Shown here: one piece after another, positions 1 through 64,000 of the stretch
How positions within the stretch are numbered: position 1 is the stretch's first letter
Layout: each line of letters opens with the position of its first letter
Source: Bacteroidota bacterium
GTDB lineage: Bacteria; Bacteroidota; Bacteroidia; Chitinophagales; Chitinophagaceae
DNA: 64,000 nucleotides
Assembly: GCA_023391015.1 (NCBI GenBank)
Contig: JAEWBT010000047.1
Coordinates: 8,119 to 72,118, forward strand
Direction of reading: 5' to 3'
Made by a program: the position numbers and the translations under genes
Notes under the pieces: generated by a model
What the model was told of the DNA's origin: nothing
Seen by the model: only the letters and a program-made list of their open reading frames with translations
Databases searched by the model: none

Positions 1-2
1 TG

Positions 3-389
3 AAAAAGGCCGGTGCCGAGCAGGATAAAATCGCGGTTATCGGGTATTGTTTTGGCGGAACCGGCGCACTGGAAGCCGCCCGCGGACAATTGCCCGTGCA
101 AGGGGTGGTTTCTATCCACGGCGGCTTGGCAAAAGACCCAAACCGGAAGAATGGCCCACTGCCGGTAAAGATTTTGGTGGAAAATCCCGCCGAAGACCAA
201 AGCGTAACACCGGAGCAACTCCAGAAGCTGCAACAAGAGTTGAACGAAGGCAAAGCAGACTGGCAACTCATCACTTACGCGTATTCCAAACACACCTTTA
301 CCGATCCGAAATCGCCCGACTACAACCCCACCATGGCGAAACGCGCCTGGCAGCACACGCTGTTGTTTTTGCGGGAAGTATTGCAATAG
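3..389 (+). CDS. dienelactone hydrolase family protein (5' end lies outside the window)
   Basis: The frame is open from base 3. The translation contains the IAVIGYCFGGTGALEAA nucleophile-elbow Cys motif and a C-terminal region typical of the DLH fold. Confidence 0.7.
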   Translation, partial: KKAGAEQDKIAVIGYCFGGTGALEAARGQLPVQGVVSIHGGLAKDPNRKNGPLPVKILVENPAEDQSVTPEQLQKLQQELNEGKADWQLITYAYSKHTFTDPKSPDYNPTMAKRAWQHTLLFLREVLQ

Positions 390-497
390 CTTAGCTTCTG
401 GATTGTTAGAATACTAAGTCTGCTTCCCTTGTCTCAGCTCCTATGCCTGATTGGTTTTGCCATTTTCCAGAAGCACTGCATTGGACTTTAAACTAAA

Positions 498-526
498 AGC
501 CCAGCCTTTTTCAGACTGGGCTTTTC
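498..526 (+). terminator. rho-independent terminator-like hairpin
   Basis: AGCCCAG-N11-CTGGGCT stem followed by a T run. It lies between the hydrolase stop and the displaced tRNA-Pro 3' fragment. It is also the likely ancestral terminator of the convergent tRNA. Confidence 0.55.
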
Positions 527-536
527 TTTCGTTTCT

Positions 537-582
537 GTCGGGACGACTGGATTCGAACCAGCGACCCCATGCACCCCATGCA
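537..582 (-). repeat. att direct repeat: displaced copy of the tRNA-Pro 3' portion (anticodon arm to 3' end)
   Basis: GTCGGGACGACTGGATTCGAACCAGCGACCCCATGCACCCCATGCA is identical to 47261-47306. No 5' half of a tRNA follows it. Confidence 0.85.
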
Positions 583-692
583 AGGAAATTTAGGTTTTAG
601 ATATTTTGTTTTGTTTCTGTTTTTGCTGAAAATCAGCACTTTACGCAGTAGTTATTTATTTTTGTTTGCTTCTGTTTTTGGATTTTTAGCCC

Positions 693-729
693 AAATGTTG
701 TACCTATGTTGTACCCATTTTGTTGTACC
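693..729 (+). promoter_or_regulatory. candidate integrase arm-type binding sites (three TGTTGTACC repeats)
   Basis: TGTTGTACC at 697, 708 and 721. The 25-bp block AAATGTTGTACCTATGTTGTACCCA recurs at 47187-47211, just inside the other island end. Confidence 0.45.
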
Positions 730-751
730 CAAAATCTACTAGTACTCTTTT

Positions 752-1972
752 ATGTCCACCATTCAGACTATTCTGCGTACTCAGAAAACCAATAAACAAG
801 GTGAACATCCAATTTACCTGCGCATCCTTAAAGATCGCAAAGCGCGCTTTATTTCGACTGGTTTTTATGCTAGTCCTGCGCAGTGGGACAACAAGCTAAA
901 CCAGCCCAAAAGGAAGCATCCCTTCTACCACGAAATCCTGCTGACTATTGAAGCCAAAAAGAAGGAATGTCTTCATCTATTAATGCAAGCAGATAGTGAG
1001 GATACGGACCTCTCTTCTGAGCAACTTAAAGCACACCTACAGAAAAAGAAGCCCGTTAAAATGATGGTGCTGGAGTATTTCAATCAGGTATTCCAACAAC
1101 TAAAAGAGAACCAGAAATTGGGTACTGCAGAGGTGTTCAAGAATACCCGAAACGTACTCACATCGTTCCGGAATGGTGCTGATTTTTCTTTTTCTGATAT
1201 CACGCCTGCTTTCTTGGGCAAGTTTGAAGACTTCTGTATCAACAGAGGGAACAAGCTTACGACTCGCTCGGTCTATATGCGCACCTTTCAACGCTTGGTC
1301 AATATGGCCAAGGCAGAGGACATGGTCAAAAAGGACTTTGACCCTTTCAATCAGTATGGCTTCACCAAGTTTCGCAATCCAAAAACCCGAAAGCGTGCTG
1401 TGCCTAAAGAAGACATCCATAGAATACGGGAGTATGCTACAGAGCCGGGCACACAGGTATTTCACTCTCAGCAGTACTTTATGTTCAGCTACTACAACCG
1501 GGGTATCAACTTCAACGATATGGCACGGCTGAAGTGGTCGGACATTCAATATGGCAGGTTACACTACACCAGAACTAAGTCGAAGCAGCAGTACAGTATT
1601 GGGTTGCTGGAACCTGCGCAAGAAATTCTAGCTTACTACAAAGAGCATTATTATGCTGGGCAGGACAGTTACATCTTCCCGATTCTGAACCCGAATTTTC
1701 CAACAGAAGTTTCAATTCGCAACCGCATCAAAAAGGTGCTGCGTCAGGTCAATAAAGACCTGAAATCAATTGCAGAAGCGATTGGGATGGAGGAGATTAA
1801 CATCACCAGTTATGTAGCAAGACATTCATATGCAACAGCTCTTAAAAAGAGTGGTCAACCAATCGGAGTTATAAGTCAGGCACTTGGGCACACAAGCGAA
1901 AAGACGACGCAGATCTACCTAGACAGTTTTGAAAATGATGTGCTTGATGAGGCAAGTAAAGCAATTTTATAG
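752..1972 (+). CDS. int: tyrosine site-specific integrase (Bacteroidota type with N-terminal Arm DNA-binding domain)
   Basis: 406 aa. The C-terminal HSYATALKK...LGHTSEKTTQIYLD matches the HxxR...H...Y catalytic region. It is adjacent to the att repeat. Confidence 0.9.
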   Translation: MSTIQTILRTQKTNKQGEHPIYLRILKDRKARFISTGFYASPAQWDNKLNQPKRKHPFYHEILLTIEAKKKECLHLLMQADSEDTDLSSEQLKAHLQKKKPVKMMVLEYFNQVFQQLKENQKLGTAEVFKNTRNVLTSFRNGADFSFSDITPAFLGKFEDFCINRGNKLTTRSVYMRTFQRLVNMAKAEDMVKKDFDPFNQYGFTKFRNPKTRKRAVPKEDIHRIREYATEPGTQVFHSQQYFMFSYYNRGINFNDMARLKWSDIQYGRLHYTRTKSKQQYSIGLLEPAQEILAYYKEHYYAGQDSYIFPILNPNFPTEVSIRNRIKKVLRQVNKDLKSIAEAIGMEEINITSYVARHSYATALKKSGQPIGVISQALGHTSEKTTQIYLDSFENDVLDEASKAIL

Positions 1973-2073
1973 TCACCTAAAGCTTTGTATTCTTCTCGGA
2001 AAAACCATTTTAGTGTGATTTTGGGCTAAAAATGATCGTGCTAATCCTATTTTTACACCTAAACCACACGATA

Positions 2074-2289
2074 ATGTTAGTTGAGCGATTTAGTCAAAAA
2101 ATCAAAAGCCAACGGAAAAGCTTAGGAATTACCCAGCCGCACCTCGCGGAATTGGCAGGTGTAAGTGTGAACTGGTTAAGTGCTTTTGAACGCGGAAAAG
2201 CTAATCCTACATTAGTAATCTTGGAAAAAATCATCGAGGTGCTTGGCTTGGAAATTCGTCTAGAGGTCAAAAGCCCAGACTCGCTATGA
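2074..2289 (+). CDS. hipB: XRE-family HTH protein, HipB-like
   Basis: LGITQPHLAELAGVSVNWLSAFERGK helix-turn-helix motif. Its stop overlaps the start of the next gene by 4 bp. I chose the ATG at 2074 rather than the longer ORF-track start. Confidence 0.7.
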   Translation: MLVERFSQKIKSQRKSLGITQPHLAELAGVSVNWLSAFERGKANPTLVILEKIIEVLGLEIRLEVKSPDSL

Positions 2290-2618
2290 GGAAGGCCATC
2301 GTTTATCGCAATGGTATAGAAGCGGGCATTCTAACGGAGGAAAATAGACAGCGATATACTTTTCGCTATCACGATACTTATCTCGCTGATGCCACCCTTC
2401 CAGCCGTGAGCCTGACTCTCCCTAAAACAGCTTCAGAACACAGCAGTGAATACCTATTTCCGTTCTTTTTCAATATGCTAAGTGAAGGCGTGAATCGGAA
2501 GCTGCAAAGCCTGCAATGGAAGATTGACGAAGAAGATTCTTTTGGCCTGTTACTCGCTACCGCACAGTGGGACACGATTGGAGCCATAACTGTTAAGCCC
2601 ATAGAATCTGAAGCATGA
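2286..2618 (+). CDS. hipS: stand-alone HipA N-terminal-subdomain protein, HipS-like
   Basis: 110 aa with the couple_hipA-like pattern (VYRNGIEAGILTEE...LFPFFFNMLSEG...GLLLATAQWDTIGAITV). It overlaps both neighbouring genes by 4 bp. Confidence 0.7.
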   Translation: MRKAIVYRNGIEAGILTEENRQRYTFRYHDTYLADATLPAVSLTLPKTASEHSSEYLFPFFFNMLSEGVNRKLQSLQWKIDEEDSFGLLLATAQWDTIGAITVKPIESEA

Positions 2619-3621
2619 ATCCCTACGAACTTGATCGCTGTCCAGGATTACTTGCTGAAGGCTTTAGTACTTATAGTCCGCGCGTGCTGCGTCGCATGTT
2701 TGGCGGTAAGAAAGTAAGCCATATTCTTCCCTACGATCCGTCACATCAAAACGAAGAAGTAGAAGCTCTTTTTATAGAGAATCGCAAGCGGATTTCTATC
2801 TCTGGCGTACAGGAAAAGCTGAGTCTGGTTTTAGACAAAAACAAATTGCGCCTTACAGAGGTAGGGGAGCGTGGTACCTATATCCTGAAGCCGATTCCGC
2901 GTGACCTAAAAAGAGTGTCTCAGGTGCCCGCCAATGAGCATCTCACGATGCAATTAGCCACACAGGTTTACGGGATTGAAACCGCTGAGGCCGTCCTAAT
3001 ATTTTTCAAGGATGGGCACCTGCTTACCTCACTAAGCGCTTTGATGTAAAACCTGACGGACAACAAAGGGGTAAAGAGGATTTTGCTACGCTTGCAGGTA
3101 AAACGACGCAAAGTGCCGGTCCTGATTTTAAGTATGAATTCAACTACGAATCCGCTGGTAAACTGATTCAGAAATACGTTCCAGCCTGGCGGGTAGAGAT
3201 TGAAAAATATTTTGTGCTGGTGTTGTTCAATTACCTGTATGCAAATGGTGATGCGCACCTCAAAAACTTCTCCCTTCTGGAATCGGATACAGGTGATTAC
3301 CGGATAAGTCCCGCCTACGATTTGATTAATACTCGCCTTCATGTAGATGATACAGACTTTGCTTTAAACAATGGACTTTTTGAAGACAAATTCCAAAGTG
3401 AAAAGCGACAAATACGCGGTTATGCGTGTAAGGCCGATTTTGTAGAATTTGGACGTCGGCTTGGCGTTTTAGAAAGTCGGATTGAAAAGCTGATCGTTCC
3501 TTTTCTGATTAATCAATCTGCAGTTGAATCGCTTATTAGTCGCTCGTTCTTGAGCGAAGAAAGCAAGCGAGGGTACTTGCATACCTATAGAACAAGGCGG
3601 AATAGATTGATGACGAGCTAA
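2615..3621 (+). pseudogene. hipT: HipT-like kinase toxin (HipA kinase core), broken by a 1-nt frameshift at the GGG run 3014-3016
   Basis: The frame-2 ORF (RISISGVQEKLS Gly-rich loop) stops at 3049. Frame 1 continues APAYLTKRFDVKPDG...YANGDAHLKNFSLL...SPAYDLINT to 3621. The total length of 1007 nt is one base short of 336 codons. Confidence 0.75.
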
Positions 3622-3656
3622 CTTATAGAGTGGATCATTTACAGCGACGTTGCGAC

Positions 3657-4451
3657 TTAGGGCTTATTAAGCCACCATGTCACTAAAATCACTGCTATAA
3701 ATCCCAATACTCCCAGTATAATAGAAGTACTATGCCTTGATTTGCTTTTCTGAGCGGAAACAAGAAGTTCTTCAGAAAGCTTTTGTTGGGATTGCGCAAA
3801 ATCGGCTGTCAGCCCGCTCAGTGTATTGGTGATTTTTTCCTCCAGCTTTGTAACAGAAGTCTGCTGATTTTGGATTCCGATATTAATAGCGGCTACAGTA
3901 GCATCTAGCTTGTCGAGTCGCAGAGGCAGATTGATGTCTGCCAATTGGCGGACAAAAGCTTTGAGCTGATCTGCAGTTCCCTGAATGCTGCTTATCTGTG
4001 CCACTATGTTTTGACTAGCTGCATTCAGTTCCCCTGTCCTTAGGTCTATTGACTTGTTGAGGTGGTCAACTTTATCAGCGTGAATATTGCTAATACTCGT
4101 AAGATTTTCTTGGAAGCTCTTCGTGATTCCAGAAAGATTTCTTTCTAGCTCTTTTCGTGCGCTGTCCAGTTTTTCCTGTACAGTATCCAGATTGCTTAAC
4201 AATGTATCTTGCATCAAGGCTGGTACACCTTTCAACTTCTCATAGGCTCTCTCACAAATGACCTGTGATTGCGTAAGATGACCATCAAGCTTCTTGCCCG
4301 TCTCTGTAAGAAGCTTGTGATGCGAGTCTCCAATAGTGCGAACTAGTTCCGTCGCTTCTTGGGCAATTCGTGTATGCTCAATGGCTGGTTCCAGTTCTAA
4401 CAACTTGCTTTGCAGTTTAAGGAGACCTTCGGTTACGGCTTGGGAAGGCAT
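3657..4451 (-). CDS. coiled-coil protein with C-terminal transmembrane anchor, function unknown
   Basis: 264 aa. Heptad-rich and Leu/Gln/Glu-rich throughout, ending in IILGVLGFIAVILVTWWL. Its start lies 1 nt after the stop of the upstream giant gene. Confidence 0.55.
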   Translation of the reverse strand: MPSQAVTEGLLKLQSKLLELEPAIEHTRIAQEATELVRTIGDSHHKLLTETGKKLDGHLTQSQVICERAYEKLKGVPALMQDTLLSNLDTVQEKLDSARKELERNLSGITKSFQENLTSISNIHADKVDHLNKSIDLRTGELNAASQNIVAQISSIQGTADQLKAFVRQLADINLPLRLDKLDATVAAINIGIQNQQTSVTKLEEKITNTLSGLTADFAQSQQKLSEELLVSAQKSKSRHSTSIILGVLGFIAVILVTWWLNKP

Positions 4452-4452
4452 A

Positions 4453-7400
4453 TCAGGTTTTTTTTAAAAAGTGCGTGTGAAATTGCTTGAGCCAGTCGTA
4501 ATGATACTCTAGAAGCACTTCATCATCCAACGACTGAAAGATTTCAGCGACATCTACTTCTCTCACTTTCGCTTCAATCTTTTGTTGGAGGCTACTCAGA
4601 AATGAGGTGAGTTGCTCAGTGCTTACTTGGTTTTGCAGCAGGCGTACTCCTCGCTTCAGGTCCTCGATTGCGTTCTCAACTAGTAGTTGGGTGTTGGTTT
4701 CTTCGCTTTGAACAATAAGACAGTAGGCACGTAAAAAATAGGCGGCAGCAAAATTGGGGTAAGCATTAATACTTCGTTGCGCAGCTCCGCGCAGGTGTTT
4801 TAGATTGTTCTTGAAGCTGCCTGTTATGTCCGTATCTAAGAGATCGATAAATTCGTCTGCAACCACTTCCGCTTCATCGTCCCTCCGCTTCAACAAGCAA
4901 GCAGGAGTTTTCTTTCCATTTTCTAGAACGGCTTCGTTTTCCGGTCGGGCATATTTCGCATTGAAGTAGTAATACACCTCAGATTTAATCGCTTCCGACT
5001 GCTCAATGGGCTCTTTGATTTGGAGCGCGTATTCGCAAAGACGCACCACGTCGTTCATAGCAAGCTGACGTTTCTCCGCAATCTTAGCGTACACAAATTC
5101 AGTGAGACGCTCGAGACAATAGCGCATCTCCGACTGTTCACTGCTCTTGTATTTCTGCCGGTAACCGCTGACTATTTGGGCTGCGTCTTTAGCGCTGCTG
5201 TATCTGCTAATAACTCTTTCCAACTCATTGAGGTAAAAGCCTTCTTTCTTTCGTCTGCATAGAATTTCAAAGCAATTATTTTGGTAATCAATAGTATAGC
5301 TGTCTACTATACCTAGCGTGGTGAGTCGGTAAATTGCTTTCGCTGTATCCTGCCCGTTCCGAGGAAGACTATACACTTGCTGTACCTCCTTATTGGTAAA
5401 GATTTTTTCTTGCAAACCCGGAGATGAATCATTCACGAAGCCATTTACAAATTCATGAAAAGAGTGACTTGTCCTCAGTGAATGCTCTACACGAAAGTCT
5501 ATAGCATCATTTGCGTAAATGCCTTCTTCGATAAGCTTCTTAAACAGTGCACAGTCTTTGAGCTTTTGCCGCAATTCCGACGAAATAATTTTCTCTTTTG
5601 TGACTCTGTTTGTAGTGGGATAATACTTGTTTTGGAATGGAATGGTGAGGCGCACTTCTTTCTTTACAGATAGCAGGGTTTCTATGCCTCCGTAAGGCAC
5701 ATCACTTTCCACCACTGCGCCTAGTGCAAGCCAAAAGGCAACATCGTTTGCTGCTTTTACACTATCACGCAGATGATCCCGGAAATGACCAACTACAGAT
5801 TCATAACCCGCAGGCGTGTACATAGGCACAATACCATTGGGAGTGATGTTCAGATAGCCCACCTCCTCTCCGTCTATTTTGACGTAGACCTTTCTCTCCG
5901 CATTACTTGTCCGAGGATTGGCATCTATCTCTTTCAACCCATGTACAGCAGCAAATTGATTTGCCAGTAGTTGGAGTCGGCTGATTCTTGGTGGTAGAAT
6001 CCGAGTAAGAAGTTCATCCAAAATCACAGTCTCCTTTATCGCACCCTGAAACGAAAGTCGGTAGAAGAAATCTAGAATCTCGCGATCAGGCAGAAAGGCA
6101 CCGTCTGTATCTAGCTTGTAAGCGTCTGCATCACCCAAGCGGGTAAAGCGCTGTCGGTTGAAATAAACCGTTGCCAGTGCTACTTTGCCGTCGCGTGCGG
6201 CGCGGCCTGCTTCCTGAACAAACGACTCTATGCTGCCGGGAATGTTCAGGTGATACGTCCAGCGAACATCCGGCTTGTCAATGCCCATGCCGAAAGCTTT
6301 TGTGGCAAACATCAACGACGCTTTTCCAGTAATGAAAGCATCCATGTGCTTGATGGATTCGTCTTGGTGATTGACAATTCTTTCCCCCTCTCTGTCATCA
6401 CCTGCACCCATAAAATAACCTTTTGTCTCACCATTTCCGGCAACTGCTAAGAACAGATTATGCACTCCATAGTCGCCTCTGCGGTGTGGCGCGAATGCAA
6501 TACTGCCGTAGTTGTATCTACCGTCTAGCTGTTGTTGGAGTGGCACATCGGCGTCTTTCAAGAGACGGCCTATCGCTTTCGTTACATAGGCATCCAAGCC
6601 TTTCTCGCGCTCAAAATCGGGTAGGTAGTTTTCATAGGCATTAGGCAGTACTCTCTCCCGAAGCGTTGCTTCTTCCTGGTACTTCTGCAAAGAAGATTTT
6701 TTCTTGTGAACTGCACTCTCTAACAGTGACCGTTTTTCCAACGCTATCTTTCCTTGGAGTTCCTGCCTGTTGTATATCATATCTACATCCACAGGCACTG
6801 TTACTTCCTGAATGCTGAAGAATATTTCGTTGCGTACGGTGTTTTCATGACGCACGACGGCATGACCATCTTCTTTGTCTATCTCCAGTTCTCGTTCAAT
6901 GTCTGCCAGCACGTCAAACGAAGCGGTAGCTGTCAATCCAAATAGTGGTAATTCTTTCCCGTCGCAGGTTTTGCAGAATTCCCGTGCGTTGATACCCAAG
7001 TGTAGATAAGGCGTTCGAAAATCATGTCCCCATTCCGAAAGGCAGTGGACTTCGTCAATCACGCAGTGAGCAAAATGAAAGCCTGCCTCTTGCGTTTGAG
7101 CGAGGCAGTCCCGGAATTCCTGAATCACTAGCCGCTCCGGGGAGATGAACACCAACTGAGCTCTCCCCGCTGCAAGCTCTTTTTGCGCCTCTCGTTTCTC
7201 AGCAGTCGACAATACAGAGTTGATAAACAAGCTACGGGTAATACCAATGTCATTAAGGCCCCGGTGTTGGTCTAGCATAAGACTTCTAATAGGATCTACT
7301 ACTAGTGTAATCCCTGGTTGAAGCATAGCCGCAAACTGGTAAGTAAGCGACTTACCGCCGCCCGTAGGTAGCAGTCCTATCACAGACTTGCGCCGCAAGG

Positions 7401-8823
7401 CACGCGCCAGAATCGGAAGCTGTCCCTCTCGGAAGTCGGTTTTCCGGAAAAGCAGGGAAAGCAACTTTCGTAGATGGACTACGGCTGCCTCTTGTGGAAG
7501 AAAAGAGCCGTCGTTTTGCGCAACGCCAATGTTTTTGAAAAGAACCGGAAGTGCATCTTTGATGGAATCTTGCAGTCCGGGTTCTTTGTAATGGGCACTG
7601 CGGATGAGAATAAGGTTCTCTGCTGCTACGGGCGACTCAAACACGTCCAACCGTTGAAGCAAAGCCAAGTCAAAAACGGCATCATATCCTTCGTCCGTAA
7701 ACTCGGAAATGGCTTTTGCTTCGGGTTGCAGTATCAGTTTACCGAGCCAGTCATTGGTGAAGACGATTAGCTCAATCGCTGGAATGTGTGTAGGCTGTTC
7801 TGCAAGTTCATCCAGTGTATAGAGTAGTTCCTTCAACTCTTTCCAAGCCTGCTTTGCCGCTGGAATATCTTGCTCAATGACAGCTATTTTCAGCGAAGGC
7901 GTTTCAGACGGAATTGTATGTAGCCATTCTAATAAGGCGAGTTGCATCCGTGCAATCGCCGTAGGCAAGAAGGCGTGGCAATAATGCGCATGAGTCAGAG
8001 GTTTTTCCTCTTTGTACAAAGCCGCCAACTTCTGCACGTAGTCGTTCGCACTAACGCTTCTAAGGAACGCTTGCGCATCATTAGAAGCATTAAACTCCCG
8101 TATGTGGTGAATAGCTCTCCCTTCACCAGCGATAGCAAAATCTTTAAGTTCATCAATTGCTTTTTTGTGGTAGCGCTCGCCGTCCACCTCCACAACATGC
8201 TGTTCTTTGTAGCGAATGAAGTGGTCTTTTCCATAGCGGTTTACGGTACGCCATTTCAGGTAAGGAATCTCCAAGCAGAAATCCACACGGCCTTCGTTTC
8301 CGGCTGCTGCCCCCAATGTGGCGCGTGGCCGCTGTCGCGCAAAAAGTTGACGCAGATAAGCCTGTTCCTCCCTGATGTATTCTCCAATAAAGGCCCTCTC
8401 AAAGTTGCTTTCCAAGCCGGCTTTACTGATGCGTAGTTTGCTGGCTTTGCTTTGTGGAAGAATGACATGAAGGGCATTCACAACACCATTGACAAAAACA
8501 TCGGGAACTGTTCCTTCCTGCCAGTCATACCGGATAATTCCTTCTTTTGAATCATCATGTGTTGTGTATTTAAAGGTCTTTGCCAGTAATTCTTCCGTTC
8601 GTGGGCTTGCCATTGTAGGCGCACCCCGGGAAAGTATGTTGTAGGCAATGGCGAATATCCCTGCCATTGGCCTCGACGTGCTGAGGCCCTCCACATGAAA
8701 AAGGCTTAGCTGCTCCAACAGCCCTTCCACTTTCCCGGAAAAAGACGCTGACTCTTCAGCACAACGGCGAAGTAACGCTTGGCGAACTGGTTCGGAGAAG
8801 GCAGAGGCTTTAAGCTGTGGCAT
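4453..8823 (-). CDS. 1456-aa nuclease-helicase: DUF559/Vsr-like endonuclease domain + RecQ-family SF2 helicase + long C-terminal extension
   Basis: N-terminal part: ARQRP...GRVDFCLE...VVEVDGERYH (DUF559 pattern). Helicase motifs: LPTGGGKS, IDEVHCLSEWGHDFR, ATKAFGMGIDKPDVRW...QEAGRAARDG (RecQ motifs I, II, V and VI). Confidence 0.75.
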   Translation of the reverse strand: MPQLKASAFSEPVRQALLRRCAEESASFSGKVEGLLEQLSLFHVEGLSTSRPMAGIFAIAYNILSRGAPTMASPRTEELLAKTFKYTTHDDSKEGIIRYDWQEGTVPDVFVNGVVNALHVILPQSKASKLRISKAGLESNFERAFIGEYIREEQAYLRQLFARQRPRATLGAAAGNEGRVDFCLEIPYLKWRTVNRYGKDHFIRYKEQHVVEVDGERYHKKAIDELKDFAIAGEGRAIHHIREFNASNDAQAFLRSVSANDYVQKLAALYKEEKPLTHAHYCHAFLPTAIARMQLALLEWLHTIPSETPSLKIAVIEQDIPAAKQAWKELKELLYTLDELAEQPTHIPAIELIVFTNDWLGKLILQPEAKAISEFTDEGYDAVFDLALLQRLDVFESPVAAENLILIRSAHYKEPGLQDSIKDALPVLFKNIGVAQNDGSFLPQEAAVVHLRKLLSLLFRKTDFREGQLPILARALRRKSVIGLLPTGGGKSLTYQFAAMLQPGITLVVDPIRSLMLDQHRGLNDIGITRSLFINSVLSTAEKREAQKELAAGRAQLVFISPERLVIQEFRDCLAQTQEAGFHFAHCVIDEVHCLSEWGHDFRTPYLHLGINAREFCKTCDGKELPLFGLTATASFDVLADIERELEIDKEDGHAVVRHENTVRNEIFFSIQEVTVPVDVDMIYNRQELQGKIALEKRSLLESAVHKKKSSLQKYQEEATLRERVLPNAYENYLPDFEREKGLDAYVTKAIGRLLKDADVPLQQQLDGRYNYGSIAFAPHRRGDYGVHNLFLAVAGNGETKGYFMGAGDDREGERIVNHQDESIKHMDAFITGKASLMFATKAFGMGIDKPDVRWTYHLNIPGSIESFVQEAGRAARDGKVALATVYFNRQRFTRLGDADAYKLDTDGAFLPDREILDFFYRLSFQGAIKETVILDELLTRILPPRISRLQLLANQFAAVHGLKEIDANPRTSNAERKVYVKIDGEEVGYLNITPNGIVPMYTPAGYESVVGHFRDHLRDSVKAANDVAFWLALGAVVESDVPYGGIETLLSVKKEVRLTIPFQNKYYPTTNRVTKEKIISSELRQKLKDCALFKKLIEEGIYANDAIDFRVEHSLRTSHSFHEFVNGFVNDSSPGLQEKIFTNKEVQQVYSLPRNGQDTAKAIYRLTTLGIVDSYTIDYQNNCFEILCRRKKEGFYLNELERVISRYSSAKDAAQIVSGYRQKYKSSEQSEMRYCLERLTEFVYAKIAEKRQLAMNDVVRLCEYALQIKEPIEQSEAIKSEVYYYFNAKYARPENEAVLENGKKTPACLLKRRDDEAEVVADEFIDLLDTDITGSFKNNLKHLRGAAQRSINAYPNFAAAYFLRAYCLIVQSEETNTQLLVENAIEDLKRGVRLLQNQVSTEQLTSFLSSLQQKIEAKVREVDVAEIFQSLDDEVLLEYHYDWLKQFHTHFLKKT

Positions 8824-8917
8824 CTAATAGGTATAGATTAAAGTTGCTGAACGCTATGTGTAGACTGTAGAGTCAGCGCGTTCTACAAGTACTAAGATCA
8901 ACCAGATTTCCGGAGTT

Positions 8918-11900
8918 TCATCTCGCTAAATGCTCTGGGTTATTTTGAGCTATGGAAAGCGTATAAAGCAATGGGTTGGTATCTCTCTTATCTATTTCCA
9001 AAACCTTCGTAGCCGAAGCATCAAAAAAGGACGTTTTTGACGAAATGCGTGCTACACTCCAGCCATGCTCAATGCCACCGTCGGGGCGTAAAATTATTTT
9101 TGCCTTCTGGTTGTAAAGCTCTAAGGAGCGGTAGTGCGGAAGAGGAGTGTTCTGCGCAGATACCTTTGGAATACCTATTTGGGCTGCGAAAGAGCAAATG
9201 GCTTCATTCCTTGCCTCCCCATCAGGATAATTATGTGTGAGCCGATAAGGCGTTTTATCTTCCCTAAAATCATGGCCCTGAAAGGTAAAGGAATCTATCT
9301 CAAAGCCAAGCCGTGCCTGCAACCGCTGGATAAATTGAATCAGCAATATCACACCAAAAGGTGTCCTCATATAGCGATCGCTATAGGTGAGGTGAAAAGA
9401 CTGCCCTTCCATAAGTGCTTTGAGGTCAACCTTCTTCCCCAGTTCGGTTAGCACCAAGTCGGCAACGCTGTCTGAAGAGACAGGTTTATCTGTAGTAATC
9501 TTCGCCTCGTGGATGCGTTGGTTGTGGATACGCAAATCGGGTTCGGAAAAGGCCTCTAAACTTTCCTCGCTCTTCTTGTAGAGTAGTCCTTCTTTGAGCC
9601 GTCCCCAATTTACGTTTAGATCCTCTTCATGTGCAACTGCTAAAAAAGACATAAGTGCGCCATCGCGAAACTGCATCTTACAAACAGGGTGTAGGGGCGC
9701 ATTGGGATCTATTTTGCTTGTCAGTACAGTGTACCAAGCCTGCGCTTGAAGGAGTGTTAGCTGATCCTCCTCCGATAAAAAACCGGAAAGGGGTGGCATA
9801 ACCAGACTTACTTTCACCCGTTGGCGAAGTGCATCTAAAAGTGCCAATTCGGAAGTATTCCAATTTCCTAAATTATTAGAAACATAGAGATATGCGTGTT
9901 CTAATTGATTGCTGTTTAGGTGCTTCAGAATCTCATTGCGCAAAGGCGTTGTTGCCAATTGTAAGCCGGGATACTGCCTACTTAACGTGTCAGGCACTTT
10001 TACGTCTGCCGCTTTTTGAAGCCATTCCAGTGCTTTCTTCCGGTCTAATTGAGGTAAATGCCACTGGGTATTCCGGTCTATAAGACATTTTGTGCAGGCC
10101 CTATCGCACTCGCACACCAACTTTTGCTGCGCAATCTGAATGATTTTCCAGAGGTACGAGGAAAGTTGCGAGGTGTAACCCGCGCCCCCTTTGGCTGTGT
10201 CAAAAAAGAAAATGGTCGTGAACTTTTCATACTTCTTGATACCGAAGCCAATCTCATCCGATTCTACAGTCAGATAGTGTGCTAACTCTTTGGAAAGCAC
10301 CGCGCCAAGCGTATAAAGAAGCGTTTCATCTTTTACATTAAAAGAACCGTTCTCCTCGCGTAACCGAAGTTCACAATAATCGGTGCGGAATCTTCCGCCC
10401 AAGATGACGTGCTCTTTAATAGCATAGGAGTTTTCATTTCCGGAGCAAAAGGCAGTCGTTTGTTCTTCACCTTTGCCGCCTCTCAACCGTTTGTGGCTGG
10501 CAAGCGCATCTTTATCATAGGCGGTTCTGCCACAATGCAAACAAACGGCGTATCCGTCGCCCGCGCCGGTGTTGTAGAACACGATTTCGCCATTTTCTTC
10601 ACTGTCTCGGATTTCGTAAAGCAATGGACTTTCAGGTAACCAAGGCTTCACGTTCAACAGGAGCGGGTCAATGTATTGGACGTAACCTGTTCGGTCTTCT
10701 ATGTTCCTGCTGGGCTGTTGGTAGATATCCACCGCAAAACCGGCGGGCTGAATCATTTCTGTGTACCCACTTCGCAGATTTTTGCTTTTAAAGCTCAAGC
10801 CGGTAAAGGTGTTTTGCTCTTCGCAATGGGGACAGTTTTGGCTGATTGCCTGTCCTTGAGCAGCTTCTAAGATGCGTTGGTAGCCACATTTTCGGCACGA
10901 CTGAATGATTTCCCGCTCTGCTTGTTTGCCGTGTTCGTCCTTTAGGATAATACCTGCTGATAGGTAGCTTTTCCCGTCTATCACTACGTTTTTGCCAGGT
11001 GCAAACTCGGAGAGCGCCCGCGTAATAAAGTAAGAGGGTTTGGATGATTTTCGCTGATTGTTTCTTCCTTTTTCCTCCAACTCGCTGATGGTGAGGGTAT
11101 CAAATTCCACAATGCCGGTAGGAAGTCCTGCACTTGGCAAAAAGCCTTCTTCCACCATAAAGCTGATAGCATCCTTATCCTGGAACTGCTGCTTTTGATA
11201 TTTTACAGCTTTGTAGGCAGGCGAATCTTCCCCAAAATCCCGCTCCAGCATTTTGAGCTTTTCCTCTAGTGCCAACTGCTTTTGAGTTGTTGCCCCATAT
11301 ACGTCCTCAAAATGTTTGGTGGCCTTACTCAGCAGAAAGGAAAAAGTGTGGTCACGCCAAGGCGTATTTTGCAGAATAGGCTTGAGTGCATTTTTGCAAC
11401 TATCGGCCTCTCCATTTTGCAACCAAAGCAAGAATTGCGAGGCAAAGCCACCTTCGTCCAAAAAGAAGTTCTGAACTTTAATGCGCACGTTTAAGCCTTG
11501 AATGGCATCCGTTTGCACGAAATGGCCTAGAAAAAAGGCGTTTACATGGCGTGCGATTACCGCACTGCTGTGAAACGAAAGGCTAGGTGGTGCGATAGGG
11601 TGTCTTAATGCCCATAAAGGATTGGCCATTACCTGGAGGCCCACCGGATTGGGGGCACAGATAGTGAAGGCAGTTGATTTTGCCTCGGCCCGCCGTCCTG
11701 CTCGCCCTGCCCGCTGCAAATAGTTGGCTGGTGCAGGCGGAACATTATTCATTACCACCGTAGAAATGCCGCCAATATCTACGCCCATTTCCATTGTGGT
11801 AGAGCAGTTGAGTACGTTCAACTTTCCCCGTTCAAATTCATTTTCCAGCGTCTTTAACCGGCTGTCGGATTGCTGAGCAGAGTGTTCGCCGGCAAGATAG

Positions 11901-14900
11901 AGCGGTTGGTTTAGGATGACCTGTTCGTGCAAGTTATTCCAAACCCCTTGCTCACGCATATGCAAAGCGTTTTCCGCAATCCACGCACGCGTCCGTCCTA
12001 TTTGTGGGTTCTTCTCCGCATCCAAATGGAAAGGGAAAGGCATCAGCGGTATGGACACCTCTTTTTTTATCCTGTAATGATTAATATTATCAGGGTGGAG
12101 ACGACCCTTTATCCAAGGCGAATAGTGCCGGAAATGGGCATCAATCAGACGACGCTTGACTGGACAAAGCCATACTGTTGAGGACAGTTTAAAAGCAGAG
12201 GCGTTTTCCAGATAGAGCTTGTAGCCGTTGCCAAATTCATCCAGGACTCTTACTTTAATGACCTTCCATAGGTCCTCTAGCAGCGCGTTGAGCTGGTCCT
12301 CCCTTTCTGCATCTATGTCATTCAACTGGTGCCAGCCTAATCCCGCACACAGCAACAAAGCCAATCGGTTCGGGTGTGTTTTATCAAACCGCGGCCAGCG
12401 TCTTACGTCCACTTCGCGCGCATCCGGGTTAAAAACAGGCACACTCCTCAAATTGCCTGTTGTATAAGGCAATACTGAATTAGAAACATTGAAATGGTAG
12501 CGTAAACGCACAACGTAGTCCACGGCTATTTTCAAAAGGGACTGCCACTCAGGTTGTGTAATATTCAGTACACGCGCGGCGGTAGGCAGTGGTGCGTCTT
12601 GCAGTTTTGGATAAATGAGGCTTACCAGACCCAAATTTTCCAAAGAACGCATCAGCGGCTGACGCAACGCAAATTGGTCGTAGAGGATGGCATCCAGATA
12701 ACGCTCCTTCGCAAGAGGGTTGTTATCGCCTGGGTTGTTGCCCTTAAAAAGATTGAAGAAGTCGGGCCGTGAAACGAGATATTCCTTCAAATCTTTCCAA
12801 TTGAGCGCCACTTTTTCCCGTGCATCTCCTTTGCCTGTCTGCTGTTCTTTTAAGGCATCAAGAGCTTTCTGTTTTTGGTTTCGCAGGAGCGGGAGCGTGG
12901 TTTTGGCTAGCTCGGCCTCCAACTGCTTAATTGCTTCTTGTATTTCGTCTTCAGAACCCGCAACGTTTTCCTCCTCCCATAGTTTTACTTTTTCACACAA
13001 CTTGTGAAAAACCTGCGAGCGAACCCACCGCGCTTCGTTGTCCTGATTAATAAGCGCAGAGATTTTAGCGGTTCCCTGCCTGCTGTCTGTAAAGGAAATA
13101 TACTTGTGTCCTTGCCAGAGCATTTCGCTCGTAAGCTTTTGAGCTTTGGGGGTCTCTTCCAATATGATATCCGCCAAAACCCGATTGATGAAGGCGGAAG
13201 ACAGCCGGAAATGGTTGGGATTTTCTATCTCACTGTCGCAGTAAGGACAAGAGTCACCGTCGTGCATACACACAAATTCGTCTCCACTTCTATCCACAAT
13301 GGCTCCTGCGCTTAAGGAAAAGGAAGCAGTTGCTTTTAAAAGCGGCGCGCCAGAAAGCTTTCTGGTAAAATAAAACTTCTTTGTTCTTGGGTGCTTTTCT
13401 TCCGCAGATGCTTCTACAGGGTCTTCTTCGTGCTCTTGCAGGTCAAACTGAAAGGCATCCTGCACAAGCGCAGACACGGCATCCAATTTTTCGTTGCCTC
13501 TGGCATCTAGGCTTTTTTCGGCCTCTAAAAGCTGGTGGCCGCAGGAGCGACAGGAGACCAACTCAAACACAGGCGCACCGCAGTTGCACAACGACCCAGC
13601 AATGGTAGTCATCGGCCCAATGGCTTCATTGGGAATAATATCTTGCTGGTGATGCGAGCAGGCTCTGTCAGTGCAAACCCAAATGCCACCAATACCGCGT
13701 GCAAAAAAGTGGGCGCGCACTGGAAGAAGAGGGTGATCATCCACAGAACGTTCACTGAGCTTGTCAATGATTCGCAACCGCTCTGTGGTCGTCCCGCTGG
13801 TGTTCAACAGTTTGCCTATTTCGCTCAGCGAAAGGGCATTATTTCGGAGTAACTCTTTACGCAGAAAATGCACTTGATGAAACGTCTCCGGTCTTTCTTC
13901 CTGTAGCCAATCCGTTGTTTGCTTGGCGGCCTGCGTTGGTTTAGGGAGTTCTTGAGGTAATACTCTGCTTCCGGTAATGACAACAATATTCTCCTTCGGA
14001 ATGCCACAAAGCAGCGACATAAAATCCTGAAGCTGTTGAAAGCTCTCCGGGTTGGAGCCAACGGTGGCAGAAGTGATGGCAAACCGCAGGTTTTTCGTTT
14101 CCACCCCAAAAGCATCCGCAACGCGCCGGATAAGTAGCGCCATTTCCGAAGCTGCGGAGCCGGTGAGCGTGTGAGCTTCATCCAGCAGAATCCAACGCAG
14201 CTTACCCTGCGAATTTTTAAGCAGGGGAACGTCTTTGTTGCGCACCAGAATGTACTCCAACATAGAAGGGTTGGTGAATAAAATCTGCGGAGGCTGTTCG
14301 CGTATCTTGCTCCGGGAGATGACCTCTGGCTGGGCGTCTTTTTCGGCAGACACACTGGACGTTTCATCAGTCTGTCCATTGTACACCGCGTAGCGAACGC
14401 CGCCAATGGCTTTACACCACGCGTGCATCCGCTTGCGCTGGCTACCAATAAGCGCGTTGAGCGGATACAGGAAGATGGCATTCACCCCGGTTCCATTCCG
14501 GCAGTTTTTGAATAAATCATACAGCACTGGAAGCATAAAACACTCCGTTTTGCCGGAGCCAGTGCCGGTGGTAACGGCAATAGATTTGTTTTCGCTGAGT
14601 AGCTTTTCCCAGCTTTCAACTTGGTGTTTGTAGGGATGGCGCTCTATCGGGAACCGAAATTCATTGTCTTTAATGCCGCTAAGCGCTTTAATAAAGTCCT
14701 TGTCAAATACCTCTTCCATATCGCCGAAACGTTGCGAAGCCGCCTCCCATGGAAAAGCCGACTGAATCACCGGCTCGGCCATAAGCTTTTCCTTGGTCAG
14801 GATATGTCCTAAGTAAGTCTGCATATTTGCTTCGCCGGTAGCCCAAAGTGAGAGGGCAGCATCCGTCAGCCTTTTCTTGGTGTTCGTGTAGAAGCGTTGG

Positions 14901-14908
14901 AAGTTCAT
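8918..14908 (-). CDS. druE: 1996-aa DEAD/DEAH helicase with Zn-ribbons and a DUF1998-type C-terminal region, DruE-like
   Basis: TTGTGSGKTE, LLDEAH and TMEMGVDIGG...QRAGRAGRR helicase motifs split by a large insert. Cys clusters: CNCGAPVFELVSCRSCGH and CLHCGRT. The size and architecture are those of Druantia DruE. Confidence 0.6.
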   Translation of the reverse strand: MNFQRFYTNTKKRLTDAALSLWATGEANMQTYLGHILTKEKLMAEPVIQSAFPWEAASQRFGDMEEVFDKDFIKALSGIKDNEFRFPIERHPYKHQVESWEKLLSENKSIAVTTGTGSGKTECFMLPVLYDLFKNCRNGTGVNAIFLYPLNALIGSQRKRMHAWCKAIGGVRYAVYNGQTDETSSVSAEKDAQPEVISRSKIREQPPQILFTNPSMLEYILVRNKDVPLLKNSQGKLRWILLDEAHTLTGSAASEMALLIRRVADAFGVETKNLRFAITSATVGSNPESFQQLQDFMSLLCGIPKENIVVITGSRVLPQELPKPTQAAKQTTDWLQEERPETFHQVHFLRKELLRNNALSLSEIGKLLNTSGTTTERLRIIDKLSERSVDDHPLLPVRAHFFARGIGGIWVCTDRACSHHQQDIIPNEAIGPMTTIAGSLCNCGAPVFELVSCRSCGHQLLEAEKSLDARGNEKLDAVSALVQDAFQFDLQEHEEDPVEASAEEKHPRTKKFYFTRKLSGAPLLKATASFSLSAGAIVDRSGDEFVCMHDGDSCPYCDSEIENPNHFRLSSAFINRVLADIILEETPKAQKLTSEMLWQGHKYISFTDSRQGTAKISALINQDNEARWVRSQVFHKLCEKVKLWEEENVAGSEDEIQEAIKQLEAELAKTTLPLLRNQKQKALDALKEQQTGKGDAREKVALNWKDLKEYLVSRPDFFNLFKGNNPGDNNPLAKERYLDAILYDQFALRQPLMRSLENLGLVSLIYPKLQDAPLPTAARVLNITQPEWQSLLKIAVDYVVRLRYHFNVSNSVLPYTTGNLRSVPVFNPDAREVDVRRWPRFDKTHPNRLALLLCAGLGWHQLNDIDAEREDQLNALLEDLWKVIKVRVLDEFGNGYKLYLENASAFKLSSTVWLCPVKRRLIDAHFRHYSPWIKGRLHPDNINHYRIKKEVSIPLMPFPFHLDAEKNPQIGRTRAWIAENALHMREQGVWNNLHEQVILNQPLYLAGEHSAQQSDSRLKTLENEFERGKLNVLNCSTTMEMGVDIGGISTVVMNNVPPAPANYLQRAGRAGRRAEAKSTAFTICAPNPVGLQVMANPLWALRHPIAPPSLSFHSSAVIARHVNAFFLGHFVQTDAIQGLNVRIKVQNFFLDEGGFASQFLLWLQNGEADSCKNALKPILQNTPWRDHTFSFLLSKATKHFEDVYGATTQKQLALEEKLKMLERDFGEDSPAYKAVKYQKQQFQDKDAISFMVEEGFLPSAGLPTGIVEFDTLTISELEEKGRNNQRKSSKPSYFITRALSEFAPGKNVVIDGKSYLSAGIILKDEHGKQAEREIIQSCRKCGYQRILEAAQGQAISQNCPHCEEQNTFTGLSFKSKNLRSGYTEMIQPAGFAVDIYQQPSRNIEDRTGYVQYIDPLLLNVKPWLPESPLLYEIRDSEENGEIVFYNTGAGDGYAVCLHCGRTAYDKDALASHKRLRGGKGEEQTTAFCSGNENSYAIKEHVILGGRFRTDYCELRLREENGSFNVKDETLLYTLGAVLSKELAHYLTVESDEIGFGIKKYEKFTTIFFFDTAKGGAGYTSQLSSYLWKIIQIAQQKLVCECDRACTKCLIDRNTQWHLPQLDRKKALEWLQKAADVKVPDTLSRQYPGLQLATTPLRNEILKHLNSNQLEHAYLYVSNNLGNWNTSELALLDALRQRVKVSLVMPPLSGFLSEEDQLTLLQAQAWYTVLTSKIDPNAPLHPVCKMQFRDGALMSFLAVAHEEDLNVNWGRLKEGLLYKKSEESLEAFSEPDLRIHNQRIHEAKITTDKPVSSDSVADLVLTELGKKVDLKALMEGQSFHLTYSDRYMRTPFGVILLIQFIQRLQARLGFEIDSFTFQGHDFREDKTPYRLTHNYPDGEARNEAICSFAAQIGIPKVSAQNTPLPHYRSLELYNQKAKIILRPDGGIEHGWSVARISSKTSFFDASATKVLEIDKRDTNPLLYTLSIAQNNPEHLAR

Positions 14909-14924
14909 GGAGTTCTTAAGATTT

Positions 14925-17900
14925 TTAGGGTTGAAGGCGGCTCAGACAGTGGCAAATGGCTTGTCCATACCATTGTGGGTGGAGCTGATAGCAATACTGA
15001 ATGTTACGACGCACGATTTCAGCATCTATGCTCCATAAATCATGTGTTTCCCCTGCTATAGAAAGCGCAACAGCAGTTGGTGCTTTAAGCAGGATCTTTA
15101 CGGTGCGATTGCCCTCGTTTACAGGAATCAATTCCTTAAACTTGAGCGCTATTTTCGGCTGTTCTCTGGGCAGCACGGTTAATACTTGTTCTCCCAAAGT
15201 CGTACGCAATTCCTGTATGGCACTGTTCAAATGGAAGCCGGGCGTTGGAAAGAGTGACTCTCCTAAAATATACTTAGTGATAGCCCTAAAGCTTGTATTG
15301 GGAACGAGGTTATTGAAATAGCGACTTAGGTTGCTTATGACAATAGACATCAGCTCTGGATTTTGAAAGCAGCCTATCCAAAACATTGCAAACCCCCAAT
15401 CGTCTTTGGAGATCCAATGAAAGCACAACCCCAGTTCTGCTTCTAGGCGTTTTTGAATCTCCTCATCAAATGACTCCTCTTCACTGTAACAAAGCAGATA
15501 TACAAACGCCTTCGCCGCCAGCTCGCCAGAACATGCAATACACCGCAGCAACTCAAAAGAAGCTAAGGGCAAACTGTACTTCAGACAGAGTTGGTAGCAG
15601 TTATAAAATTGCTTCCAAATCTCATCTTCTGGGGTGGCTGCTTGAAGCAACAAAGTCCGCATTTGAAGGGTGCGCGCCTGCGTTTCCTCCTCTTGGCGCT
15701 GAGGGGGGAAGTCTTCCTCCGTTTCCAGAATATTCTCACCAGAAACAGCCTCTTTTTTAAACGTTATCAGGGTAGGTTTCAGCACAGCGCCTTCCCCAAA
15801 AACAAAGTAGCGCGCTTCTTCATTTTCGGGAAAGAGCATCCAGCCTTCCGCTGATTTTTCCAGCGCCTGAAGTTCCTTGGTTTCGGAGAGACTGTCTAGC
15901 GAAATGGCCCATAAGGGATGGTCTGCCGCACTACTCTTCACGAGAATTTTATCTTCGCGCTGCTCGTAGGTAATCTGGCCTTCGTACGGGGAAATGTGGT
16001 AAGTAGCGCAGGTACGCTCGTTGCCGTTTTGGCGGATGCACAACTCCAACGCAATCTGCGCGGGTGCGCCCGGCCCGGTGAGCCGAAGTAGGTGATTTAT
16101 TTTGTCCTCAAAAAACGACAGGGGCGTAACCCGTTGCGAAATGGGATGAACGCTTGCAACTACGGGATTGCTCTTGTTCCGAAGTCGGAGGATAACGTTC
16201 TCTTCGTTCACTAAAATCCGGTGACCGTAGAGTTTTGAAACGCATAGGTTTTCTTCCTGCGAAAGCATCCGCTGGTCTTTATCCACAAGGGCTATTCCTT
16301 TAAACGGCGCACAAAAACCAAAACGCAACGCCCGTTGCCCGGGTAGGCTGATCCGACCATTCAGCGAAGCCGGAAATCTATCATGCTGCTCCAGCCGGAC
16401 ATGGACGCGCTGGGGTGTTTCGGCTGTTATTTGGCAAAGCACCTTCGGCTCCACAATCGCAAAGTCAAAAGGGTCTCCGTTCAAGGATAATGTGGCTTCC
16501 TGGAACTGTTGGTTAGAGGCCGAAAGGTCAAAAGTGCCGATATTGTAGCAGCGGTCGTACTCTACCATCTCGCCCACCTGAATCTTTAAGTGGACAACAC
16601 CTAACGGCAATGGACCACCCAGTGGCTGCCAGTCGCGCGCACCGGAGATTTTCCAGCGCACCGACACAGGTCTAATGGGTTTACCTTCTTTGTCGGTTAC
16701 GTCTATAAGGGGCCTGCGACGCAACACAGGCATATTGGCTCGCTGCATCCACGAAGGCCTTTCCTCCCGCAACGTCCACTGAAAACTGGGGCAATGGGTG
16801 CAAAACTGGTAGGACGTTTCGTTTTGCCGAACGCTCTGGGTGCCTTCAAATTTGGTCCAATAAAGGCAACTGCCAGCTACCTCAATCAGTTCTGTTTCCT
16901 CCAGCGCCAACAAGTCGCAGGATTCTGGCCCCAGCAGGTAGGCCGTTGCTTCTTCCGTGTTGTTGCCTCTCGCTAGTAGGAACTGGTTCTCCGAGTATTG
17001 CGTCCAGAGTGTAGGCCGGTCCAGCCGCGGACTGTTCGGAATCATTTGCGTGCAATCGTAGCGGTTGCCCTCTATGTCCAGCAGATACACTTCCGGCAGC
17101 GCGCTTTGCGCTTCCCAAAAAAGCGAATCCTGATTTACCCACACAGGCCGATACGTATCATCACCCCGCCGCACCAGTTTACACAGCAGTTCATCGTTGT
17201 AGAACAAGCGATACTCCGGGCTGCCAAAATCTGTTTCCGGGTCTTCACCACACAAAGCCAGCAGTTCTTTTTTGCTCAACTCTCCGATGGTTAAGTAGAG
17301 GCGAATACGCTTTCTCTCCGGTTCCAACACCCAACTGGCGCGCACTTTTCGCAGGGCTTTCTTTTCGGTGGGGCGCTCTTTTTCTGCGCGAAGCACCCGT
17401 ACGATTTCTGTAAGCTCTGCCGTTTCTTCTAAAAGCGTCAGCACCTCAGCGTGGCCTTGCCGGTCTGTGCCGTCACTCAAGATGGCCTGCACAATCGCTA
17501 AGCAGCACTCGTACACTTGATCGTTGCGGCTGGAGAGTGGCAGCAGGGAGGTGAGTGTTGCGTCAAAGGCAAAATCGTCAATGTTTTTGGGGCGCAAAGC
17601 CAGAATGCGCAAAAGGAAGGTTTTGTAAGCGCCGTCGTTTTTGCGGATGTGCAGGATAGGCAGGCCGCCCTGTTGAAGCAGGGTTTTAAAATAAAACGTG
17701 CGGTCATGGCGCATCCACCGCACACCCAGCAACTTGGCTCCTTTTTTAGCGTGCTGGAAGAAATCTTCCGCATCAAAAAGCGGATTGTTTTGAAAGCTCA
17801 CAAAAACCATTTGCTTAGAGGGTACGCCGCCTTCGTAACAACGCTTCCACCATTCGGCATAATACAGCGCACAGTCGCGCGGGTCAAGGCCACTTAAGTG

Positions 17901-18026
17901 GCGTGTGCTTCTCAAAAGGTTTTTTAGGTGGTGAAACTCATTGTCACTGAGGTTATACTTCCATAGCGCGCGGGAGTCATGGCGATTTATGTTCCGCTTT
18001 TCTAAGAGTTGTAAGAATAGGCCCAT
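14925..18026 (-). CDS. 1033-aa protein with no motif I can recognise; its position and size fit DruH of type III Druantia
   Basis: Long uninterrupted ORF ending 16 bp upstream of the DruE-like gene. The assignment rests on synteny only. Confidence 0.4.
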   Translation of the reverse strand: MGLFLQLLEKRNINRHDSRALWKYNLSDNEFHHLKNLLRSTRHLSGLDPRDCALYYAEWWKRCYEGGVPSKQMVFVSFQNNPLFDAEDFFQHAKKGAKLLGVRWMRHDRTFYFKTLLQQGGLPILHIRKNDGAYKTFLLRILALRPKNIDDFAFDATLTSLLPLSSRNDQVYECCLAIVQAILSDGTDRQGHAEVLTLLEETAELTEIVRVLRAEKERPTEKKALRKVRASWVLEPERKRIRLYLTIGELSKKELLALCGEDPETDFGSPEYRLFYNDELLCKLVRRGDDTYRPVWVNQDSLFWEAQSALPEVYLLDIEGNRYDCTQMIPNSPRLDRPTLWTQYSENQFLLARGNNTEEATAYLLGPESCDLLALEETELIEVAGSCLYWTKFEGTQSVRQNETSYQFCTHCPSFQWTLREERPSWMQRANMPVLRRRPLIDVTDKEGKPIRPVSVRWKISGARDWQPLGGPLPLGVVHLKIQVGEMVEYDRCYNIGTFDLSASNQQFQEATLSLNGDPFDFAIVEPKVLCQITAETPQRVHVRLEQHDRFPASLNGRISLPGQRALRFGFCAPFKGIALVDKDQRMLSQEENLCVSKLYGHRILVNEENVILRLRNKSNPVVASVHPISQRVTPLSFFEDKINHLLRLTGPGAPAQIALELCIRQNGNERTCATYHISPYEGQITYEQREDKILVKSSAADHPLWAISLDSLSETKELQALEKSAEGWMLFPENEEARYFVFGEGAVLKPTLITFKKEAVSGENILETEEDFPPQRQEEETQARTLQMRTLLLQAATPEDEIWKQFYNCYQLCLKYSLPLASFELLRCIACSGELAAKAFVYLLCYSEEESFDEEIQKRLEAELGLCFHWISKDDWGFAMFWIGCFQNPELMSIVISNLSRYFNNLVPNTSFRAITKYILGESLFPTPGFHLNSAIQELRTTLGEQVLTVLPREQPKIALKFKELIPVNEGNRTVKILLKAPTAVALSIAGETHDLWSIDAEIVRRNIQYCYQLHPQWYGQAICHCLSRLQP

Positions 18027-18266
18027 AGAGTTGAGAATAGCATTTTAACCAGCGTTTTTACAGAATTTATTTGCCTCCTGACAAGAGAGTTGTAAATGTC
18101 AAAGGGAGTTGTGCAATCTATTTGCGCAGCTAAATGGAAATTTCGTCTTTCCTAAAAACACTCCCTATGTCTGGCCCATTTCGCGACCCTTTCCTCTAAA
18201 GGCTTTCCCGCTCCTTGATAGCGGCCTTTCACCATCAATGAAAATTCTTTTGGGGGAGAGCGTCGT

Positions 18267-21200
18267 TTATGCTACTTCCTGCATCGCACTTTCATTCAGA
18301 CCATCCAGAATCTCAATCACTCTTTTCGCCTCGTTATCTGCAAAAACGCCGCTCAATCCTTCATGACTGAAATTGATAAACGGCGACTCAAAAAGTTGCC
18401 CTCTGTCGATCATGCCGTTCTTGCACAGCGCGTTGATGATGGTGTTGATGAAGTGAATCTGCGTGGAACTGAAACGGTCAGTTTGCAGGAATTCACCGAA
18501 AGCTTCCTTGGCTGCATTGATATCCATACCCAGTAAGCCTCGGATGAAAGCCGCTAGTGATTTCCCTTTAGTGATATCCTCCAAATTGATTGCTGCTTGC
18601 TGTTCCCCATCAAGGGTATAAAGCATCTGCGCTAAGGCCTCTAGCTCCGCGCGGGTAATGGGCTGTGCGGTGCGGATACGATGAATCGTCAGGTGGTGCT
18701 GATTCTCTCGCAGAAAGCGCTCTATGCGTTTACGGTAAGCATCCAAGGGCGAATAGCCGGTCATTATTTCGGATTCTTCCACTGCGCCTGTCAGCATATC
18801 CTCTACATTGGTATAAAGGTTGCGCTTCTGCTCGGTTTCTACATAGGCAATAAGGCCCCGAAGTACTTCCCGGAGGTTTTCTATGCGCTCCACGCTCGCT
18901 TCCTGCCAGAACTCGGGTTCTTGTGTGGCCCAGATGAGGGGCTCTTGTGCTGCCACTGCAGGAATGCGGAGTTTTTGCAACAACCCGGCCACAGCAGCCG
19001 CGATCTTTTGCTGATAGCTTGCGATGCGCGTACCGCTGCTCAACATTTCAGTCAGCAGCCGATAGCACAAGAGATCAAAGCGCCGTGCGGCTTCTTCACT
19101 GCCTTCCGCATTCCCAACCAAGGACGCCAATTTTCCCAAGTCTGCAATGGCAATGCGGGAAAGCGAATGCCAGCTTTCGGGCTGTTGGTAGATGTGCAGC
19201 TCCCGAAGCACCCGCTTCACGCGGAAGTCGTCATCGGTGAGCGCATTAACTTCTTTTTGCAGTCCGGCTATTAAGCTTTCCCCCAGCGTTTGTTCGCCTT
19301 CCGTCTTTCTACTTTTTTGCTGAAGCAGATAAACCAGTTCTAAGCGAATTAGAAAGCGCTGCTCGGTGATGGACATCGGTAATGCAGCTTCCTCTTCTTT
19401 CACCTGGGCACGGAAAAACTCAATGTTCCCGCACACGTCGAAAATGTAGAAGAATGTCTTGTCTTCGCCCGGCCCAAACACGTCGGGACACAGGCGTGTG
19501 CCGCGTCCCACCATCTGCCAGAACTTGGCTTTGCTGCGTACGGGCTTGAAGAAGACAAGGTTCAGTACTTCGGGAATATCAATGCCGGTGTCTAGCATAT
19601 CTACCGAAACGGCGATGCGGAAAAGGCCGTTGCCGGGATCACTGAAAGTGTCAATCAGGCTTTGCGCATAATCAATTTGGCTGTCAATTACCCAAAGCAT
19701 TTTCCCTCCATAATGAGGATAGCGCTTGTTGAAGCATTCTTCTATAAACAGCGCATGAGCATGGTTCTTGGCGAAAATGATCGTTTTGCCTAAGCGGTCA
19801 CCGCCGCTCACCTTTTGACCTTTCTCCATCAGCAAGTCCAGTACTTTGTTTATGGTATCCACATTGAACAGCCAGCTATTGACGGCACCGCTGCTTACGT
19901 CTTCCGGGCCTTCGCCATAGGTAGACATAAAGTCTTCTTCATAACGCGCTTTATCTTCTTCGCTCAGCTCATCATACTTCACGCCCTGCCGGGGGAATTT
20001 CAGCGGAATAGGCAGTGCTTTTGGCGGAACGAGGTAGCGGTCCTGCACAGCTTGTTCCAACTCGTAAGCATAGGTAGGGTTGTGGACTTCCAACCCGAAA
20101 AGCTCGTACGTATCCTTATCGCCGTCGGCTTTAGGCGTAGCGGTAAGGCCGATAAACAGGGCGTCAAAATAGTCGAACAGCGCGCGGTATTTCTGATAGA
20201 CACTGCGGTGCGCTTCGTCAATGATAATCACATCAAAATGGCCCACACCGTAGAAGCGCCGTCCTTCAGGACGTACGCGGTCTATGCGGTTCATCATAGT
20301 GGGGTAGGTGCTGAACACAATCCGGCTGCTGCCGTCGTCTTCCTCCTTGGTAAGGTCTATCGCGGGGAAATTAGAAAGGTGCTGATTGAAAGCGTCTTTC
20401 GCCTGCTTTACCAAGGCGTTGCGATCGGCCAGAAACAGAATACGCTTGGCCCAGCCTGCCTTAGTAAGAAGTTCTACCAGCGCCGCTGCCGTGCGTGTTT
20501 TGCCGCTGCCCGTAGCCATCACCAACAAGGCACCACGGTTGCGCGCCTCCAGTCTTTCGGCGACGCTTTGGATGGCTGCTTTCTGATAGTAACGCTCTAC
20601 AATGGCGGTATTTATCGGTGCACTCATGAGGCTTTGCCGCAGGCTTCGCCGGTTTACCAGCCGCTCCAGTTCGTCCTTGCTGTAGATGCCCAGCACCTGC
20701 CGGGGCGGATAGCCGGAAGCATCATCCCACAGCATTGTTTCAAAACCGTTGGTGTAAAAAATAACCGGACGGCGGCCATGCATCTTCTCCAGGCAATCGG
20801 CGTAAAGCTCCGCCTGCCGTTTCCCTTTCTCCACATCTGCGGTGGTCTTTTTGGCCTCTACCACAGCCAGCGGCACATGGTCGTCGCCCCAGAGCACATA
20901 GTCGGCTTTGCCGTTGCCGCTATTTCTAGGCATGCCCACCACCGGATATTCGCACACATTGGGCGCGCTCACATCCCAGCCTGCTTCTTTGAGCATTACG
21001 TCAATATAGAGGCGGCGGGTTTCAGCTTCGGAGAGCGATGCGCTGAAGGCCGGAGCCGTGTTGCGGTTGCGTTGCTTGGCGGCCTGCACTGCTTCTAATC
21101 GGGCTTCCAGTGCCGCGCGTGCCGCTTCATTTTGTTGTAGCGCCTTATTAGCTCTTTCCAACTGTTGCCGCGTGTCTTCATACTGAGCTCGCAGCGCTTC

Positions 21201-21656
21201 CAATTCCTTGCGGCTGCGCTTCACGGGGTCGCCGGTAGGCAACAGGCTTTCATCAAAAGCACCCGTGGGCGTATGGCTCCGGCTGTAGAGGCGTACTACC
21301 CACTGCGACAGGTCAAAAAGGATGCGCAACGCCGCCAGAGATTCCTGCTGGGTAACGGGCGTGCTGCTATGCGCCGCGAGATTGCCGGTTCTACGCAGCA
21401 GGTGCAGGTTGCGCAGCAGGGTAGGCGGCAGAATTTCCGTAAAGCTTTTTTCATACATCAGCGAAGCGAGGCCTGTGTCGGCAGGTAGCGTCAGGTCGCT
21501 GTCATTGTCATATAACCAACTCACCCAAGCTTCCAGGTTTTTGCGGCTCAGAATGGCACTGTACACCGGGTCGGTAAACACATATTGCTCGGCCTTGCAG
21601 GCATCAGGGGCCAGCGCGGCAAATTCCGATTGTAAAAAGTTGAAGTTGGAAGCCAT
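18267..21656 (-). CDS. hsdR: type I restriction enzyme R subunit with N-terminal DUF4145/HEPN-like domain
   Basis: KADYVLWGDD...AVVEAKK (HsdR_N nuclease core), MATGSGKT, IIIDEAHRS, an EcoEI-type C-terminal region, and N-terminal LRRTGNLAAH. Confidence 0.85.
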   Translation of the reverse strand: MASNFNFLQSEFAALAPDACKAEQYVFTDPVYSAILSRKNLEAWVSWLYDNDSDLTLPADTGLASLMYEKSFTEILPPTLLRNLHLLRRTGNLAAHSSTPVTQQESLAALRILFDLSQWVVRLYSRSHTPTGAFDESLLPTGDPVKRSRKELEALRAQYEDTRQQLERANKALQQNEAARAALEARLEAVQAAKQRNRNTAPAFSASLSEAETRRLYIDVMLKEAGWDVSAPNVCEYPVVGMPRNSGNGKADYVLWGDDHVPLAVVEAKKTTADVEKGKRQAELYADCLEKMHGRRPVIFYTNGFETMLWDDASGYPPRQVLGIYSKDELERLVNRRSLRQSLMSAPINTAIVERYYQKAAIQSVAERLEARNRGALLVMATGSGKTRTAAALVELLTKAGWAKRILFLADRNALVKQAKDAFNQHLSNFPAIDLTKEEDDGSSRIVFSTYPTMMNRIDRVRPEGRRFYGVGHFDVIIIDEAHRSVYQKYRALFDYFDALFIGLTATPKADGDKDTYELFGLEVHNPTYAYELEQAVQDRYLVPPKALPIPLKFPRQGVKYDELSEEDKARYEEDFMSTYGEGPEDVSSGAVNSWLFNVDTINKVLDLLMEKGQKVSGGDRLGKTIIFAKNHAHALFIEECFNKRYPHYGGKMLWVIDSQIDYAQSLIDTFSDPGNGLFRIAVSVDMLDTGIDIPEVLNLVFFKPVRSKAKFWQMVGRGTRLCPDVFGPGEDKTFFYIFDVCGNIEFFRAQVKEEEAALPMSITEQRFLIRLELVYLLQQKSRKTEGEQTLGESLIAGLQKEVNALTDDDFRVKRVLRELHIYQQPESWHSLSRIAIADLGKLASLVGNAEGSEEAARRFDLLCYRLLTEMLSSGTRIASYQQKIAAAVAGLLQKLRIPAVAAQEPLIWATQEPEFWQEASVERIENLREVLRGLIAYVETEQKRNLYTNVEDMLTGAVEESEIMTGYSPLDAYRKRIERFLRENQHHLTIHRIRTAQPITRAELEALAQMLYTLDGEQQAAINLEDITKGKSLAAFIRGLLGMDINAAKEAFGEFLQTDRFSSTQIHFINTIINALCKNGMIDRGQLFESPFINFSHEGLSGVFADNEAKRVIEILDGLNESAMQEVA

Positions 21657-21801
21657 TGTGCAGAAGAGAGGCTAATGTAATAAGAAAACTTTCCAGAAAA
21701 AAGCTACGGGTTATTTTCTGGAGCGCGCTTTCCTACCACAAAGGAAAGAGTGTGTTGTGCAGCGGATTTGCACAACTATCTATTCCTAAATTTGGTCTTA
21801 T

Positions 21802-21852
21802 AATTTCAACAAATCGCAACAGAATCCAATTCTGTTGCGATTTGTTGAAATT
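21802..21852. terminator. perfect 24-bp inverted repeat with 3-nt loop (terminator or operator between the PIN-like gene and hsdR)
   Basis: AATTTCAACAAATCGCAACAGAAT-cca-ATTCTGTTGCGATTTGTTGAAATT. It overlaps the stop codon of the PIN-like gene and lies about 150 bp upstream of the hsdR start. Confidence 0.6.
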
Positions 21853-22396
21853 ATGGCTTCGAGGCCATGAAATCTATATTTCGGCAAGTATATCCGGCGA
21901 ACTTAGTTACCGGCAATCTTGAGCCTGCTGATAATACCGCTGTGATAAAAGCATCGCAACGGGCTTCATCAAACAAGCCAGCCGCAACTGCCTGGCATAG
22001 AAAATCCATCGTTGTCAGGTAGTCTATGTGGTGGAGCTCGCAATAGTGCTTGGTGTCTTTGAGGTTGCTGCTTGCCAGAATATTCTTTTGATAGCGCGCT
22101 ACCGCAAGACAAGCACTTTCGCCATCGCCTTTAAAAAGGTTCTTCTTAATGGAGAAATATTCCCGCTTGATTTCTTCGTTTTCTTCCGGGAAAGCCATGA
22201 GTTGAATACGCTTCTTGGAGAGCAGATGAGACAGCTTTTGCATCATGGCTATCCGTTTCCAGTTCTGCAATTCCCTGTGCACTTTATCCAGCATCCGTAT
22301 CTGGCAATCGGGAAAAATCAGGTGAAGAATCTCTTCCTCTCCCGCGCTGATAAAATGGGAGACGACATCCGCATCAATCAAGATAGTCCGCTTCAT
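21851..22396 (-). CDS. PIN-like nuclease domain protein (DUF4411-like)
   Basis: 181 aa with acidic residues in PIN-like positions (ILIDADVV, GDGESACLAVA, SSNLKD). Its start overlaps the end of the ImmA gene. Confidence 0.55.
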   Translation of the reverse strand: MKRTILIDADVVSHFISAGEEEILHLIFPDCQIRMLDKVHRELQNWKRIAMMQKLSHLLSKKRIQLMAFPEENEEIKREYFSIKKNLFKGDGESACLAVARYQKNILASSNLKDTKHYCELHHIDYLTTMDFLCQAVAAGLFDEARCDAFITAVLSAGSRLPVTKFAGYTCRNIDFMASKP

Positions 22397-23135
22397 CTGA
22401 TTGAGATTCTAAACCGGAAAAATCTACGCCCAAATCATGAAGCAGTGCGTAGTAGTGACTCTGCGAAATAACCTCCTTGTCGTACAAAGTGCGGGCGAGG
22501 CTGCCATAGCCGCCAATCACCACGTCATTGTTTCCCGGCTCATATAGGCTGGTGCTGTAACCGTGTTCCCATGCACTGCGCCGCACGTTTTGCAAAAAGA
22601 CTGCTTCATCGTCTTTGTGAATAAGTTTCCGCTCGCGTAAGCGGCGCACCAATACGCGGCGGCTACAGGAATACAATTGTTCAATGTATAGCAGTGTTCG
22701 GAGCGTAACCCGACCCGCGCGCAGATCTTCGTCGGGAACGTGCATCAACAAGCCGTCTTCCGGCAGCAGCAGATAAGACGCAAAAACATCGGCCTGATAT
22801 TCTACTGGATCGGCTTTCTTGTTAAACCGTTCTACGTAAGAAACCTGGCTGGTAAAATTGGGCTGCACATACAGATGATACAGTTCATGGCAAATCGTGA
22901 AGTGCTGCTTGCCGAGCGACTGATTGCTGTTCACGAGCATAAAACGCCAAAAATCGTCGCCGTCAGGCCTTGCTATCTTCAGCGCCATGCCTGAAAAAGC
23001 ATCCGACAGTGGCTTAAAAACCGTGAGGACACCGCGCTTCTGTAACAGGCTTTTGAGCCGGATAGGCTCGCTGTTGTTGAAGCCACATTCCAACCGAAAG
23101 TGAGCGGCTTCTTTTTTCAACAGGTCTTCATTCAT
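22374..23135 (-). CDS. ImmA/IrrE-family zinc metallopeptidase
   Basis: HFTICHELYHLY contains the HExxH motif. Its start overlaps the preceding XRE gene by 8 bp. Confidence 0.8.
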   Translation of the reverse strand: MNEDLLKKEAAHFRLECGFNNSEPIRLKSLLQKRGVLTVFKPLSDAFSGMALKIARPDGDDFWRFMLVNSNQSLGKQHFTICHELYHLYVQPNFTSQVSYVERFNKKADPVEYQADVFASYLLLPEDGLLMHVPDEDLRAGRVTLRTLLYIEQLYSCSRRVLVRRLRERKLIHKDDEAVFLQNVRRSAWEHGYSTSLYEPGNNDVVIGGYGSLARTLYDKEVISQSHYYALLHDLGVDFSGLESQSDEADYLD

Positions 23136-23481
23136 GCGGCAGCGCTTTTTTCATGTCCACGTAGTTGCGGACGATTTTCTTAAAGGCGGCAATGCTGGGA
23201 AGATCTTCCGCTTTCAAATCTTCGGCGCGAAAGGCGAAAGAAAGGTTTACGCTTTGCGCTGCTGAATCTTCTTCATAGAAGTCATATTCATGAATGCAGA
23301 ACAAAGCGGCAGCCTTACTCAGTACGGCACTAGGAACTGACCGTTTACCATTTTCGTAATAGCTGACTTCTTCGCGGTTAACGCCTAGATAATTTGCTAG
23401 TGCTTCTTGGGTGAGGCCGAACCGTTGCCGGTACTGCGCTAAATTCCGGCCAACGATGGGATTGAAGGTTGTTGTGGCCAT
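23128..23481 (-). CDS. XRE-family HTH regulator
   Basis: FGLTQEALANYLGVNREEVSYYENGKR. The ATG at 23481 is preferred over the longer ORF-track start. Confidence 0.8.
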   Translation of the reverse strand: MATTTFNPIVGRNLAQYRQRFGLTQEALANYLGVNREEVSYYENGKRSVPSAVLSKAAALFCIHEYDFYEEDSAAQSVNLSFAFRAEDLKAEDLPSIAAFKKIVRNYVDMKKALPHE

Positions 23482-23607
23482 AAAAAGGAGGGAGTGCTTT
23501 GCGGTAATGTACCGTGATGTACGGCACACTACCGTGTTACAAAATTAGACCACTTTCTGAGATTCCAAAGTTATTGTAACAGCAAACCACAATTTTTTTT
23601 ACACAAC

Positions 23608-24753
23608 CTATGGATGCGCAAACACCCGATGTAGCAGGCTTTGGAACAAGGCCTCGCTTTTGGCTGCCGCTTCTTTTACCAATGCCTTCTGCCGCTGAAT
23701 GTTTTGCGCGATTTGGGCAAATTGAGTTTGAAGGGAAAGGGGTGGGAAGGGGATTTGAAGGTTTCTAATGATGCTTTGGTTTAAATTAGCCATTGTTACA
23801 CCTTGCGCTTTCTTCTCCAATTCCCTTTTAATCTCCTTGCTCGACAGAACCAATAGTAAGTAAACAGAGTTTATGTTGTTTGGCCTAACAAACAAGGAGC
23901 CAGTTCCACACATCCAACCATTTTCGCGTTCAGTTACTAAGGCACACCTTCCCATTTCTCCTCTTCTCCCCATAATAATATCTCCTTCTAAAAGACGATA
24001 GTTATCTAAAGAGTTAGCTTTTTCAGGTGTTATGGAAAACTCCCTGTCTTCGCAAATCAATGACGCGCGAATATGCATAGGATTTATTAGAGGAATGCCA
24101 CCATCTACATAGTCTTCTGCGTGAAGTTGTGTGCCGAATGGACCAATCTGTATAGTAGAGTTCGTATCACCCAGCTTCTTTACTTCCCACCCCTTTTCAT
24201 TCTTCACCGGGTCGCCGAAAAGGTGGTGGAAATTGCTTTGCAGCAGGGCATCATACTTTGCCAATAAGGCTTTGTCTTTCTGGCGCACGGCATCCGCCGC
24301 GTCCAACAATGCCGCTATTTTTTGCTGGGCTGGAAGCGGGGGCAAGGGGATTTCTAAGTCTTTTACTACGCCTGTTGTAATAGCAGAGAAGGTTGAACCT
24401 GTGCCTTGCTGAGAAAGTTTTGGCTCTATATGCTTGAAGTAATAATAAGCGTACTTGGGATGAATTGAGCTCCCTGAACGGATAGCTGCCAAACCTCTGC
24501 CTATACAACTCTTAGTATCGCAAATGTTTGTAGGGCCAACTGGTGCCCTTACAGAGAGAAGTATATCATCTGGAAAGGCAATTTTATTAGGTGTATCGCA
24601 CCACATTCTGACCTTAGGAAAATGCACGCCAAAGTCGGCTTTCCCTTGAAAGAAAGGTAATCCATTCCCCTCATTATTATAAGTTGAAGAAGGTGGAGAC
24701 TGCCCGGCAATTACCTCACATACTTCCCCCAACCGTACTTTTTCCCACCTCAT
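23608..24753 (-). CDS. hsdS: type I R-M specificity subunit
   Basis: Two TRD halves each followed by a conserved helix (PLPPLPAQQKIAALLD and PFPPLSLQTQFAQIAQ). The ATG at 24753 overlaps the hsdM stop (ATGA). The longer ORF-track extension is an artefact inside hsdM. Confidence 0.8.
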   Translation of the reverse strand: MRWEKVRLGEVCEVIAGQSPPSSTYNNEGNGLPFFQGKADFGVHFPKVRMWCDTPNKIAFPDDILLSVRAPVGPTNICDTKSCIGRGLAAIRSGSSIHPKYAYYYFKHIEPKLSQQGTGSTFSAITTGVVKDLEIPLPPLPAQQKIAALLDAADAVRQKDKALLAKYDALLQSNFHHLFGDPVKNEKGWEVKKLGDTNSTIQIGPFGTQLHAEDYVDGGIPLINPMHIRASLICEDREFSITPEKANSLDNYRLLEGDIIMGRRGEMGRCALVTERENGWMCGTGSLFVRPNNINSVYLLLVLSSKEIKRELEKKAQGVTMANLNQSIIRNLQIPFPPLSLQTQFAQIAQNIQRQKALVKEAAAKSEALFQSLLHRVFAHP

Positions 24754-26237
24754 CCGACCAGCTCCTCCACAGCGCTTTCCTGCAACAGGTTTTCCAATTC
24801 CTGCAAGGCTTCGGCCCGCTCGGCGTCTAAAGCACGGATCTGGGCCATCAGGGTTTCGGGCGTTTCGTGGGCCACGGCTTCGTGTATCACTTCTTTGTAG
24901 CGGTTGATACTGAGGTCGTAGCCCTGCGCGCGGATGTCGGCCACCGGCACGGTAAAGCTTTTGGCCGTGCGTCCGCCGTTTTCGGGCTGGCCATTGTTCC
25001 ACTTCGCAATCACATCGGGAATGTCGTTTTGCGCTACGGGCTGCCGCTTGTCGTCGAGGCTCAAGCCGTCGGCGGTCATGTCGTAGAACCACACGTCATC
25101 TGTGCCGCCTGTGCCGGTTTTGGTAAACAAGAGGATGGCCGTGCTGACGCCCGCGTATGGCTTAAACACGCCGGAGGGCATAGAGATCACGCCCTGCAAG
25201 CGGTGGTTGTCCACCAGTTCGGTGCGGATTTGCTTATGCGCCTTGCTGGAGCCAAAGAGCACGCCGTCGGGCACAATCACCGCCGCGCGTCCGCCCACCT
25301 GCAAGCCGCGCAGAATGAGCGCCAGAAACAGCAATTCCGTTTTCTTGGAATCGGCCATGCGGAGAATGGCTTTGTCCACCGCGTCTTTATCGAGCGAGCC
25401 GGTAAAAGGCGGATTGGCCAGGATGAGCGAAGCCTTGTTGGTAAACGCCGCATTGGCCTCCGAGAGGGCGTCCACATCGCGCAGGCGCGGCTCTTCAATG
25501 CCGTGCAAAATCATGTTCATGGCCCCGATGCGAATCATTGTTGGGTCGAACTCCATGCCGAGGAACATATCGGTGGCGAAATGTTTCCGGAAATCGGCAT
25601 CGTGAAACGCGTCGGCGTGGTGCGTATGGAGGTATTCGGCAGCACCCACCAGAAAGCCGCAGCTTCCGGCACTCGGGTCGCAGACGACGTCGGTGGTCTG
25701 CGGGCGCATCAGCTCCACCATCATTTGAATGATGTGGCGCGGCGTGCGAAACTGGCCATTTTGACCGGCGGTGGCAATCTTGCTCAGCAGGTATTCATAC
25801 ACGTCGCCTTTGGTGTCGCGGTCGGCCATCTGGATGTCCGAAAGCATATCCACCACCGCTGTGAGTAGGCGCGGCGTAGGAATCATGAACACCGCGCCTT
25901 TCATAAAGCGGCCAAAAGCGCTGTCGGCGCTGCCATAGGCCTTCATAAAGTCAAAGACGCCGTTTTCTTTGGTGAAGAGGCGGAACATGCCCTCCGGGTC
26001 GAGGTCTTTGAAGGTACTCCAGCGCAGGTCTTTTTGTTCGGGCGTGAAGATGGGGTTTTCTATCGGCGTACCGAGGAGCGCCGCTTTCTTTTCTTTCGCG
26101 GTTTGCAGCTCATCGAGCCGCTTGATGAAGAGCAGGTAGGTGATTTGCTCAATAACGGTGAGCGGATTAGAAAGACCGCCCGTCCAGAAGGTATTCCAGA
26201 TGCGGTCGATGTCGGCGCGGAGGGAGGAGGGGAGCAT
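24750..26237 (-). CDS. hsdM: type I R-M N6-adenine DNA methyltransferase
   Basis: HsdM_N region, motif I VCDPSAGSCGF and motif IV ILANPPFTG. Confidence 0.9.
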   Translation of the reverse strand: MLPSSLRADIDRIWNTFWTGGLSNPLTVIEQITYLLFIKRLDELQTAKEKKAALLGTPIENPIFTPEQKDLRWSTFKDLDPEGMFRLFTKENGVFDFMKAYGSADSAFGRFMKGAVFMIPTPRLLTAVVDMLSDIQMADRDTKGDVYEYLLSKIATAGQNGQFRTPRHIIQMMVELMRPQTTDVVCDPSAGSCGFLVGAAEYLHTHHADAFHDADFRKHFATDMFLGMEFDPTMIRIGAMNMILHGIEEPRLRDVDALSEANAAFTNKASLILANPPFTGSLDKDAVDKAILRMADSKKTELLFLALILRGLQVGGRAAVIVPDGVLFGSSKAHKQIRTELVDNHRLQGVISMPSGVFKPYAGVSTAILLFTKTGTGGTDDVWFYDMTADGLSLDDKRQPVAQNDIPDVIAKWNNGQPENGGRTAKSFTVPVADIRAQGYDLSINRYKEVIHEAVAHETPETLMAQIRALDAERAEALQELENLLQESAVEELVG

Positions 26238-27125
26238 TTACTTAGTGAGCTTTGTTGACGCCCAGGCAAAGGTATCTGCGAGGCCGAGGGCGAGTCCTAT
26301 AATTGTATTGTGAGTAGGGTAGTCAGCAATTGCGTTAGCGGCTTGTGGTGTATGACTACCGTATGCACTGGCTATTTTGCGGATAGCCGTGAGATTGCTG
26401 TGAACATGAACGGGAATGTCTTTTTGGTCAGACAGATATTGAACGACATCACCCAAACGACTTGCCTGGGTTTTGATAATTCCAGGGCTGCTTCCTAAAT
26501 AACCATCATAGAGCAAATCCGCTAGATGTTCGGCGCAGCGACGAAGCGCGCTTAGAGAGGCAATCCGATCTTCAATCCTGAAAGACGTGTATTTATCGTT
26601 TTTGAAGAGATTACTGACAACTTCTAAATCGGCTTGGGCAAAGTGGGCATCTACAAAACCAAAGATTTCAGGGTGTGCAAATCTGATTTTGGCATGGTCA
26701 GAATCGTTGTAGGTGTCCCAGATGTGCTTTAGGAGACTTTGTTCATCACCTTTCTCAAAAATGGGACATTTTACAGCATTACCTCCTAACCGAAGATTTA
26801 TATCTGCGAATCCAGTATTGATGCAATGAGGGATGTGTAATTTTTGTTCGTACTCCAGTTGTTGAAGCTCCCGAAAAATACGAAATAGGTTTACCTCGTC
26901 TTCTGTCCCTTCTTGCTGTCCCTCTTGATTATAGGCGCGTGCATCGAGCACTAGAAACTGATATCTACTTGGCTTAGTTTTAAGTCGTTCTAGGAGGTCA
27001 TCCACGTTATCAACCTGTTCTGTGATAACACGACTTTTTTGAGCGAGAAGTCTAAAGCTCGCAGCATAATCAGGTTTGTCTTCGTAAAGAAGAATGCGAA
27101 TTGGTTTGGCTTGTTCTGTGCTCAT
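26238..27125 (-). CDS. receiver (REC)-like domain protein with uncharacterised ~150-aa C-terminal domain
   Basis: IRILLYEDKPD (acidic pair), FLVLDARA (candidate phospho-acceptor Asp), INTG and VKCP match CheY-like beta1/beta3/beta4/beta5 positions. Its start overlaps the kinase gene stop (ATGA), and its stop abuts the hsdM start. Confidence 0.5.
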   Translation of the reverse strand: MSTEQAKPIRILLYEDKPDYAASFRLLAQKSRVITEQVDNVDDLLERLKTKPSRYQFLVLDARAYNQEGQQEGTEDEVNLFRIFRELQQLEYEQKLHIPHCINTGFADINLRLGGNAVKCPIFEKGDEQSLLKHIWDTYNDSDHAKIRFAHPEIFGFVDAHFAQADLEVVSNLFKNDKYTSFRIEDRIASLSALRRCAEHLADLLYDGYLGSSPGIIKTQASRLGDVVQYLSDQKDIPVHVHSNLTAIRKIASAYGSHTPQAANAIADYPTHNTIIGLALGLADTFAWASTKLTK

Positions 27126-29869
27126 GGCAGAAGGATTTTGAATCGAACCTTAAATTCGGAATTGCCTATTTCTCTAGGCGTTGCTATAAGTATCTCCCCT
27201 TTATGACTCGCTACAATACGTTTGGTGTGAAAACCACCGAAGCCAGTTCCACCTCTTCGGTTAGAGGTTAGTCCTTGCGATAAAAATTGCTCTCTATTAA
27301 ATCCCTCAGGGAAGGGTGCCCCATTATTTTCTACAATGATCTCGTTATAATCTTCAAAAGATTTCCTTTTGGACAAGCGGATGTTGATTATATTAGTATG
27401 TTTAGGTGTGTCTTTTTTAAAGCCGTGTTTAATAGCATTTTCAATTAAGCGCTTAAAAAGAAGTTCCAGTTGATATCTATCACCTTCTATTTCCAGTTCT
27501 TCACCTTTGATATTTATAATGCAATTAGCGGTGCTAAATACAGGCTTGACCACTTTTGATAAAAAATCCTTCAAACTTATCTTTTCTGGCTGGAACCCCC
27601 CACTTCCAATATTCAAAATGGCCTCTGCTTTTGACAAAGTGCTTTGTGCTTCTTTGACAGCTGATTTCATTCTTTCTATAATTGTCTGAAGTCGGAAGCT
27701 AGAAAGTTCCTCCTCGCCTTGTCCTGGTAATGCTTCCACAGTTAGATCAGTCCAGTTAATAGGATGCTGGGTATTTACCTTTTCTTCTAGAAATTCTTGT
27801 AAAGAGTTTATATCCATTCCTAAAGTAGAAACTGGCTGTTTAATTTCATGCTTCAAAGTAGCAATGACATTGTATAAATCATCTTCGCGCTGCTGTGCAT
27901 TAATTTGTTGTTCTACTTGAAGCTTTTTTCCGTAAAAAGAGGCAACGAATTTGCGCTGCTCATCTAAAGAAAGCACTTTAATTCTCACTTTTAATAAGTC
28001 TGCCTTGCTAAAGTGAGGGACACCTATATTGTGACGAATTGTCTCTATCTGCTTTAGTACTTCTTCGCTCTCCAGTTGTGTAATAAGGTATTCTGGAAGT
28101 AGCCTCTCTTGATCAGTCGCAATAACGATGATATTAGGATTGCATAAAGCGTCACCCGTGTACTTATAAAGGGTTGGCTTAAGCTTGGTACCAACCTTGG
28201 CAATTAAGATTGCATCATTAGGAATATAGTTAGGGTTACGAGAGAGTAATTCTGGATCGGAAACAAATGAATTTGCACGGGTCTGATCAATTTCATTAAT
28301 TCCTTCCTGATCAGGTAGATCACCAACCTGAATATAGGGAATACCCTCTGTCTTATTGAGATTGCTTTTAGGAACCCCTGTGCCAGTACCCACATATTTT
28401 GTTAATTCACTCAGTGAGCTATAAGAGTCATCAAATATCTGGTCATTGAGATGACGCTTGGGTTCTAAGTTGTAGGAACCTTCAGATAATGCTTTATAAT
28501 TTACTATACCCGAATTATAAATATCCGCAACGTTTTTTCGAAATGCGCTAACTATATAGCTACTTTTTTTCTCGAATTCATCCATCGAATAAGATGATCC
28601 GTCAAGCATAAAAATGCCATCTGTATGCTTACCTAACTCTATGATTAGCACTGAGCAAGCCACAGATGAAAAGGGTTTAAAACTATCCTTTGGGAGTGAG
28701 ATAATTCCCTTAAGTAGATGGTTTCGCACCAAATACTGACGAATAATAGTGTAGTCTTGTTTTGTACTAAACAAAAAGCTGTCTGGTACTATTAAAACCA
28801 TCTTGCCCGAAAGGTTTAGAGCAGAAAGTCCAATAGAAAGCGCAGCAAGCACACTGTCAACAGTATTTGAGTTAGAGGTAAGAAGCGGGATTGAAGGATG
28901 ACTATCCCAAAAGGCTCTTCTTGGAATAGACACTTTTCTTCCAAAGGCTGGAGAACTTATTACCAAGTCAATTTTCTCCAGTCTCTCGTTATATAGAATG
29001 GAATCTTCAGATTCGTATATAAAATCTGTACAGCCGCTGCTAAGAAGATGTAAAGCACCAAGTAAGCGTAAATTTTTATCCTGTTCAATACCAATAATAA
29101 AAGGTACGCGCTCTTTATTCTTATGAAAAGCCGCTGAGATCAATGTTCCATTTCCTGCAAATGGATCAAATATCTTACCATTGTTGCCTACTTCATAAAA
29201 CGACCCTATGAACTTAGCCAAAGCAGCAGGAACATAATAATGACCTTGCGTAAATGTCAATTCACTAATCGCCTCACTAATAAAATTGCTAAAGTGAACT
29301 TCCTCCAGAATTTCAACTTCCTGAAGCATTTCTAGAATTTGACACAATTCGGGGAGGAGTGGACCTCGAATGTCACTTAGTATTCTAATCAATTCATGAA
29401 ATACATATGGCTGATGAACTAATTCTCCAGTACTGGATAGGAGATAGAACAAATCATTCAGCTCTACTTTGCTGCTTAAATTTAACTTCACTTGGGAAGC
29501 CCTCCAAAAAGAATAAATTAAGCCGACTGCTAGAGAATTGGCTAAAGGAGAAGAGATCCTTGATTCTTTAGCTAACTCCGTAATCCTTTTATAGGCTTCC
29601 TTATAGTACACAATTGACTTGTTCGGAAGTCGTACTAAACCGTTGTTACTAACGTCAAATAGAGCTTTATAACGAGCTAATCTTGCGGTTAGTTGCGCCG
29701 TTGTAATGTCTTTTCCGTCCCTCCGGTAGTATAGACCAAGCTCATTGATTGTATCAGTAATTTCATTGAGATACATTGGCTCCTGACTACTCATGAGTAT
29801 AACTTGCACAGCTTCATGCAATGTCATTTTACCAGTCTTCTCTGGAGTCAACGGTGATTTTCTCAACAT
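27122..29869 (-). CDS. 915-aa fusion: HARE-HTH + N6-MTase-like domain (degenerate motif IV) + single TRD + HisKA/HATPase_c histidine kinase
   Basis: N-terminus: MTLHEAVQVIL...MYLNEITDTI (HARE-HTH-like). Motif I: IFDPFAGNGT. Motif IV position reads VISSPAFG rather than NPPF/Y. TRD-like middle region. H-box: ATLKHEIKQPVSTL. N-box: LIENAIKHGF. G-boxes: VENNGAPF and GGTGFGGF. No TM segment. Confidence 0.7.
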   Translation of the reverse strand: MLRKSPLTPEKTGKMTLHEAVQVILMSSQEPMYLNEITDTINELGLYYRRDGKDITTAQLTARLARYKALFDVSNNGLVRLPNKSIVYYKEAYKRITELAKESRISSPLANSLAVGLIYSFWRASQVKLNLSSKVELNDLFYLLSSTGELVHQPYVFHELIRILSDIRGPLLPELCQILEMLQEVEILEEVHFSNFISEAISELTFTQGHYYVPAALAKFIGSFYEVGNNGKIFDPFAGNGTLISAAFHKNKERVPFIIGIEQDKNLRLLGALHLLSSGCTDFIYESEDSILYNERLEKIDLVISSPAFGRKVSIPRRAFWDSHPSIPLLTSNSNTVDSVLAALSIGLSALNLSGKMVLIVPDSFLFSTKQDYTIIRQYLVRNHLLKGIISLPKDSFKPFSSVACSVLIIELGKHTDGIFMLDGSSYSMDEFEKKSSYIVSAFRKNVADIYNSGIVNYKALSEGSYNLEPKRHLNDQIFDDSYSSLSELTKYVGTGTGVPKSNLNKTEGIPYIQVGDLPDQEGINEIDQTRANSFVSDPELLSRNPNYIPNDAILIAKVGTKLKPTLYKYTGDALCNPNIIVIATDQERLLPEYLITQLESEEVLKQIETIRHNIGVPHFSKADLLKVRIKVLSLDEQRKFVASFYGKKLQVEQQINAQQREDDLYNVIATLKHEIKQPVSTLGMDINSLQEFLEEKVNTQHPINWTDLTVEALPGQGEEELSSFRLQTIIERMKSAVKEAQSTLSKAEAILNIGSGGFQPEKISLKDFLSKVVKPVFSTANCIINIKGEELEIEGDRYQLELLFKRLIENAIKHGFKKDTPKHTNIINIRLSKRKSFEDYNEIIVENNGAPFPEGFNREQFLSQGLTSNRRGGTGFGGFHTKRIVASHKGEILIATPREIGNSEFKVRFKILLP

Positions 29870-29880
29870 AGCTAAACGCT

Positions 29881-30504
29881 TTAATTTTTGTAGAAATCCT
29901 TACTTGTGTCTTCTTTATCCCGAATCTTCTGATTGAAGCGCTGGCGGGCATTGCGCTCTTCCAACATCACCTCACGTAGGCCTGCTTCGTCTTTAGAGAA
30001 CGAGATGGTGTTGGTAATAGAAATGTGCGTGGCTGCTGTTTGAACATTATGATCGGTACCGATATAGGTGAACGTCCAGCCTTTCTGTTGCAGCTTTTCC
30101 ACTAGCTTTTTAATATCGGTACGCTTCCATTCTACCGAAGCGTTTTCTTCGCCGTCGGTGAAGATGGTTACGAGTACGTTGTATTCCTTCACATCACTCA
30201 GTTCTGTGTGGAGTTTGCTGACAGCAAAACCCATCGCGTCGTAGAGTGGAGTGGAAGCGTCCGGTTGGTATTTGTTCTCGTCAATGAGAGTAGCTTCGGC
30301 TACCGGCTGACTCCACAGATGCACTTTCCGGCCAGCGCCATTGAAAGTGATAAAAGAGACGCGGTGCTCTTGTTCCGGAAACTGGGCCTCCATTGCTTTT
30401 GCCGTCTGGATGATTTCGTTGAAACTTTGGATGGTGGGCTTCTTGATGCTTTCCATGGAGCCGCTTTCGTCTAGGATAATCAGGTTATGGACAAGGTGTT
30501 TCAT
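29881..30504 (-). CDS. von Willebrand factor A (vWA) domain protein
   Basis: MIDAS motif ILDESGSM, plus STPLYD and TIFTDGEEN. Confidence 0.75.
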   Translation of the reverse strand: MKHLVHNLIILDESGSMESIKKPTIQSFNEIIQTAKAMEAQFPEQEHRVSFITFNGAGRKVHLWSQPVAEATLIDENKYQPDASTPLYDAMGFAVSKLHTELSDVKEYNVLVTIFTDGEENASVEWKRTDIKKLVEKLQQKGWTFTYIGTDHNVQTAATHISITNTISFSKDEAGLREVMLEERNARQRFNQKIRDKEDTSKDFYKN

Positions 30505-30571
30505 AAAGGTGCTGGTTTAGGCCGTTAGAAAAACAAATGTGCATGCACCTTGTGCAGCCTATTTGCACAAA

Positions 30572-31573
30572 TCAGTTATAGGCCTGTAATCCTTCTTGAA
30601 ACAAGTTGCCCATTTGCTCCCGCAGAGACGATGGGGAAAGTACCTCAATGCTAGGGCCATAGCTGAGCAAATGACTCCGCAGCTCATAGTTGTTGAAGAC
30701 GGTTAGTCGGACCGTCATGCAGTCCTCCTCTTCGGCTACAATCTCCTGTGAAGTATGAATAGGCTTGGTGCGCACATAGTAGCACTGAATCCCTTTGACG
30801 CGAATAAGAATCTCTTGCGGCACTTCTCCGGCAGGAACTGAGACGCCAATGAGGCTATGGAAAAAGCTCTGCGGGTCGAAGAGTGTGTTGGGAATAAAGT
30901 CGCAGGTAGCCGGTTTTAATTTCTGAATGCGATCAAGTGCCAGCACGGTATGCGTAGGGGAATCATCCTTCCGGCCCATAAGAAACCAACGTCCCCGATA
31001 TTCTTTGAGGAGATAGGGATGGATACACCAGATCTGTGCTTCTGCCATCTGGAAAGACTGATAGGTAATGTGAAGCGGCAGTTGTGTCCGGATGGCCTGC
31101 AACAGGTCGTCCAAAAACTGGCTACCAGAGGCCTGGATATGTTGTTCAAAAAGAATCGCAGGCGTGGTGGCTTCTGTGGTAACGGAAGCGGCGTGTTCCA
31201 GTTTTTTGATAACTGCCTCTATATCATCAATAACGACTAAGCTCCCAATTTGCCGCAGCATCGGAACAAGTTCTCGGAGATAGCTGACTTCTTCACTTGC
31301 GAGAGGTAATTTCCGGATGGAAAAGTCTTTATCGCTGTAGCTGTAATAGACCTTCCCGTTTTCCGTACGCTTCTCTAGCGGCGCGTGGAGTTCATTGACC
31401 AGATGCTTTAAGTCATTGAACAAAGTGCGCTTTGCAATCTTCTTATGCCAGTTTGCTTCTAGTTTCTCATTGACTTCCTCCAACAAAGCTTCTATGTCCC
31501 ATTGCTTGCCGAAACGTCGTAAGCATGTATCAAGCACTTCAAGACGATAGGAGAATTCTTTGGTAGCGGGCAT
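30572..31573 (-). CDS. HTH-WYL domain transcriptional regulator (BrxR/CapW-like position at the head of the defence array)
   Basis: 333 aa. WYL-type core IHPYLLKEYRGRWFLMGR, followed by a WCX-like C-terminus. Confidence 0.7.
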   Translation of the reverse strand: MPATKEFSYRLEVLDTCLRRFGKQWDIEALLEEVNEKLEANWHKKIAKRTLFNDLKHLVNELHAPLEKRTENGKVYYSYSDKDFSIRKLPLASEEVSYLRELVPMLRQIGSLVVIDDIEAVIKKLEHAASVTTEATTPAILFEQHIQASGSQFLDDLLQAIRTQLPLHITYQSFQMAEAQIWCIHPYLLKEYRGRWFLMGRKDDSPTHTVLALDRIQKLKPATCDFIPNTLFDPQSFFHSLIGVSVPAGEVPQEILIRVKGIQCYYVRTKPIHTSQEIVAEEEDCMTVRLTVFNNYELRSHLLSYGPSIEVLSPSSLREQMGNLFQEGLQAYN

Positions 31574-31742
31574 GTGTACAGTTGGTTCTGTAATGATTGA
31601 AAACGTAGCTTAGAATAAAGAAGGAATTGTGAGTGCTGTCTTACGGAGTGATTCGTGGGGCTTTGATAACTCTAGGCTTGTAAAGCAAAACAATTTTACG
31701 TTGGGTTATTTACTTCTGCTATTATCCTGCTAAATAAGCAGA

Positions 31743-32186
31743 CTAATTTACGTCATACACTCTTCCAGAAACACCTGTCATGTGGTATGCGTAAAGTCTT
31801 CCGTTTTTCACCCCTCTGCTCAGTATCACAGAGAGCGTCTTTCGGGGATCATTCCAATTCACCAGTTTGTGATCTTTATCCCGCTGCTCTAAATGCCGCA
31901 AAATCTGCGCTGCATTCATGGGCTCGTCACCAACATCTTCAATACAGTGAACGACCTTCTCCAGCCACGTCTTGTCCTCGTAAGCAGCATCCCCCGAACG
32001 CAGGTAAGTTATTTCCTGCTTTAACTTCCCCATTTGGCTCTCAAGGCTCTGAATATATCTATTTTGCCTCTCCAGAATATCTTTCAAGACGGATACAGAC
32101 ACTTCTGCTATTTCTAATCGGTCCTTTAGAGATAGTTCTTTTGGTTTCGCACCTATTTCTGATGCGGTTTGATTTTGGTTTTCCAT
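31743..32186 (-). CDS. hypothetical protein (coiled coil + winged-helix-like C-terminus)
   Basis: 147-aa ORF with protein-like composition. No catalytic motif recognised. Confidence 0.5.
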   Translation of the reverse strand: MENQNQTASEIGAKPKELSLKDRLEIAEVSVSVLKDILERQNRYIQSLESQMGKLKQEITYLRSGDAAYEDKTWLEKVVHCIEDVGDEPMNAAQILRHLEQRDKDHKLVNWNDPRKTLSVILSRGVKNGRLYAYHMTGVSGRVYDVN

Positions 32187-32286
32187 GCTTCTTGATTTAA
32201 AAAGACGTGTAAATGCATTCTTTTCGCCGCAGAATAGGGGCGTTTGAGGTGGTTTGGGCTCCTTTTAGAGCTGTTTCACCGCCTTT

Positions 32287-32459
32287 GCTAACAGGTTGCC
32301 TACAGCTAATAACCTGTTTTCGGTGCGTTTGCTAACAGTTACCTTACAACTACTGTACAGCCTGCTTACAACAATCCTACAGTTCGCTAACAAGCCGCTT
32401 ACCACTTGCTTACAAGTATTCTACAGCTCGGTGTTGTTTTCTAAAAGGTACCTAACAAC
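32287..32459. repeat. intergenic array of at least 8 degenerate CT(A/T)ACA(A/G) motifs interleaved with CTACAG
   Basis: GCTAACAG at 32287 and 32331; CTTACAAC at 32343; GCTTACAAC at 32364; GCTAACAAG at 32386; GCTTACAAG at 32408; CCTAACAAC at 32451; C/TCTACAG at 32299, 32376 and 32420. Confidence 0.5.
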
Positions 32460-32470
32460 CGTTTGTGGTT

Positions 32471-32815
32471 TTACTGCGCTTTGTCACGCAGTTTAGCTCT
32501 GATCTGTGTTACAGAATCCTTTTTGCCTTCCTGAAGCCAAGTGTCTAACTCGCTTTTCCGGAATAATAAGCGCTTTGCCCGTTTAATGAATGGAATCTTC
32601 CGGCTGGAAGTAAAGCCATAGACGGTCTGTTTAGACAGTCTTAGGTATTTGGCTGCCTGTTCAACGTTTAAATACTCCGGCAAGGCAGCATTGTTGTCAG
32701 GCAATTCTTGTTGTGGATTTGAGTCCTGTTCGTTTTCAGGACGGATAACATCGCGTACAGTCTCTGCAATTATTTGGCGCAGCTCATCGGGGGTGGTGAG
32801 AATGATCTTCTCCAT
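32471..32815 (-). CDS. excisionase-type (MerR-like HTH_17) DNA-binding protein
   Basis: LNVEQAAKYLRLSKQTVYGFTSSRKIPFIKRAKRLLFRKSELDTWL. ATG at 32815 preferred. Confidence 0.65.
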   Translation of the reverse strand: MEKIILTTPDELRQIIAETVRDVIRPENEQDSNPQQELPDNNAALPEYLNVEQAAKYLRLSKQTVYGFTSSRKIPFIKRAKRLLFRKSELDTWLQEGKKDSVTQIRAKLRDKAQ

Positions 32816-32921
32816 AAGTCTATAAGAGGTTTTAAAGGTTCTTGGTTGTTCTCGTTTTGAGAAGGCAAAGCTGAACCTCATATGGCCCCTCGACCTATAG
32901 GGCAGGTCACCCAAAAATTTC

Positions 32922-33764
32922 TTACTGATCCGTAATTTCTTCCTCGCCCTTTTTTTCTCTTGCTCTGATTTTTTGGGTTAAATCGCTATTCTCTGCTAGT
33001 ATTTCTTTGAAGATCGGTTGATCTTTGAAAGGCTCTAGGCAATCCCTTACAAACTTTAAATCCTCTAAGCTGTATTTTGTTTTGGAGGCAGGTAAAGCAT
33101 CTCTATACCCGTTATATAGTGAGCTTTTGTTCATAACCACATTACCCTTCGTATTGACAGGAGGTGTCTTTGCGGAGAGTAAATGCAGTAGCCTAGCGAT
33201 ATCTGTTTTGGATGCGGAATTGGCCTTTAGTATTTGACCAAGAAGTAAATAGAAAGCATAAGACTGCTGCTTAATCGTGTACTCCCGTTTCGCTCCCTGT
33301 TTTTGTTTAGGCACCACCGTAGCAGTGGTTGCCTTTGATTGTTCGATAGGCAGAGAAAGGAGTTCCTTTTCCAGAAACGAGCATATTTTTTCTTTAGTTA
33401 GGGCTTCCTTTATTCTTTCTTTGAGCTGAAGAAAGTGATCCTCTGTGATTGCTTCTGTATTAAAATACTCTTGCAAAAAGTCAACTGCCTCAGTAACGAT
33501 TCCAGAGTCGTCTGAAAGTTGGTCGCCTATATTTTCTCCTCTCTCTTTCCGTATCTGGTTGTAAAATTCAATGAGAGCTGGGTTAGCACCCTTATACTGC
33601 TTATACAGCTTTTTAGCAAAAGAGGCCCTTTGTCTTACTGTCTTTAAAAGATAGTCGTCCTTGATTTCTTGAAGGGTATTTTTTACAATACCTTTTAGCT
33701 CCCTCTCTAAGTCATTTATTATCTGAATAGAGTTTCGGTAGATTTCAAGGTTGCAGAGTGACAC
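32922..33764 (-). CDS. hypothetical protein
   Basis: 280-aa ORF with a GTG start, so the start is uncertain. No recognisable motif. Confidence 0.45.
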   Translation of the reverse strand: MSLCNLEIYRNSIQIINDLERELKGIVKNTLQEIKDDYLLKTVRQRASFAKKLYKQYKGANPALIEFYNQIRKERGENIGDQLSDDSGIVTEAVDFLQEYFNTEAITEDHFLQLKERIKEALTKEKICSFLEKELLSLPIEQSKATTATVVPKQKQGAKREYTIKQQSYAFYLLLGQILKANSASKTDIARLLHLLSAKTPPVNTKGNVVMNKSSLYNGYRDALPASKTKYSLEDLKFVRDCLEPFKDQPIFKEILAENSDLTQKIRAREKKGEEEITDQ

Positions 33765-34238
33765 AGGAGCAGATGATTTAAGTAGCTCAAAATAAGTATC
33801 AGGCAGTCATTGCGCCAAATTGCATATCGCTCATACTGCTCTAAATGTCTTCGGTGTTCTTTTTCTATTGGTCTTTGCAGATCTAGCCTTTTGTATCAGC
33901 ACCCAGAATGTGCTAGTTCTCTTTGTCTATAAGCTTGTAGAGCGTGCTACGGCCCTATATTTTGTTCCGGCTTTTGGTAAATATTTGTTCCCACATGCCG
34001 GATTTGAAGCGCAATTCGACACCGTCGTAGTGGTGAGGTTTTACGAGTTGTACCGAATGGTAATGACCAGTGGAGGTAGGGAAACTGCTCTTGGTAATCG
34101 TCATCGCTTATTCCTCATTACGCAGGGGTATAAGTCCAGACTTTGGAGACGGTGCAAATATATTTGTTATTACTGAGAAGCAGCAAAAAGTTCAGGACTC
34201 TCATTAGGTGGTAAAACTCTGTAAACATGGGCTACCTC

Positions 34239-35069
34239 TTAGTAAGCTTCACCTTTGTATAGGCTGCCGTTGTCAGTATATCTAATTTTTAAGTCAGCAA
34301 GAATTCTATCTTCGGGCAAGATTGTAATTTTACATGCATGATAATCATCTAACCACTTTTCATCAGTTATTGAAGCTGTAATAGCCCCTCTTTCGCCCTC
34401 TTTCAAGAATGTCCATTTGGGCTTGTCGTCAAGAAGCTCGATTCTTTTGAACTTAAGAACAGTTAGAGCCGTGTTTTCATACTGCTGCTGTCCGAGTTCA
34501 TAAAGTAATTTTGGTTTGTTTATTGAGATTGCGATAGAAAGATTAGCAACACCATCATTAGATTTATACTCAAAGCGCTCATCTACCTTTAGATTACTGC
34601 AGATAGTCTGAGCTTTTTCCAATAATATCACTAGCGCAAAGAGATTTACTTCCCCAACAATCATCCCAGCAGCTACAAGTTGCCTAGATGCCCTTTTTAT
34701 TCTTTTAAGAAGAGCATCAAGTTGTCTCCTTGTTAAAATCTCCCTTTCTCCTTCAAGCCAAGCAATCAAATCATACTTGACGCGAACAAGGAGGGTACCA
34801 ACTAGTTTTTTCCATTCTAAATCCTTTATAGCATCATCTGGAACTGCTTTAAGCAATTGAGCGACCCTTGCTCTAATAGAACCGAACTGAACATCTTCCA
34901 ATTCATATTCAGGGGCTGCATTATAGCTAATTGATCTTAGAACGAGGCGATCAAATTCTTGCAGAAATTCACTGAACTTCTGAATTGAGTTGAATGAAAC
35001 ATGAAGGTTCTTTCTTTCCTGAAAGAGGTAAGCAACTTCAAATATCTCGAGAGGGTTTGCTGTCGCCAA
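34239..35069 (-). CDS. hypothetical protein (AT-rich cluster)
   Basis: 276-aa ORF in a strongly AT-rich segment. No recognisable motif. Confidence 0.5.
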   Translation of the reverse strand: MATANPLEIFEVAYLFQERKNLHVSFNSIQKFSEFLQEFDRLVLRSISYNAAPEYELEDVQFGSIRARVAQLLKAVPDDAIKDLEWKKLVGTLLVRVKYDLIAWLEGEREILTRRQLDALLKRIKRASRQLVAAGMIVGEVNLFALVILLEKAQTICSNLKVDERFEYKSNDGVANLSIAISINKPKLLYELGQQQYENTALTVLKFKRIELLDDKPKWTFLKEGERGAITASITDEKWLDDYHACKITILPEDRILADLKIRYTDNGSLYKGEAY

Positions 35070-35214
35070 GGACTTGTATGGTTAAATTCTGGTTTAAAAA
35101 ACAAGATTGAACGTTCTGAAACAACTTTTTTCTAGAATTATTGAGAAACCATCTTTGAGCATAGAATTTTATATTTTTGCATTATATTTAAAATCATTAA
35201 GCATGCATACTTAG

Positions 35215-35856
35215 TCATGACCGTAATATTTCTGCTAATTGCATCTTCACTAACTCAAATTCAGTATATGGCATCTCTATCCTGTTAAACTCAATTATAT
35301 CCTCTTTCGATACTTTACTGAACACAAGCGGTGGATCGCTAGATACTATTTCTGTATATAAGATAGTAACTGAAAATTGTTCACTAGAATTTATTGACTC
35401 ATGAAATTCAGTTGATTCGACAGAGTAATATTCTCCCATCTGCATCACTTGGGTAGTTTCAGGTATCAAATAGTACCTGCCTGGCAATTTTGTAAGCATT
35501 GAACTACCCTCCATATATTCAACACGAAATAATTCACCAGCATCATCAAACTGAGATTCTTGAACTTTATATGTATTATTAATAATTGTACCGTGCAGAA
35601 CTAAACTTTTGAAATTAAAAGTATGGTTATGAATTAACAGGTTGTCATCTTGCACTTTTGCATCACTTGCCCATATATGAAGACGTAGTGCGATTTGGTC
35701 TGTTACATTACCAAGACTAAAAGAATAAAAACCAAGAGGATGGTATTTTCCAACAATATTCAAGTCAGGAAAGCACTTCAAAAGAGCAATCTTTATTTCG
35801 TCTACAGGACGTTCTTTATATAGACTTTGATACAAGTTAGTTAGATGGTTATCCAT
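35215..35856 (-). CDS. hypothetical protein (His-rich beta-type core, possibly cupin-like)
   Basis: 213 aa. LRLHIW...LLIHNHTFNFKSLVLHG is reminiscent of metal-binding cupin cores, a weak resemblance. It overlaps the upstream gene by 8 bp. Confidence 0.5.
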   Translation of the reverse strand: MDNHLTNLYQSLYKERPVDEIKIALLKCFPDLNIVGKYHPLGFYSFSLGNVTDQIALRLHIWASDAKVQDDNLLIHNHTFNFKSLVLHGTIINNTYKVQESQFDDAGELFRVEYMEGSSMLTKLPGRYYLIPETTQVMQMGEYYSVESTEFHESINSSEQFSVTILYTEIVSSDPPLVFSKVSKEDIIEFNRIEMPYTEFELVKMQLAEILRS

Positions 35857-36757
35857 ATGGATTTATATCACTTTTTGCCTTAGTAATAATTTCTTCAATC
35901 TCGGTTTCGTTCACTAATGCACCGAACTTTAGTTGTTCTAACAAAGCCTTTGTCTGAGCAACGTTAATTTCATTTTTACCTACAAATTGTACCTCCATGT
36001 CTAAATTCATAACTTGACTTAGACTTTGTTTTAAGTCCTCACAATAGGCATCATAAAAAAAAGTTCCATTTTCATAGAGTAATGCGGGCTCCGCCGGGTC
36101 TTCTTTAGTGATAATTGCTGTGGAAGAAGAAATGTCGAGGCGAAACAAAGAAAAACTGTCTTTTAGACCTAATTTGATATTCAGCCGTGGTTGTTCAGCT
36201 TTCCACATATAGGCAGCAACGATCGTTGCCAGCAAATCTATTTGGACGCTTCTCATTGTTTTTCTATTTTTAGTACCTGATTTAAGGCTGTTTCTATAAG
36301 TTGCATAGCTCTCACATAACTTTTGATTGTTTGGGTTCATGATTTGAATAGCTACGTCAATTGATCGGTTCTTTTCTCTAGCAAGTGAAGCTAGAAAAGG
36401 TAAGGTTTGAGCTCTAGTATATTGGCCGCTTCCACCATTAAACCACCATTTTTCTGTATCTATTCGTGCCTTAGTCATAGTAGAGCCAATTTCTACTGGC
36501 TGAAGAATTTTCATTTGTGCATTGAGCTTGTTCTTTGGAGTTAACCAGAAAAGAAAAGTTCCTAGTCCCACTGTCACTAGTGTGCTGGTAAATAAGCCGT
36601 CAAGAATTTTATATAAAACTTCATTACTAAAATTTATTCTTTCTTGAGTCAAAAAAGGAATCAACAAATGCCTTACAAGAAATATAGCAAATAGAAGTAG
36701 AAATATAATTATGTAGAAGTATTTCCTCTGCTCCTTTGATGTTAGTTTGTCGATCAT
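35849..36757 (-). CDS. membrane protein with two N-terminal TM helices and a soluble C-terminal domain, function unknown
   Basis: YFYIIIFLLLFAIFLV and LFTSTLVTVGLGTFLFWL hydrophobic segments. 302 aa. Confidence 0.55.
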   Translation of the reverse strand: MIDKLTSKEQRKYFYIIIFLLLFAIFLVRHLLIPFLTQERINFSNEVLYKILDGLFTSTLVTVGLGTFLFWLTPKNKLNAQMKILQPVEIGSTMTKARIDTEKWWFNGGSGQYTRAQTLPFLASLAREKNRSIDVAIQIMNPNNQKLCESYATYRNSLKSGTKNRKTMRSVQIDLLATIVAAYMWKAEQPRLNIKLGLKDSFSLFRLDISSSTAIITKEDPAEPALLYENGTFFYDAYCEDLKQSLSQVMNLDMEVQFVGKNEINVAQTKALLEQLKFGALVNETEIEEIITKAKSDINPYG

Positions 36758-37279
36758 TTTCTAAGTTTTGTGTTGATTGGTTTTCTGGACTTTTTGCGCA
36801 TGATCTGTATTGTACGCCGTTATGAGCATTTTGCCTCAAACGCCTTCTTCAAAATACTCTGAAGGAATACCTCACCTGCTCGGCTGCGGACTTATGCGAT
36901 CACTGGGAGCGGGGAGGTTAACTATTCTTGTTTTGGATCATCCAATATTTAGTCAATGAGGGTTGATAAATCGGTTGGACACTTGACGCTGTATAATTTG
37001 CTACTTCTAATGATTAGGCCACTAATGTAATACACCCTGCATAAAAACAAAAACAAGCCGATCTGCAGCATACTAAGGCTATCTATTTTTAAGATGACTC
37101 CTCTCTAAACTCATTCCTTCCTTTATATTTGCCGCTCTTTTTCACCTGTACCCGTGCGCACTTCCTTTTTTACACGACTCATCCTGCGGAGCTATCTGAA
37201 GGAATATTACGTCTTGTGCCGGGAAAGGTCTCCGCATCCTTGAGATGCATCTGCTAAACCTGATTTTCCATCTTTTGGA

Positions 37280-37318
37280 AAGCCCCGCACGAAGCTTCGC
37301 TGCGGGGCTTTTTATTTC
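37280..37318 (+). terminator. strong rho-independent terminator with no upstream annotated plus-strand gene
   Basis: AAGCCCCGCA...TGCGGGGCTT 10-bp stem (with an inner CGAAGCTTCG palindrome), followed by TTTTATTT. Confidence 0.55.
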
Positions 37319-37429
37319 TCCCTCTTAAAACAATTCAACCCATGAAAAAAGAACAACGCTTCATGTCCCAACCATCGCGATCCGCCGCACCCTGCGGCGG
37401 TCTATTCCTGCAATGCAAAACCATGAAGC

Positions 37430-38167
37430 ATGGGCCACCCATCTTATCAACCAATAACAAACACAACTACCTGCCGGCTTCGTACCAAGCGCCAACGCCG
37501 GCGGGCACTTCTTGAAGACCGCGACAAGCAGCTTTTAAAGCTTGACAGAGAACACGCGCGCCTATGGGAGCAACGTAACAACCTGCCGTGGATACCGTTA
37601 GAGCCGCCTGTAATACGCGGCTGGAAACGCAGTTTTGTCCTTCGCGACGACGTCGCACGCCATAAAGACGCGCCGATGTACGAGCGGATTTTGAAGTGTA
37701 TCAATGAGGTTCAGTACAGCCACCGCCGCGACTTTAAAAAGAAGAAACGGAGCCGAGGCCGAAAAATTCACGTCGTGCGTGACCAGCAACTCAAACGCCT
37801 CGATAGCTGGGAATGGAACAAATGTGCGTTCACGCCGGAAGAAGCAGCTCACTTTGAGCTGGTGGAAAAGGTATCTTATCCGTGTGGTGCTGTTACCTAC
37901 CGCTACGTGTTCCGCGAATCCTGGCGTTTTGTTCTGCGTATCCAGCCGAACATCATCTCCCGAACCCGGCAGTACGACGCAAATCTGGAAGCCGAAATAA
38001 AAGCGATTGACAACTATCTTGACCGCACACAACAGCGTAACCGATTAAACAAGCTGCTACACGGCAGAAGTTGGAACTGGAAAAGCAGAAGGTCCGATGA
38101 TCTTCATTACACCAGCCGCCATCCCTTCCAGAATATTCCGCTCCACAACCTCTTAACCGAAGACTAA
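37430..38167 (+). CDS. basic hypothetical protein
   Basis: 245-aa ORF, Arg/Lys-rich but not low-complexity. First gene of the plus-strand RNA-repair operon. Confidence 0.5.
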   Translation: MGHPSYQPITNTTTCRLRTKRQRRRALLEDRDKQLLKLDREHARLWEQRNNLPWIPLEPPVIRGWKRSFVLRDDVARHKDAPMYERILKCINEVQYSHRRDFKKKKRSRGRKIHVVRDQQLKRLDSWEWNKCAFTPEEAAHFELVEKVSYPCGAVTYRYVFRESWRFVLRIQPNIISRTRQYDANLEAEIKAIDNYLDRTQQRNRLNKLLHGRSWNWKSRRSDDLHYTSRHPFQNIPLHNLLTED

Positions 38168-38183
38168 ATAATCCCAAAATACA

Positions 38184-38288
38184 ATGCTCCTAACTATTAC
38201 CCTCAACCGCGCACCCGATACTGACTTGGGCTACCTGTTGCACAAGCATCCTACTAAAGTGCAGCAGGTAGAAGCAGGTAGACATTAA
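38184..38288 (+). pseudogene. 34-codon remnant resembling the N-terminus of bacterial Hen1 RNA 3'-terminal 2'-O-methyltransferase
   Basis: My own translation gives MLLTITLNRAPDTDLGYLLHKHPTKVQQVEAGRH*. The MLLTIT...TDLGYLLHKHP signature is, from memory, the conserved bacterial Hen1 start. Confidence 0.4.
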
Positions 38289-38326
38289 GGCTGGCGTAGC
38301 CCCTCTCATTCAAACAACAGAATCCC

Positions 38327-39046
38327 ATGATTACCGCTAAATACGGTAGGACTTATCATTACCCTTTCTCGCCGGGTACCTCCTCCGACGACCGTATTCA
38401 ATACGATTACTGGCAGCATATACAAGGCATGTCCACCCTGCTGCACACTGAGAAGTTGGATGGTGAAAACAACTGCCTGAACCGCTACGGTGTCTTTGCC
38501 CGCTCACACGCCGCACCTACTACATCACCTTGGACGGCAGCCCTGCGGCAACGTTGGGAAAGCTTAAAGCACGACCTAGGCGACCTGGAGCTTTTTGGCG
38601 AGAACCTGTATGCTGTTCACTCCATAGAATACTACCGCTTGGAGCAGCACTACTTCGTCTTTGCCGTGCGTTGTTTGGATATGTGGTTGAGTTGGGAGGA
38701 AGTGCAGTTTTATGCTGCTGCATTCGACTTTCCTACAGTGCCACTGTTAGCACAAACCAGCGACTTTCAGAACGAGGCCACCTTTAAAGCAACAGTATTG
38801 TCGCTTGCTGCGCAACGAAGCGGATTTGACTCCCACGATGTGCAAAGCGGTAAGTCTTGTACACGCGAAGGCATTGTGAGTCGAAACAGCGATGCCTTTC
38901 CCGTGGCGGCACTCGGCGAAAATGTATTTAAGTACGTACGCAAAGGGCACGTGAAAACCGACGCGCATTGGACGCGTCACTGGAAACGCGCCCGCCTTAT
39001 TCACGAACAAAAACCTGGCAGCCATGGAACCAATTCTTTCGAATAA
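38327..39046 (+). CDS. ATP-dependent RNA ligase (PF09414/Rnl-type nucleotidyltransferase)
   Basis: Motif I TEKLDGEN (KxDG), motif III LFGENLY, motif IV REGIVSR, motif V FKYVRKGHV. Confidence 0.75.
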   Translation: MITAKYGRTYHYPFSPGTSSDDRIQYDYWQHIQGMSTLLHTEKLDGENNCLNRYGVFARSHAAPTTSPWTAALRQRWESLKHDLGDLELFGENLYAVHSIEYYRLEQHYFVFAVRCLDMWLSWEEVQFYAAAFDFPTVPLLAQTSDFQNEATFKATVLSLAAQRSGFDSHDVQSGKSCTREGIVSRNSDAFPVAALGENVFKYVRKGHVKTDAHWTRHWKRARLIHEQKPGSHGTNSFE

Positions 39047-40130
39047 AGACTGGAACAATCTCCTGCAACGCTATGCGTGGGTTCGGGACATGGAAGGTGT
39101 GCCGCAAGACCCTCGTCACCATGCGGAGGGGGATGTGGCTACGCATACTCGTATGGTGCTGGATGCACTTGTCGGCTTGCCTGAATATCAAGGCCTTAAC
39201 CCGCATCTGCAAGAGGTGATTTGGATAGCCGCGCTGCTGCATGATGTAGAAAAACGCAGCACTACCTTTCGCGAGGAAGACGGCAGCATTGTATCGCCCG
39301 GCCACGCCAAGAAAGGGGCACTCACTACACGGCACATCCTGATGACAGGACTGCCGGTGCCTTTTGCCACACGGGAGGCCATTGTAGGATTGGTGCGCTA
39401 TCATGGTCTGCCGCTTTGGGTGATGCATAAGCCCGATCCGCAAAAAGCTTTGCTCGCCGTTTCGCTCGCCGTCAATACCGAATGGCTGGCGATGTTGGCT
39501 AAGGCCGATGTATTGGGCCGCATCTGCACAGATAGGACAGAGCTGTTGGAGCGGATTGAATTTTTTGAGGCCTATTGCAAAGAACAGGGTTGCTGGGGCA
39601 CTGCCTATGCTTTTGCGAGCGACGCAGCCCGCTTCGAATATTTTCATAAGGAAGGCGGCAGTCCGCTCTACAAACCCCACGAGGCGGCTATTTGCGAGGT
39701 GACGATGCTCTGTGGCCTGCCTGGTATGGGCAAGGATTTTTACTTCCGTCAGCATTGTCCCGATCTGCCCGTGGTAAGCCTGGATGCTATCCGCCGTGCG
39801 CACAAGCTCAAGCCTGATGATAAAGCCGCCACAGGCTGGGTAGTGCAGCAGGCAAAGGAAGCAGCACGCGTACACCTGCGTGCAAAGCAGAATTTTGTGT
39901 GGAATGCCACCAATATCACCCGTCAGATGCGTAGTCAACTCATCGCACTCTTTGCAGATTATGGCGCGCGGATAAAGCTGGTGTATGTAGAAAAGCCTTT
40001 CCACACCTGGCGGACGCAGAATGCGGAGCGGGAACATGTCGTTCCGATTAGCGTACTGAATAAGCTACTGAATAAGCTGGAAGTACCTACGGCGGATGAG
40101 GCGCATGAAGTAGTTTACTGGGTGGCTTAA
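39024..40130 (+). CDS. HD-domain phosphohydrolase fused to a P-loop (AAA_33-type) polynucleotide-kinase-like domain
   Basis: HHAEGDVATH...ALLHDVEK (HD motifs). Walker A CGLPGMGKD in the C-terminal half. Confidence 0.7.
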   Translation: MEPILSNKDWNNLLQRYAWVRDMEGVPQDPRHHAEGDVATHTRMVLDALVGLPEYQGLNPHLQEVIWIAALLHDVEKRSTTFREEDGSIVSPGHAKKGALTTRHILMTGLPVPFATREAIVGLVRYHGLPLWVMHKPDPQKALLAVSLAVNTEWLAMLAKADVLGRICTDRTELLERIEFFEAYCKEQGCWGTAYAFASDAARFEYFHKEGGSPLYKPHEAAICEVTMLCGLPGMGKDFYFRQHCPDLPVVSLDAIRRAHKLKPDDKAATGWVVQQAKEAARVHLRAKQNFVWNATNITRQMRSQLIALFADYGARIKLVYVEKPFHTWRTQNAEREHVVPISVLNKLLNKLEVPTADEAHEVVYWVA

Positions 40131-40277
40131 TCAAAAAGTGTCCTCGCGGTTTTGAGACGTGGGGACACTTTACTTTATACCGTCGTGGGTTCCTACATTT
40201 AAGCAAGCTGGAAAATCATGTTAGCTTGCTTTCCTTATAGCCGATCAATATTTCTACAGATACGCTGAAAGGAAATC

Positions 40278-41123
40278 TTAGGCGACTAGATATTTTTCTA
40301 CCGGAAGGCAGGGTATTCTCTCCACCTTCCGGTAGGAATCTGTCGTGTAAATCGCATCCACGCCAGGTATTTCAATGCCTTTGCTAAAAATACCGTGGCT
40401 TACAATAAGGACGATGGTTTGCGCGCCTTTCGCCTTAAGCATCTGCGCGGTACCCGCGAAAGTTCCACCACCGTCGCAGATATCATCTACGATAAAGCAG
40501 GTCTGGCCGCTGAGGTCTTCTGTCGTTGTTTTAAAAGAGGTAAGCGCACCCGTCTTGAGGTCACGTTCCTTCATACACTCCACCACATTGTCTACGCCGA
40601 GATAGGCAGCGAGTTTATGGATCTTTTTTAGTGCGCCCGCGTCCGGCGAAACAAGGCAATAGTTATCAACGGTATGTTTCGTTTGATAATCCGCTATTGC
40701 ATCACGAACGAACAGATGGTTGGGCACTGCGTAAGACCGATCAATCAGCGCCGTGCTTACTTCTGAATGCGGGTCAAAGATTTTCACCTTTTTAAAGGCA
40801 GCCGCATTGAGCATAGTGGCAATCACCTTAAGCGAAAAGGGCTCGCCTTCCAGCATCACCCTGTCCATGCGCGCAGCCAGCAGATAGGAGAGATGGAGTT
40901 CTATGTGTGTGAACTCCAAATAATCCAGCGTGTTCTTCGCAAATAATAAGAGCAACAAATCGGCTGCGTTAGCCGTTCTGGCCAGAATACGGATGGGGAC
41001 TGTTCGGTCCATGTTTTCCAGACTAGCCATATCTATTTTCAGATGAGGCTGACCGTCGGGAAAGATCATTGCTTGGTAGTGCAGGTCAGAATGCTCCGGG
41101 TAGATGAGGTTGAGGGTTTTCAT
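40278..41123 (-). CDS. ribose-phosphate pyrophosphokinase homologue (Prs-like; alternatively Adps-like)
   Basis: 281 aa. PRPP-binding loop CFIVDDICDGGGT and an N-terminal Prs-like domain. Confidence 0.8.
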   Translation of the reverse strand: MKTLNLIYPEHSDLHYQAMIFPDGQPHLKIDMASLENMDRTVPIRILARTANAADLLLLLFAKNTLDYLEFTHIELHLSYLLAARMDRVMLEGEPFSLKVIATMLNAAAFKKVKIFDPHSEVSTALIDRSYAVPNHLFVRDAIADYQTKHTVDNYCLVSPDAGALKKIHKLAAYLGVDNVVECMKERDLKTGALTSFKTTTEDLSGQTCFIVDDICDGGGTFAGTAQMLKAKGAQTIVLIVSHGIFSKGIEIPGVDAIYTTDSYRKVERIPCLPVEKYLVA

Positions 41124-41854
41124 TTGTTGCGGCCTTTTTCAGTGGGATAAAACTGTTTTACTGTATCACTCTGCCAATACTGTTTGGTGTCGGCATCCAG
41201 CGCCGACAGCTTCCCATAATAGGCGGCTCCCGTGTCTAGATTCCACACGTTGCATCCTTGCATGGGCACTTCAATACCGTAGTTCAAAGTCGGTGTGTGG
41301 CCGATAAAAATCTCCTTAAAAAGCAGTAGCTGCCGTGGATAAAGTTTAGTTTCTCCACGTATATAGCTATCCTTTTCCAAAGCCATATTCCAAAGTGTGC
41401 GGTCTAAGAAAAAAGTACTTTCATGGTATTCTTTCGCTGGGCCATCCATAGAGCAAAAGCCCCCATGAATGAAAAGCCGGTTTTGCTCATCTACATAGTA
41501 GTTGTACAGGTTTTGGAAGAACTCCAAATGTGCTGTCCGTCGCGAATGGCTTAGTTCAGAATAGCTTGCTATTGTTGCTTCCCCTCCGCTGTTGAGCCAC
41601 ACTTTTTGTGGCGTTTCTCCCCGCAACCAACTCTCGCACCAAATGTCATGATTGCCGCGGATGAAGATGCAGTTGTGCTTCTTTTTCAGCGCTATCAGAA
41701 AATCTATCACTTGCGCCGACTGAGACCAGCCGTCTACGTAGTCTCCAAGAAATATGAGACGGTCATCAGGAGAAAGACCAACACGGTTAATCAACTGCTC
41801 CAACGCACGCAGGCTGCCGTGAATGTCGCCGATAACAAGAGTTCTTGGATTCAT
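41120..41854 (-). CDS. calcineurin-like metallophosphoesterase (lambda-phosphatase/PrpE type)
   Basis: VIGDIHG, FLGDYVDGW and IRGNHD motifs. ATG at 41854 preferred. Confidence 0.8.
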   Translation of the reverse strand: MNPRTLVIGDIHGSLRALEQLINRVGLSPDDRLIFLGDYVDGWSQSAQVIDFLIALKKKHNCIFIRGNHDIWCESWLRGETPQKVWLNSGGEATIASYSELSHSRRTAHLEFFQNLYNYYVDEQNRLFIHGGFCSMDGPAKEYHESTFFLDRTLWNMALEKDSYIRGETKLYPRQLLLFKEIFIGHTPTLNYGIEVPMQGCNVWNLDTGAAYYGKLSALDADTKQYWQSDTVKQFYPTEKGRNK

Positions 41855-41864
41855 AAAAGGAAGT

Positions 41865-42416
41865 CTACGCAACGTCCGTGCTGATGTACTGTGATGGTAC
41901 GGCATCCGTCAGCCAAACACCGTTTGCAGACAGGAAAAACTGGTATCCTTCCCGGTGCATATCGCCGCTCTTGACGGTGAGAATAATGGGCTTACCGCGC
42001 CGCTGCCCAACAACTGTAGCGGTGTCTTGGTCCTTACTCAAATGCACATGCTGGCGACTCATTTTCCGGATGCCTTCTTTCCGAATTGCAGGAAGCACAG
42101 CTCCTACCGTTCCATGGTATAAATGCTCAGGCGGCTGCTGCGGGATGAGACCTAGCTCAACATCTATGGAGTGTCCCTGACTCGCTCTGATTTTTGTTTT
42201 ATCCTCATTGAGCGCAAAGCGTTGTTTAGCATTCTCCCGGACTATTTCCATCAGTTCATCTGACGAAAGTGGATGGCCATGGGCTGCCATTTTGCGGAGC
42301 AATTCAGAGACGTCAGCCCAGCCTTGATCGTTTAGCTGTAAACCAATTGTTTCCGGTTTATGCCGGAGGATGAGGCTGAGAAATTTGCTGGTTTGAGTGG
42401 TTTGTTGCGGAGTCAT
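41865..42416 (-). CDS. kptA: RNA 2'-phosphotransferase Tpt1/KptA
   Basis: SKFLSLILRHKPE...DQGWADVSELL...RASQGHS...LYHGT family signature. 183 aa. Confidence 0.85.
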   Translation of the reverse strand: MTPQQTTQTSKFLSLILRHKPETIGLQLNDQGWADVSELLRKMAAHGHPLSSDELMEIVRENAKQRFALNEDKTKIRASQGHSIDVELGLIPQQPPEHLYHGTVGAVLPAIRKEGIRKMSRQHVHLSKDQDTATVVGQRRGKPIILTVKSGDMHREGYQFFLSANGVWLTDAVPSQYISTDVA

Positions 42417-42453
42417 TTGGGATGGATTGAGAAGAATGTTCTGAAGTCCCTTC

Positions 42454-43944
42454 TTAATAAGAATGAGCTGCTAGTCGCTGCGCTAAATCTTCTATATCAT
42501 TTCTCCTTGCCAAGACGGCTATCCATGTCGCCGGTATGCTTTCGCAGCCATATAAAAGTCCTGCTAGTCCACCCGTAACAGCAGCGGTTGTGTCTGTATC
42601 GCTTCCCAGGTTTACGGCTTTCAGGACCGCATCGCTGTAGTTATCGGTTGTCATCAGGCACCACAAGCTCGCTTCCAAGGTGCTCAGTACATATCCATTT
42701 GAGTTCACCTCAGTTTCTTGTGCTTTTTCAATCGCTGTAAAAGAGTTGCTATCGGTAGGGTTGTGCAGAATACGGCGGAACTTCTTGCATTCTGCTTCTG
42801 GACAATCAGGATGTGCGTCTAGAAAAGAGCTGACCTCAGTATGCAGAAATTCTAACGCTGCTGTTTTTGCTGCGCCGGAAAGGAGCTGGATCGCGAACTC
42901 TGTGTAGATGAAACAAGCGATGATGGACCGGATGTGACCATGGGTGAGTGAAGACACTTCCCGTACGTGTTCAAAGCGCTGGGGCATCGGCAACTTCTTT
43001 GTGTAGAAGATCAGCGGCAGAATGCGCATCAGCGAGCCATTACCATTGCTGTCTTCATCGCTTCCGCCCGCAAGCACAGGATTACACCCACGTGCTAGCT
43101 CACTGATAGCAGCGGAGGTGGCGATGCCAATGTCAAACACCCTTCCATGCGCCGACCAATGTCCGTATTTCTTCCATTTGACAAAGCGGTTTGCCAGATT
43201 TTGAAGATCGTAACTGCCGCACAGCATTTCCGCCAGGCAGAACGTGAGGGCGCTATCATCTGACCACGTGCCTGCTTTCTGCTGGTGTGTGCCATACGCG
43301 CGCATGTTGGTTACAGGATTGTAGCGGAGTGCTTCTCTTGAAACAAACTCCACCGGAACTCCCAAAGCGTCACCAACAGCAAGGCCGAGTAAAGCGTCTT
43401 TTACAGGATTGCGTGAACTCTTCGCTGTGATCTGTTCTTTAAGCAAACGCTCATAAATGCTGTAATTCTCGTCGTCAAAGCAAACAAAAAGAATGCGGTT
43501 AAAAGCATCAGAAGGCTTGAAGTTTCTTACGGCTTCAAGGGCTATTACAGCAGCTTTTTCTTTTGGAAAATGATAAATGCCGGTGCTGATATTTGGGAAA
43601 GCAATGGTCTTAATTCCATTCTCTATCGCAAGTTGTAAGGAGTTCCTATAACAAGATGCGAGCAGCTTAGCTTTTTCTTCTTTGTCGCCATTCCAAACTG
43701 GTCCGACTGTATGTATGACATACTTCGCGGGAAGATTTCCACCCGTAGTTATTACAGCGTCACCCGTAACACATCCACCCTGTCGGTCTCGGATGCCCAT
43801 GCATGCTTCAAGAATAGCAGGTCCACCTTTTCGGTGGATAGCTCCGTCAACACCACCTCCGCCAAGCAGAGAGCTGTTAGCGGCATTTACGATGGCGTCA
43901 ACTGACAGCGTTGTAATGTCTGCTTTGATGAGTTCTATGTTCAT
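42454..43944 (-). CDS. macro domain fused to ADP-ribosylglycohydrolase (ARH/DraG family)
   Basis: N-terminal part: [29 protein letters not shown] (macro). C-terminal part: [14 protein letters not shown]...[16 protein letters not shown] (ARH). Confidence 0.85.
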
Positions 43945-44495
43945 TGTTCTTTTAGTTTATCACGTACTTCCATTAAAGCATATCCCAGCAAGTTTTCGCC
44001 ACGCCAGTTTGCCGGATGATGAATCTGCGGATGGTCTGCTGCCATGCCTGTTCCCCAAATGGCATCTACTGGACTAGCTTCAACGATAACTCGATCTGCG
44101 GTACTCAACAGGTACATCTTCAGCGATTCATGCTGACTGAACTTCAGGTAATTTCCGGAAATCACGATTTCATTCTTTTGCGTTTCCCAGAGACTAGGAT
44201 CAAAGTCTTTTACTGCACGCCCAAGTTCTTTTGCTTCTGCAGGCGTCTTCGCAGTAAGTATGTGTGCAAGCGTATCAGCATCGCCGAAAAGCCGAGCTTT
44301 ACCAGCCATCATCCAATGCTCGGCAGTAGGGTAGATCTGTCCATCTTCCCGGAATGGAGAGCCTTCCCACCATTGGCTAAAGCAGGACGCTGTGATGCTA
44401 CCATCTTTAGAAGGACGGTGGCCCCAGAAGAATAAGTATTTTGGTTGACGGCCTTCCTCAATCTGAGCAAGCAGCCACTTGTTGCTGTATCTCAT
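43941..44495 (-). CDS. NADAR (YbiA/DUF1768) family protein
   Basis: FFWGH...CFSQWW...[16 protein letters not shown]...[12 protein letters not shown]. Confidence 0.8.
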
Positions 44496-44905
44496 GACTT
44501 GAATTTTTGCAGAATTGCTGTGAGTTCATTATCGTCAGGTAGAGTTGCTCCTTTCCCTGAGAATGCATTAACCACCCTAATGCAGCCAATGATTTGATTG
44601 TTGAATTCCTCCAAATCCTCCGCTGGTATCCAAAGCTCATCATGTCCATTATTGCCTACATTTTGAACAGGGTATTTTGATAGAAAGGAAGTCTCCAAAT
44701 CAAAAGCTGTTACTACGCCCCAATAGTCGCCAAAGGCGTCTGCGGTATTCCACTCGCGTGCGATTTGCTCTGCATAAGCTTGATGGATCACCGGATAGAA
44801 AATGGGTTGCCAAGCAAGCCGGGGAGGAAAGCGCTTCCAGCCAGAATGCTTAATAAGCGCCAGTTCCTTCAACCCGACGGGCCGGTACAGTGTTTTGCAG
44901 TTCAT
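44492..44905 (-). CDS. conserved hypothetical protein in the NAD/ADP-ribose operon
   Basis: 137-aa ORF with a 4-bp overlap with the NADAR gene. Its start lies 56 nt inside the nadV 3' end. Function not recognised. Confidence 0.5.
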   Translation of the reverse strand: MNCKTLYRPVGLKELALIKHSGWKRFPPRLAWQPIFYPVIHQAYAEQIAREWNTADAFGDYWGVVTAFDLETSFLSKYPVQNVGNNGHDELWIPAEDLEEFNNQIIGCIRVVNAFSGKGATLPDDNELTAILQKFKS

Positions 44906-46382
44906 GGGCCAGATTTGTTTTTATCCGCTCCCGGATTTCCGCAAGCGTTGTTTCTAAGAGCAGCTTCCCATCTCGGAAAACGGTCTTTAATTCCTCCTGT
45001 GCTTCCTCTTCCCAAGTGCAACTGTCTTTGAGGGCCAGCTTCCCGGTTTGTGCGTCTTTGTACACTTGTAGCAGTCCTTTGGCGGAAAGCTTCGTACCGT
45101 CGTCGGTCTTCGGACTTTTAAAAATGTCACGGCCTTCCCCATTTACCTCGCCGTAAGTGGCCTTCATGGCAAAGCCAAAAGAGTCACGCGTTACGTATTC
45201 GTAGGTGAAGGAACCAAGACCGAGGATGACATTATAACTGGCAAAGCCTTTCTGCTTTAATCCTTCCAGAATAGCCTGCTGCCGTTCGGGAGTAATGCCA
45301 TCACCGTAAATCAGTCCTACGTGACTGTCCAGCAGCTTGTAGCCTTGTGGGGTAGTGGTTCCGCCAAAGGTTTCCCACATGCATTCAATCACGCCTTTGT
45401 GTTCCGGACTGCCGGATGCGGCGGCTGCATCGCCAATGATAATTTTCACTGGATCACCACTGTCGGGGCGAATGACCACCTTACCCTCCCGGGCGAGAAT
45501 AACGTCTTTCAGCTTTGGTAAAAACTCCGTGATGACCTGCCAGAAATCCCAGGTATCGCTCACGATAGAGACAATGCCTTTAGGATAGACGTCTGTAATG
45601 AGGCGCTCAAACGTTTCCATCTCGGCGCTTGCCGTGCCCATGCACATTACGCTATGTTCCGTAGCTGGTACAGAGCCTCCAACCAGTTCCCGTTCACAGT
45701 CCGCGCCATAGTATTCCTCTAAGAAGTCAATGGCTGGAATGGTATCGGTGCCGGTGAAACAAAGCAGATGACCCGCACCGCTCATTAGCGCGTCTTCAAT
45801 ACCACTCATTCCACGAAAGGAAAAGTCGTGACCCTGCCAAGGGACAAAGCTCAGATCCTCACCCACCGTATCAAGCGCGTAGCAGGTAAAGGTTTTGAGG
45901 TAATGGTAAGCAGTTGTAGCAGAGGTACAAGGCTTCCAGAGAATGGCACTAAGGAGCGTTTCTAACGCATTCGTCAACCAAAAGAATTCCGGAACCGTGT
46001 TGCGAATCGTGAAGACTGGAACTTTCATCGGCACGAGGGTGCCTTCGGAGAGTGCCTTAATTTCTAAGGGCAGATAGCCGAGATCATGTAGCGCACCAAT
46101 GTGGTCATAGGGAATGCTGTCTTTGCCCAGATAGTTGTCTATGCGGCGGGCATAACGACTCAGTACATCTTCCTTGGGCTGTTTAAAAAAGTGTTCGTTG
46201 AACTGGCGGATGAGATACTCCTTGATGAAGTATTGCAGACCGAAAAATACCACTTCGGGCATTTCCGAATTGCGCGATTTGCGCGGTGTGAGGTTGGAGT
46301 AAACCAAGGTGGTGCCTTCGGGATACTGAAATTTATGGCCGACTTTATAGCCGTCTTTCAGCAGAATGGGGAGGATGTTCAT
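44850..46382 (-). CDS. nadV: nicotinamide phosphoribosyltransferase family protein (NadV/NAMPT; alternatively Namat-like)
   Basis: MNILPILLKDGYKVGHKFQYPEGT... is a typical NAMPT N-terminus. 510 aa. Confidence 0.85.
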   Translation of the reverse strand: MNILPILLKDGYKVGHKFQYPEGTTLVYSNLTPRKSRNSEMPEVVFFGLQYFIKEYLIRQFNEHFFKQPKEDVLSRYARRIDNYLGKDSIPYDHIGALHDLGYLPLEIKALSEGTLVPMKVPVFTIRNTVPEFFWLTNALETLLSAILWKPCTSATTAYHYLKTFTCYALDTVGEDLSFVPWQGHDFSFRGMSGIEDALMSGAGHLLCFTGTDTIPAIDFLEEYYGADCERELVGGSVPATEHSVMCMGTASAEMETFERLITDVYPKGIVSIVSDTWDFWQVITEFLPKLKDVILAREGKVVIRPDSGDPVKIIIGDAAAASGSPEHKGVIECMWETFGGTTTPQGYKLLDSHVGLIYGDGITPERQQAILEGLKQKGFASYNVILGLGSFTYEYVTRDSFGFAMKATYGEVNGEGRDIFKSPKTDDGTKLSAKGLLQVYKDAQTGKLALKDSCTWEEEAQEELKTVFRDGKLLLETTLAEIRERIKTNLAHELQNTVPARRVEGTGAY

Positions 46383-47065
46383 GACACTTGAATATGGAGT
46401 GAAAAGGCCGCTTTTTTAAGCGCCTTATTAAAGCGAAACAATTCAGGGTGACGGTTCTTCCCGCCTTCTCGTTTCATTCCTGTAGCGGTGATGTACTCTG
46501 CTTCCAGAATCTTACGGGCGAAGTTTCTTCGGTCAATATCTGTGTTTAGAATGCACTCGTAAAGCTGGTGCAGCTCACTCATGGTAAACAGCTCGTCTAG
46601 CAGTTCAAAGCCCACCGGGAAGTAGAGAATCTTAGACCTCAGCCGTTGAAGCGCGACATTGAAAATCTGTTTGTGGTCAAAACCTAGTTTCGGCAACTTG
46701 TCTATTTCGAACCACTGCACATCGTTAGCCATTGTTCCGACAGTTACTCTAAATCGCTCCGGATTAATGAGCGCGTAATAGCTCACCGAGAGCACGCGTC
46801 CGCGCGGGTCACGGGCCGGATTGTCAAAGGTGTAGAGCTGCTCCAGATAAAGCCTGGAGATGCCAAGCTTGGTGTGCAGGACACGCGTGCAAGCTTCGTC
46901 CAGCGTTTCTTCCATTTGCAGAAAGGCACCAGGCAGCGTCCAAGTGTTTGCAAAGGGTTCCTCCTTCCGGTTGAGAAGAAGAACGGAAAGCTTGCGCTGA
47001 TTATAGCCAAACAAGACCACATCGGCTGCAAGCGCCGGATTCTTGTATGCGCTGAATGCCTTCAT
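46379..47065 (-). CDS. nrtR: Nudix-related transcriptional regulator NrtR (degenerate Nudix box + C-terminal winged helix)
   Basis: LPGAFLQMEETLDEACTRVLHTKLG (Nudix box lacking REx2EE), RDPRGRVLSVSY, LGFDHKQI, and a C-terminal RRNFARKI wHTH. ATG at 47065 preferred over the upstream TTG. Confidence 0.7.
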   Translation of the reverse strand: MKAFSAYKNPALAADVVLFGYNQRKLSVLLLNRKEEPFANTWTLPGAFLQMEETLDEACTRVLHTKLGISRLYLEQLYTFDNPARDPRGRVLSVSYYALINPERFRVTVGTMANDVQWFEIDKLPKLGFDHKQIFNVALQRLRSKILYFPVGFELLDELFTMSELHQLYECILNTDIDRRNFARKILEAEYITATGMKREGGKNRHPELFRFNKALKKAAFSLHIQVS

Positions 47066-47069
47066 TTTG

Positions 47070-47090
47070 TTTGTGTATATTTTACACAAA
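47070..47090. promoter_or_regulatory. 21-bp palindrome, candidate NrtR operator
   Basis: TTTGTGTA-tattt-TACACAAA, ending 5 bp upstream of the nrtR ATG at the head of the 8-gene minus-strand operon. Confidence 0.4.
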
Positions 47091-47186
47091 GTAAAGACAT
47101 CTCAAGGTGACTTCCAAATAGTACTGCGCTAGCACCTTAATGAGGACAATTAATAGCTACGCGCGCAAAATTTCCCTAGTCTCCCA

Positions 47187-47211
47187 AAATGTTGTACCTA
47201 TGTTGTACCCA
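47187..47211 (+). promoter_or_regulatory. candidate integrase arm-type sites (two TGTTGTACC repeats)
   Basis: AAATGTTGTACCTATGTTGTACCCA is identical to 693-717. It lies 50 bp inside the right att repeat. Confidence 0.45.
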
Positions 47212-47223
47212 CCGGAAAAGAAA

Positions 47224-47249
47224 AAGGCTTCCAGATCGCTGGAAGCCTT
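47224..47249 (-). terminator. hairpin terminator downstream of tRNA-Pro, supplied by island DNA
   Basis: AAGGCTTCCAG-atcg-CTGGAAGCCTT. On the minus strand it is followed by a TTTTTCTTTT run. Confidence 0.55.
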
Positions 47250-47260
47250 GATTTTACTGG

Positions 47261-47306
47261 GTCGGGACGACTGGATTCGAACCAGCGACCCCATGCACCC
47301 CATGCA
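47261..47306 (-). repeat. att direct repeat within the intact tRNA-Pro
   Basis: Identical to 537-582. Confidence 0.85.
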
Positions 47307-47335
47307 TGTGCGCTACCGGGCTGCGCTACGTCCCG
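47262..47335 (-). tRNA. tRNA-Pro (anticodon GGG)
   Basis: The reverse complement is CGGGACGTAGCGCAGCCCGGTAGCGCACATGCATGGGGTGCATGGGGTCGCTGGTTCGAATCCAGTCGTCCCGA. It folds by hand into a cloverleaf: 7-bp acceptor stem, anticodon loop AUGGGGU, T-loop TTCGAAT. Confidence 0.9.
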
Positions 47336-47383
47336 AAACTTTCCGGTAATGGGCGGCGAAGATAAACAACTTTTCCGGAAATT

Positions 47384-47980
47384 TTAGACCCGCCGGTTGC
47401 TGATCAGCTGCATAAACTCGGCGCGCGTCTTTCCATCTTCAAAACAACCCGAAAACGCACTCGTCGTGGTCACGCTGTTTTGCTTTTGCACGCCCCGCAT
47501 CATCATGCACAGGTGCTGCGCTTCAATCACCACCGCCACACCCAGGGGTTGCAGCGTTTCCTGAATCACATCCACAATCTGATGCGTCATCCGCTCCTGC
47601 ACCTGCAGGCGCCGCGCATAGCAATCCACCACCCGCGCAATCTTGCTCAGGCCGGTAATGTAGCCATTGGGGATATACGCCACATGTGCCTTGCCAAAAA
47701 ACGGCAGCAGGTGATGCTCACACAAGGAATACAGCTCAATGTCTTTCACAATCACCATCTCCGAGTATTCTTCGTGAAAGCGCGCGCCGTTCAGGATGGC
47801 CGCCGGGTCCTGGGTGTAACCGGAAGTCAACACCTGCATAGCCTTGGCCACGCGTTCCGGCGTTTTCAGCAGGCCTTCCCGCGTCGGGTCTTCGCCCAGC
47901 AGCTCCAGGGCGCTTGCATAGTGCCCGGTCAGCTGTTGGGTAATCGCTTCGTCGTATTGATCAATCTTTTGGTAAGCCAA
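47384..47980 (-). CDS. folE: GTP cyclohydrolase I
   Basis: [12 protein letters not shown]...[20 protein letters not shown]...RLQVQERMT signature. Confidence 0.9.
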
Positions 47981-48072
47981 AACAGGAATCAGGAGTTAGG
48001 AATTAGGAATAAGTCTGCTAACGAAAACAGCGCTTTATCAAACATGACACATGAAACATAGCACATGAACCA

Positions 48073-48492
48073 TCACCCTTCTTCCCCGTAATACTCCACG
48101 TAAATCCGGGGTGTTTCCTGGAGTTTAATGCGGTAGAGCTGTGCGCCGGCGGCCCGCAGGTGCGGCTCCAGCTCGTTCCAGATGCCAATGGCCAGATTTT
48201 CAGAAGAGGCAAATTTGCCTTGCATAAAATCCACGTCGAGGTTCAGGTTGCGATGGTCAATCTTCTCAATCACCGCTTCCTTCATAATATCGCCCAAGGT
48301 TTTGGCGTTGAAAACAAAGCCGGTTTCCGGGTTGGGCTTTCCTTTGATGGTCACGTGCAGCTCATAGTTGTGGCCGTGCCAGTTGGGGTTAGAGCATTTG
48401 CCAAACACCTCCGCGTTTTGGGCGTCGTCCCAGTCGGCGTTAAAAAGGCGGTGAGCCGCGTTGAAATGTTCTACCCGCGTCAGGTAAATCAT
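48073..48492 (-). CDS. queD: 6-carboxytetrahydropterin / 6-pyruvoyl-tetrahydropterin synthase
   Basis: FNAAHRL...CSNPNWHGHNY...NLDVDF motifs. ATG at 48492 preferred over the longer ORF. Confidence 0.8.
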   Translation of the reverse strand: MIYLTRVEHFNAAHRLFNADWDDAQNAEVFGKCSNPNWHGHNYELHVTIKGKPNPETGFVFNAKTLGDIMKEAVIEKIDHRNLNLDVDFMQGKFASSENLAIGIWNELEPHLRAAGAQLYRIKLQETPRIYVEYYGEEG

Positions 48493-48572
48493 AAAAATAA
48501 ATACTGAAAAAAGTCTGTAAAGGTACAACGCATTAAAAACCACTTTTGCTAAAAAGACCCGAATTTGCCCCG

Positions 48573-49211
48573 GTGAAAATCCTTTTAACCGCCGCCACCG
48601 CCGCCGAAATCGCTCCTGCTATAGAAGCGCTTCAAACAAAGCCTTCCCTTTTCGACGTCCGCGTTTGCGTTACCGGCGTGGGCATTTGCGCTGCCACTTT
48701 GGGTCTCACCGAAGGTTTGATTTCCGGAAAATACGACCTTGTAATTGCCGCCGGCATTGCTGGCAGCTTTGACCGCTCGCTGCCTCTGGGAACCGTTGTG
48801 CGGGTAACACGCGATTGCTTTGGCGACCTCGGCGTGGAGGATAACGGCACTTTTCTGGACCTGCAACAGCTACAGTTGGCAAAGCCCGAAGACGTTTGTA
48901 TCGAAGCATTTTCCCCGGAATTTCCGGAAAATTTGAGTAAAATAGTTCTTTCGCTACCCACCCGCGAAGCCATCACCGTTCACACCGCTACCGGTACTGC
49001 CCTCACGGCCGCCGCCCGCGAAAAGCGCTTCGGCCCTGTACTGGAAAGCATGGAAGGCGCGGCGTTTCACTACGTCTGCCGGCACAAAGACACGCCTTTG
49101 CTGCATCTGCGCGCCATCTCTAACTACGCCGAAGCCCGCAACCGTCCGGCCTGGGATATTCCCCGCGCCGTTCAAAACCTCAATGCAGTGCTGAAAGATT
49201 TGTTGTTTTAG
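48573..49211 (+). CDS. mqnB: futalosine hydrolase (PNP/UDP phosphorylase fold)
   Basis: ILLTAATAAE...VTGVGICAA...IAAGIAGSF...ESMEGAAF. The GTG at 48573 is the likely start, but the start is uncertain. Confidence 0.7.
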   Translation: MKILLTAATAAEIAPAIEALQTKPSLFDVRVCVTGVGICAATLGLTEGLISGKYDLVIAAGIAGSFDRSLPLGTVVRVTRDCFGDLGVEDNGTFLDLQQLQLAKPEDVCIEAFSPEFPENLSKIVLSLPTREAITVHTATGTALTAAAREKRFGPVLESMEGAAFHYVCRHKDTPLLHLRAISNYAEARNRPAWDIPRAVQNLNAVLKDLLF

Positions 49212-49250
49212 AAAAGAAAAGCCCCGCAAGGTGCAGGGCTTTCTACTTTA

Positions 49251-49300
49251 GGGAGGCATATGGGTTTCGAACCCACGACCTTCGGAACCACAATCCGACG
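49251..49300 (-). repeat. tRNA-His(GTG) 3' fragment (anticodon arm to 3' end, no 5' half): candidate prophage att site
   Basis: The reverse complement is CGTCGGATTGTGGTTCCGAAGGTCGTGGGTTCGAAACCCATATGCCTCCC. It has anticodon loop TTGTGGT and a T-arm. The upstream sequence does not form a D-arm or a 5' acceptor strand. Confidence 0.6.
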
Positions 49301-49344
49301 GCCCCATAAAGTTTTAAGCAACAACCCGCGCCAGTAGTGGGTTT

Positions 49345-49743
49345 CTAATTTTTTGAGGTCTTGGTTTTAGGGGCTTTTTTGGGGCGAGTGTTACCGGAAG
49401 TGTTACCCTCCGTAAAATCTTCGGAGACCGCGCCAGCGCTTGCTTTCAGGCGCAAATCCATTTCCAAAAGGGCCAGTGAGGTGCGCATGTTTTCAATGAT
49501 GTCCGTGCTGGTGTAGGCGGATTGGGGAGATCGGAACATCGTATCGGTAAAGCCATAGATGAAATCCATACTGACACCGAACAGTTTTCCTACAGCCTGG
49601 TGGTGGTGTTTGGTGAAGCCACTATTGCCGGAAGTGTAGTTGGATTGGTTGGTAGGCGATATGCCGATTGCTTCAAACCATTTCGCGTTGGTATCAATTC
49701 CGGAAATGCGTTGCTGGATGCAATAGTCTTTTACGTCCAGCAT
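49345..49743 (-). CDS. hypothetical DNA-binding-like protein with basic C-terminal tail
   Basis: 132 aa from the ATG at 49743. It has a Lys-rich tail (RPKKAPKTKTSKN). HTH assignment is weak. Confidence 0.4.
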   Translation of the reverse strand: MLDVKDYCIQQRISGIDTNAKWFEAIGISPTNQSNYTSGNSGFTKHHHQAVGKLFGVSMDFIYGFTDTMFRSPQSAYTSTDIIENMRTSLALLEMDLRLKASAGAVSEDFTEGNTSGNTRPKKAPKTKTSKN

Positions 49744-49766
49744 CCGTTCGTCGGTTATAAACAGGC

Positions 49767-49952
49767 TTATTTCCGTATTTCCGGAATTTTCCCGTTTTGC
49801 AGTGCTGCCAGCTTTTGGTCTTGTAGTTGCTGCCATTCCTTATAGAGGTTTAGGTAGTCAGAGATAATGTCACCGTGCTCCAGCATATAATCCACGAGCT
49901 GTTGCTCTTTGGCTGCAATGAGGGTGTCGATGGCGCCTATTGCTTTTTCCAT
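49767..49952 (-). CDS. small hypothetical protein
   Basis: 61-aa helical ORF directly downstream of the lipoprotein gene. Confidence 0.35.
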   Translation of the reverse strand: MEKAIGAIDTLIAAKEQQLVDYMLEHGDIISDYLNLYKEWQQLQDQKLAALQNGKIPEIRK

Positions 49953-49954
49953 TT

Positions 49955-50482
49955 TTAGAAAGTGTCCGGGCTTTGGTGGAGCGCTGAGGAGAGGCTTTTC
50001 ATCAGGCTATCTGTGTGCCTACGTATCTCCTCTTTGGTGTGTGCTACCTCTTGCCGGTATTTTTTATCTGCCTTTTCTGTAGGATCGCTGAGTCGAAAGG
50101 TTGCCGGAGTGCCAACGCTGGCACGGTCCGCCTTAAAGTCACCTATCCGGTAGCGATAGCGGCCATCTTGAACATCTACTGTTAGGGTGTAGGAGACATT
50201 CATATTCACTGGCCATTGCCCTTTTTTCGGCATTGCAACGATGTGATACCCTTTTAGGATGAGTTTCCCGGCGGCCTTGTCGCTGAGCTGAACCGTGCCG
50301 GTTGGGGTAGTATAGGTGGTGGCTACCCACTGGGCGGCTTTGACAAAAAGCTGGTCTGCTGTGCCGGAGGCTGTATCCACTTCCTCAAAAACAAATGATT
50401 CCGGCTTTGCGTCGCTCTGGGCGCTTACAGGCTCAAAACCGAACAAAACCACAATAGAAAGGAGGGCAAATGCTTTTTTCAT
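49955..50482 (-). CDS. secreted/lipoprotein-like DUF4468-type protein
   Basis: Signal peptide MKKAFALLSIVVLFGFEPVSAQ. The body resembles DUF4468 (recalled from memory). Confidence 0.55.
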   Translation of the reverse strand: MKKAFALLSIVVLFGFEPVSAQSDAKPESFVFEEVDTASGTADQLFVKAAQWVATTYTTPTGTVQLSDKAAGKLILKGYHIVAMPKKGQWPVNMNVSYTLTVDVQDGRYRYRIGDFKADRASVGTPATFRLSDPTEKADKKYRQEVAHTKEEIRRHTDSLMKSLSSALHQSPDTF

Positions 50483-50494
50483 AATGAGGTTGTT

Positions 50495-51352
50495 TTAGTC
50501 GTTCATGACGCGTTTGATGACAAAGAAAATTTGGGAACAGTCGTCCAGATTTATATCAAAGTCAGGGTAGGCTTTTTTATCCGGGTTGCGGCAGCAGCAG
50601 TGAAGAATTCCCTTTTCTACGTCCTGGCTTTTAATCATGGCTACCTGAATGCCATGCTGCCGGTCCACAATTATCCAATACGGGTATCGTTTCCCTTTTG
50701 CCGGTAACTCTACTTCATTGTCGCCCGCTTTAATCTTTGGCTCCTTTTTGCCTGGAACAGCCGGCTCAAAAGGGAGTTTATATTTCCACATAGAGCGCGG
50801 ATAGCTTTCGCCCGTCAGCTCCATGTCTTCCTGAATGCCTTTTATAGAACCGTCGTCCTGACAGCTTCCGGTAACGGTAAAGGAAACAAAGAGCGCTTCT
50901 GATACTCCGGCAACGATGGTGGAATGCTCCGGAAGCGTCTCGGTGTATTCCGGATCGCCCCAGCCTGCAACGTAGGCGGCGTGGGCCGCGATAGGTACAT
51001 GCTTATGGTAAACGCGCCACATGCCGTCCGTGAGCGGCTCAAAACGGTTGCCGTGCTTGTTGGTACGCCAGTCACGTGCTGTATCACTGGTTCGCGTTGC
51101 AACCTGTGCGTGATTTGTGTTTTTTTGGGTAGCATGGTGTAACGTTCCCGGCGTGAGCAAAGTGTCAGTGGTAACGTCTATTGCTGTGGCTATCAGCTCC
51201 TTTGTCTCTGGTGGTATTACAACTTGTTCAAAAACACGGTAAAGGCGCGGCCTGTTCCAGCCCAGCTTTTCTGCCACTCCTTTTATGCCAAGGGGCGAGT
51301 ATTTAAGCACCTCTTTAAGCAACTGGCCTTCATGAATCGCGGGCTGGTTCAT
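50495..51352 (-). CDS. phage repressor-like protein (N-terminal HTH)
   Basis: LGIKGVAEKLGWNRPRLYRVF HTH-like segment. It is divergent from a Cro-like ORF across an operator-bearing spacer. Confidence 0.5.
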   Translation of the reverse strand: MNQPAIHEGQLLKEVLKYSPLGIKGVAEKLGWNRPRLYRVFEQVVIPPETKELIATAIDVTTDTLLTPGTLHHATQKNTNHAQVATRTSDTARDWRTNKHGNRFEPLTDGMWRVYHKHVPIAAHAAYVAGWGDPEYTETLPEHSTIVAGVSEALFVSFTVTGSCQDDGSIKGIQEDMELTGESYPRSMWKYKLPFEPAVPGKKEPKIKAGDNEVELPAKGKRYPYWIIVDRQHGIQVAMIKSQDVEKGILHCCCRNPDKKAYPDFDINLDDCSQIFFVIKRVMND

Positions 51353-51375
51353 TTCACAAATATTTGTTAATACGA

Positions 51376-51452
51376 CGTTACACGGTGTATCGTATGCGTT
51401 ACACGGTGTAATATTGCATTGTAATAAAGAACGCGCATTTATACGCGCATTT
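51376..51452. promoter_or_regulatory. lysogeny-switch operators: 2 x CGTTACACGGTGTA (palindromic core TACAC-G-GTGTA) and 2 x ACGCGCATTT
   Basis: 14-mers at 51376-51389 and 51397-51410 (21-bp spacing). 10-mers at 51431-51440 and 51443-51452. All lie within the 124-bp divergent intergenic region. Confidence 0.6.
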
Positions 51453-51476
51453 GTTCGCCCAAAAGTAAAAGAAAAA

Positions 51477-51743
51477 ATGTTGAAAAAACAAAACAGCCAT
51501 CAAATCCTGACTAAGGCGCGTCGCAGTGTACCGCTTACAAGTGAGATGAAAAAGGCGCTTCGTGTGCATATCAAGGCGCATATGAGCCTTGATGATGCGG
51601 CTAAAGCGTTGGGCATTAACCGGGGCGCAACATTGGCCAAAGTGCGCAAAGACGGCACTTGCGCCTCTTCCACTTACAATAAAATTCTGGTTTTGGTAAA
51701 TCCGGATTTGGCTCCAAAGGCGGAATCTGAAAAACAGGGTTAA
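51477..51743 (+). CDS. Cro/antirepressor-like small DNA-binding protein
   Basis: 88 aa. LDDAAKALGINRGATLAKVRK is an HTH-like segment. ATG at 51477 preferred. Confidence 0.45.
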   Translation: MLKKQNSHQILTKARRSVPLTSEMKKALRVHIKAHMSLDDAAKALGINRGATLAKVRKDGTCASSTYNKILVLVNPDLAPKAESEKQG

Positions 51744-51746
51744 ACC

Positions 51747-51956
51747 ATGTCCACCGAGCAATTACTAAACGATTTCAAGATGCTGGAAGCCTACCACACG
51801 GCAGCCGCTAAACTCGCTACCGGCCTGCGGAAAGAGCTGGAGAAGGGTCTTACCGGCCCGGTATCCGGCTCTTCCAAAGGGCTAACTATTTCCGGCGAAC
51901 AGTTGGATGCGATGGCAGCAACGCTTCGGGCAAGCCGCTCCAAAACAAAGCATTAA
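51747..51956 (+). CDS. hypothetical phage protein
   Basis: 69-aa ORF, tightly packed after the Cro-like gene. Confidence 0.4.
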   Translation: MSTEQLLNDFKMLEAYHTAAAKLATGLRKELEKGLTGPVSGSSKGLTISGEQLDAMAATLRASRSKTKH

Positions 51957-52030
51957 AAAAGCCGCGCTGCTACGGCAAATAGCAACACGGCAATTCTCAA
52001 TAACAGGCCACAGGGCCAAAAACAAATTCT

Positions 52031-52252
52031 ATGTCAAAGGTAGCACAACCCACCATTCCGATTCTGGCGGCAGTTCAGGTCGCAGAGAATTACATCAGCC
52101 GCGTCCTGGCACCCGGCCAACTCACAGCAGCGGAAGGCCTTGTCCTTTCCATGCTGCGCCGATACGGCCACAGCGAACGCGCGCAGTTCCACGCCAATGC
52201 ACTACGGAACCTCATTCACGTCAAGCGCTGCGAGCTCATCGCATTTTCCTAA
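52031..52252 (+). CDS. hypothetical phage protein
   Basis: 73-aa ORF. Confidence 0.4.
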   Translation: MSKVAQPTIPILAAVQVAENYISRVLAPGQLTAAEGLVLSMLRRYGHSERAQFHANALRNLIHVKRCELIAFS

Positions 52253-52298
52253 TCACCGACTTCTTTTTTCATTTTTCAATACCCCAAACAGACACGTT

Positions 52299-53291
52299 AT
52301 GTCGCTTATCAAAAAACCCCACCAGATTCAGATGCAGGCCTTCATCAAGGCTATGCTCTACGGCCAACCCGGCTCCCGCAAGTCCACCCTCGCCCTTTCC
52401 GCACCGGCTCCGCTACTGTTGGACTTTGATGGTGGTGTGAGCCGGATTGATTCCCACCATCATGTTGATACCGTCCAAATCCAATCCTGGCAAGATTGTC
52501 TGGATGTTCTTAAAGAGGATTTGAGTTCTTACAAAACGCTGGTAATTGACACTGCCGGAAAGATGCTGGATTTTATGGGCTTGTGGCTTATTCAGCGAAA
52601 CCCGAAACTGGGAAAAGCCAACGGCGCGCTCACCATGCAGGGATACGGCGAACGGAAAGCAGAGTTCAATGCATTTCTCAAACGTGTAGCCATGATGGGA
52701 AAGCACCTTGTTTTTGTGGCCCATGAAAAGGTAGAAAAGGATGGAGATCAGATAATCATCCGCCCGGAAATTGGCGGCAGTTCCGGAAGCGACTTGATTA
52801 AAGAACTGGACCTCGTTGGTTATACGCAACTGGTAGGAAACAGGAATACGGTTTCATTTGACCCGTGTGAGAAATTTTACGGAAAAAATACCTGCAAGCT
52901 ACCGGCACTTATTGAAATTACCGAAACGCTGCGAATTGAAAACGATACGCACGGGAATGCTGTAAGTGTGCCTATTGCGCCCAATAATCAGCTTTCCGGA
53001 ATTTTTGAAAAATACCAGAAGGGGTTGGAAAGCCGGCAAGAGATGGCGGCTGACTACGCGGATTTGCTGAACGTGATAGCAAATACAGTTGAGGGAGTGA
53101 TGGACGCGGAGACGGCAAACGAAGTTTCGGACTGGGCTCGGACGTTTGAGGGCCACATTTGGGACAGCAAGATGCAGACCGCCCTGCGTCTGAAAGAGCG
53201 GACTAAAGAGTTGGGCCTTACGTTGGATGGCGCTACCAAAAAATATGTAGCTGCAGAGCCAGCAAATCAAAAGGAGGTGGCCAATGGCTAA
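52299..53291 (+). CDS. AAA_24 / Sak4-like RecA-fold ATPase (phage recombination)
   Basis: Walker A LYGQPGSRKST and Walker B TLVIDTAGKM. ATG at 52299 preferred. Confidence 0.7.
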   Translation: MSLIKKPHQIQMQAFIKAMLYGQPGSRKSTLALSAPAPLLLDFDGGVSRIDSHHHVDTVQIQSWQDCLDVLKEDLSSYKTLVIDTAGKMLDFMGLWLIQRNPKLGKANGALTMQGYGERKAEFNAFLKRVAMMGKHLVFVAHEKVEKDGDQIIIRPEIGGSSGSDLIKELDLVGYTQLVGNRNTVSFDPCEKFYGKNTCKLPALIEITETLRIENDTHGNAVSVPIAPNNQLSGIFEKYQKGLESRQEMAADYADLLNVIANTVEGVMDAETANEVSDWARTFEGHIWDSKMQTALRLKERTKELGLTLDGATKKYVAAEPANQKEVANG

Positions 53292-53619
53292 GTTTAAAAT
53301 TGTTGGCAATTGCGCCAACTGCGGGGCGCCTGACGCCATACACCATTTCGACACAATGCAATGTCCGAAAGGCGGAGAAGAAGCGCCCATTGGAAGAAGA
53401 CAGCTCTGGATGAGCAGTACTTATGAGGAGGTGTTGCCACCAACACAAGAAGCGCGCGTAAGAGATGCGGCTCTTGAATTGTTGGAGGCGCTATTAGCTA
53501 TTAAAGGTGCAAGCGTTGATGGCTTTAAGGGTTGGGCTGAGGGCTACGCTGATGCTATCAAAAAAGCCGAAGCCGCTATCGCTAAAGCAACCGGACGGGA
53601 GGGCCAACCCAATGGTTAA
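53284..53619 (+). CDS. hypothetical phage protein (CxxC...C zinc-ribbon-like N-terminus)
   Basis: 111-aa ORF containing GNCANCGAPD...MQCPKGG. Confidence 0.4.
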   Translation: MAKFKIVGNCANCGAPDAIHHFDTMQCPKGGEEAPIGRRQLWMSSTYEEVLPPTQEARVRDAALELLEALLAIKGASVDGFKGWAEGYADAIKKAEAAIAKATGREGQPNG

Positions 53620-54307
53620 GCCAAAATATAAGTTCTATGCAACGTTGCTGGACTCCTACCAACACTATTTAAAAAGCGACAGAGAGGAGGCCTTCCAAGA
53701 GTTTATCAACAAGGTAAACCGCGTTCCTTTCACTTCCGAGGCTGCCAATCGTGGTATCGCTTTCAACGAACTTCTGGACTCCCTGCTGCAAATGGCAGGG
53801 AGTGCGGATTGCCGGAAACGGCGGGAACTGGAAGTGTATCTGGATCTGCCCGGAGAGGCCGGCATCCGGCACGGTGGCTTTGAGTTCCGGAAAAGCATCG
53901 TGGAGTATTTCCGGGAAAGGCTCACCGGCTCGGTGTGCCAGGTGTTTGTAAAAGCCACCCTCCCAACCCGCTACGGCGACGTTGAACTCTATGGATACAT
54001 CGATAACCTACTGGCCGGTTCTGCCCTGGATGTGAAGACCTGCAACCGCTACGACTTCCCAAAGTTTAACCGCAACTGGCAGCACATCGTTTACCCGTAC
54101 TGTCTTATACAGCAAGGGATTTCCGAAGAAGTTTCCGGGCAGTTCACCTACGAAGTAACAGACTTCAAAGACACTTACCGGGAAGAATACATCTATCAGG
54201 CAGAACGGGACCTTCCCCGGCTACAAAGCCACTGTGAGAGCCTGATTGAATTTCTGGAGCAACATCGCAGCCGGATAACTGACCGGAAAGTATTTGCATT
54301 AGACTAA
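53612..54307 (+). CDS. PD-(D/E)XK (RecB/Cas4-like) nuclease
   Basis: LYGYIDNL...ALDVKT...WQHIVYPY is a D...D-x-K...Q-x-x-x-Y pattern. The ATG at 53612 overlaps the previous stop. Confidence 0.6.
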   Translation: MVKPKYKFYATLLDSYQHYLKSDREEAFQEFINKVNRVPFTSEAANRGIAFNELLDSLLQMAGSADCRKRRELEVYLDLPGEAGIRHGGFEFRKSIVEYFRERLTGSVCQVFVKATLPTRYGDVELYGYIDNLLAGSALDVKTCNRYDFPKFNRNWQHIVYPYCLIQQGISEEVSGQFTYEVTDFKDTYREEYIYQAERDLPRLQSHCESLIEFLEQHRSRITDRKVFALD

Positions 54308-54573
54308 GAGCACTTTTTCAGCGGGAGACATTGCCCTGTGCCGCCGCCTTGCGGCTGGGTAACCAACACACATAGGTCGTCTGCGAGTCTGTTCCCGCTG
54401 GCCCTTTCGCTCAAGGGTTTTTTGTTGCAGGCAAGATGACCAGAGGCGCGGCTACTGCGAGAGTGTAGCAACCTGGGGTGTGGTGTAATGGACATGCACG
54501 GCGCAGCGCACGCAGGATCCTGTTCGAATCAGGGCGCCCCCCACACTTTTTTCATTTCAAATCCTTTTTTAAA

Positions 54574-54924
54574 ATGGCGACAAATAATGCCACACTCGAC
54601 TGCTGGTGCATCGTTGAACTCTTTGGCCATGCCCGGATTGCCGGAAAATGTACCGAGCAAAGTATCGCTGGGGCAAACATGCTCCGTGTAGATGTTCCGG
54701 AAACCGAAAAACAACCGGCGTTTACTCGCTTCTTCGGAAACGCTGCTATCTACGCCATCAATCCGGTGGACGAACAGACCGCCCGCACAGTTGCCGTAGG
54801 TCTTGACAAGCAGCCTGTACAAATCTGGGAACTGCGCTCTATGCTGGACAAGCAAAAGCAGTTGCCTTCATCCGATGAAGCCGCGACATACGGGGGCGAT
54901 TTTGACCCATCCGAGGATTACTAA
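54574..54924 (+). CDS. hypothetical phage protein
   Basis: 116 aa from the ATG at 54574. Confidence 0.45.
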   Translation: MATNNATLDCWCIVELFGHARIAGKCTEQSIAGANMLRVDVPETEKQPAFTRFFGNAAIYAINPVDEQTARTVAVGLDKQPVQIWELRSMLDKQKQLPSSDEAATYGGDFDPSEDY

Positions 54925-54948
54925 TCTTAATAAACTCCATTTCACAAC

Positions 54949-55875
54949 ATGGCAACCCAAAAGCATTTTTTCCTAACCGGCGACCGGGTGCGTTGCACTG
55001 ACGACGATACGGTCGGCGTAATTGAGAGCACCAATTCGCCTATTACCCGCGGCCACATCGACCTCCGGCTGGATGAGCCCAACGCGGACGGCAATACCCT
55101 TGTTACTTGCCACCCCGACCTGCTGGTGCCGTACAATCCGGACGCAGAGCCACGTAACTACATCATCACCGCAGCGGCCATTAAGGACCAGCTCTGCAAC
55201 TACTCGTTCCTCACCACCGGCGGGCTGGGTACCGGCGATGTCCACAGCGTAAAAGGAAGCGGCATTGTAAAGCCGGACATGAACGACGCGTTCCAAGCCC
55301 TGAATGTACATCTGGCGGTTATTGACGACGTGTTTAAGCACAGCGGAATTACCCTTGACTACATCGACAAATTCCACGGCCACGAGCTCACCTGGCTTTA
55401 CGGCGTTTCCGGAATTAAGATTATCGGCGGGCAGGAAAACGAGAGCGTCGTACTGATTGGTAGTAAACAGGTAAGCGCCGCCGGTGGCCGGATTGACCTC
55501 AGCAGCCCGAAAATCCCGCTGGACGGCATGTCCTCTTACCCGTGGTACAACGAGCTGCGGGAAGCGGTGGAGAAGGTTCGTGAGGAGGTAAGCCTCTACC
55601 GGGAGGGTAAATATGACGCTGCCGATGAGGAGGAGGAAAAGCCCAAAAAGAAGGGCAGGGGTAAACAGTTGACGATTGGCGACGCTCTGGGCGACTTTGT
55701 AGAGACACTTCAGGAGTCGGGTGCTACCCTATCGTTCCGTTCCGGAAAGGACGCAGCAGCCGGTGAGGATTCGGATGATGACGAAACGGGCAATCCGTTT
55801 GGAGGTTCCGGAAATTCATCTTTTCCATACCCTGCCACTGGATCAGATACTGATTTTGAAAACGCCCGGGTGTAG
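54949..55875 (+). CDS. hypothetical phage protein with acidic C-terminal tail
   Basis: 308 aa. The EDSDDDETGNPFGG...DTDFE tail is reminiscent of SSB-type interaction tails, a weak resemblance. Confidence 0.45.
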   Translation: MATQKHFFLTGDRVRCTDDDTVGVIESTNSPITRGHIDLRLDEPNADGNTLVTCHPDLLVPYNPDAEPRNYIITAAAIKDQLCNYSFLTTGGLGTGDVHSVKGSGIVKPDMNDAFQALNVHLAVIDDVFKHSGITLDYIDKFHGHELTWLYGVSGIKIIGGQENESVVLIGSKQVSAAGGRIDLSSPKIPLDGMSSYPWYNELREAVEKVREEVSLYREGKYDAADEEEEKPKKKGRGKQLTIGDALGDFVETLQESGATLSFRSGKDAAAGEDSDDDETGNPFGGSGNSSFPYPATGSDTDFENARV

Positions 55876-55877
55876 CA

Positions 55878-56096
55878 ATGAAATCTCTTTATCCCCGCAC
55901 TGGCATTTTCAGGACGGATACCGGCCAATACAAACTTCCGGAAGGATGGCTTTATGAGCTAAAGGAACTTGAAATCATTGGTGAGAGTAAGGAGTACTAT
56001 GAATACCGCCGAATCGGAGATGGCCGAAAACTTTCTATTCACCGCACCCATCTCCATCAGTGGAAAACGGGTCAGCAAACCCTTTTTCCAAGATGA
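55878..56096 (+). CDS. hypothetical phage protein
   Basis: 72-aa ORF whose stop overlaps the helicase start (ATGA). Confidence 0.4.
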   Translation: MKSLYPRTGIFRTDTGQYKLPEGWLYELKELEIIGESKEYYEYRRIGDGRKLSIHRTHLHQWKTGQQTLFPR

Positions 56097-57247
56097 GCTT
56101 CCAGCCCCGACCCTACCAGACCGAAGCCGTGAGCCGGGCCGTTGACTTTTTCAGCAGCGACCGGCCCGGCAATGGTCTTGAAATTTTGCCGACCGGTTCC
56201 GGAAAATCGGTGGTGATCGCCAACATCGCCAGCAATATTTCCGGAAAAACAGTGGTGTTTCAGCCCAGCAAAGAAATTCTGGAACAGAACTACCGGAAAT
56301 ATACCAGCTACGGCTACCGTGCGGGCATCTATTCGGCCAGCGCCGGGGCCAAACATCTGGGAGAGGTAACGTTTGCCACGATTGGCAGCGTGATCCGAAA
56401 GAAACACATCTTTCGGGAGTTCTCCAACATCATTATTGACGAATGTCATTTGGTGAACCCGGAGGGTGGCATGTACCACGACTTCATTAAGTCGCACGAC
56501 CACATGAAAGTACTGGGGCTAACGGCCACGCCCTACCGGCTCAGCTCCACCATGGAGGGCTCCATGCTGAAATTCCTGACCCGCACCAAGCCCCGGATTT
56601 TTGACCGCATCCTTTACAGTGTACAAAACAAAGTACTCTTTGATGCCGGCTTTCTGGCCCCGCTCGAGTACTTCAGTTTTGACGTGGTGGACCGGCGAAT
56701 GCTGATGGTGAACAGTAACGGTTCGGACTTCGACCAGCGGTCGCTGCGTCAGTACTACCAGAAAATCAACATGCCGCAGCAAACAGCCTACTGGGCAACC
56801 CGGCTGCTGGCAAAGCGTAAAAACCTGCTGATTTTCTGCTCCTTGCTGGAAGAAGCCTACCAGACCGCGCACCTGATTGATGGGGCCGTGGTGCTGACGG
56901 GTGATACACCGAAGCCGGAGCGGGAACGTATCCTGGCGGCTTTTACTTCCGGAAAAATCCGCTGCCTGGTGAACGTGGGTGTGCTGACCACCGGCTTTGA
57001 CTATCCAGAGCTGGAGTGCGTACTGCTGGCGCGTTCCACCATGAGCCTGGCGCTGTACTACCAGATGATTGGCCGGGTGATGCGGCCGCACCCCGGCAAG
57101 CAATCCGGCTGGGTGGTGGATCTGGGCGGCAACCTGGCCATGTTCGGAAAGATTGAAACAATGCGGCTGGAATGGGACCGAAACAGTAAACCCATCATCA
57201 CCAACGGTGGCCGGCAGCTCACCAACATCCTTTTCTCCAAAGCCTAA
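56093..57247 (+). CDS. SF2 DEAD/DEAH-box (ResIII-type) DNA helicase
   Basis: RPYQTEAV, LPTGSGKS, IIDECH, GLTATP and QMIGRVMR motifs. Confidence 0.8.
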   Translation: MSFQPRPYQTEAVSRAVDFFSSDRPGNGLEILPTGSGKSVVIANIASNISGKTVVFQPSKEILEQNYRKYTSYGYRAGIYSASAGAKHLGEVTFATIGSVIRKKHIFREFSNIIIDECHLVNPEGGMYHDFIKSHDHMKVLGLTATPYRLSSTMEGSMLKFLTRTKPRIFDRILYSVQNKVLFDAGFLAPLEYFSFDVVDRRMLMVNSNGSDFDQRSLRQYYQKINMPQQTAYWATRLLAKRKNLLIFCSLLEEAYQTAHLIDGAVVLTGDTPKPERERILAAFTSGKIRCLVNVGVLTTGFDYPELECVLLARSTMSLALYYQMIGRVMRPHPGKQSGWVVDLGGNLAMFGKIETMRLEWDRNSKPIITNGGRQLTNILFSKA

Positions 57248-57251
57248 AGCC

Positions 57252-57476
57252 ATGTACTACGATTCTGATGACCAGCCTCTTGAAAGTTTTGGTATTCGCT
57301 ACTGCCGCCATGTCAACAGGCAAAACACAGCACGGGTCGCCGCCATCAACCGGGAGCATTCCAGATTCAATTCCAACATGAACATATCCACGATAAAGTC
57401 AACGGATATGGATTTGGAAACGCTTATGCACCGTAAGGCTGAGGCCGAGGCCAAATCACTCAAATCCAGTTTTTAG
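57252..57476 (+). CDS. hypothetical phage protein
   Basis: 74 aa from the ATG at 57252. Confidence 0.4.
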   Translation: MYYDSDDQPLESFGIRYCRHVNRQNTARVAAINREHSRFNSNMNISTIKSTDMDLETLMHRKAEAEAKSLKSSF

Positions 57477-57497
57477 AAAGCCGGTTCCGTACCAGAA

Positions 57498-58565
57498 ATG
57501 AAGACCAAACAGCGTATCAACTATGTATCCCACCACAGGGCGGCTTCGCTGCGTATGGCAGAGGATGCGCAGCTGTCTTCAATAGACGTGTCGGTGTACA
57601 ACACGCTGTTTATGCTGTGGAATCTGTCTGGCTTTCCGGAAAGACTGCCAGCGGAGCCGGAGGAGGTTATGAAGATGGCCAAGGTAGGCAACATCCGCAC
57701 CTACCGGAAGGCATTGGAAACCTTGCAGGCGGGTGATTACATCGAGGTAAAAAGCCAGCGCGGTTCAGGTGGCGGAACCTTTATTTCCTTCGCCGATTTT
57801 TCCGGAAATGAAGATTCCAAATGGGGCAAAAGTGCCCTATCTGAAGGAGCGGCAAATGGGGCAAAAGTGCCCTATTTAAATAGAGCAGAATTGCCCCATT
57901 TAAACCGTCCAAATGGGGCAAAAGTGCCCTATTCATATAAGGAAGTACAAACTACAGATAATGTAGTTAAACATCCTACTACTGTACAAACCTTCGTTCC
58001 TAACGGAACGAGTGCGCCTTCGGCCGCACGGGCTGAAAAAAAAGAGGGCGAGAGTAAAATTCCGGAAGCCCAAACACCACCGCAGCCGCAGGCCCCAAAA
58101 GAAAAAAAGGTTGCGCCAAAAAAAGAAAAGGTAGAACCGGCTACCGCCCACTGGCGGGCGCTGGTGGAAGAGTGGTTCCGGTTTTACGCAGAAAAGCACG
58201 AGGGCAATAATCCCCGGTTCCGAAAATCGGACACGGCGCACTTCAAAGAAATCATTCAGGCGCTGGAAAGGCGCGCAATCGCCAAAGACGTAGCCTGGAC
58301 AGAGGAGGTGGCCGTCGAGCGGCTCCGCTATTTCCTCACCCATGCCTACGGGCGCAACTGGCTTCAAAAACATTTTCTCCTTCCCAATCTCAATTCCCAA
58401 TTCGATGCAATCGTTAATTCCAAACCAGAACAACAGCAACCTTCCGGCTCAGGTTTCCGAACAGGCGGTGGCGCTGTCATTGGCTCAGGCAATGAACATC
58501 ACGCCGCAAAACTTGCCGAGCGTGCTGCAGCATTTGCCCGTAAGCATGGAAACCCTACCGGTTGA
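57498..58565 (+). CDS. replication-initiator-like protein (winged-helix N-terminus) containing internal iterons
   Basis: 355 aa. The N-terminal wHTH-like region and in-gene iterons are analogous to lambda O. The assignment is an inference. Confidence 0.5.
   Translation: MKTKQRINYVSHHRAASLRMAEDAQLSSIDVSVYNTLFMLWNLSGFPERLPAEPEEVMKMAKVGNIRTYRKALETLQAGDYIEVKSQRGSGGGTFISFADFSGNEDSKWGKSALSEGAANGAKVPYLNRAELPHLNRPNGAKVPYSYKEVQTTDNVVKHPTTVQTFVPNGTSAPSAARAEKKEGESKIPEAQTPPQPQAPKEKKVAPKKEKVEPATAHWRALVEEWFRFYAEKHEGNNPRFRKSDTAHFKEIIQALERRAIAKDVAWTEEVAVERLRYFLTHAYGRNWLQKHFLLPNLNSQFDAIVNSKPEQQQPSGSGFRTGGGAVIGSGNEHHAAKLAERAAAFARKHGNPTG
57817..57932 (+). repeat. iterons: 3 x CAAATGGGGCAAAAGTGCCCTAT plus one inverted half-site (candidate phage ori)
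   Basis: Copies at 57817-57840, 57853-57875 and 57909-57932. Each contains the dyad GGGCA-N4-TGCCC. An inverted TTGCCCCATTT half-site lies at 57891-57901. Confidence 0.6.
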
Positions 58566-59259
58566 AGCGCTGCGGCTTAGAACGCCCTCTCTTTCCCAAA
58601 TCACAGCCCATTATGGCGGCGATAGGGAAATGTCCCTAATCGTGATTGAGGCTTTCGTTTTGAAGATAACGAGCTTCTACGGGGTGGTCTATGACGAGAT
58701 CCAGCTTTCGGAATTGGTTGCAGAGGCCTACAAGGGGTACTACTGGATGAGCCTTGCGGAGTGGAAGCTGTTTGAGGAAAAAATCAGGTCGGGGGCATTC
58801 GGAAAACAGTACCACAAGCTTTCCCCGGCGGTGCTGATGGATCACCTCGGAACATTCGCTTTGAGTTGCGAAGACGCAAGGGCCGGGCAGGACAGGGTGC
58901 GGACGGCACAGCAAATTCAACAACAGCAGGCCGAACGCCCGGCAGATAAATGGGTGCTGAAATACTGCCCGTTCCTGCGTATCCCCTACTGGTCGGAGCG
59001 TTACGTTTCGGATGCCAAAATGCAGGCCTTGCGGCGGCAGTTAAGCCAGAATGCGGCGCAGATGAAAGCAGAAAGAGACGCGGAGTTCGCCGAGCGCCAG
59101 CGCCGGAAAACCGCCGAACGCAAGGCTGAAAGCGAAGCGGCTATGCGCCAATGGTGCAAAGACCGGGGCCTGAATTACGAAAACTGGAAGGCCCAAATGG
59201 ACGCGGAAGAAAAAAGCATCCGGCAGGAGGTGCCCCAGCCCCAACAAACAAATTCTTAA
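58546..59259 (+). CDS. hypothetical phage protein (charged/coiled C-terminus)
   Basis: ORF in the replication module. The start is uncertain (ATG at 58546 or 58492). Confidence 0.4.
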   Translation: METLPVEALRLRTPSLSQITAHYGGDREMSLIVIEAFVLKITSFYGVVYDEIQLSELVAEAYKGYYWMSLAEWKLFEEKIRSGAFGKQYHKLSPAVLMDHLGTFALSCEDARAGQDRVRTAQQIQQQQAERPADKWVLKYCPFLRIPYWSERYVSDAKMQALRRQLSQNAAQMKAERDAEFAERQRRKTAERKAESEAAMRQWCKDRGLNYENWKAQMDAEEKSIRQEVPQPQQTNS

Positions 59260-59280
59260 AACCAACTAAAGCTAAAAACG

Positions 59281-60336
59281 ATGGCTGAGAACACAGAAAT
59301 TTCATGGTGCGACCACACCTTAAACTTGTGGTGGGGATGTACCGAGGTACACGCAGGCTGCGATAACTGCTACGCGAAAACATTGGCTACCCGCTGGGGG
59401 TTTGATGTTTGGGGCGCTCCCGGAAGTAAAGGCGGTGTCCGGCGTGTTATTCAGAGCGCTTGGAAAGACCTTGACCGCTATCAGCGCAATGCCGCGAAAG
59501 ACGGCGTTATCCGGACGGTATTCGTCGGTTCCATGATGGACATCTTCGAGAAGCCGATGCTGGTAGTAAACATCGAAGGCGATGCTTTGTATCTGGAATC
59601 TGCCCCAGATCCCAATATGCGCGCCGATACAGGACACCTGCGTAATCGATTTTTTCACGAAATCAGCGAAGGCAAGTATCCCAACCTGCTGTTCCTGCTG
59701 CTGACAAAGCGGCCCAGCAATATCAACAAATACATTCCGGAAAGCTGGCGCAATTTCGGCGCTCCCAACAATGTCATGTTTGGAACCAGTGTGGTCAATC
59801 AGGAGACCGCCGACAAGCTGATACCGCAACTGCTGGAAGTGAAAGGCAAGCGGTTTCTTTCATGCGAACCGCTGCTGGGGTCGGTGAACCTGAAAGAGTG
59901 GATTGGAACGGCAAGAGACCGCGCATTCTTTCATTACAAGCGAACTCCACATGAAACCAGTTGGAGCGAAGAAAATGATACAGCCACCTGTGAACAAGGA
60001 TGCGATTTGGATTCGGCACGTATTGACTGGGTTATTGTCGGCGGCGAATCCGGACACCATGCCCGCCCGATGCACCCTGACTGGGCGCAATCAATACAAA
60101 AGCAATGTGCAGAAGCAGGGGTGAAGTTCCACTTCAAACAGTGGGGGGAATGGATTGCCATGTCTCAGGCTATGCACCCGGTAGAACTCGCCGATGGTGA
60201 GGAGTATTCCATCAGCCTAAAATTTCCGGACAACGGCATTATCAAAATTGGAGATGATGCAATGGTGCGGTCTGGCAAAAAAGCCGCCGGTCGTCTGCTT
60301 GACGGTAAAGAATACAACGCACTGGCAACGGATTAG
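59281..60336 (+). CDS. phage Gp37/Gp68 family protein (DUF5131)
   Basis: N-terminal ISWCDHTLNLWWGCTEVHAGCDNCYA signature and a later WVIVGGESG. Confidence 0.7.
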   Translation: MAENTEISWCDHTLNLWWGCTEVHAGCDNCYAKTLATRWGFDVWGAPGSKGGVRRVIQSAWKDLDRYQRNAAKDGVIRTVFVGSMMDIFEKPMLVVNIEGDALYLESAPDPNMRADTGHLRNRFFHEISEGKYPNLLFLLLTKRPSNINKYIPESWRNFGAPNNVMFGTSVVNQETADKLIPQLLEVKGKRFLSCEPLLGSVNLKEWIGTARDRAFFHYKRTPHETSWSEENDTATCEQGCDLDSARIDWVIVGGESGHHARPMHPDWAQSIQKQCAEAGVKFHFKQWGEWIAMSQAMHPVELADGEEYSISLKFPDNGIIKIGDDAMVRSGKKAAGRLLDGKEYNALATD

Positions 60337-60518
60337 CTTTCCTTGCCCGGCTTTTGGGGGAGTTGGTCGCGGTTGGCTTCGACAAAAGCAGCTATAAGCC
60401 GGACGGCGGTGTCATTAGCAGAGCGCCCTTCTACGATTTCGGCCAAGACCTTAAAATCTTCCCATAGCTCGGTTTTCAGGTATAATACCGGGCGAACCTT
60501 ATCCAATGATTTAGCCAT
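60333..60518 (-). CDS. small hypothetical protein (possible ribbon-helix-helix regulator)
   Basis: 61 aa from the ATG at 60518. It is the only minus-strand gene in this module and is divergent from the repeat array. Confidence 0.35.
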   Translation of the reverse strand: MAKSLDKVRPVLYLKTELWEDFKVLAEIVEGRSANDTAVRLIAAFVEANRDQLPQKPGKES

Positions 60519-60542
60519 AGCGGCAAAAGTAAGCAAAATATT

Positions 60543-60640
60543 TGCTATCAAAGTGCTATCATTTTATTAACAGGATTTTTACAAAACAGGCGTATAAATT
60601 GCTATCACTTTGCTATCAAAATGCTATCTTTGTGGTATCA
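60543..60640. promoter_or_regulatory. six TG(C/G)TATC(A) boxes, four of them in perfect 11-bp phase
   Basis: Boxes start at 60543, 60554, 60600, 60611, 60622 and 60633, in the divergent intergenic region. Confidence 0.55.
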
Positions 60641-60655
60641 AAACACAAACAGAAA

Positions 60656-60982
60656 ATGACTACCGTAATCACCACCGACTTCTACAACCGATATGCTTTC
60701 AGCAGTGACCGCAAGGAGCTGGCCGACAACCACTGGGACTGCGAAATCTTCGAGAACCGTCCCGGCACAGACGCACCACGCTACAAAGTCCGGATTTGGT
60801 TTTTCGCGGATTCTTCGGATTGCGTGGTAGGTGACCGGAGCATGGGTAGCGAACTGGTAGCAAGCGCTGAAAGAATTGAGGTTTTGGAGGGCTGCTTTAT
60901 CGCTTTCCTGAATTACGAAGGTTCTCTGGAAGACATCACTATCGCCTATAACGAAGCCCTGAATAAAGCCTACGCTGCCTAA
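60656..60982 (+). CDS. hypothetical phage protein
   Basis: 108 aa from the ATG at 60656. Confidence 0.4.
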   Translation: MTTVITTDFYNRYAFSSDRKELADNHWDCEIFENRPGTDAPRYKVRIWFFADSSDCVVGDRSMGSELVASAERIEVLEGCFIAFLNYEGSLEDITIAYNEALNKAYAA

Positions 60983-61018
60983 GTGCAGCGGGCTTCACCC
61001 TTCAAAATTTCCGGAAAA

Positions 61019-61243
61019 ATGCACGACTTCAATCCCATCTCCCACCCCATCGCTTCTCGGTACAGCGCCGATGAAATCGAAGGTATCCTGCAACGCCTGG
61101 GCGCTTACTCCAACAGTGCCAAGCGTTTTTCTCAAACGGGCTATGCGCCCATGCGGGAAGAACACGCCCGCATCGCGAAGGCTACAAACCGCATCCTGAC
61201 ACCCGCCAATTGGCATTTAGATGCTGAGGAAGCCGGATTTTAA
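61019..61243 (+). CDS. hypothetical phage protein
   Basis: 74 aa from the ATG at 61019. Confidence 0.35.
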   Translation: MHDFNPISHPIASRYSADEIEGILQRLGAYSNSAKRFSQTGYAPMREEHARIAKATNRILTPANWHLDAEEAGF

Positions 61244-61275
61244 AATCAAAACACAGAAAATAAAAACGCAATTAT

Positions 61276-61494
61276 ATGAACACTGCCACTACCCAAGAAG
61301 AATTCTGCACCCAGCAACACGCCCAGGCTCTTGCCGAGATGGGGTTTCCGCAGGATGAATCCGATCACTGCTGGTGCAAAGGCGAGAAAGGCACCTGGGA
61401 ACTGCTCCCTATCTCCGCGATAGAAGATGCGATAGAATGCTTTGCCGCCCCACGGCTATCCGAAGCGGTGTCTTTCCAGAACGCTCTTTCTTAA
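61276..61494 (+). CDS. hypothetical phage protein
   Basis: 72-aa ORF. Confidence 0.4.
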   Translation: MNTATTQEEFCTQQHAQALAEMGFPQDESDHCWCKGEKGTWELLPISAIEDAIECFAAPRLSEAVSFQNALS

Positions 61495-61522
61495 CCCATC
61501 AATCTGTAAAAAATAATTCCTT

Positions 61523-61720
61523 ATGAGTGCTTGGAAATATGACCTCGATTATTGGGCGGAGCAGGATGCCCAAGCTGACGCCCGTGCAGAGCAGGAGCGC
61601 GAGATGGAAGAAGAGTGGCGCCAGTGGGAAGAGCGCAAAATTTCCGGAAACAATCCGGCTCCCCAGTCAGCTACCCCGGCAACAAACCCGACCTCAAACC
61701 CTTACGCAGACCTTTTTTGA
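61523..61720 (+). CDS. hypothetical acidic phage protein
   Basis: 65-aa ORF ending 5 bp before the MTase ATG. Confidence 0.35.
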   Translation: MSAWKYDLDYWAEQDAQADARAEQEREMEEEWRQWEERKISGNNPAPQSATPATNPTSNPYADLF

Positions 61721-61724
61721 TGCC

Positions 61725-63154
61725 ATGTTTGACTCCGAATTTTTCCCGACGCCCAGCGAAGTAATTGATGCGATGGGTATTGATTGTTTTGATAAAGTTG
61801 TTCTGGAGCCGAGCGCCGGTTCCGGAAATATCGTTCGCTGGCTGAATGCCAACGGCGCGAAAGAGGTGCTGGCCTGCGAAAAAAACCTGCACCTCCGCGC
61901 TATGCTCCGGGATTGCGCTTTGCTGGGCAGCGACTTTTTCGCCGTAACGGCTGAAGATGTGAGCCATGTCCGGCTAATTGTGATGAACCCGCCGTTCAGC
62001 AACGGGGCCGAACACATCCTTCACGCTTGGAAGGTTGCCCCGGAAGGCTGTGAAATCATCAGCCTTTGCAACTGGGAAACAGTAAATAAAAATTATTGGG
62101 GTCTCAACAAGCAGCTGGCGGCGGTTATTGCCGATTACGGCGAAGCGCAGCATTTGGGGGATTGTTTCCGGAAAGCCGAGCGGCAAACCGATGTAGAAGT
62201 GGGACTGGTGCGCTTGTTTAAACCGGTGGTGAGCGAAACAACCGATTTTGACGGCTTTTATCTGGATATGGATGCCCACCCCGGCGATACGGGCGTGATG
62301 CGGTACGATGAAATCCGGGCGGTAGTCCAAAACTACGTGGGGGCCGTTCGAGCATTTGACAAGGTGGCCGCTGCCGGTGAGGAGTTGGCCCGCTACACCA
62401 CTACCCAATTTGGCTCAAATCGATTCAGCTTCGGCCACGGCGTTGCCTTTCAGGCGGTGTGGGGTGATAAAGCAGGCATTACAACCAAAAAGGACTTTGC
62501 CCGCCAGATGCAAATTGCGTCCTGGCGTTTCATCTTCAACCAGGTGGGCATTGAGAAATATGTTACCACCGGGGTCTTGAAAGATGTAAACCGCTTTATT
62601 GATTCCCGGAAAAACTACCCGTTCACGGTCCGCAACGTGTACCGGATGCTGGAAATCATCGTGGGCACGCGGGAACACACCATGAACCGGGCTATTGTGG
62701 AAGCGGTGGATTATTTCACGCGCAGCACCCACGACAATCGCTACGGCGTTGAGGGCTGGAAAACCAACGAAGGACACCTGCTGAACCGCAAGTTTATTAC
62801 CGGCTGGATTGCGGAAAACAACTGGGCAATGGTCTGCGCATTCGCTCCTACTATTCGGTTTTTGAGCAGATAAAAGACCTGGTAAAGGCACTGTGCTACG
62901 TAACCGGGAAAAACATAGATACCATTCCGGACGTGAATACCTGTGGCGAAGAAGGAAAGCAGGTTTTTTACCCGAACACATGGTATGACTGGGGCTTTTT
63001 CCGGTTCAAAGTCTTCAAAAAAGGCACCGGCCATTTTGAATTTAAAAGTGAAGATGACTGGGCCATGCTGAACCGGGCCTACGCCAAGGCTAAAGGTCAG
63101 GCCCTTCCGGAAACAACGTTTCGCAAAAAATCCCGCGCTAAAAAAGCCGCCTGA
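61725..63154 (+). pseudogene. orphan N6-adenine DNA methyltransferase with C-terminal extension, interrupted by a 1-nt frameshift at the GGG run 62824-62826
   Basis: Motif I LEPSAGSGN and motif IV IVMNPPFSNG. Frame 0 stops at 62873, but the +2 frame reads through (GNGLRIRSYYSVFEQIKD...YDWGFFRFKVFKKGTGHFEF) to 63154. Confidence 0.7.
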
Positions 63155-63286
63155 TACCATGAACAGAAAATTTGCCTTTGCCCTGTTACGGCATTGGTCC
63201 CGGCTCCTGCTCGCGGTAGCCTTAATTGTCGCCTCTCTTTACCTCATCCCTTTCTGTTTCAAATTCTCTTAAAAACGCCACCAACT

Positions 63287-63673
63287 ATGCCACGTGCTTA
63301 TAAGACCCACAACAAAACTATCATTCAGCGTTCCGCTAATGGCCGGTTTCGCCAAACACTGCTTTCCGAACTGGTGGAAGGCGTAAATGAAAAGCAACAA
63401 GTATTCATCTGCAATGTATGCGGACGGGAGTTTATGCCTGTAATGCTGGAGGGTATCTGCTGCGGCGTAAACAACAAGCGCCCAAAGCCAGAGCGGATTC
63501 CATCGCCGGAAGAACAGGCGCTCCTCGTTCGCATTCAGGTCATCAGGGATAAGCCATTTATTAACCTCCAAGACCTGCACGATATTCAGAAACTGGAAAT
63601 GGAACTGTATTGGGCAAAACGCAGATCTATACAAGAAGGACCTCAAAATCCCAATGGCCCCACTCCTGAGTAA
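63287..63673 (+). CDS. hypothetical phage protein
   Basis: 128 aa from the ATG at 63287. Contains CNVCGRE...GICCG Cys pairs. Confidence 0.4.
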   Translation: MPRAYKTHNKTIIQRSANGRFRQTLLSELVEGVNEKQQVFICNVCGREFMPVMLEGICCGVNNKRPKPERIPSPEEQALLVRIQVIRDKPFINLQDLHDIQKLEMELYWAKRRSIQEGPQNPNGPTPE

Positions 63674-63929
63674 ACCCGTTTCCGCCCTTCCAGTGATGAA
63701 GGCCTGCTGTAAGACGTGTCCTTTCCAGCAAAATGCCGCCGGCCACTGGCAGAATCCGGAACTGGCAGCAGCGGTCATCAGCCACAATCTTTTTCGGAGC
63801 CAGCAGATATGCCACGGTACGGAAGGCCCGAAAAGAGAAGCCCGGAACCGCTGCAAGGGATACTTCGACTACGCATTTGAAATCTACCAGCGCATGGGGC
63901 TGGAACCCGAAAAACACCTGATAGAATGA
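63654..63929 (+). CDS. hypothetical Cys-rich phage protein
   Basis: 91-aa ORF. An alternative ATG at 63696 would avoid the overlap with the previous gene. Confidence 0.35.
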   Translation: MAPLLSKPVSALPVMKACCKTCPFQQNAAGHWQNPELAAAVISHNLFRSQQICHGTEGPKREARNRCKGYFDYAFEIYQRMGLEPEKHLIE

Positions 63930-64000
63930 AATCTACCCTCAAGCCAGTTTATGAGTACCGTTTCGGAACCTGCATTAGGGTATTTGGTAGCAGGTATTCA
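63926..64000 (+). CDS. hypothetical protein (3' end lies outside the window)
   Basis: The ATG at 63926 overlaps the previous stop (ATGA). The frame is open to the window end. Confidence 0.3.
   Translation, partial: MKSTLKPVYEYRFGTCIRVFGSRYS

Follow-up and report, generated by a model that had tools for sequence, protein, structure and literature searches.

Genes for an NrtR-type regulator, a NAMPT-like protein and a Prs-like protein are encoded together with ADP-ribose-processing enzymes in a Bacteroidota genome, and the locus raises the question of which route to NAD+ these genes provide and what it serves. The analysed stretch of 64,000 nucleotides is referred to as the window. As the initial annotation had described, eight minus-strand ORFs are tightly packed between positions 40278 and 47089, with domains identified by Pfam and NCBIfam:

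40278–41123, minus strand: Prs-like ORF (Pribosyltran/Pribosyl_synth), 281 aa, predicted Adps-type ADP-ribose (ADPR) pyrophosphokinase, based on Adps signatures, similarity and tree
41120–41905, minus strand: ORF of a PPP/ApaH/Pnkp-like metallophosphoesterase (MPE; Pfam Metallophos, E 5e-19), with a likely 244-aa product from 41120–41854
41865–42416, minus strand: Tpt1/KptA, NAD+-dependent RNA 2'-phosphotransferase (NF002014, 265 bits, cut-off 239)
42454–43944, minus strand: MacroD/YmdB-type macrodomain fused to an ADP-ribosylglycohydrolase (ARH) (Macro, 5.8e-49; ADP_ribosyl_GH, 1.2e-73)
43941–44495, minus strand: NADAR (YbiA-like) ADP-ribosyl hydrolase (Pfam NADAR, 9e-53; TIGR02464, 168 bits)
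44492–44905, minus strand: 137-aa protein of an unnamed family (U137), predicted minimal ADP-ribosyltransferase (ART) fold (AlphaFold2 and Foldseek)
44850–46382, minus strand: NAMPT-like ORF (NAMPT_N and NAPRTase), predicted Namat-type nicotinamide ADP-ribose transferase, based on SPbetaL1 Namat similarity and the clamp motif
46379–47089, minus strand: NrtR ORF, first operon gene, with 46379–47065 as the likely gene for an ADP-ribose-responsive Nudix-type repressor (NrtR_WHD, 4.6e-21; NUDIX, 2.9e-10)
47070–47090, no strand: candidate NrtR operator, a 21-bp perfect palindrome TTTGTGTA-N5-TACACAAA with a GT-N7-AC core

The gene pairs nrtR/NAMPT-like, U137/NADAR, NADAR/Macro-ARH and MPE/Prs-like each overlap by 4 nt, and the remaining neighbours overlap by 56 nt or are separated by 10–37 nt. 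This spacing supports a single operon of eight genes. No terminator-like site above background was found within it. The nrtR gene likely starts at the ATG at 47065 (228 aa; the same call is made on independent contigs) and not at the TTG at 47089. NadD and NadR homologues were not detected anywhere in the 64-kb window by tblastn (E ≤ 1) or phmmer, extending the earlier statement that the cluster lacks an NMN adenylyltransferase (NMNAT) gene.

The NAMPT-like protein is assigned by NCBIfam to the phosphoribosyltransferase family PRK09198 (587 bits). Its best solved relative is the SPbetaL1 Namat (9W5X/9W5W; 58% identity, 594 bits, E 2e-177), whereas human NAMPT scores 243 bits. Namat enzymes are distinguished by a helix motif, GSXΦXΦXΦTRD, which forms an adenine clamp; the motif and its associated residues have been defined (PMC12774641). 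The window protein contains the sequence GSFTYEYVTRD (G390-S-F392-T-Y-E-Y396-V-T-R-D), in which F392 and Y396 occupy the positions described for Namat. In addition, the loop arginine R37 corresponds to R40 of Namat and the core arginine R305 to R306. The pattern GS[FY]TY[QE]Y[NV]TRD is common to all 30 cluster-linked Namats with a readable site, whereas a lone NAMPT of 34% identity in the same scan is canonical NAMPT-like at the clamp site (GGALLQKLDRD). The proposed comparison of NadV with Namat active sites thus falls on the Namat side, and we infer that the protein converts ADPR-pyrophosphate (ADPR-PP) and nicotinamide to NAD+ and PPi.

The similarity of the Prs-like protein falls from a phage Adps-type protein adjoining a Namat (46% identity, 161 bits) through the SPbetaL1 Adps that has been assayed (34%, 90 bits) to E. 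coli Prs (25%, 70 bits). The protein is about as close to Adps of Flavobacterium clusters (~43%) as to the phage protein. The Adps features used for comparison (PMC13586617) are represented by K185 in the hairpin, a DDICD loop (D213-D214-I-C216-D217), H119 and D161. The C-terminal α11–α12 module of Prs, the loss of which has been termed a signature of Adps, is missing. K185, DDICD, the motif D.HS[ED]V and the truncated C terminus are common to 31 cluster homologues. Two real Prs-type matches instead carry DDIIDTAGT or DDMIRSGNT, and DLHA, in place of these signatures. E. coli Prs shares 49% identity with a genuine Chitinophaga Prs but only 25–31% with the cluster proteins. The ribose-phosphate diphosphokinase model TIGR01251 scores 118 bits, barely over its cut-off of 113, and the NCBIfam Prs equivalog models all score far under theirs. 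A small neighbour-joining tree, with only two or three true Prs sequences, places the protein in the phage Adps clade (70–97% bootstrap), apart from E. coli and Chitinophaga Prs. A point against the assignment is the PP loop, C-D-G-G-G-T, which appears to differ from the C-D-x-A-A-S of the solved Adps. Placement and active site both point to Adps, and the protein is predicted to convert ADPR and ATP to ADPR-PP and AMP. With Namat and Adps traits, no NMNAT and a mobile location (see below), every part of the initially suggested ADPR-PP route, as in the phage NARP1 pathway (Adps and Namat), that sequence can address turned out favourable.

The putative regulator contains a degenerate Nudix box, GAFLQMEETLDEACTRVLHTKLG, without the RE..EE residues. 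The candidate operator matches the NrtR consensus, for which ADPR is the described effector (PMC2330246), and ends 5 nt ahead of the nrtR ATG. It is the sole perfect site within the window. Of 60 related loci, 36 have an operator-like site with up to two mismatches upstream of nrtR, compared with a frequency of 2.1% in random windows.

The genes between namat and adps are predicted to encode proteins that release or process ADPR or consume NAD+. In Tpt1, residues R18, H19, R66 and R121 match R16, H17, R64 and R119 of RslTpt1 at a constant offset of +2. The nearest solved structures to the Macro-ARH fusion are E. coli YmdB (1spv) and Lmo0067 (8za7). The MPE is weakly similar to ApaH, PrpE and the bacterial Pnkp phosphatase. 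U137, listed as an unknown in the initial annotation, is present as described, but that label can be replaced. It matches no Pfam or NCBIfam family and has more than 3,600 homologues. Its AlphaFold2 model (pLDDT 94) resembles Tpt1, Rhs ART toxins, DUF952 and pertussis S1 in Foldseek, with weak E-values (7e-3), and R8, Y37 and E90 are invariant (R-Y-E). The model indicates that U137 has an ADP-ribosyltransferase fold, a new assignment.

Taken together, these features suggest that the operon acts as a module, inducible by ADP-ribose, that renders NAD+-consuming ADP-ribose chemistry NAD-neutral, a reading to which we assign a probability of about 0.62. Its first three steps follow sequence signatures of assayed relatives, and the fourth follows gene linkage and family chemistry. 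NrtR would bind the palindrome beside its own start codon and repress the operon until free ADPR releases it, as demonstrated for other NrtR proteins. The Adps-type enzyme would then pyrophosphorylate ADPR with ATP to ADPR-PP, and the Namat-type enzyme would join ADPR-PP to nicotinamide, making NMNAT dispensable. Feeder enzymes encoded between the two NARP1 genes would supply both substrates. Tpt1 would spend NAD+ on RNA 2'-phosphate removal or 5'-phosphate capping, and the U137 mini-ART may be a second NAD+-consuming writer. The MPE may open the cyclic phosphate, but its substrate is a guess and could instead be RNA ends. The MacroD-type domain would remove the 1''-phosphate and also strip ADPR from phosphate- or acid-linked conjugates, while ARH and NADAR would strip it off proteins and bases. 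ADPR-PP decays to ADPR-cyclic-phosphate, which the same feeder enzymes would rescue; phage NARP1 operons carrying a Macro ADPR-1''-P phosphatase provide a precedent.

The cluster recurs in relatives. Since 80 related loci were selected by their U137 gene, the frequencies are conditional on that gene: within 10 kb of it, NrtR is encoded in 60 of the 80 genomes, Tpt1 in 59, MPE in 52, NADAR in 48, ARH in 47 and Macro in 39. U137 itself is 45–64% identical across these genomes, which are mostly Bacteroidota. The MPE gene directly follows tpt1 in 34 of the 50 loci having both. This co-occurrence shows that the arrangement is not due to chance. Adps-type and Namat-type genes are found together in 31 of the 80 loci, and are split by ADPR genes in 27 of these; two more loci contain a Namat-type gene with Adps undetected. 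Many relatives, including all Chryseobacterium loci, carry the cluster without Adps or Namat. The cluster's core function is therefore something other than rebuilding NAD+. Its recurrence across Bacteroidota, with NARP1 as an optional component whose two genes usually enclose those for ADP-ribose processing, is a new finding.

The operon lies as cargo at the tRNA-proximal end of an integrative island, the boundaries and neighbouring genes of which are:

537–582, no strand: attL, a displaced copy of the tRNA-Pro 3' part (exact 46-nt match to 47261–47306)
583–47260, no strand: integrative island of 46,678 bp in tRNA-Pro(GGG) (46-bp direct repeat, empty-site contigs)
693–717 and 47187–47211, no strand: 25-bp repeat just inside both island ends (repeat search), possibly integrase arm sites
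752–1972, plus strand: tyrosine integrase of the island (phrog_1 integrase, E 1e-32)
38327–39046, plus strand: ATP-dependent RNA ligase-like protein, convergent with the operon (Pfam RNA_ligase, E 7e-28)
39024–40130, plus strand: end-healing enzyme of the HD-Pnk type, combining an HD phosphoesterase with a polynucleotide kinase (Pfam AAA_33, E 9e-24; weak HD/HDIG match)
47258–47336, minus strand: tRNA-Pro(GGG), the integration target (ARAGORN), its 3' part 47261–47306 being attR

A strong terminator hairpin is located at 47224–47249. In contigs from other samples, position 47261 is joined straight to 582, with 93–99% flank identity. The att repeats, the integrase and these empty sites prove the mobile island that had been postulated.

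Three other readings were weighed. Canonical salvage, the 2008 reading of nrtR-prs-nadV operons, would have the Prs-like enzyme make PRPP, the NAMPT-like enzyme make NMN, and a housekeeping NMNAT encoded elsewhere complete NAD+. It agrees with the NCBIfam names of both proteins, with the NMN-forming activity that Namat retains in vitro, and with a nadD homologue within 2 kb in some Flavobacterium loci, though on the opposite strand. The adenine clamp, the Adps signatures without a Prs C-terminal module, the low equivalog scores and the lack of NMNAT from the window nevertheless make it highly improbable. Moreover, a control assay of SPbetaL1 Adps for Prs activity gave no product, and a second prs paralogue had already been noted as unexplained by Rodionov 2008. 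An anti-defence role, as NARP1 and NARP1-AP play in phages, would have NARP1 and the converters of ADPR derivatives protect the island or host against NAD+-depleting defences (SIR2, TIR, RES) or injected ART/NADase toxins. The proven island, the ability of phage NARP1 and NARP1-AP to counter NADase defences, the neutralisation of SPARSA in E. coli by a bacterial NARP1, and the nearly equal similarity to phage and Flavobacterium Adps are consistent with it. We consider this role quite doubtful: no NADase-type effector turned up in the island genes that were scanned, the remaining cargo serves defence (Druantia III and type I R-M) rather than anti-defence, just two of 2.9 million viral contigs contain the U137 marker, and bacterial NARP1 lies mostly outside mobile elements according to published surveys.

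[quoted passage not shown] The predicted fold and R-Y-E triad of U137 recall the RNA-targeting toxin RhsP2, and its gene is immediately beside NADAR in 15 of 48 loci and beside Macro in 23 of 39. Furthermore, a small ART and an adjacent YbiA-type NADAR form a proven toxin-antitoxin pair (YarT-YbiA), 5'-phosphate ADP-ribosylation by Tpt1 is reversible by MacroD and ARH-type enzymes, and many genomes carry the cluster without NARP1. However, the conservation of U137 (~58% mean column identity) is unusual for conflict toxins, control is by a metabolite sensor rather than antitoxin logic, and catalysis by U137 is a prediction from weak Foldseek matches.

Published precedents exist for NARP1 in bacteria, for operons combining NrtR with prs and nadV, and for phage NARP1 that includes a Macro phosphatase. 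Like phage NARP1 (Bas63, SPbetaL1), the operon encodes both enzyme types with family-specific signatures and could dispense with NMNAT. Unlike the adjacent phage genes, namat and adps are six genes apart here, with namat first, and lie under an NrtR repressor amid ADPR-releasing enzymes, on an island in a bacterial chromosome. Chromosomal NARP1 of Paenibacillus foliorum (pfNARP1, shown to produce NAD+ from ADPR and nicotinamide) and Acinetobacter likewise combines a Prs-like and a NadV-like gene in one operon, as do nrtR-prs-nadV operons of Shewanella, Acinetobacter, Chromobacterium and Cytophaga, several with NrtR and its operator. These are two- or three-gene units with a physiological role published as unknown. 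The window operon has six extra genes (mini-ART, NADAR, Macro-ARH, Tpt1, MPE and NrtR), so that one unit would supply the source of both substrates, which suggests what the two-enzyme route discovered in phages does in bacteria. NARP1-AP (Adps-Macro(Adpp)-Namat, Vibrio phage Gary) also has a Macro gene between adps and namat and shares the logic of turning an ADPR derivative, there ADPR-1''-P, into ADPR for NARP1. Its Adpp is Poa1p-like, whereas the window macrodomain is MacroD/YmdB-type and fused to ARH, and is accompanied by more converters (ARH, NADAR, MPE) and two predicted NAD+-consuming ART-fold enzymes. U137 resembles YarT of myxobacteria as a minimal stand-alone ART-fold protein beside a YbiA-type NADAR. 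YarT, however, is a 114-residue protein with an H-Y-E motif, restricted to a few myxobacteria, whereas U137 is encoded in an NrtR operon and its toxin role is putative.

The neighbouring RNA ligase and HD-Pnk may add RNA end-healing and sealing to the module. A similar overlapping pair lies beside a 183-aa Tpt1 in the Runella slithyformis repair cluster (PMC6097658), where Tpt1 shares its orientation with a methyltransferase-HIT gene and NAD+ recycling genes are not described, and a Deinococcus ligase-PARG-HD-Pnk operon links an ADP-ribosyl hydrolase to both activities. In contrast to these, the pair in the window is convergent to the operon, and just 3 of the 80 related loci show its linkage to the cluster.

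The operon occupies 40278–47089 and is composed of eight genes on the minus strand, all found where the initial annotation had placed them. From first to last, the genes encode:

Operon gene 1, minus strand: NrtR, with NUDIX (PF00293) and NrtR winged-helix (PF21906) domains in Pfam
44850–46382, minus strand: NAMPT-family protein of 510 aa (Pfam/NCBIfam)
Minus strand: 137-aa protein without a family match in Pfam/NCBIfam
Minus strand: NADAR protein (Pfam/NCBIfam)
Minus strand: Macro-ARH fusion (Pfam/NCBIfam)
Minus strand: Tpt1, exceeding the curated NCBIfam cut-off
Minus strand: calcineurin-like metallophosphoesterase, MPE (Pfam/NCBIfam)
Minus strand: Prs-like protein of 281 aa, with a score just sufficient for the generic Prs subfamily model and below the cut-off of all Prs equivalog models

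Overlaps between neighboring genes are 4 nt or 56 nt, gaps between them are 10–37 nt, and no terminator-like site above background is present inside the operon. The same genes occur on independent metagenome contigs, where NrtR starts at an ATG at 47065 and MPE contains 244 aa. A sigma-70 promoter scan, which is ill-suited to Bacteroidota promoters, returned fewer sites than shuffled sequences. The cluster lacks an NMN adenylyltransferase, as the initial annotation had stated, and no NadD or NadR homolog is encoded in the whole 64-kb window.

The NAMPT-like protein is predicted to be of the Namat type, the enzyme that synthesizes NAD+ from ADP-ribose (ADPR) pyrophosphate (ADPR-PP) and nicotinamide, with a preference for ADPR-PP over PRPP, in NARP1, a two-enzyme NAD+ route. 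Among solved structures, it is closest to 9W5X and 9W5W (594 bits, E 2e-177), which represent SPbetaL1 Namat (PMC12774641), compared with 243 bits for human NAMPT. Namat differs from NAMPT in a selectivity-clamp loop with a stacking Arg, Lys or Tyr residue (R40 in SPbetaL1), whereas R306 is a catalytic residue common to both enzymes (PMC12774641). When the active site is compared with NadV and Namat, as the initial annotation had proposed, the Namat clamp residues are present. R37 (TPRKSR37) aligns to R40 of SPbetaL1 (TPRTSR40), R305 aligns to R306 in an identical IRPDSGDP context, and the helix motif reads G390-S-F392-T-Y-E-Y396-V-T-R-D. The pattern GS[FY]TY[QE]Y[NV]TRD recurs in all 30 cluster-linked homologs readable at the clamp site. 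The Arg of KSR/SSR is likewise retained in every cluster homolog readable at that site and lost in the canonical NAMPT of locus L055. This lone NAMPT of 34% identity, a control from the scan of related genomes, has the canonical NAMPT form GGALLQKLDRD. The Adps-type gene lies in the same operon, six genes downstream. A solved “nicotinamide phosphoribosyltransferase” (PDB 9KE8/9KEO) scores 466 bits to 44850–46382 and carries a half-Namat motif, GAQTYQRNTRD; it was left out as a reference for the Namat/NAMPT comparison.

The Prs-like protein is predicted to be of the Adps type, which pyrophosphorylates ADPR to ADPR-PP and does not use ribose-5-phosphate. It matches a Prs-like gene product of phage Av-05, whose gene adjoins a Namat-type gene, with 161 bits and 46% identity, and the biochemically assayed SPbetaL1 Adps with 90 bits and 34% identity, against 70 bits and 25% identity for E. 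coli Prs. According to a structural study from 2026 (PMC13586617), Adps has conserved acceptor residues (Arg87, His121, Asp161, Asp212, Asp213, and Asp216), a catalytic β-hairpin lysine (Lys185), and a remodeled PP loop (Cys215–Ser220) that starts with Cys215-Asp216 and binds the ATP donor. The loss of the C-terminal α11–α12 module of Prs was given as the defining Adps signature (PMC13586617). The window protein contains K185, R85/R88, H119, D161, D213, D214, and D217, which are invariant across the aligned Adps and Prs sequences; their equivalence to residues of the solved Adps was judged by motif and not by alignment to the solved protein. Its C terminus falls 23 residues short of E. coli Prs in the alignment (281 versus 315 aa). 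The PP loop, matched by motif, reads D-D-I-C-D-G-G-G-T-F, with the Cys-Asp pair and Phe lid of the solved Adps and GGT in place of its AAS. True Prs loops follow DD(M/I)IDT(G/A)GT, to be compared with D213-D214-I-C216-D217 in the window protein.

The motifs DD[IL]CDGG.TF, D.HS[ED]V, and K.R[DN]..[TN]G.L are common to 31 of 31 cluster-linked homologs, while two genuine Prs-type matches in the same loci have DDIIDTAGT or DDMIRSGNT and DLHA instead. Identity to E. coli Prs is 49% for a true Chitinophaga Prs, compared with 25–31% for the cluster proteins. Placement against Prs and Adps, also proposed in the initial annotation, puts the window protein in the Adps clade. In a neighbor-joining tree with few true Prs sequences, it and the cluster homologs group (bootstrap 70–97%) with six Prs-like proteins of phages, one of which is the assayed SPbetaL1 Adps, and E. 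coli and Chitinophaga Prs fall outside. Together, the Namat and Adps signatures support the NARP1 interpretation first advanced for the operon at the level of sequence.

The small tree also places a 341-aa “PrsA” of Leptolyngbya phage Lbo-JY46 (locus L100, 2501–3526) within its Adps clade. The prsA gene is located two genes downstream of a gene annotated as PncB nicotinic acid phosphoribosyltransferase, and no gene annotated as NAMPT or Namat is found in the stretch fetched around it. This neighborhood could represent a different pairing of an Adps-like enzyme.

A Nudix box without the catalytic RE..EE residues is typical of NrtR. The box of the window NrtR, GAFLQMEETLDEACTRVLHTKLG, is degenerate and lacks RE..EE. 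A candidate operator at 47070–47090, 5 nt before the nrtR ATG, is a perfect palindrome, TTTGTGTAAAATATACACAAA, with halves arranged as TTTGTGTA-AAATA-TACACAAA. It matches the 21-bp NrtR consensus with its GT-N7-AC core (PMC2330246) and is the sole perfect match in 64 kb. Of 60 related loci, 36 have a site with at most 2 mismatches upstream of nrtR, usually no more than about 50 nt away; only 2.1% of random windows contain such an operator-like site. By analogy to other NrtR members, for which a response to ADPR is established (PMC2330246), ADPR would relieve DNA binding by the window NrtR. The same 2008 paper called an NrtR-controlled second prs paralog unexplained (PMC2330246).

The 137-aa protein belongs to a family of more than 3600 proteins with no Pfam domain. 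The family has 30 invariant columns, including R8, Y37, and E90, and is cellular, with 2 matches in 2.9 million viral contigs. An AlphaFold2 model built from a 58-sequence alignment has a pLDDT of 94. Nearly all Foldseek matches of the model are ADP-ribosyltransferase (ART)-fold proteins with probabilities of 0.9–1.0, although the matches are weak by E value (7e-3 or worse, about 1e-2) and TM score (0.37–0.53). They include the C-terminal lobes of Tpt1/KptA, Rhs toxin entries (the RhsP2 complex and TreTu), CC0527, pertussis S1, and viral ARTs and Tpt1s. R8, Y37, and E90 are located on strands 1, 2, and 5 of the model, the positions expected for the NAD+-contacting triad of ARTs, and mirror the R-Y-E triad of RhsP2, a toxin that modifies RNA (PMC12340436). 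The model suggests a small ART with an R-Y-E triad, referred to as a mini-ART. The gene overlaps the NADAR gene by 4 nt, an adjacency that resembles YarT-YbiA of myxobacteria, a proven toxin-antitoxin pair in which a small ART is encoded beside a YbiA-type NADAR. No sequence-profile match was obtained in Pfam or NCBIfam, and an assignment as an RyR domain or another known domain is unsupported.

Tpt1 scores 265 bits to NF002014, above the cut-off of 239. An Arg-His-Arg-Arg tetrad is essential in Tpt1 and corresponds to R16, H17, R64, and R119 of RslTpt1 (PMC6097658); R18, H19, R66, and R121 of the window protein are equated with these residues by a constant offset of +2, not by alignment. An RNA-ligase-like gene and an HD-Pnk gene, which overlap each other on the plus strand, converge on the operon. 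The same ligase/HD-Pnk pair is found beside a 183-aa Tpt1 in Runella slithyformis (PMC6097658). On independent contigs, a called gene of 34 aa that matches Pfam Hen1_L (38167–38327; 16618–16722 in the related locus L003) lies between the RNA ligase gene and a basic 245-aa ORF (37430–38167). This short gene may be what is left of a Hen1-type RNA repair partner.

ADPR-1''-phosphate is a substrate of MacroD-type enzymes. The Macro domain encoded between adps and namat scores 196 bits to 1spv, is of the MacroD/YmdB type, and forms a fusion with ARH. It differs from the Poa1p-like Macro ADPR-1''-phosphate phosphatase encoded in the operon of NARP1-AP.

The 137-aa gene was used as a query against one genome per species, which yielded at least 587 loci, and the best 80 were examined. 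These are mostly from Bacteroidota, including Flavobacterium, Chryseobacterium, Chitinophaga, Puia, Aquimarina, Dysgonomonas, and Emticicia. Among these best 80 loci, and conditional on the presence of the 137-aa gene, NrtR is encoded within 10 kb in 60, Tpt1 in 59, MPE in 52, NADAR in 48, ARH in 47, and Macro in 39. A Namat-type gene is present in 33, both the Adps-type and Namat-type genes in 31, and the ligase and HD-Pnk pair in 3. The tpt1 and MPE genes are adjacent in 34 of the 50 loci that have both. ADPR-processing genes separate Adps from Namat in 27 of 31 loci, and the two are adjacent, as in phages, in the other 4. The Chryseobacterium loci lack NARP1. In eight Flavobacterium loci (L016, L017, L022, L023, L026, L029, L034, and L041), a nadD homolog (28–31% identity to E. 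coli NadD) is encoded on the opposite strand, 1.5–2 kb past the Namat gene; in this genus, the cluster therefore has a gene for a housekeeping NaMN/NMN adenylyltransferase as a neighbor.

The most likely scheme suggested by these data is one in which free ADPR would lift NrtR repression, and Adps and Namat would convert ADPR, ATP, and nicotinamide to NAD+. The genes between adps and namat would supply ADPR and nicotinamide. The MPE, coupled to Tpt1, would open the cyclic phosphate, and the MacroD-type domain would remove the 1''-phosphate. ARH, NADAR, and Macro would release free ADPR from modified proteins and nucleic acids, and the mini-ART would be a second consumer of NAD+. ADPR-PP decays to the same ADPR cyclic phosphate, so the feeder enzymes would also salvage that loss. 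The NrtR, Adps, and Namat steps are predicted from signatures of assayed relatives, and the feeder roles are proposed from gene linkage and family chemistry.

The operon architecture raises the possibility, to which we assign a probability of about 0.3, that the native bacterial job of NARP1 is to close an NAD+ cycle around nucleic-acid ADP-ribose chemistry. The spenders would be two ART-fold enzymes, Tpt1 and the R-Y-E mini-ART. MacroD, ARH, NADAR, and the Tpt1-coupled MPE would turn every product into free ADPR, which would be sensed by NrtR and rebuilt into NAD+ by the split Adps/Namat pair. Phages would have taken only the two-gene core, at times with a Macro gene, from such bacterial operons. 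If true, RNA repair and de-ADP-ribosylation would be tied to NAD+ homeostasis, and a source of phage NARP1 would be suggested.

NARP1 itself has been published, as have bacterial NARP1 systems, one of them assayed, and the finding that these are enriched outside mobile elements. Also published are nrtR-prs-nadV operons (PMC2330246), phage NARP1 with a Macro phosphatase, and a link of KptA, Macro, NADAR, and phosphoesterases with one another in RNA repair. For chromosomal NARP1 of bacteria, three papers describe the physiological role as unknown. In the literature searched, no report was found of the eight-gene, NrtR-led architecture and its spread in Bacteroidota, or of NARP1 split around ADPR-processing genes. 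Nor was one found for the tpt1-MPE pair or the ART fold of the 137-aa family in this literature, which does not cover an older paper on gene contexts. De Souza and Aravind reportedly predicted NADAR, KptA, and novel-ART contexts in 2012. The operon offers a concrete answer to the role of bacterial NARP1, and its main value is that the purpose of NARP1 in bacteria can be put to a direct test. It genetically links NARP1 to the putative makers of both its substrates and to a repressor predicted to sense one of them. In addition, a large unnamed protein family gains a modeled fold and a context, a function is predicted for the Tpt1-coupled metallophosphoesterase, and a module of NARP1 and ADPR-processing genes is found traveling on a defense island.

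The mobile island proposed in the initial annotation is borne out by an integrase, tRNA-derived repeats, and empty-site contigs. The 3' 46 nt of tRNA-Pro(GGG) are repeated at 537–582, beside a tyrosine integrase. In contigs of other samples with an identical FolE, window position 47261 is joined directly to 582..1, with flank identity of 93–99% and the 46-nt core common to window and contigs; 583–47260 is therefore an insertion. A 25-bp repeat, AAATGTTGTACCTATGTTGTACCCA, which contains a TGTTGTACC repeat, is located just within each island end (693–717 and 47187–47211) and could serve as an arm site for an integrase or excisionase. The other cargo comprises defense genes and the regulators WYL and IrrE/Xre, along with five ORFs without any match. 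No NADase-type effector (SIR2, TIR, or RES) came up in the island genes covered by the scan. The features are:

3657–4451: 264-aa protein with a weak ZorA-like match
4453–8823: DpdF/PsyrT-like DEAD helicase, after the Druantia III genes
8918–18026: Druantia type III, with DruE3 (1996 aa, PADLOC 2147 bits) and a DruH3-like protein (1033 aa)
18267–27125: type I R-M, with HsdR (18267–21656) and HsdM (24750–26237)
22374–23529: IrrE-type peptidase/Xre HTH pair between HsdR and HsdM, with a 181-aa unknown
26238–27125: 295-aa ORF in the HsdS position, without a match
27122–31573 region: 915-aa methylase-specificity-ATPase fusion (N6 methylase, type I specificity-like, C-terminal HATPase_c)
29881–30504: VWA protein, after the 915-aa fusion
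30572–31573: WYL-WCX regulator, after the VWA protein
32471–32914: excisionase-like HTH_17 gene, in a low-GC stretch
32922–33764, 34239–35069, 35215–35856, 35849–36757, 37430–38167: ORFs with no family match, in the low-GC stretch
47258–47336: tRNA-Pro(GGG), the integration target

The combination of the 915-aa fusion, VWA, and WYL-WCX genes is unusual. The low-GC stretch, at 26000–38000 inside the island, has a GC content of 0.36–0.47 compared with about 0.50 elsewhere, and the island may have been assembled from two acquisitions.

The window was also considered as a phage genome. This reading was rejected, as its large proteins are those of Druantia III, the DpdF-like helicase, and type I R-M. 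The phage-like genes are external to the tRNA-Pro island that contains the operon; AAA_24 and P22-like genes are found beyond folE on independent contigs as well. On the chromosomal side of folE-queD, 49300–64000 contains AAA_24/Sak4-like, P22_Y8K6-like, and DUF4468 genes, together with:

54459–54542: tRNA-Ser(GGA)
61527–62873: methyltransferase-like protein of 448 aa

This phage-like region may represent the remains of a prophage or a second mobile element.

Follow-up and report, generated by a model that had tools for sequence, protein, structure and literature searches.

A highly iterated palindrome in one radiation of soil and water Chitinophagaceae, scarce in a tRNA-Pro island and abundant in a prophage

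The window, by which is meant the whole stretch of DNA that was analysed, comprises 64,000 nt of contig JAEWBT010000047.1 (positions 8,119 to 72,118) of assembly GCA_023391015.1, the host genome labelled G000. It contains a genomic island integrated at a tRNA-Pro gene, a segment of core chromosome and the left part of a prophage. In the feature list, sites are copies of the palindromic octamer TTCCGGAA, and full decamers are copies of TTTCCGGAAA.

1..536: core DNA left of the island; 0 sites (the 8 kb of contig upstream has 10)
537..582: attL, which repeats the 3' part of tRNA-Pro in direct orientation; overlapping exact 30-mer matches, 47261 to 537 onward
583..47257: genomic island, 46.7 kb; 7 sites (1166, 7442, 25585, 30373, 32556, 44153, 45987)
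752..1972, + strand: island tyrosine integrase (Pfam Phage_integrase, Phage_int_SAM_5, Arm-DNA-bind_5)
47258..47336, - strand: tRNA-Pro(GGG), into which the island integrated; attR is its 3' part (ARAGORN and the repeat)
47337..50494: core chromosome (folE, PNP_UDP_1 phosphorylase and others); 5 sites (47373, 48722, 48922, 49698, 49779)
50495..64000: left part of the prophage, which in whole is ~50 kb and runs to about C150:108777; 20 sites, including 6 full decamers
52140-53291: Sak4-like annealase, prophage
54459..54542, + strand: tRNA-Ser(GGA) within the prophage (ARAGORN)
56060-57247: helicase, prophage
59281-60336: DUF5131 gene, prophage
61527-62873: MTase-like gene, prophage

The first-pass annotation had taken the island for a recent import. 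This is supported by the tyrosine integrase, by an att repeat of about 46 nt (length read from the printed sequences), by a cargo of defence and NAD functions (helicases, type I R-M, an N6-MTase/HATPase fusion, a WYL protein and an NAD-salvage operon) and by the absence of the island as a unit from the related genomes G003, G008, G012, G009 and G013. Within the core segment, 47343-49300 is conserved in G012, G003, G008 and G009 at 70-85% identity, and three of the five sites are full decamers. Past the window, the prophage continues with a co-directional run of about 30 genes, the longest of 1078 aa, among which putative genes for terminase, portal, capsid, tape measure and tail proteins were read by eye; a 482-aa gene, read in the same manner, is a putative second integrase. 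The prophage was not found in the sister species and is unique to G000.

An exact search of the window found 32 copies of TTCCGGAA, 7 below 47341 and 25 in 47341-64000, at precisely the coordinates listed earlier and nowhere else, while 100 dinucleotide-preserving shuffles averaged 1.18 copies and never exceeded 5. The suggestion of a host-wide octamer comparable to HIP1, the highly iterated palindrome of cyanobacteria, is supported. Throughout the G000 assembly (2.87 Mb in 155 contigs, the longest 127 kb), TTCCGGAA is the most frequent of all 8-mers, with 3692 copies or 1285 per Mb (1.285/kb), and exceeds Markov expectation 85-, 47- and 11-fold at orders 0, 1 and 3. The 25 sites in 47341-64000 thus represent ordinary genome density (21 expected). 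In G000 the octamer is extended to (W)TTTCCGGAAA(W), and the decamer TTTCCGGAAA, with 2159 copies, is the full word, T occupying position -1 in 75% and A position +1 in 74%. Preference falls off outwards in the manner of a position weight matrix, from a CCGG core that hardly varies between copies, through strongly preferred TCCGGA and TTCCGGAA, to weaker preferences at the outer T/A and W positions. Flanks past +/-3 nt are at background, as is base pairing more than 6-7 nt from the centre.

The island departs sharply from this pattern. Its density is 0.15/kb vs 1.50/kb in the rest of the window, which bears out the roughly tenfold deficit claimed before; equal densities were not seen. The genome rate predicts 60 sites where 7 were found (P(<=7) = 6e-18), and the 7 still exceed the 0.7-0.8 that chance alone would give in the island (P = 2e-5). 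Mapped along the assembly, the island has the lowest density among all 362 10-kb windows and is nearly the sole word-poor stretch. The prophage, in contrast to the island, carries 41 sites in 41.8 kb, or 0.98/kb, which equals host coding DNA, so that it does share the host signature as had been proposed; 27 IMG/VR relatives of one prophage gene have only 8 sites in 422 kb.

The word occurs in every reading frame as well as between genes, as first noticed in the window and now seen genome-wide: 512 sites encode F-R-K/N, 647 x-P-E and 1165 x-S-G-x, and 1368 are intergenic. Although 63% of copies lie in frame within genes, intergenic density is 2.8 times coding density. Codon usage as the sole cause, which the first-pass annotation had named as the explanation that would undo its reading, falls ninefold short: synonymous-codon shuffles within genes predict 265 +/- 12 copies vs 2325 seen, and 50-86% of the peptide sites that could be encoded by the word do use it.

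Comparison with the sister species G009 indicates how the sites arose. Not a single one of 120 G000 sites is preserved in G009, vs a background of 15% (P = 3e-9), and codon identity to G009 is 66% under the sites vs 82% elsewhere, the orthologous peptides in G009 being encoded without the word. In many cases a new site is separated from the sister sequence by 2-4 changes. The near-cognate pool at distances 0, 1 and 2 is 10, 1340 and 7825 per Mb in G009 and 1285, 1562 and 6893 per Mb in G000. The sites are therefore created in place by substitution from near-cognate sequence, often with an amino-acid change. Sharing between word-rich species is high: 59-70% of G000 sites are common to G012 (background 27%) and 36-51% to G008 (background 11%), part of which may come from the same convertible positions being saturated in parallel.

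These data bear on the proposal that the word is a side effect of codon or peptide usage, or consists of copies of a REP/MITE-type miniature mobile element. REPs are imperfect palindromes, 20-40 nt long and with conserved flanks, which are confined to extragenic DNA and multiplied by RAYT transposases. Like REP, BIME and REPIN elements, the word is palindromic, frequent behind genes and often paired, and the intergenic excess and the pairs about 21 bp apart would fit such an origin. The copies, however, are mostly 8-10 nt long, lie within reading frames in 63% of cases and were made by substitution. With the ninefold shortfall of the shuffle, G009 peptides encoded without the word, flanks at background and a palindrome that is not extended, this explanation is refuted and must be considered extremely improbable.

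The word is phylogenetically restricted. It is abundant in G000, G003, G008 and G012, four related soil and water species of Chitinophagaceae with 1.05-1.36 sites per kb. These are four of the five species of one tight radiation; the fifth, G009, is at baseline. No excess was found in 11 further congeners, 149 other genera of the family or 16 genomes of other families in the order. Two dialects occur, the bare octamer TTCCGGAA in G008 and the decamer TTTCCGGAAA in G000, G003 and G012. The branching of G008, G009 and the G000 group is compatible with one gain, with two gains or with a gain followed by a loss, any of which may have taken place.

In the literature so far, highly iterated palindromes are known from cyanobacteria only, and the word described here is a second, sharply bounded case. 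HIP1, GCGATCGC, occurs at 300-2700 copies per Mb in cyanobacteria, some of which use alternate palindromes (PMC4390886, PMC5861425), and HIP1 sites are common to related genomes above background (Xu et al. 2018). Both words are 8-bp palindromes, and the present one, at about 1300 per Mb, lies inside the HIP1 range. Both occupy all frames and non-coding DNA with no explanation in codon usage, have palindromic extensions that vary with lineage, are shared above background and are lacking in some close relatives. They differ in that TTCCGGAA is another word in another phylum, restricted to four species where HIP1 spans most of a phylum, is enriched right after stop codons and has neighbours phased by the helical turn.

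A further difference concerns methylation. For HIP1, Elhai proposed a mutational bias linked to methylation and repair, and that palindrome co-occurs with an orphan DNA methyltransferase whose target lies within it (Elhai 2015). Applied to TTCCGGAA, such a bias, or Vsr-type very-short-patch repair, would make the word a functionless by-product, near-cognate sites being converted in any DNA that replicates in the hosts. Resident phage DNA would then be converted like the chromosome and new arrivals left untouched, and single-mismatch variants of the central CCGG are 20-50% rarer in G000 than in G009. G000 and G008 also have one Vsr gene each. No cognate orphan methyltransferase is common to the TTCCGGAA-rich genomes, however. 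Searches of PF00145, PF01555, PF02384 and PF02086 gave no cognate enzyme for the word in G000 and no orthologue common to the four rich genomes, three of which are only 87% complete, and unusual enzymes could escape. The earlier inference that G000 has no active enzyme cutting TCCGGA, or that the site is methylated, may or may not hold. The one R-M cassette in G000 (Vsr, m5C MTase and an MvaI/BcnI-family enzyme) probably recognises CCWGG or CCSGG, because it is of the MvaI/BcnI type, and it is missing from the other rich genomes; the m5C enzymes found in G003 and G008 share just 34% identity, and G012 has none. Moreover, the deamination products TTTCTGGAAA and TTTCCAGAAA, with 41 and 35 copies vs 8-19 for transversions, are not depleted, and single-mismatch repair does not explain new sites with 2-4 changes. 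A by-product of this kind is therefore improbable. The word also does not fit a footprint of restriction-modification or of Vsr activity whose specificity contains it, the cassette not being shared and the C-to-T one-off variants not being depleted.

The placement of the sites is biased, and the phasing of neighbours fits recognition of duplex DNA. They are densest in the least constrained DNA, after stops and before starts: density peaks at 7-9/kb within the first 30 nt past stop codons and is 1.7-3/kb directly upstream of starts. The peak after stops falls ahead of the terminators, which in aligned orthologous spacers are separate GC hairpins with T runs and not word pairs. Distances between neighbours form a damped series, in steps of roughly one helical turn, of 10, 21, 31-32 and 42 bp, with 175 close pairs 20-22 bp apart in G000. 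Otherwise the sites are scattered almost at random and slightly over-dispersed (mean 12.4 per 10 kb, sd 4.1), and 10-kb counts in G000 give no sign of even spacing.

Such a pattern could be produced by a putative abundant, clade-specific protein binding duplex DNA, a nucleoid or chromosome-organising factor or one acting at gene 3' ends, if the sites were kept by selection on binding. The graded preference, the damped spacings near the helical turn and the peak 0-30 nt past stops all agree with a binding site, the prophage would carry sites at host density because the same host factor is used or tolerated, and a role in chromosome architecture has been proposed for HIP1 by Xu et al. (PMC5861425). 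Nevertheless, about 3700 sites, 63% of them in genes at amino-acid cost, far exceed known regulons, their spacing is not even, and the absence of the word from the species with a dead comEC is left unexplained. Maintenance as a binding site is accordingly regarded as unlikely.

A different reader is suggested by the distribution of RecC, which is present in all four word-rich genomes vs 3 of 12 word-poor congeners (G009, G001 and G014). The word might be a palindromic, orientation-free, Chi-like self tag, read by the RecBCD of the clade at DNA ends so as to protect and recombine the cell's own DNA; phages would mimic it, and an island that integrates site-specifically need not. The full density of the prophage and the near emptiness of the integrase-borne island conform to this expectation, and a Chi-like contribution has been suggested for HIP1 (10.1101/2024.09.10.611283). 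Both Chi and TTCCGGAA would thus mark own DNA, occur in host-adapted phage and be scarce in new imports. The Chi of E. coli is, like the word, 8 nt long, but known Chi sequences are asymmetric, strand-skewed and over-represented only a few-fold. TTCCGGAA is palindromic, so that it can have no orientation and shows no strand skew, and its excess is 85-fold. In addition, three RecC-positive relatives have no word, the helical phasing fits recognition of a duplex rather than a single strand, and the prophage has its own Sak4-like annealase. This makes a Chi-like tag rather improbable.

Genes for DNA uptake were compared as well. Natural transformation in Bacteroidota requires ComEC, DprA and ComF and not a pilus (Riemerella, PMC8459023), and for HIP1 enhanced transformation and a correlation with uptake genes have been reported (10.1101/2024.09.10.611283; PMC13756078). 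DprA was found in each of the five genomes searched for it (G000, G008, G012, G009 and G013). No type IV pilus ATPase (PilB/PilT) was found in 16 congeners, so any uptake would take the pilus-independent route. In the rich genomes comEC is intact (G003, G008, G012) or present at a contig end (G000), whereas in G009, which is 99% complete, it is a pseudogene with 3 stop codons and frame changes. Since comEC is also intact in the word-poor congeners G001, G004, G005, G007 and G013, it is at most necessary, and the contrast with G009 is a single data point.

The best explanation, held tentatively and at clearly less than an even chance, is that the word is a tag of kinship in uptake or recombination, spread by molecular drive and of the same kind as HIP and DNA uptake sequences. 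A putative clade-specific and probably dimeric protein would read it on duplex DNA as relatives exchange DNA. Import would follow the ComEC/DprA pathway, possibly with a contribution of recombinational end processing. Word-bearing alleles would be taken up or recombined preferentially, and the word would therefore spread by molecular drive. Point substitutions would write it in place wherever protein function tolerates, and newly arrived DNA such as the tRNA-Pro island would not yet be converted. In all this we infer the protein reader, the context of uptake or recombination, and drive rather than organismal benefit as the means of upkeep.

Uptake sequences are known as USS in Pasteurellaceae and as DUS in Neisseriaceae. 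They occur about once per kb, often with close inverted pairs behind genes serving as terminators, and prophages of Haemophilus and Neisseria tend to contain few of them. TTCCGGAA is similar in density and form, in its tolerant gene positions and amino-acid cost, in its enrichment behind genes, close pairs and lineage dialects, and in that the lone sister species with a dead comEC is without it. Together with a signal at the DNA level and an origin in place, these features argue for a kin tag. Recent DNA is depleted in the island (0.15/kb vs 1.29/kb) but not in the prophage, and a prophage unique to G000 at full host density speaks against a kin tag. So do the phased spacings, which suggest cooperative binding on one duplex face and are needless for uptake. 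Furthermore, no known uptake sequence is palindromic, and TTCCGGAA differs from USS and DUS also in that its pairs, in the orthologous spacers aligned, are not themselves terminators and its genus has no type IV pilus ATPase.

It is possible, if doubtful, that TTCCGGAA is the first DNA uptake or recombination signal of the Bacteroidota: a palindrome read by a putative receptor of pilus-independent competence, born in one radiation of Chitinophagaceae, diversified into dialects, copied by temperate phages and never accumulated where comEC is dead. Were this reading true, highly iterated palindromes as a class, among them HIP1, would be tags for uptake or kin recognition.

The palindromic octamer TTCCGGAA occurs 32 times in the window by exact search, seven times to the left of position 47341 and 25 times in 47341-64000, and every site listed in the first-pass annotation was recovered at its coordinate. 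Dinucleotide-preserving shuffles of the window contain a mean of 1.18 copies (maximum 5). A k-mer count against Markov expectation, which the annotation had proposed as a check, extends the excess to the genome. In the assembly that contains the window (as C150:8119-72118), G000 (2.87 Mb, 155 contigs, 52.6% G+C, 87% completeness), TTCCGGAA is the most common of all 8-mers, with 3692 copies (1.285 per kb) compared with 43 expected from base composition, 79 from an order-1 Markov model and 333 from an order-3 model. The next commonest 8-mers are its one-base shifts. The octamer is preceded by T in 75% and followed by A in 74% of cases, and A or T is favored one step further out, indicating that the word in G000 is (W)TTTCCGGAAA(W). 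Single-mismatch variants are scarce, at 8-48 each for core positions and up to 301 for flanks, compared with 2159 perfect decamers; among these variants, transitions outnumber transversions. Beyond 3 nt on either side of the word, the flanks match background, so what is repeated is a word, not a longer element. These flanks, and a palindrome without extension, rule out a MITE or REP element. A literature search for TTCCGGAA as an iterated genomic word found none among the 25 top-ranked matches, which were only primers and eukaryotic sites.

Based on MetRS, G000 belongs to the Chitinophagaceae, with a Taibaiella MAG as the closest named match (74%), and the excess is absent from all 80 named loci of about 20 kb. 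Comparison with related genomes, also proposed in the first-pass annotation, located the excess in four of the 16 species of the genus and found baseline counts elsewhere in the family. Besides G000, the word-rich species are G003, G008 and G012 (3349, 4477 and 2835 octamers), and site density across the four is 1.0-1.4 per kb. The remaining 12 congeners possess 119-302 octamers, compared with 28-160 copies of the reversed control word. G009, which is 99% complete in 10 contigs, is at baseline. No excess was found in 149 genomes from as many other genera of the family (one per genus; maximum 466 copies in 4.5 Mb), and a decamer-only search of other families of the order returned at most 56 copies in each of 16 genomes. 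At the other extreme, G049, from another genus of the family, has no copy of TTCCGGAA in 3.2 Mb, where the reversed control word occurs 45 times, and G164, G098, G100 and G179 have 3-8 copies each. Such counts suggest that the word is avoided, as would be expected from a restriction enzyme with its cut site inside it.

The rich species do not share one form of the word. G000, G003 and G012 use the decamer, while G008 carries the bare octamer at 1.3 per kb with weak flanks; the two forms are lineage dialects. By MetRS identity to G000, G012 (94%), G003 (90%), G008 (88%) and word-poor G009 (87%) form one tight group with it, all others being at or below 76%. The MetRS tree, (G009,(G008,(G000,G012))) with support of 85/85, favors monophyly of the rich genomes. 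The RecC tree, (G008,(G009,(G003,(G000,G012)))) with support of 96/99, places G009 inside them, and identities over 25 shared genes are nearly equal (G000-G008 76.0%, G000-G009 77.8%, G008-G009 76.0%). Monophyly was therefore withdrawn, and these conflicting signals do not distinguish among one origin, two origins and loss in G009.

The genome of G009 allows the origin of individual sites to be followed. Where blastn aligned G000 to G009 (75.7% identity), 120 G000 sites were covered and none is intact in G009; for background 8-column windows, the identical fraction is 15% (P = 3e-9). Mismatches in G009 number one at 35 sites, two at 22, three at 21 and four at 18. Likewise, none of 16 sites common to G000 and G008 is TTCCGGAA in G009, a result that speaks against an ancestral set having passively decayed in that species. 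Per Mb, sequences at Hamming distances of 0, 1 and 2 from the word number 10, 1340 and 7825 in a G009 sample and 1285, 1562 and 6893 in G000, and the word was recruited out of a large pre-existing pool of near-cognates. G000 shares 59-70% of its sites with G012 (background 27%) and 36-51% with G008 (background 11%). Part of this sharing may be parallel conversion, because most convertible positions have already been converted.

Conversion extends into coding sequence. Gene calls in G000 are crude (82% coding), so the 1368 intergenic octamers are somewhat inflated; the 2324-2325 genic copies fall in all three frames, as F-R-K/N (512), [FLIV]-P-E (647) and x-S-G-x (1165). The first-pass annotation had named a codon-shuffled null as the result that could overturn it. 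When synonymous codons were shuffled within each gene, preserving every protein and per-gene codon usage, 265 +/- 12 octamers and 83 +/- 6 decamers were expected in genes, compared with 2324-2325 and 1076 observed. In the three frames, the octamer is actually used at 86%, 56% and 50% of the peptide positions that permit it. An origin in codon or peptide usage is ruled out by this shuffle and by G009, which encodes the orthologous peptides without the word. Codons under G000 sites are 66% identical to those of G009, compared with 82% for other codons, and only 38 of 99 peptides under sites are unchanged. Writing the word costs amino-acid changes, or takes place where these are tolerated.

The left part of the window is an island of 46.7 kb between repeats, with the following features:

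47258-47336, minus strand, tRNA-Pro(GGG), whose 3' 46 nt recur at 537-582
752-1972, tyrosine integrase, adjoining the 537-582 repeat
4453-21656 and 27122-29869, defense cargo: 1456-aa DEAD helicase, 1996-aa helicase with an MZB (DUF1998) domain, 1033-aa protein, type I R-M system and 915-aa N6-MTase/HATPase fusion

The 1033-aa protein has no Pfam match. Other cargo includes a WYL regulator and an NAD-salvage operon headed by NrtR. The depletion of the word claimed for this island was borne out across the assembly: when the assembly is cut into 362 windows of 10 kb, those with three or fewer sites lie inside it with a single exception. Its recent import, also proposed at first pass, is supported by the integrase, the 46-nt tRNA-Pro repeat and the right-hand 20 kb (27001-47000), where only single genes match sister genomes, at about 72%. 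The seven sites of the island nevertheless exceed chance (0.8 expected, P = 2e-5), and this surplus fits either beginning conversion or a donor with a mild family-wide excess.

The prophage begins at about 50.5 kb, and its part within the window encodes a Sak4-like annealase, a helicase, a DUF5131 protein and an MTase-like product. Its features in and beyond the window include the following:

54459-54542, tRNA-Ser(GGA), inside the early region
61527-62873, the MTase-like gene, encoding a DUF4942 protein of 448 aa that matches phage DNA methyltransferase families
C150:72554-72691, immediately beyond the window, short m5C methyltransferase-like fragment, following the DUF4942 gene
C150:100420-108777, outside the window, GC-poor (44%) far end adjoining an integrase, with one site in 8.4 kb

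Past the window are about 30 co-directional genes encoding up to 1078 aa, which when read by eye appear to be terminase, portal, capsid, tape measure and tail genes; a 482-aa gene is a putative second integrase. With 41 sites in 41.8 kb, the prophage has the coding density of its host, in agreement with the host signature claimed for it. Contigs in IMG/VR that encode relatives of its DUF5131 protein (n=27) have 8 sites in 422 kb. The phage lineage was therefore shaped by the same process as the hosts. In IMG/VR, the exact double decamer occurs in one contig, as a local triplet only. The GC-poor end looks like newer cargo in an otherwise converted phage. The prophage is absent from G003, G008, G012 and G009.

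Between genes, sites are densest in the first 30 nt after stop codons (7-9 per kb of intergenic sequence), dropping to 2-3 per kb beyond 100 nt from stops and to a minimum of 1.7-3 per kb just upstream of start codons. In aligned orthologous spacers of G000 and G012, word copies, which differ through insertions and deletions, lie between the stop codon and the terminator. Terminators there consist of distinct GC hairpins with T runs, and these adjoining structures rule out word copies as terminator-hairpin apexes. Downstream of folE, a segment of about 40 bp at 48036-48080 has about 20 matches in G003, G009, G012 and G013 at 84-93% identity; this short repeat is dispersed in the genus and has no relation to the palindrome.

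Next-neighbor distances are near random overall (median 483, mean 747), and certain spacings stand out sharply: 71 pairs lie 10 bp apart and 175 pairs 20-22 bp apart, with further peaks at 31-32 bp and 42 bp. The series is damped, and its step is about one helical turn. A tandem repeat outside the window (G000:C42:91180-91420), with a period of 21 bp and about 10 units that all contain TTCCGGAA(G/C), contributes eight of the 21-bp spacings; it lies in an uncalled stretch and may be a repeat-protein gene. The densest clusters indicate no particular gene. Helical phasing and a graded, matrix-like preference suggest a dimeric protein reading duplex DNA. The sites could be an array bound by an abundant DNA-binding protein, a rival reading that we consider unlikely.

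A methyltransferase is another candidate driver, as HIP1, the highly iterated palindrome of cyanobacteria, is characterized by a methyltransferase link (PMC4390886). The sole m5C methyltransferase of G000 is in this cassette:

G000:C46:14682-17931 (L082:176-3425), minus strand, R-M/Vsr cassette: Vsr (146 aa), 91-aa ORF, m5C methyltransferase (400 aa) and MvaI/BcnI-family nuclease (435 aa)

Its nuclease makes the cassette a probable R-M system of the CCWGG or CCSGG type, equipped with short-patch repair of its own. This type, and its absence from the other rich genomes, rule it out as driver. The m5C enzymes of G003 and G008 are only 34% identical to each other, G012 has none, neither G000 nor G008 has PF01555 or PF02086, and no PF02384 enzyme is common to the rich genomes. 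Thus, in contrast to HIP1, no methyltransferase common to the rich genomes was found in PF00145, PF01555, PF02384 or PF02086, three of these genomes being only 87% complete. Both this result and the C-to-T deamination products, which are not depleted among one-off variants, count against a repair- or methylation-linked bias, an improbable explanation that we place last.

RecC (RecBCD) is patchy in the genus, occurring in seven of 16 species, namely the five-species radiation, G001 and G014; it was not found in the nine other congeners, several of them complete. The word could be a palindromic Chi-like tag, and all rich genomes do possess RecC. However, its presence in word-poor G009, G001 and G014 rules it out as the discriminator and makes such a tag quite unlikely. 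The RecC tree has no long branch leading to the rich genomes.

For DNA exchange, the type IV pilus ATPases PilB and PilT are absent from every congener. Riemerella, also in the Bacteroidota, transforms naturally without pili via ComEC, DprA, ComF and novel envelope proteins (PMC8459023). DprA was found in all five genomes searched (G000, G008, G012, G009 and G013). The comEC of G009 is broken:

G009:C6:321456-323545 (L233:957-3045), comEC with three in-frame stops within its first 388 codons, followed by segments in other frames

This copy is a pseudogene. The gene is intact in G003, G008, G012 and five poor congeners, making nine of nine other congeners checked when the G000 copy, cut by a contig end, is counted. 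Its neighbors encode a TPR protein, a hybrid kinase and an ECF sigma/anti-sigma pair, with no obvious candidate for a DNA receptor among them.

TTCCGGAA resembles HIP1 and uptake sequences at once. The reading we rank first, though only tentatively, is that the word would tag kin in DNA exchange and would have spread by molecular drive. This ranking is based on how dense the sites are and how they arise in place at a cost to proteins, on the dialects, on the scarcity of the word in newly acquired DNA, on its preference for DNA under the least constraint and for paired positions behind genes, on the one contrast in comEC that G009 offers, and on recent HIP1 transformation data (10.1101/2024.09.10.611283; PMC13756078). 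Several points count against a kin tag: the prophage is rich in the word, the word is a palindrome, neighboring sites are helically phased, and no receptor was found.

Highly iterated palindromes have been an unsolved problem for three decades. The cyanobacterial word is nearly phylum-wide and offers little contrast for comparative genetics, and in the literature found, none was described outside that phylum. What distinguishes the present case is the same phenomenon in another phylum with a very sharp phylogenetic boundary, so a reader or driver gene should be findable by a presence/absence screen, and each site comes with a natural "before" state. The case also separates the phenomenon from a cognate methyltransferase and adds two features so far unreported, the post-stop peak and the helical phasing of neighbors. 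The dead comEC of the word-free sister is a concrete lead, and the word has a practical use as well, marking off foreign DNA cleanly in these genomes.
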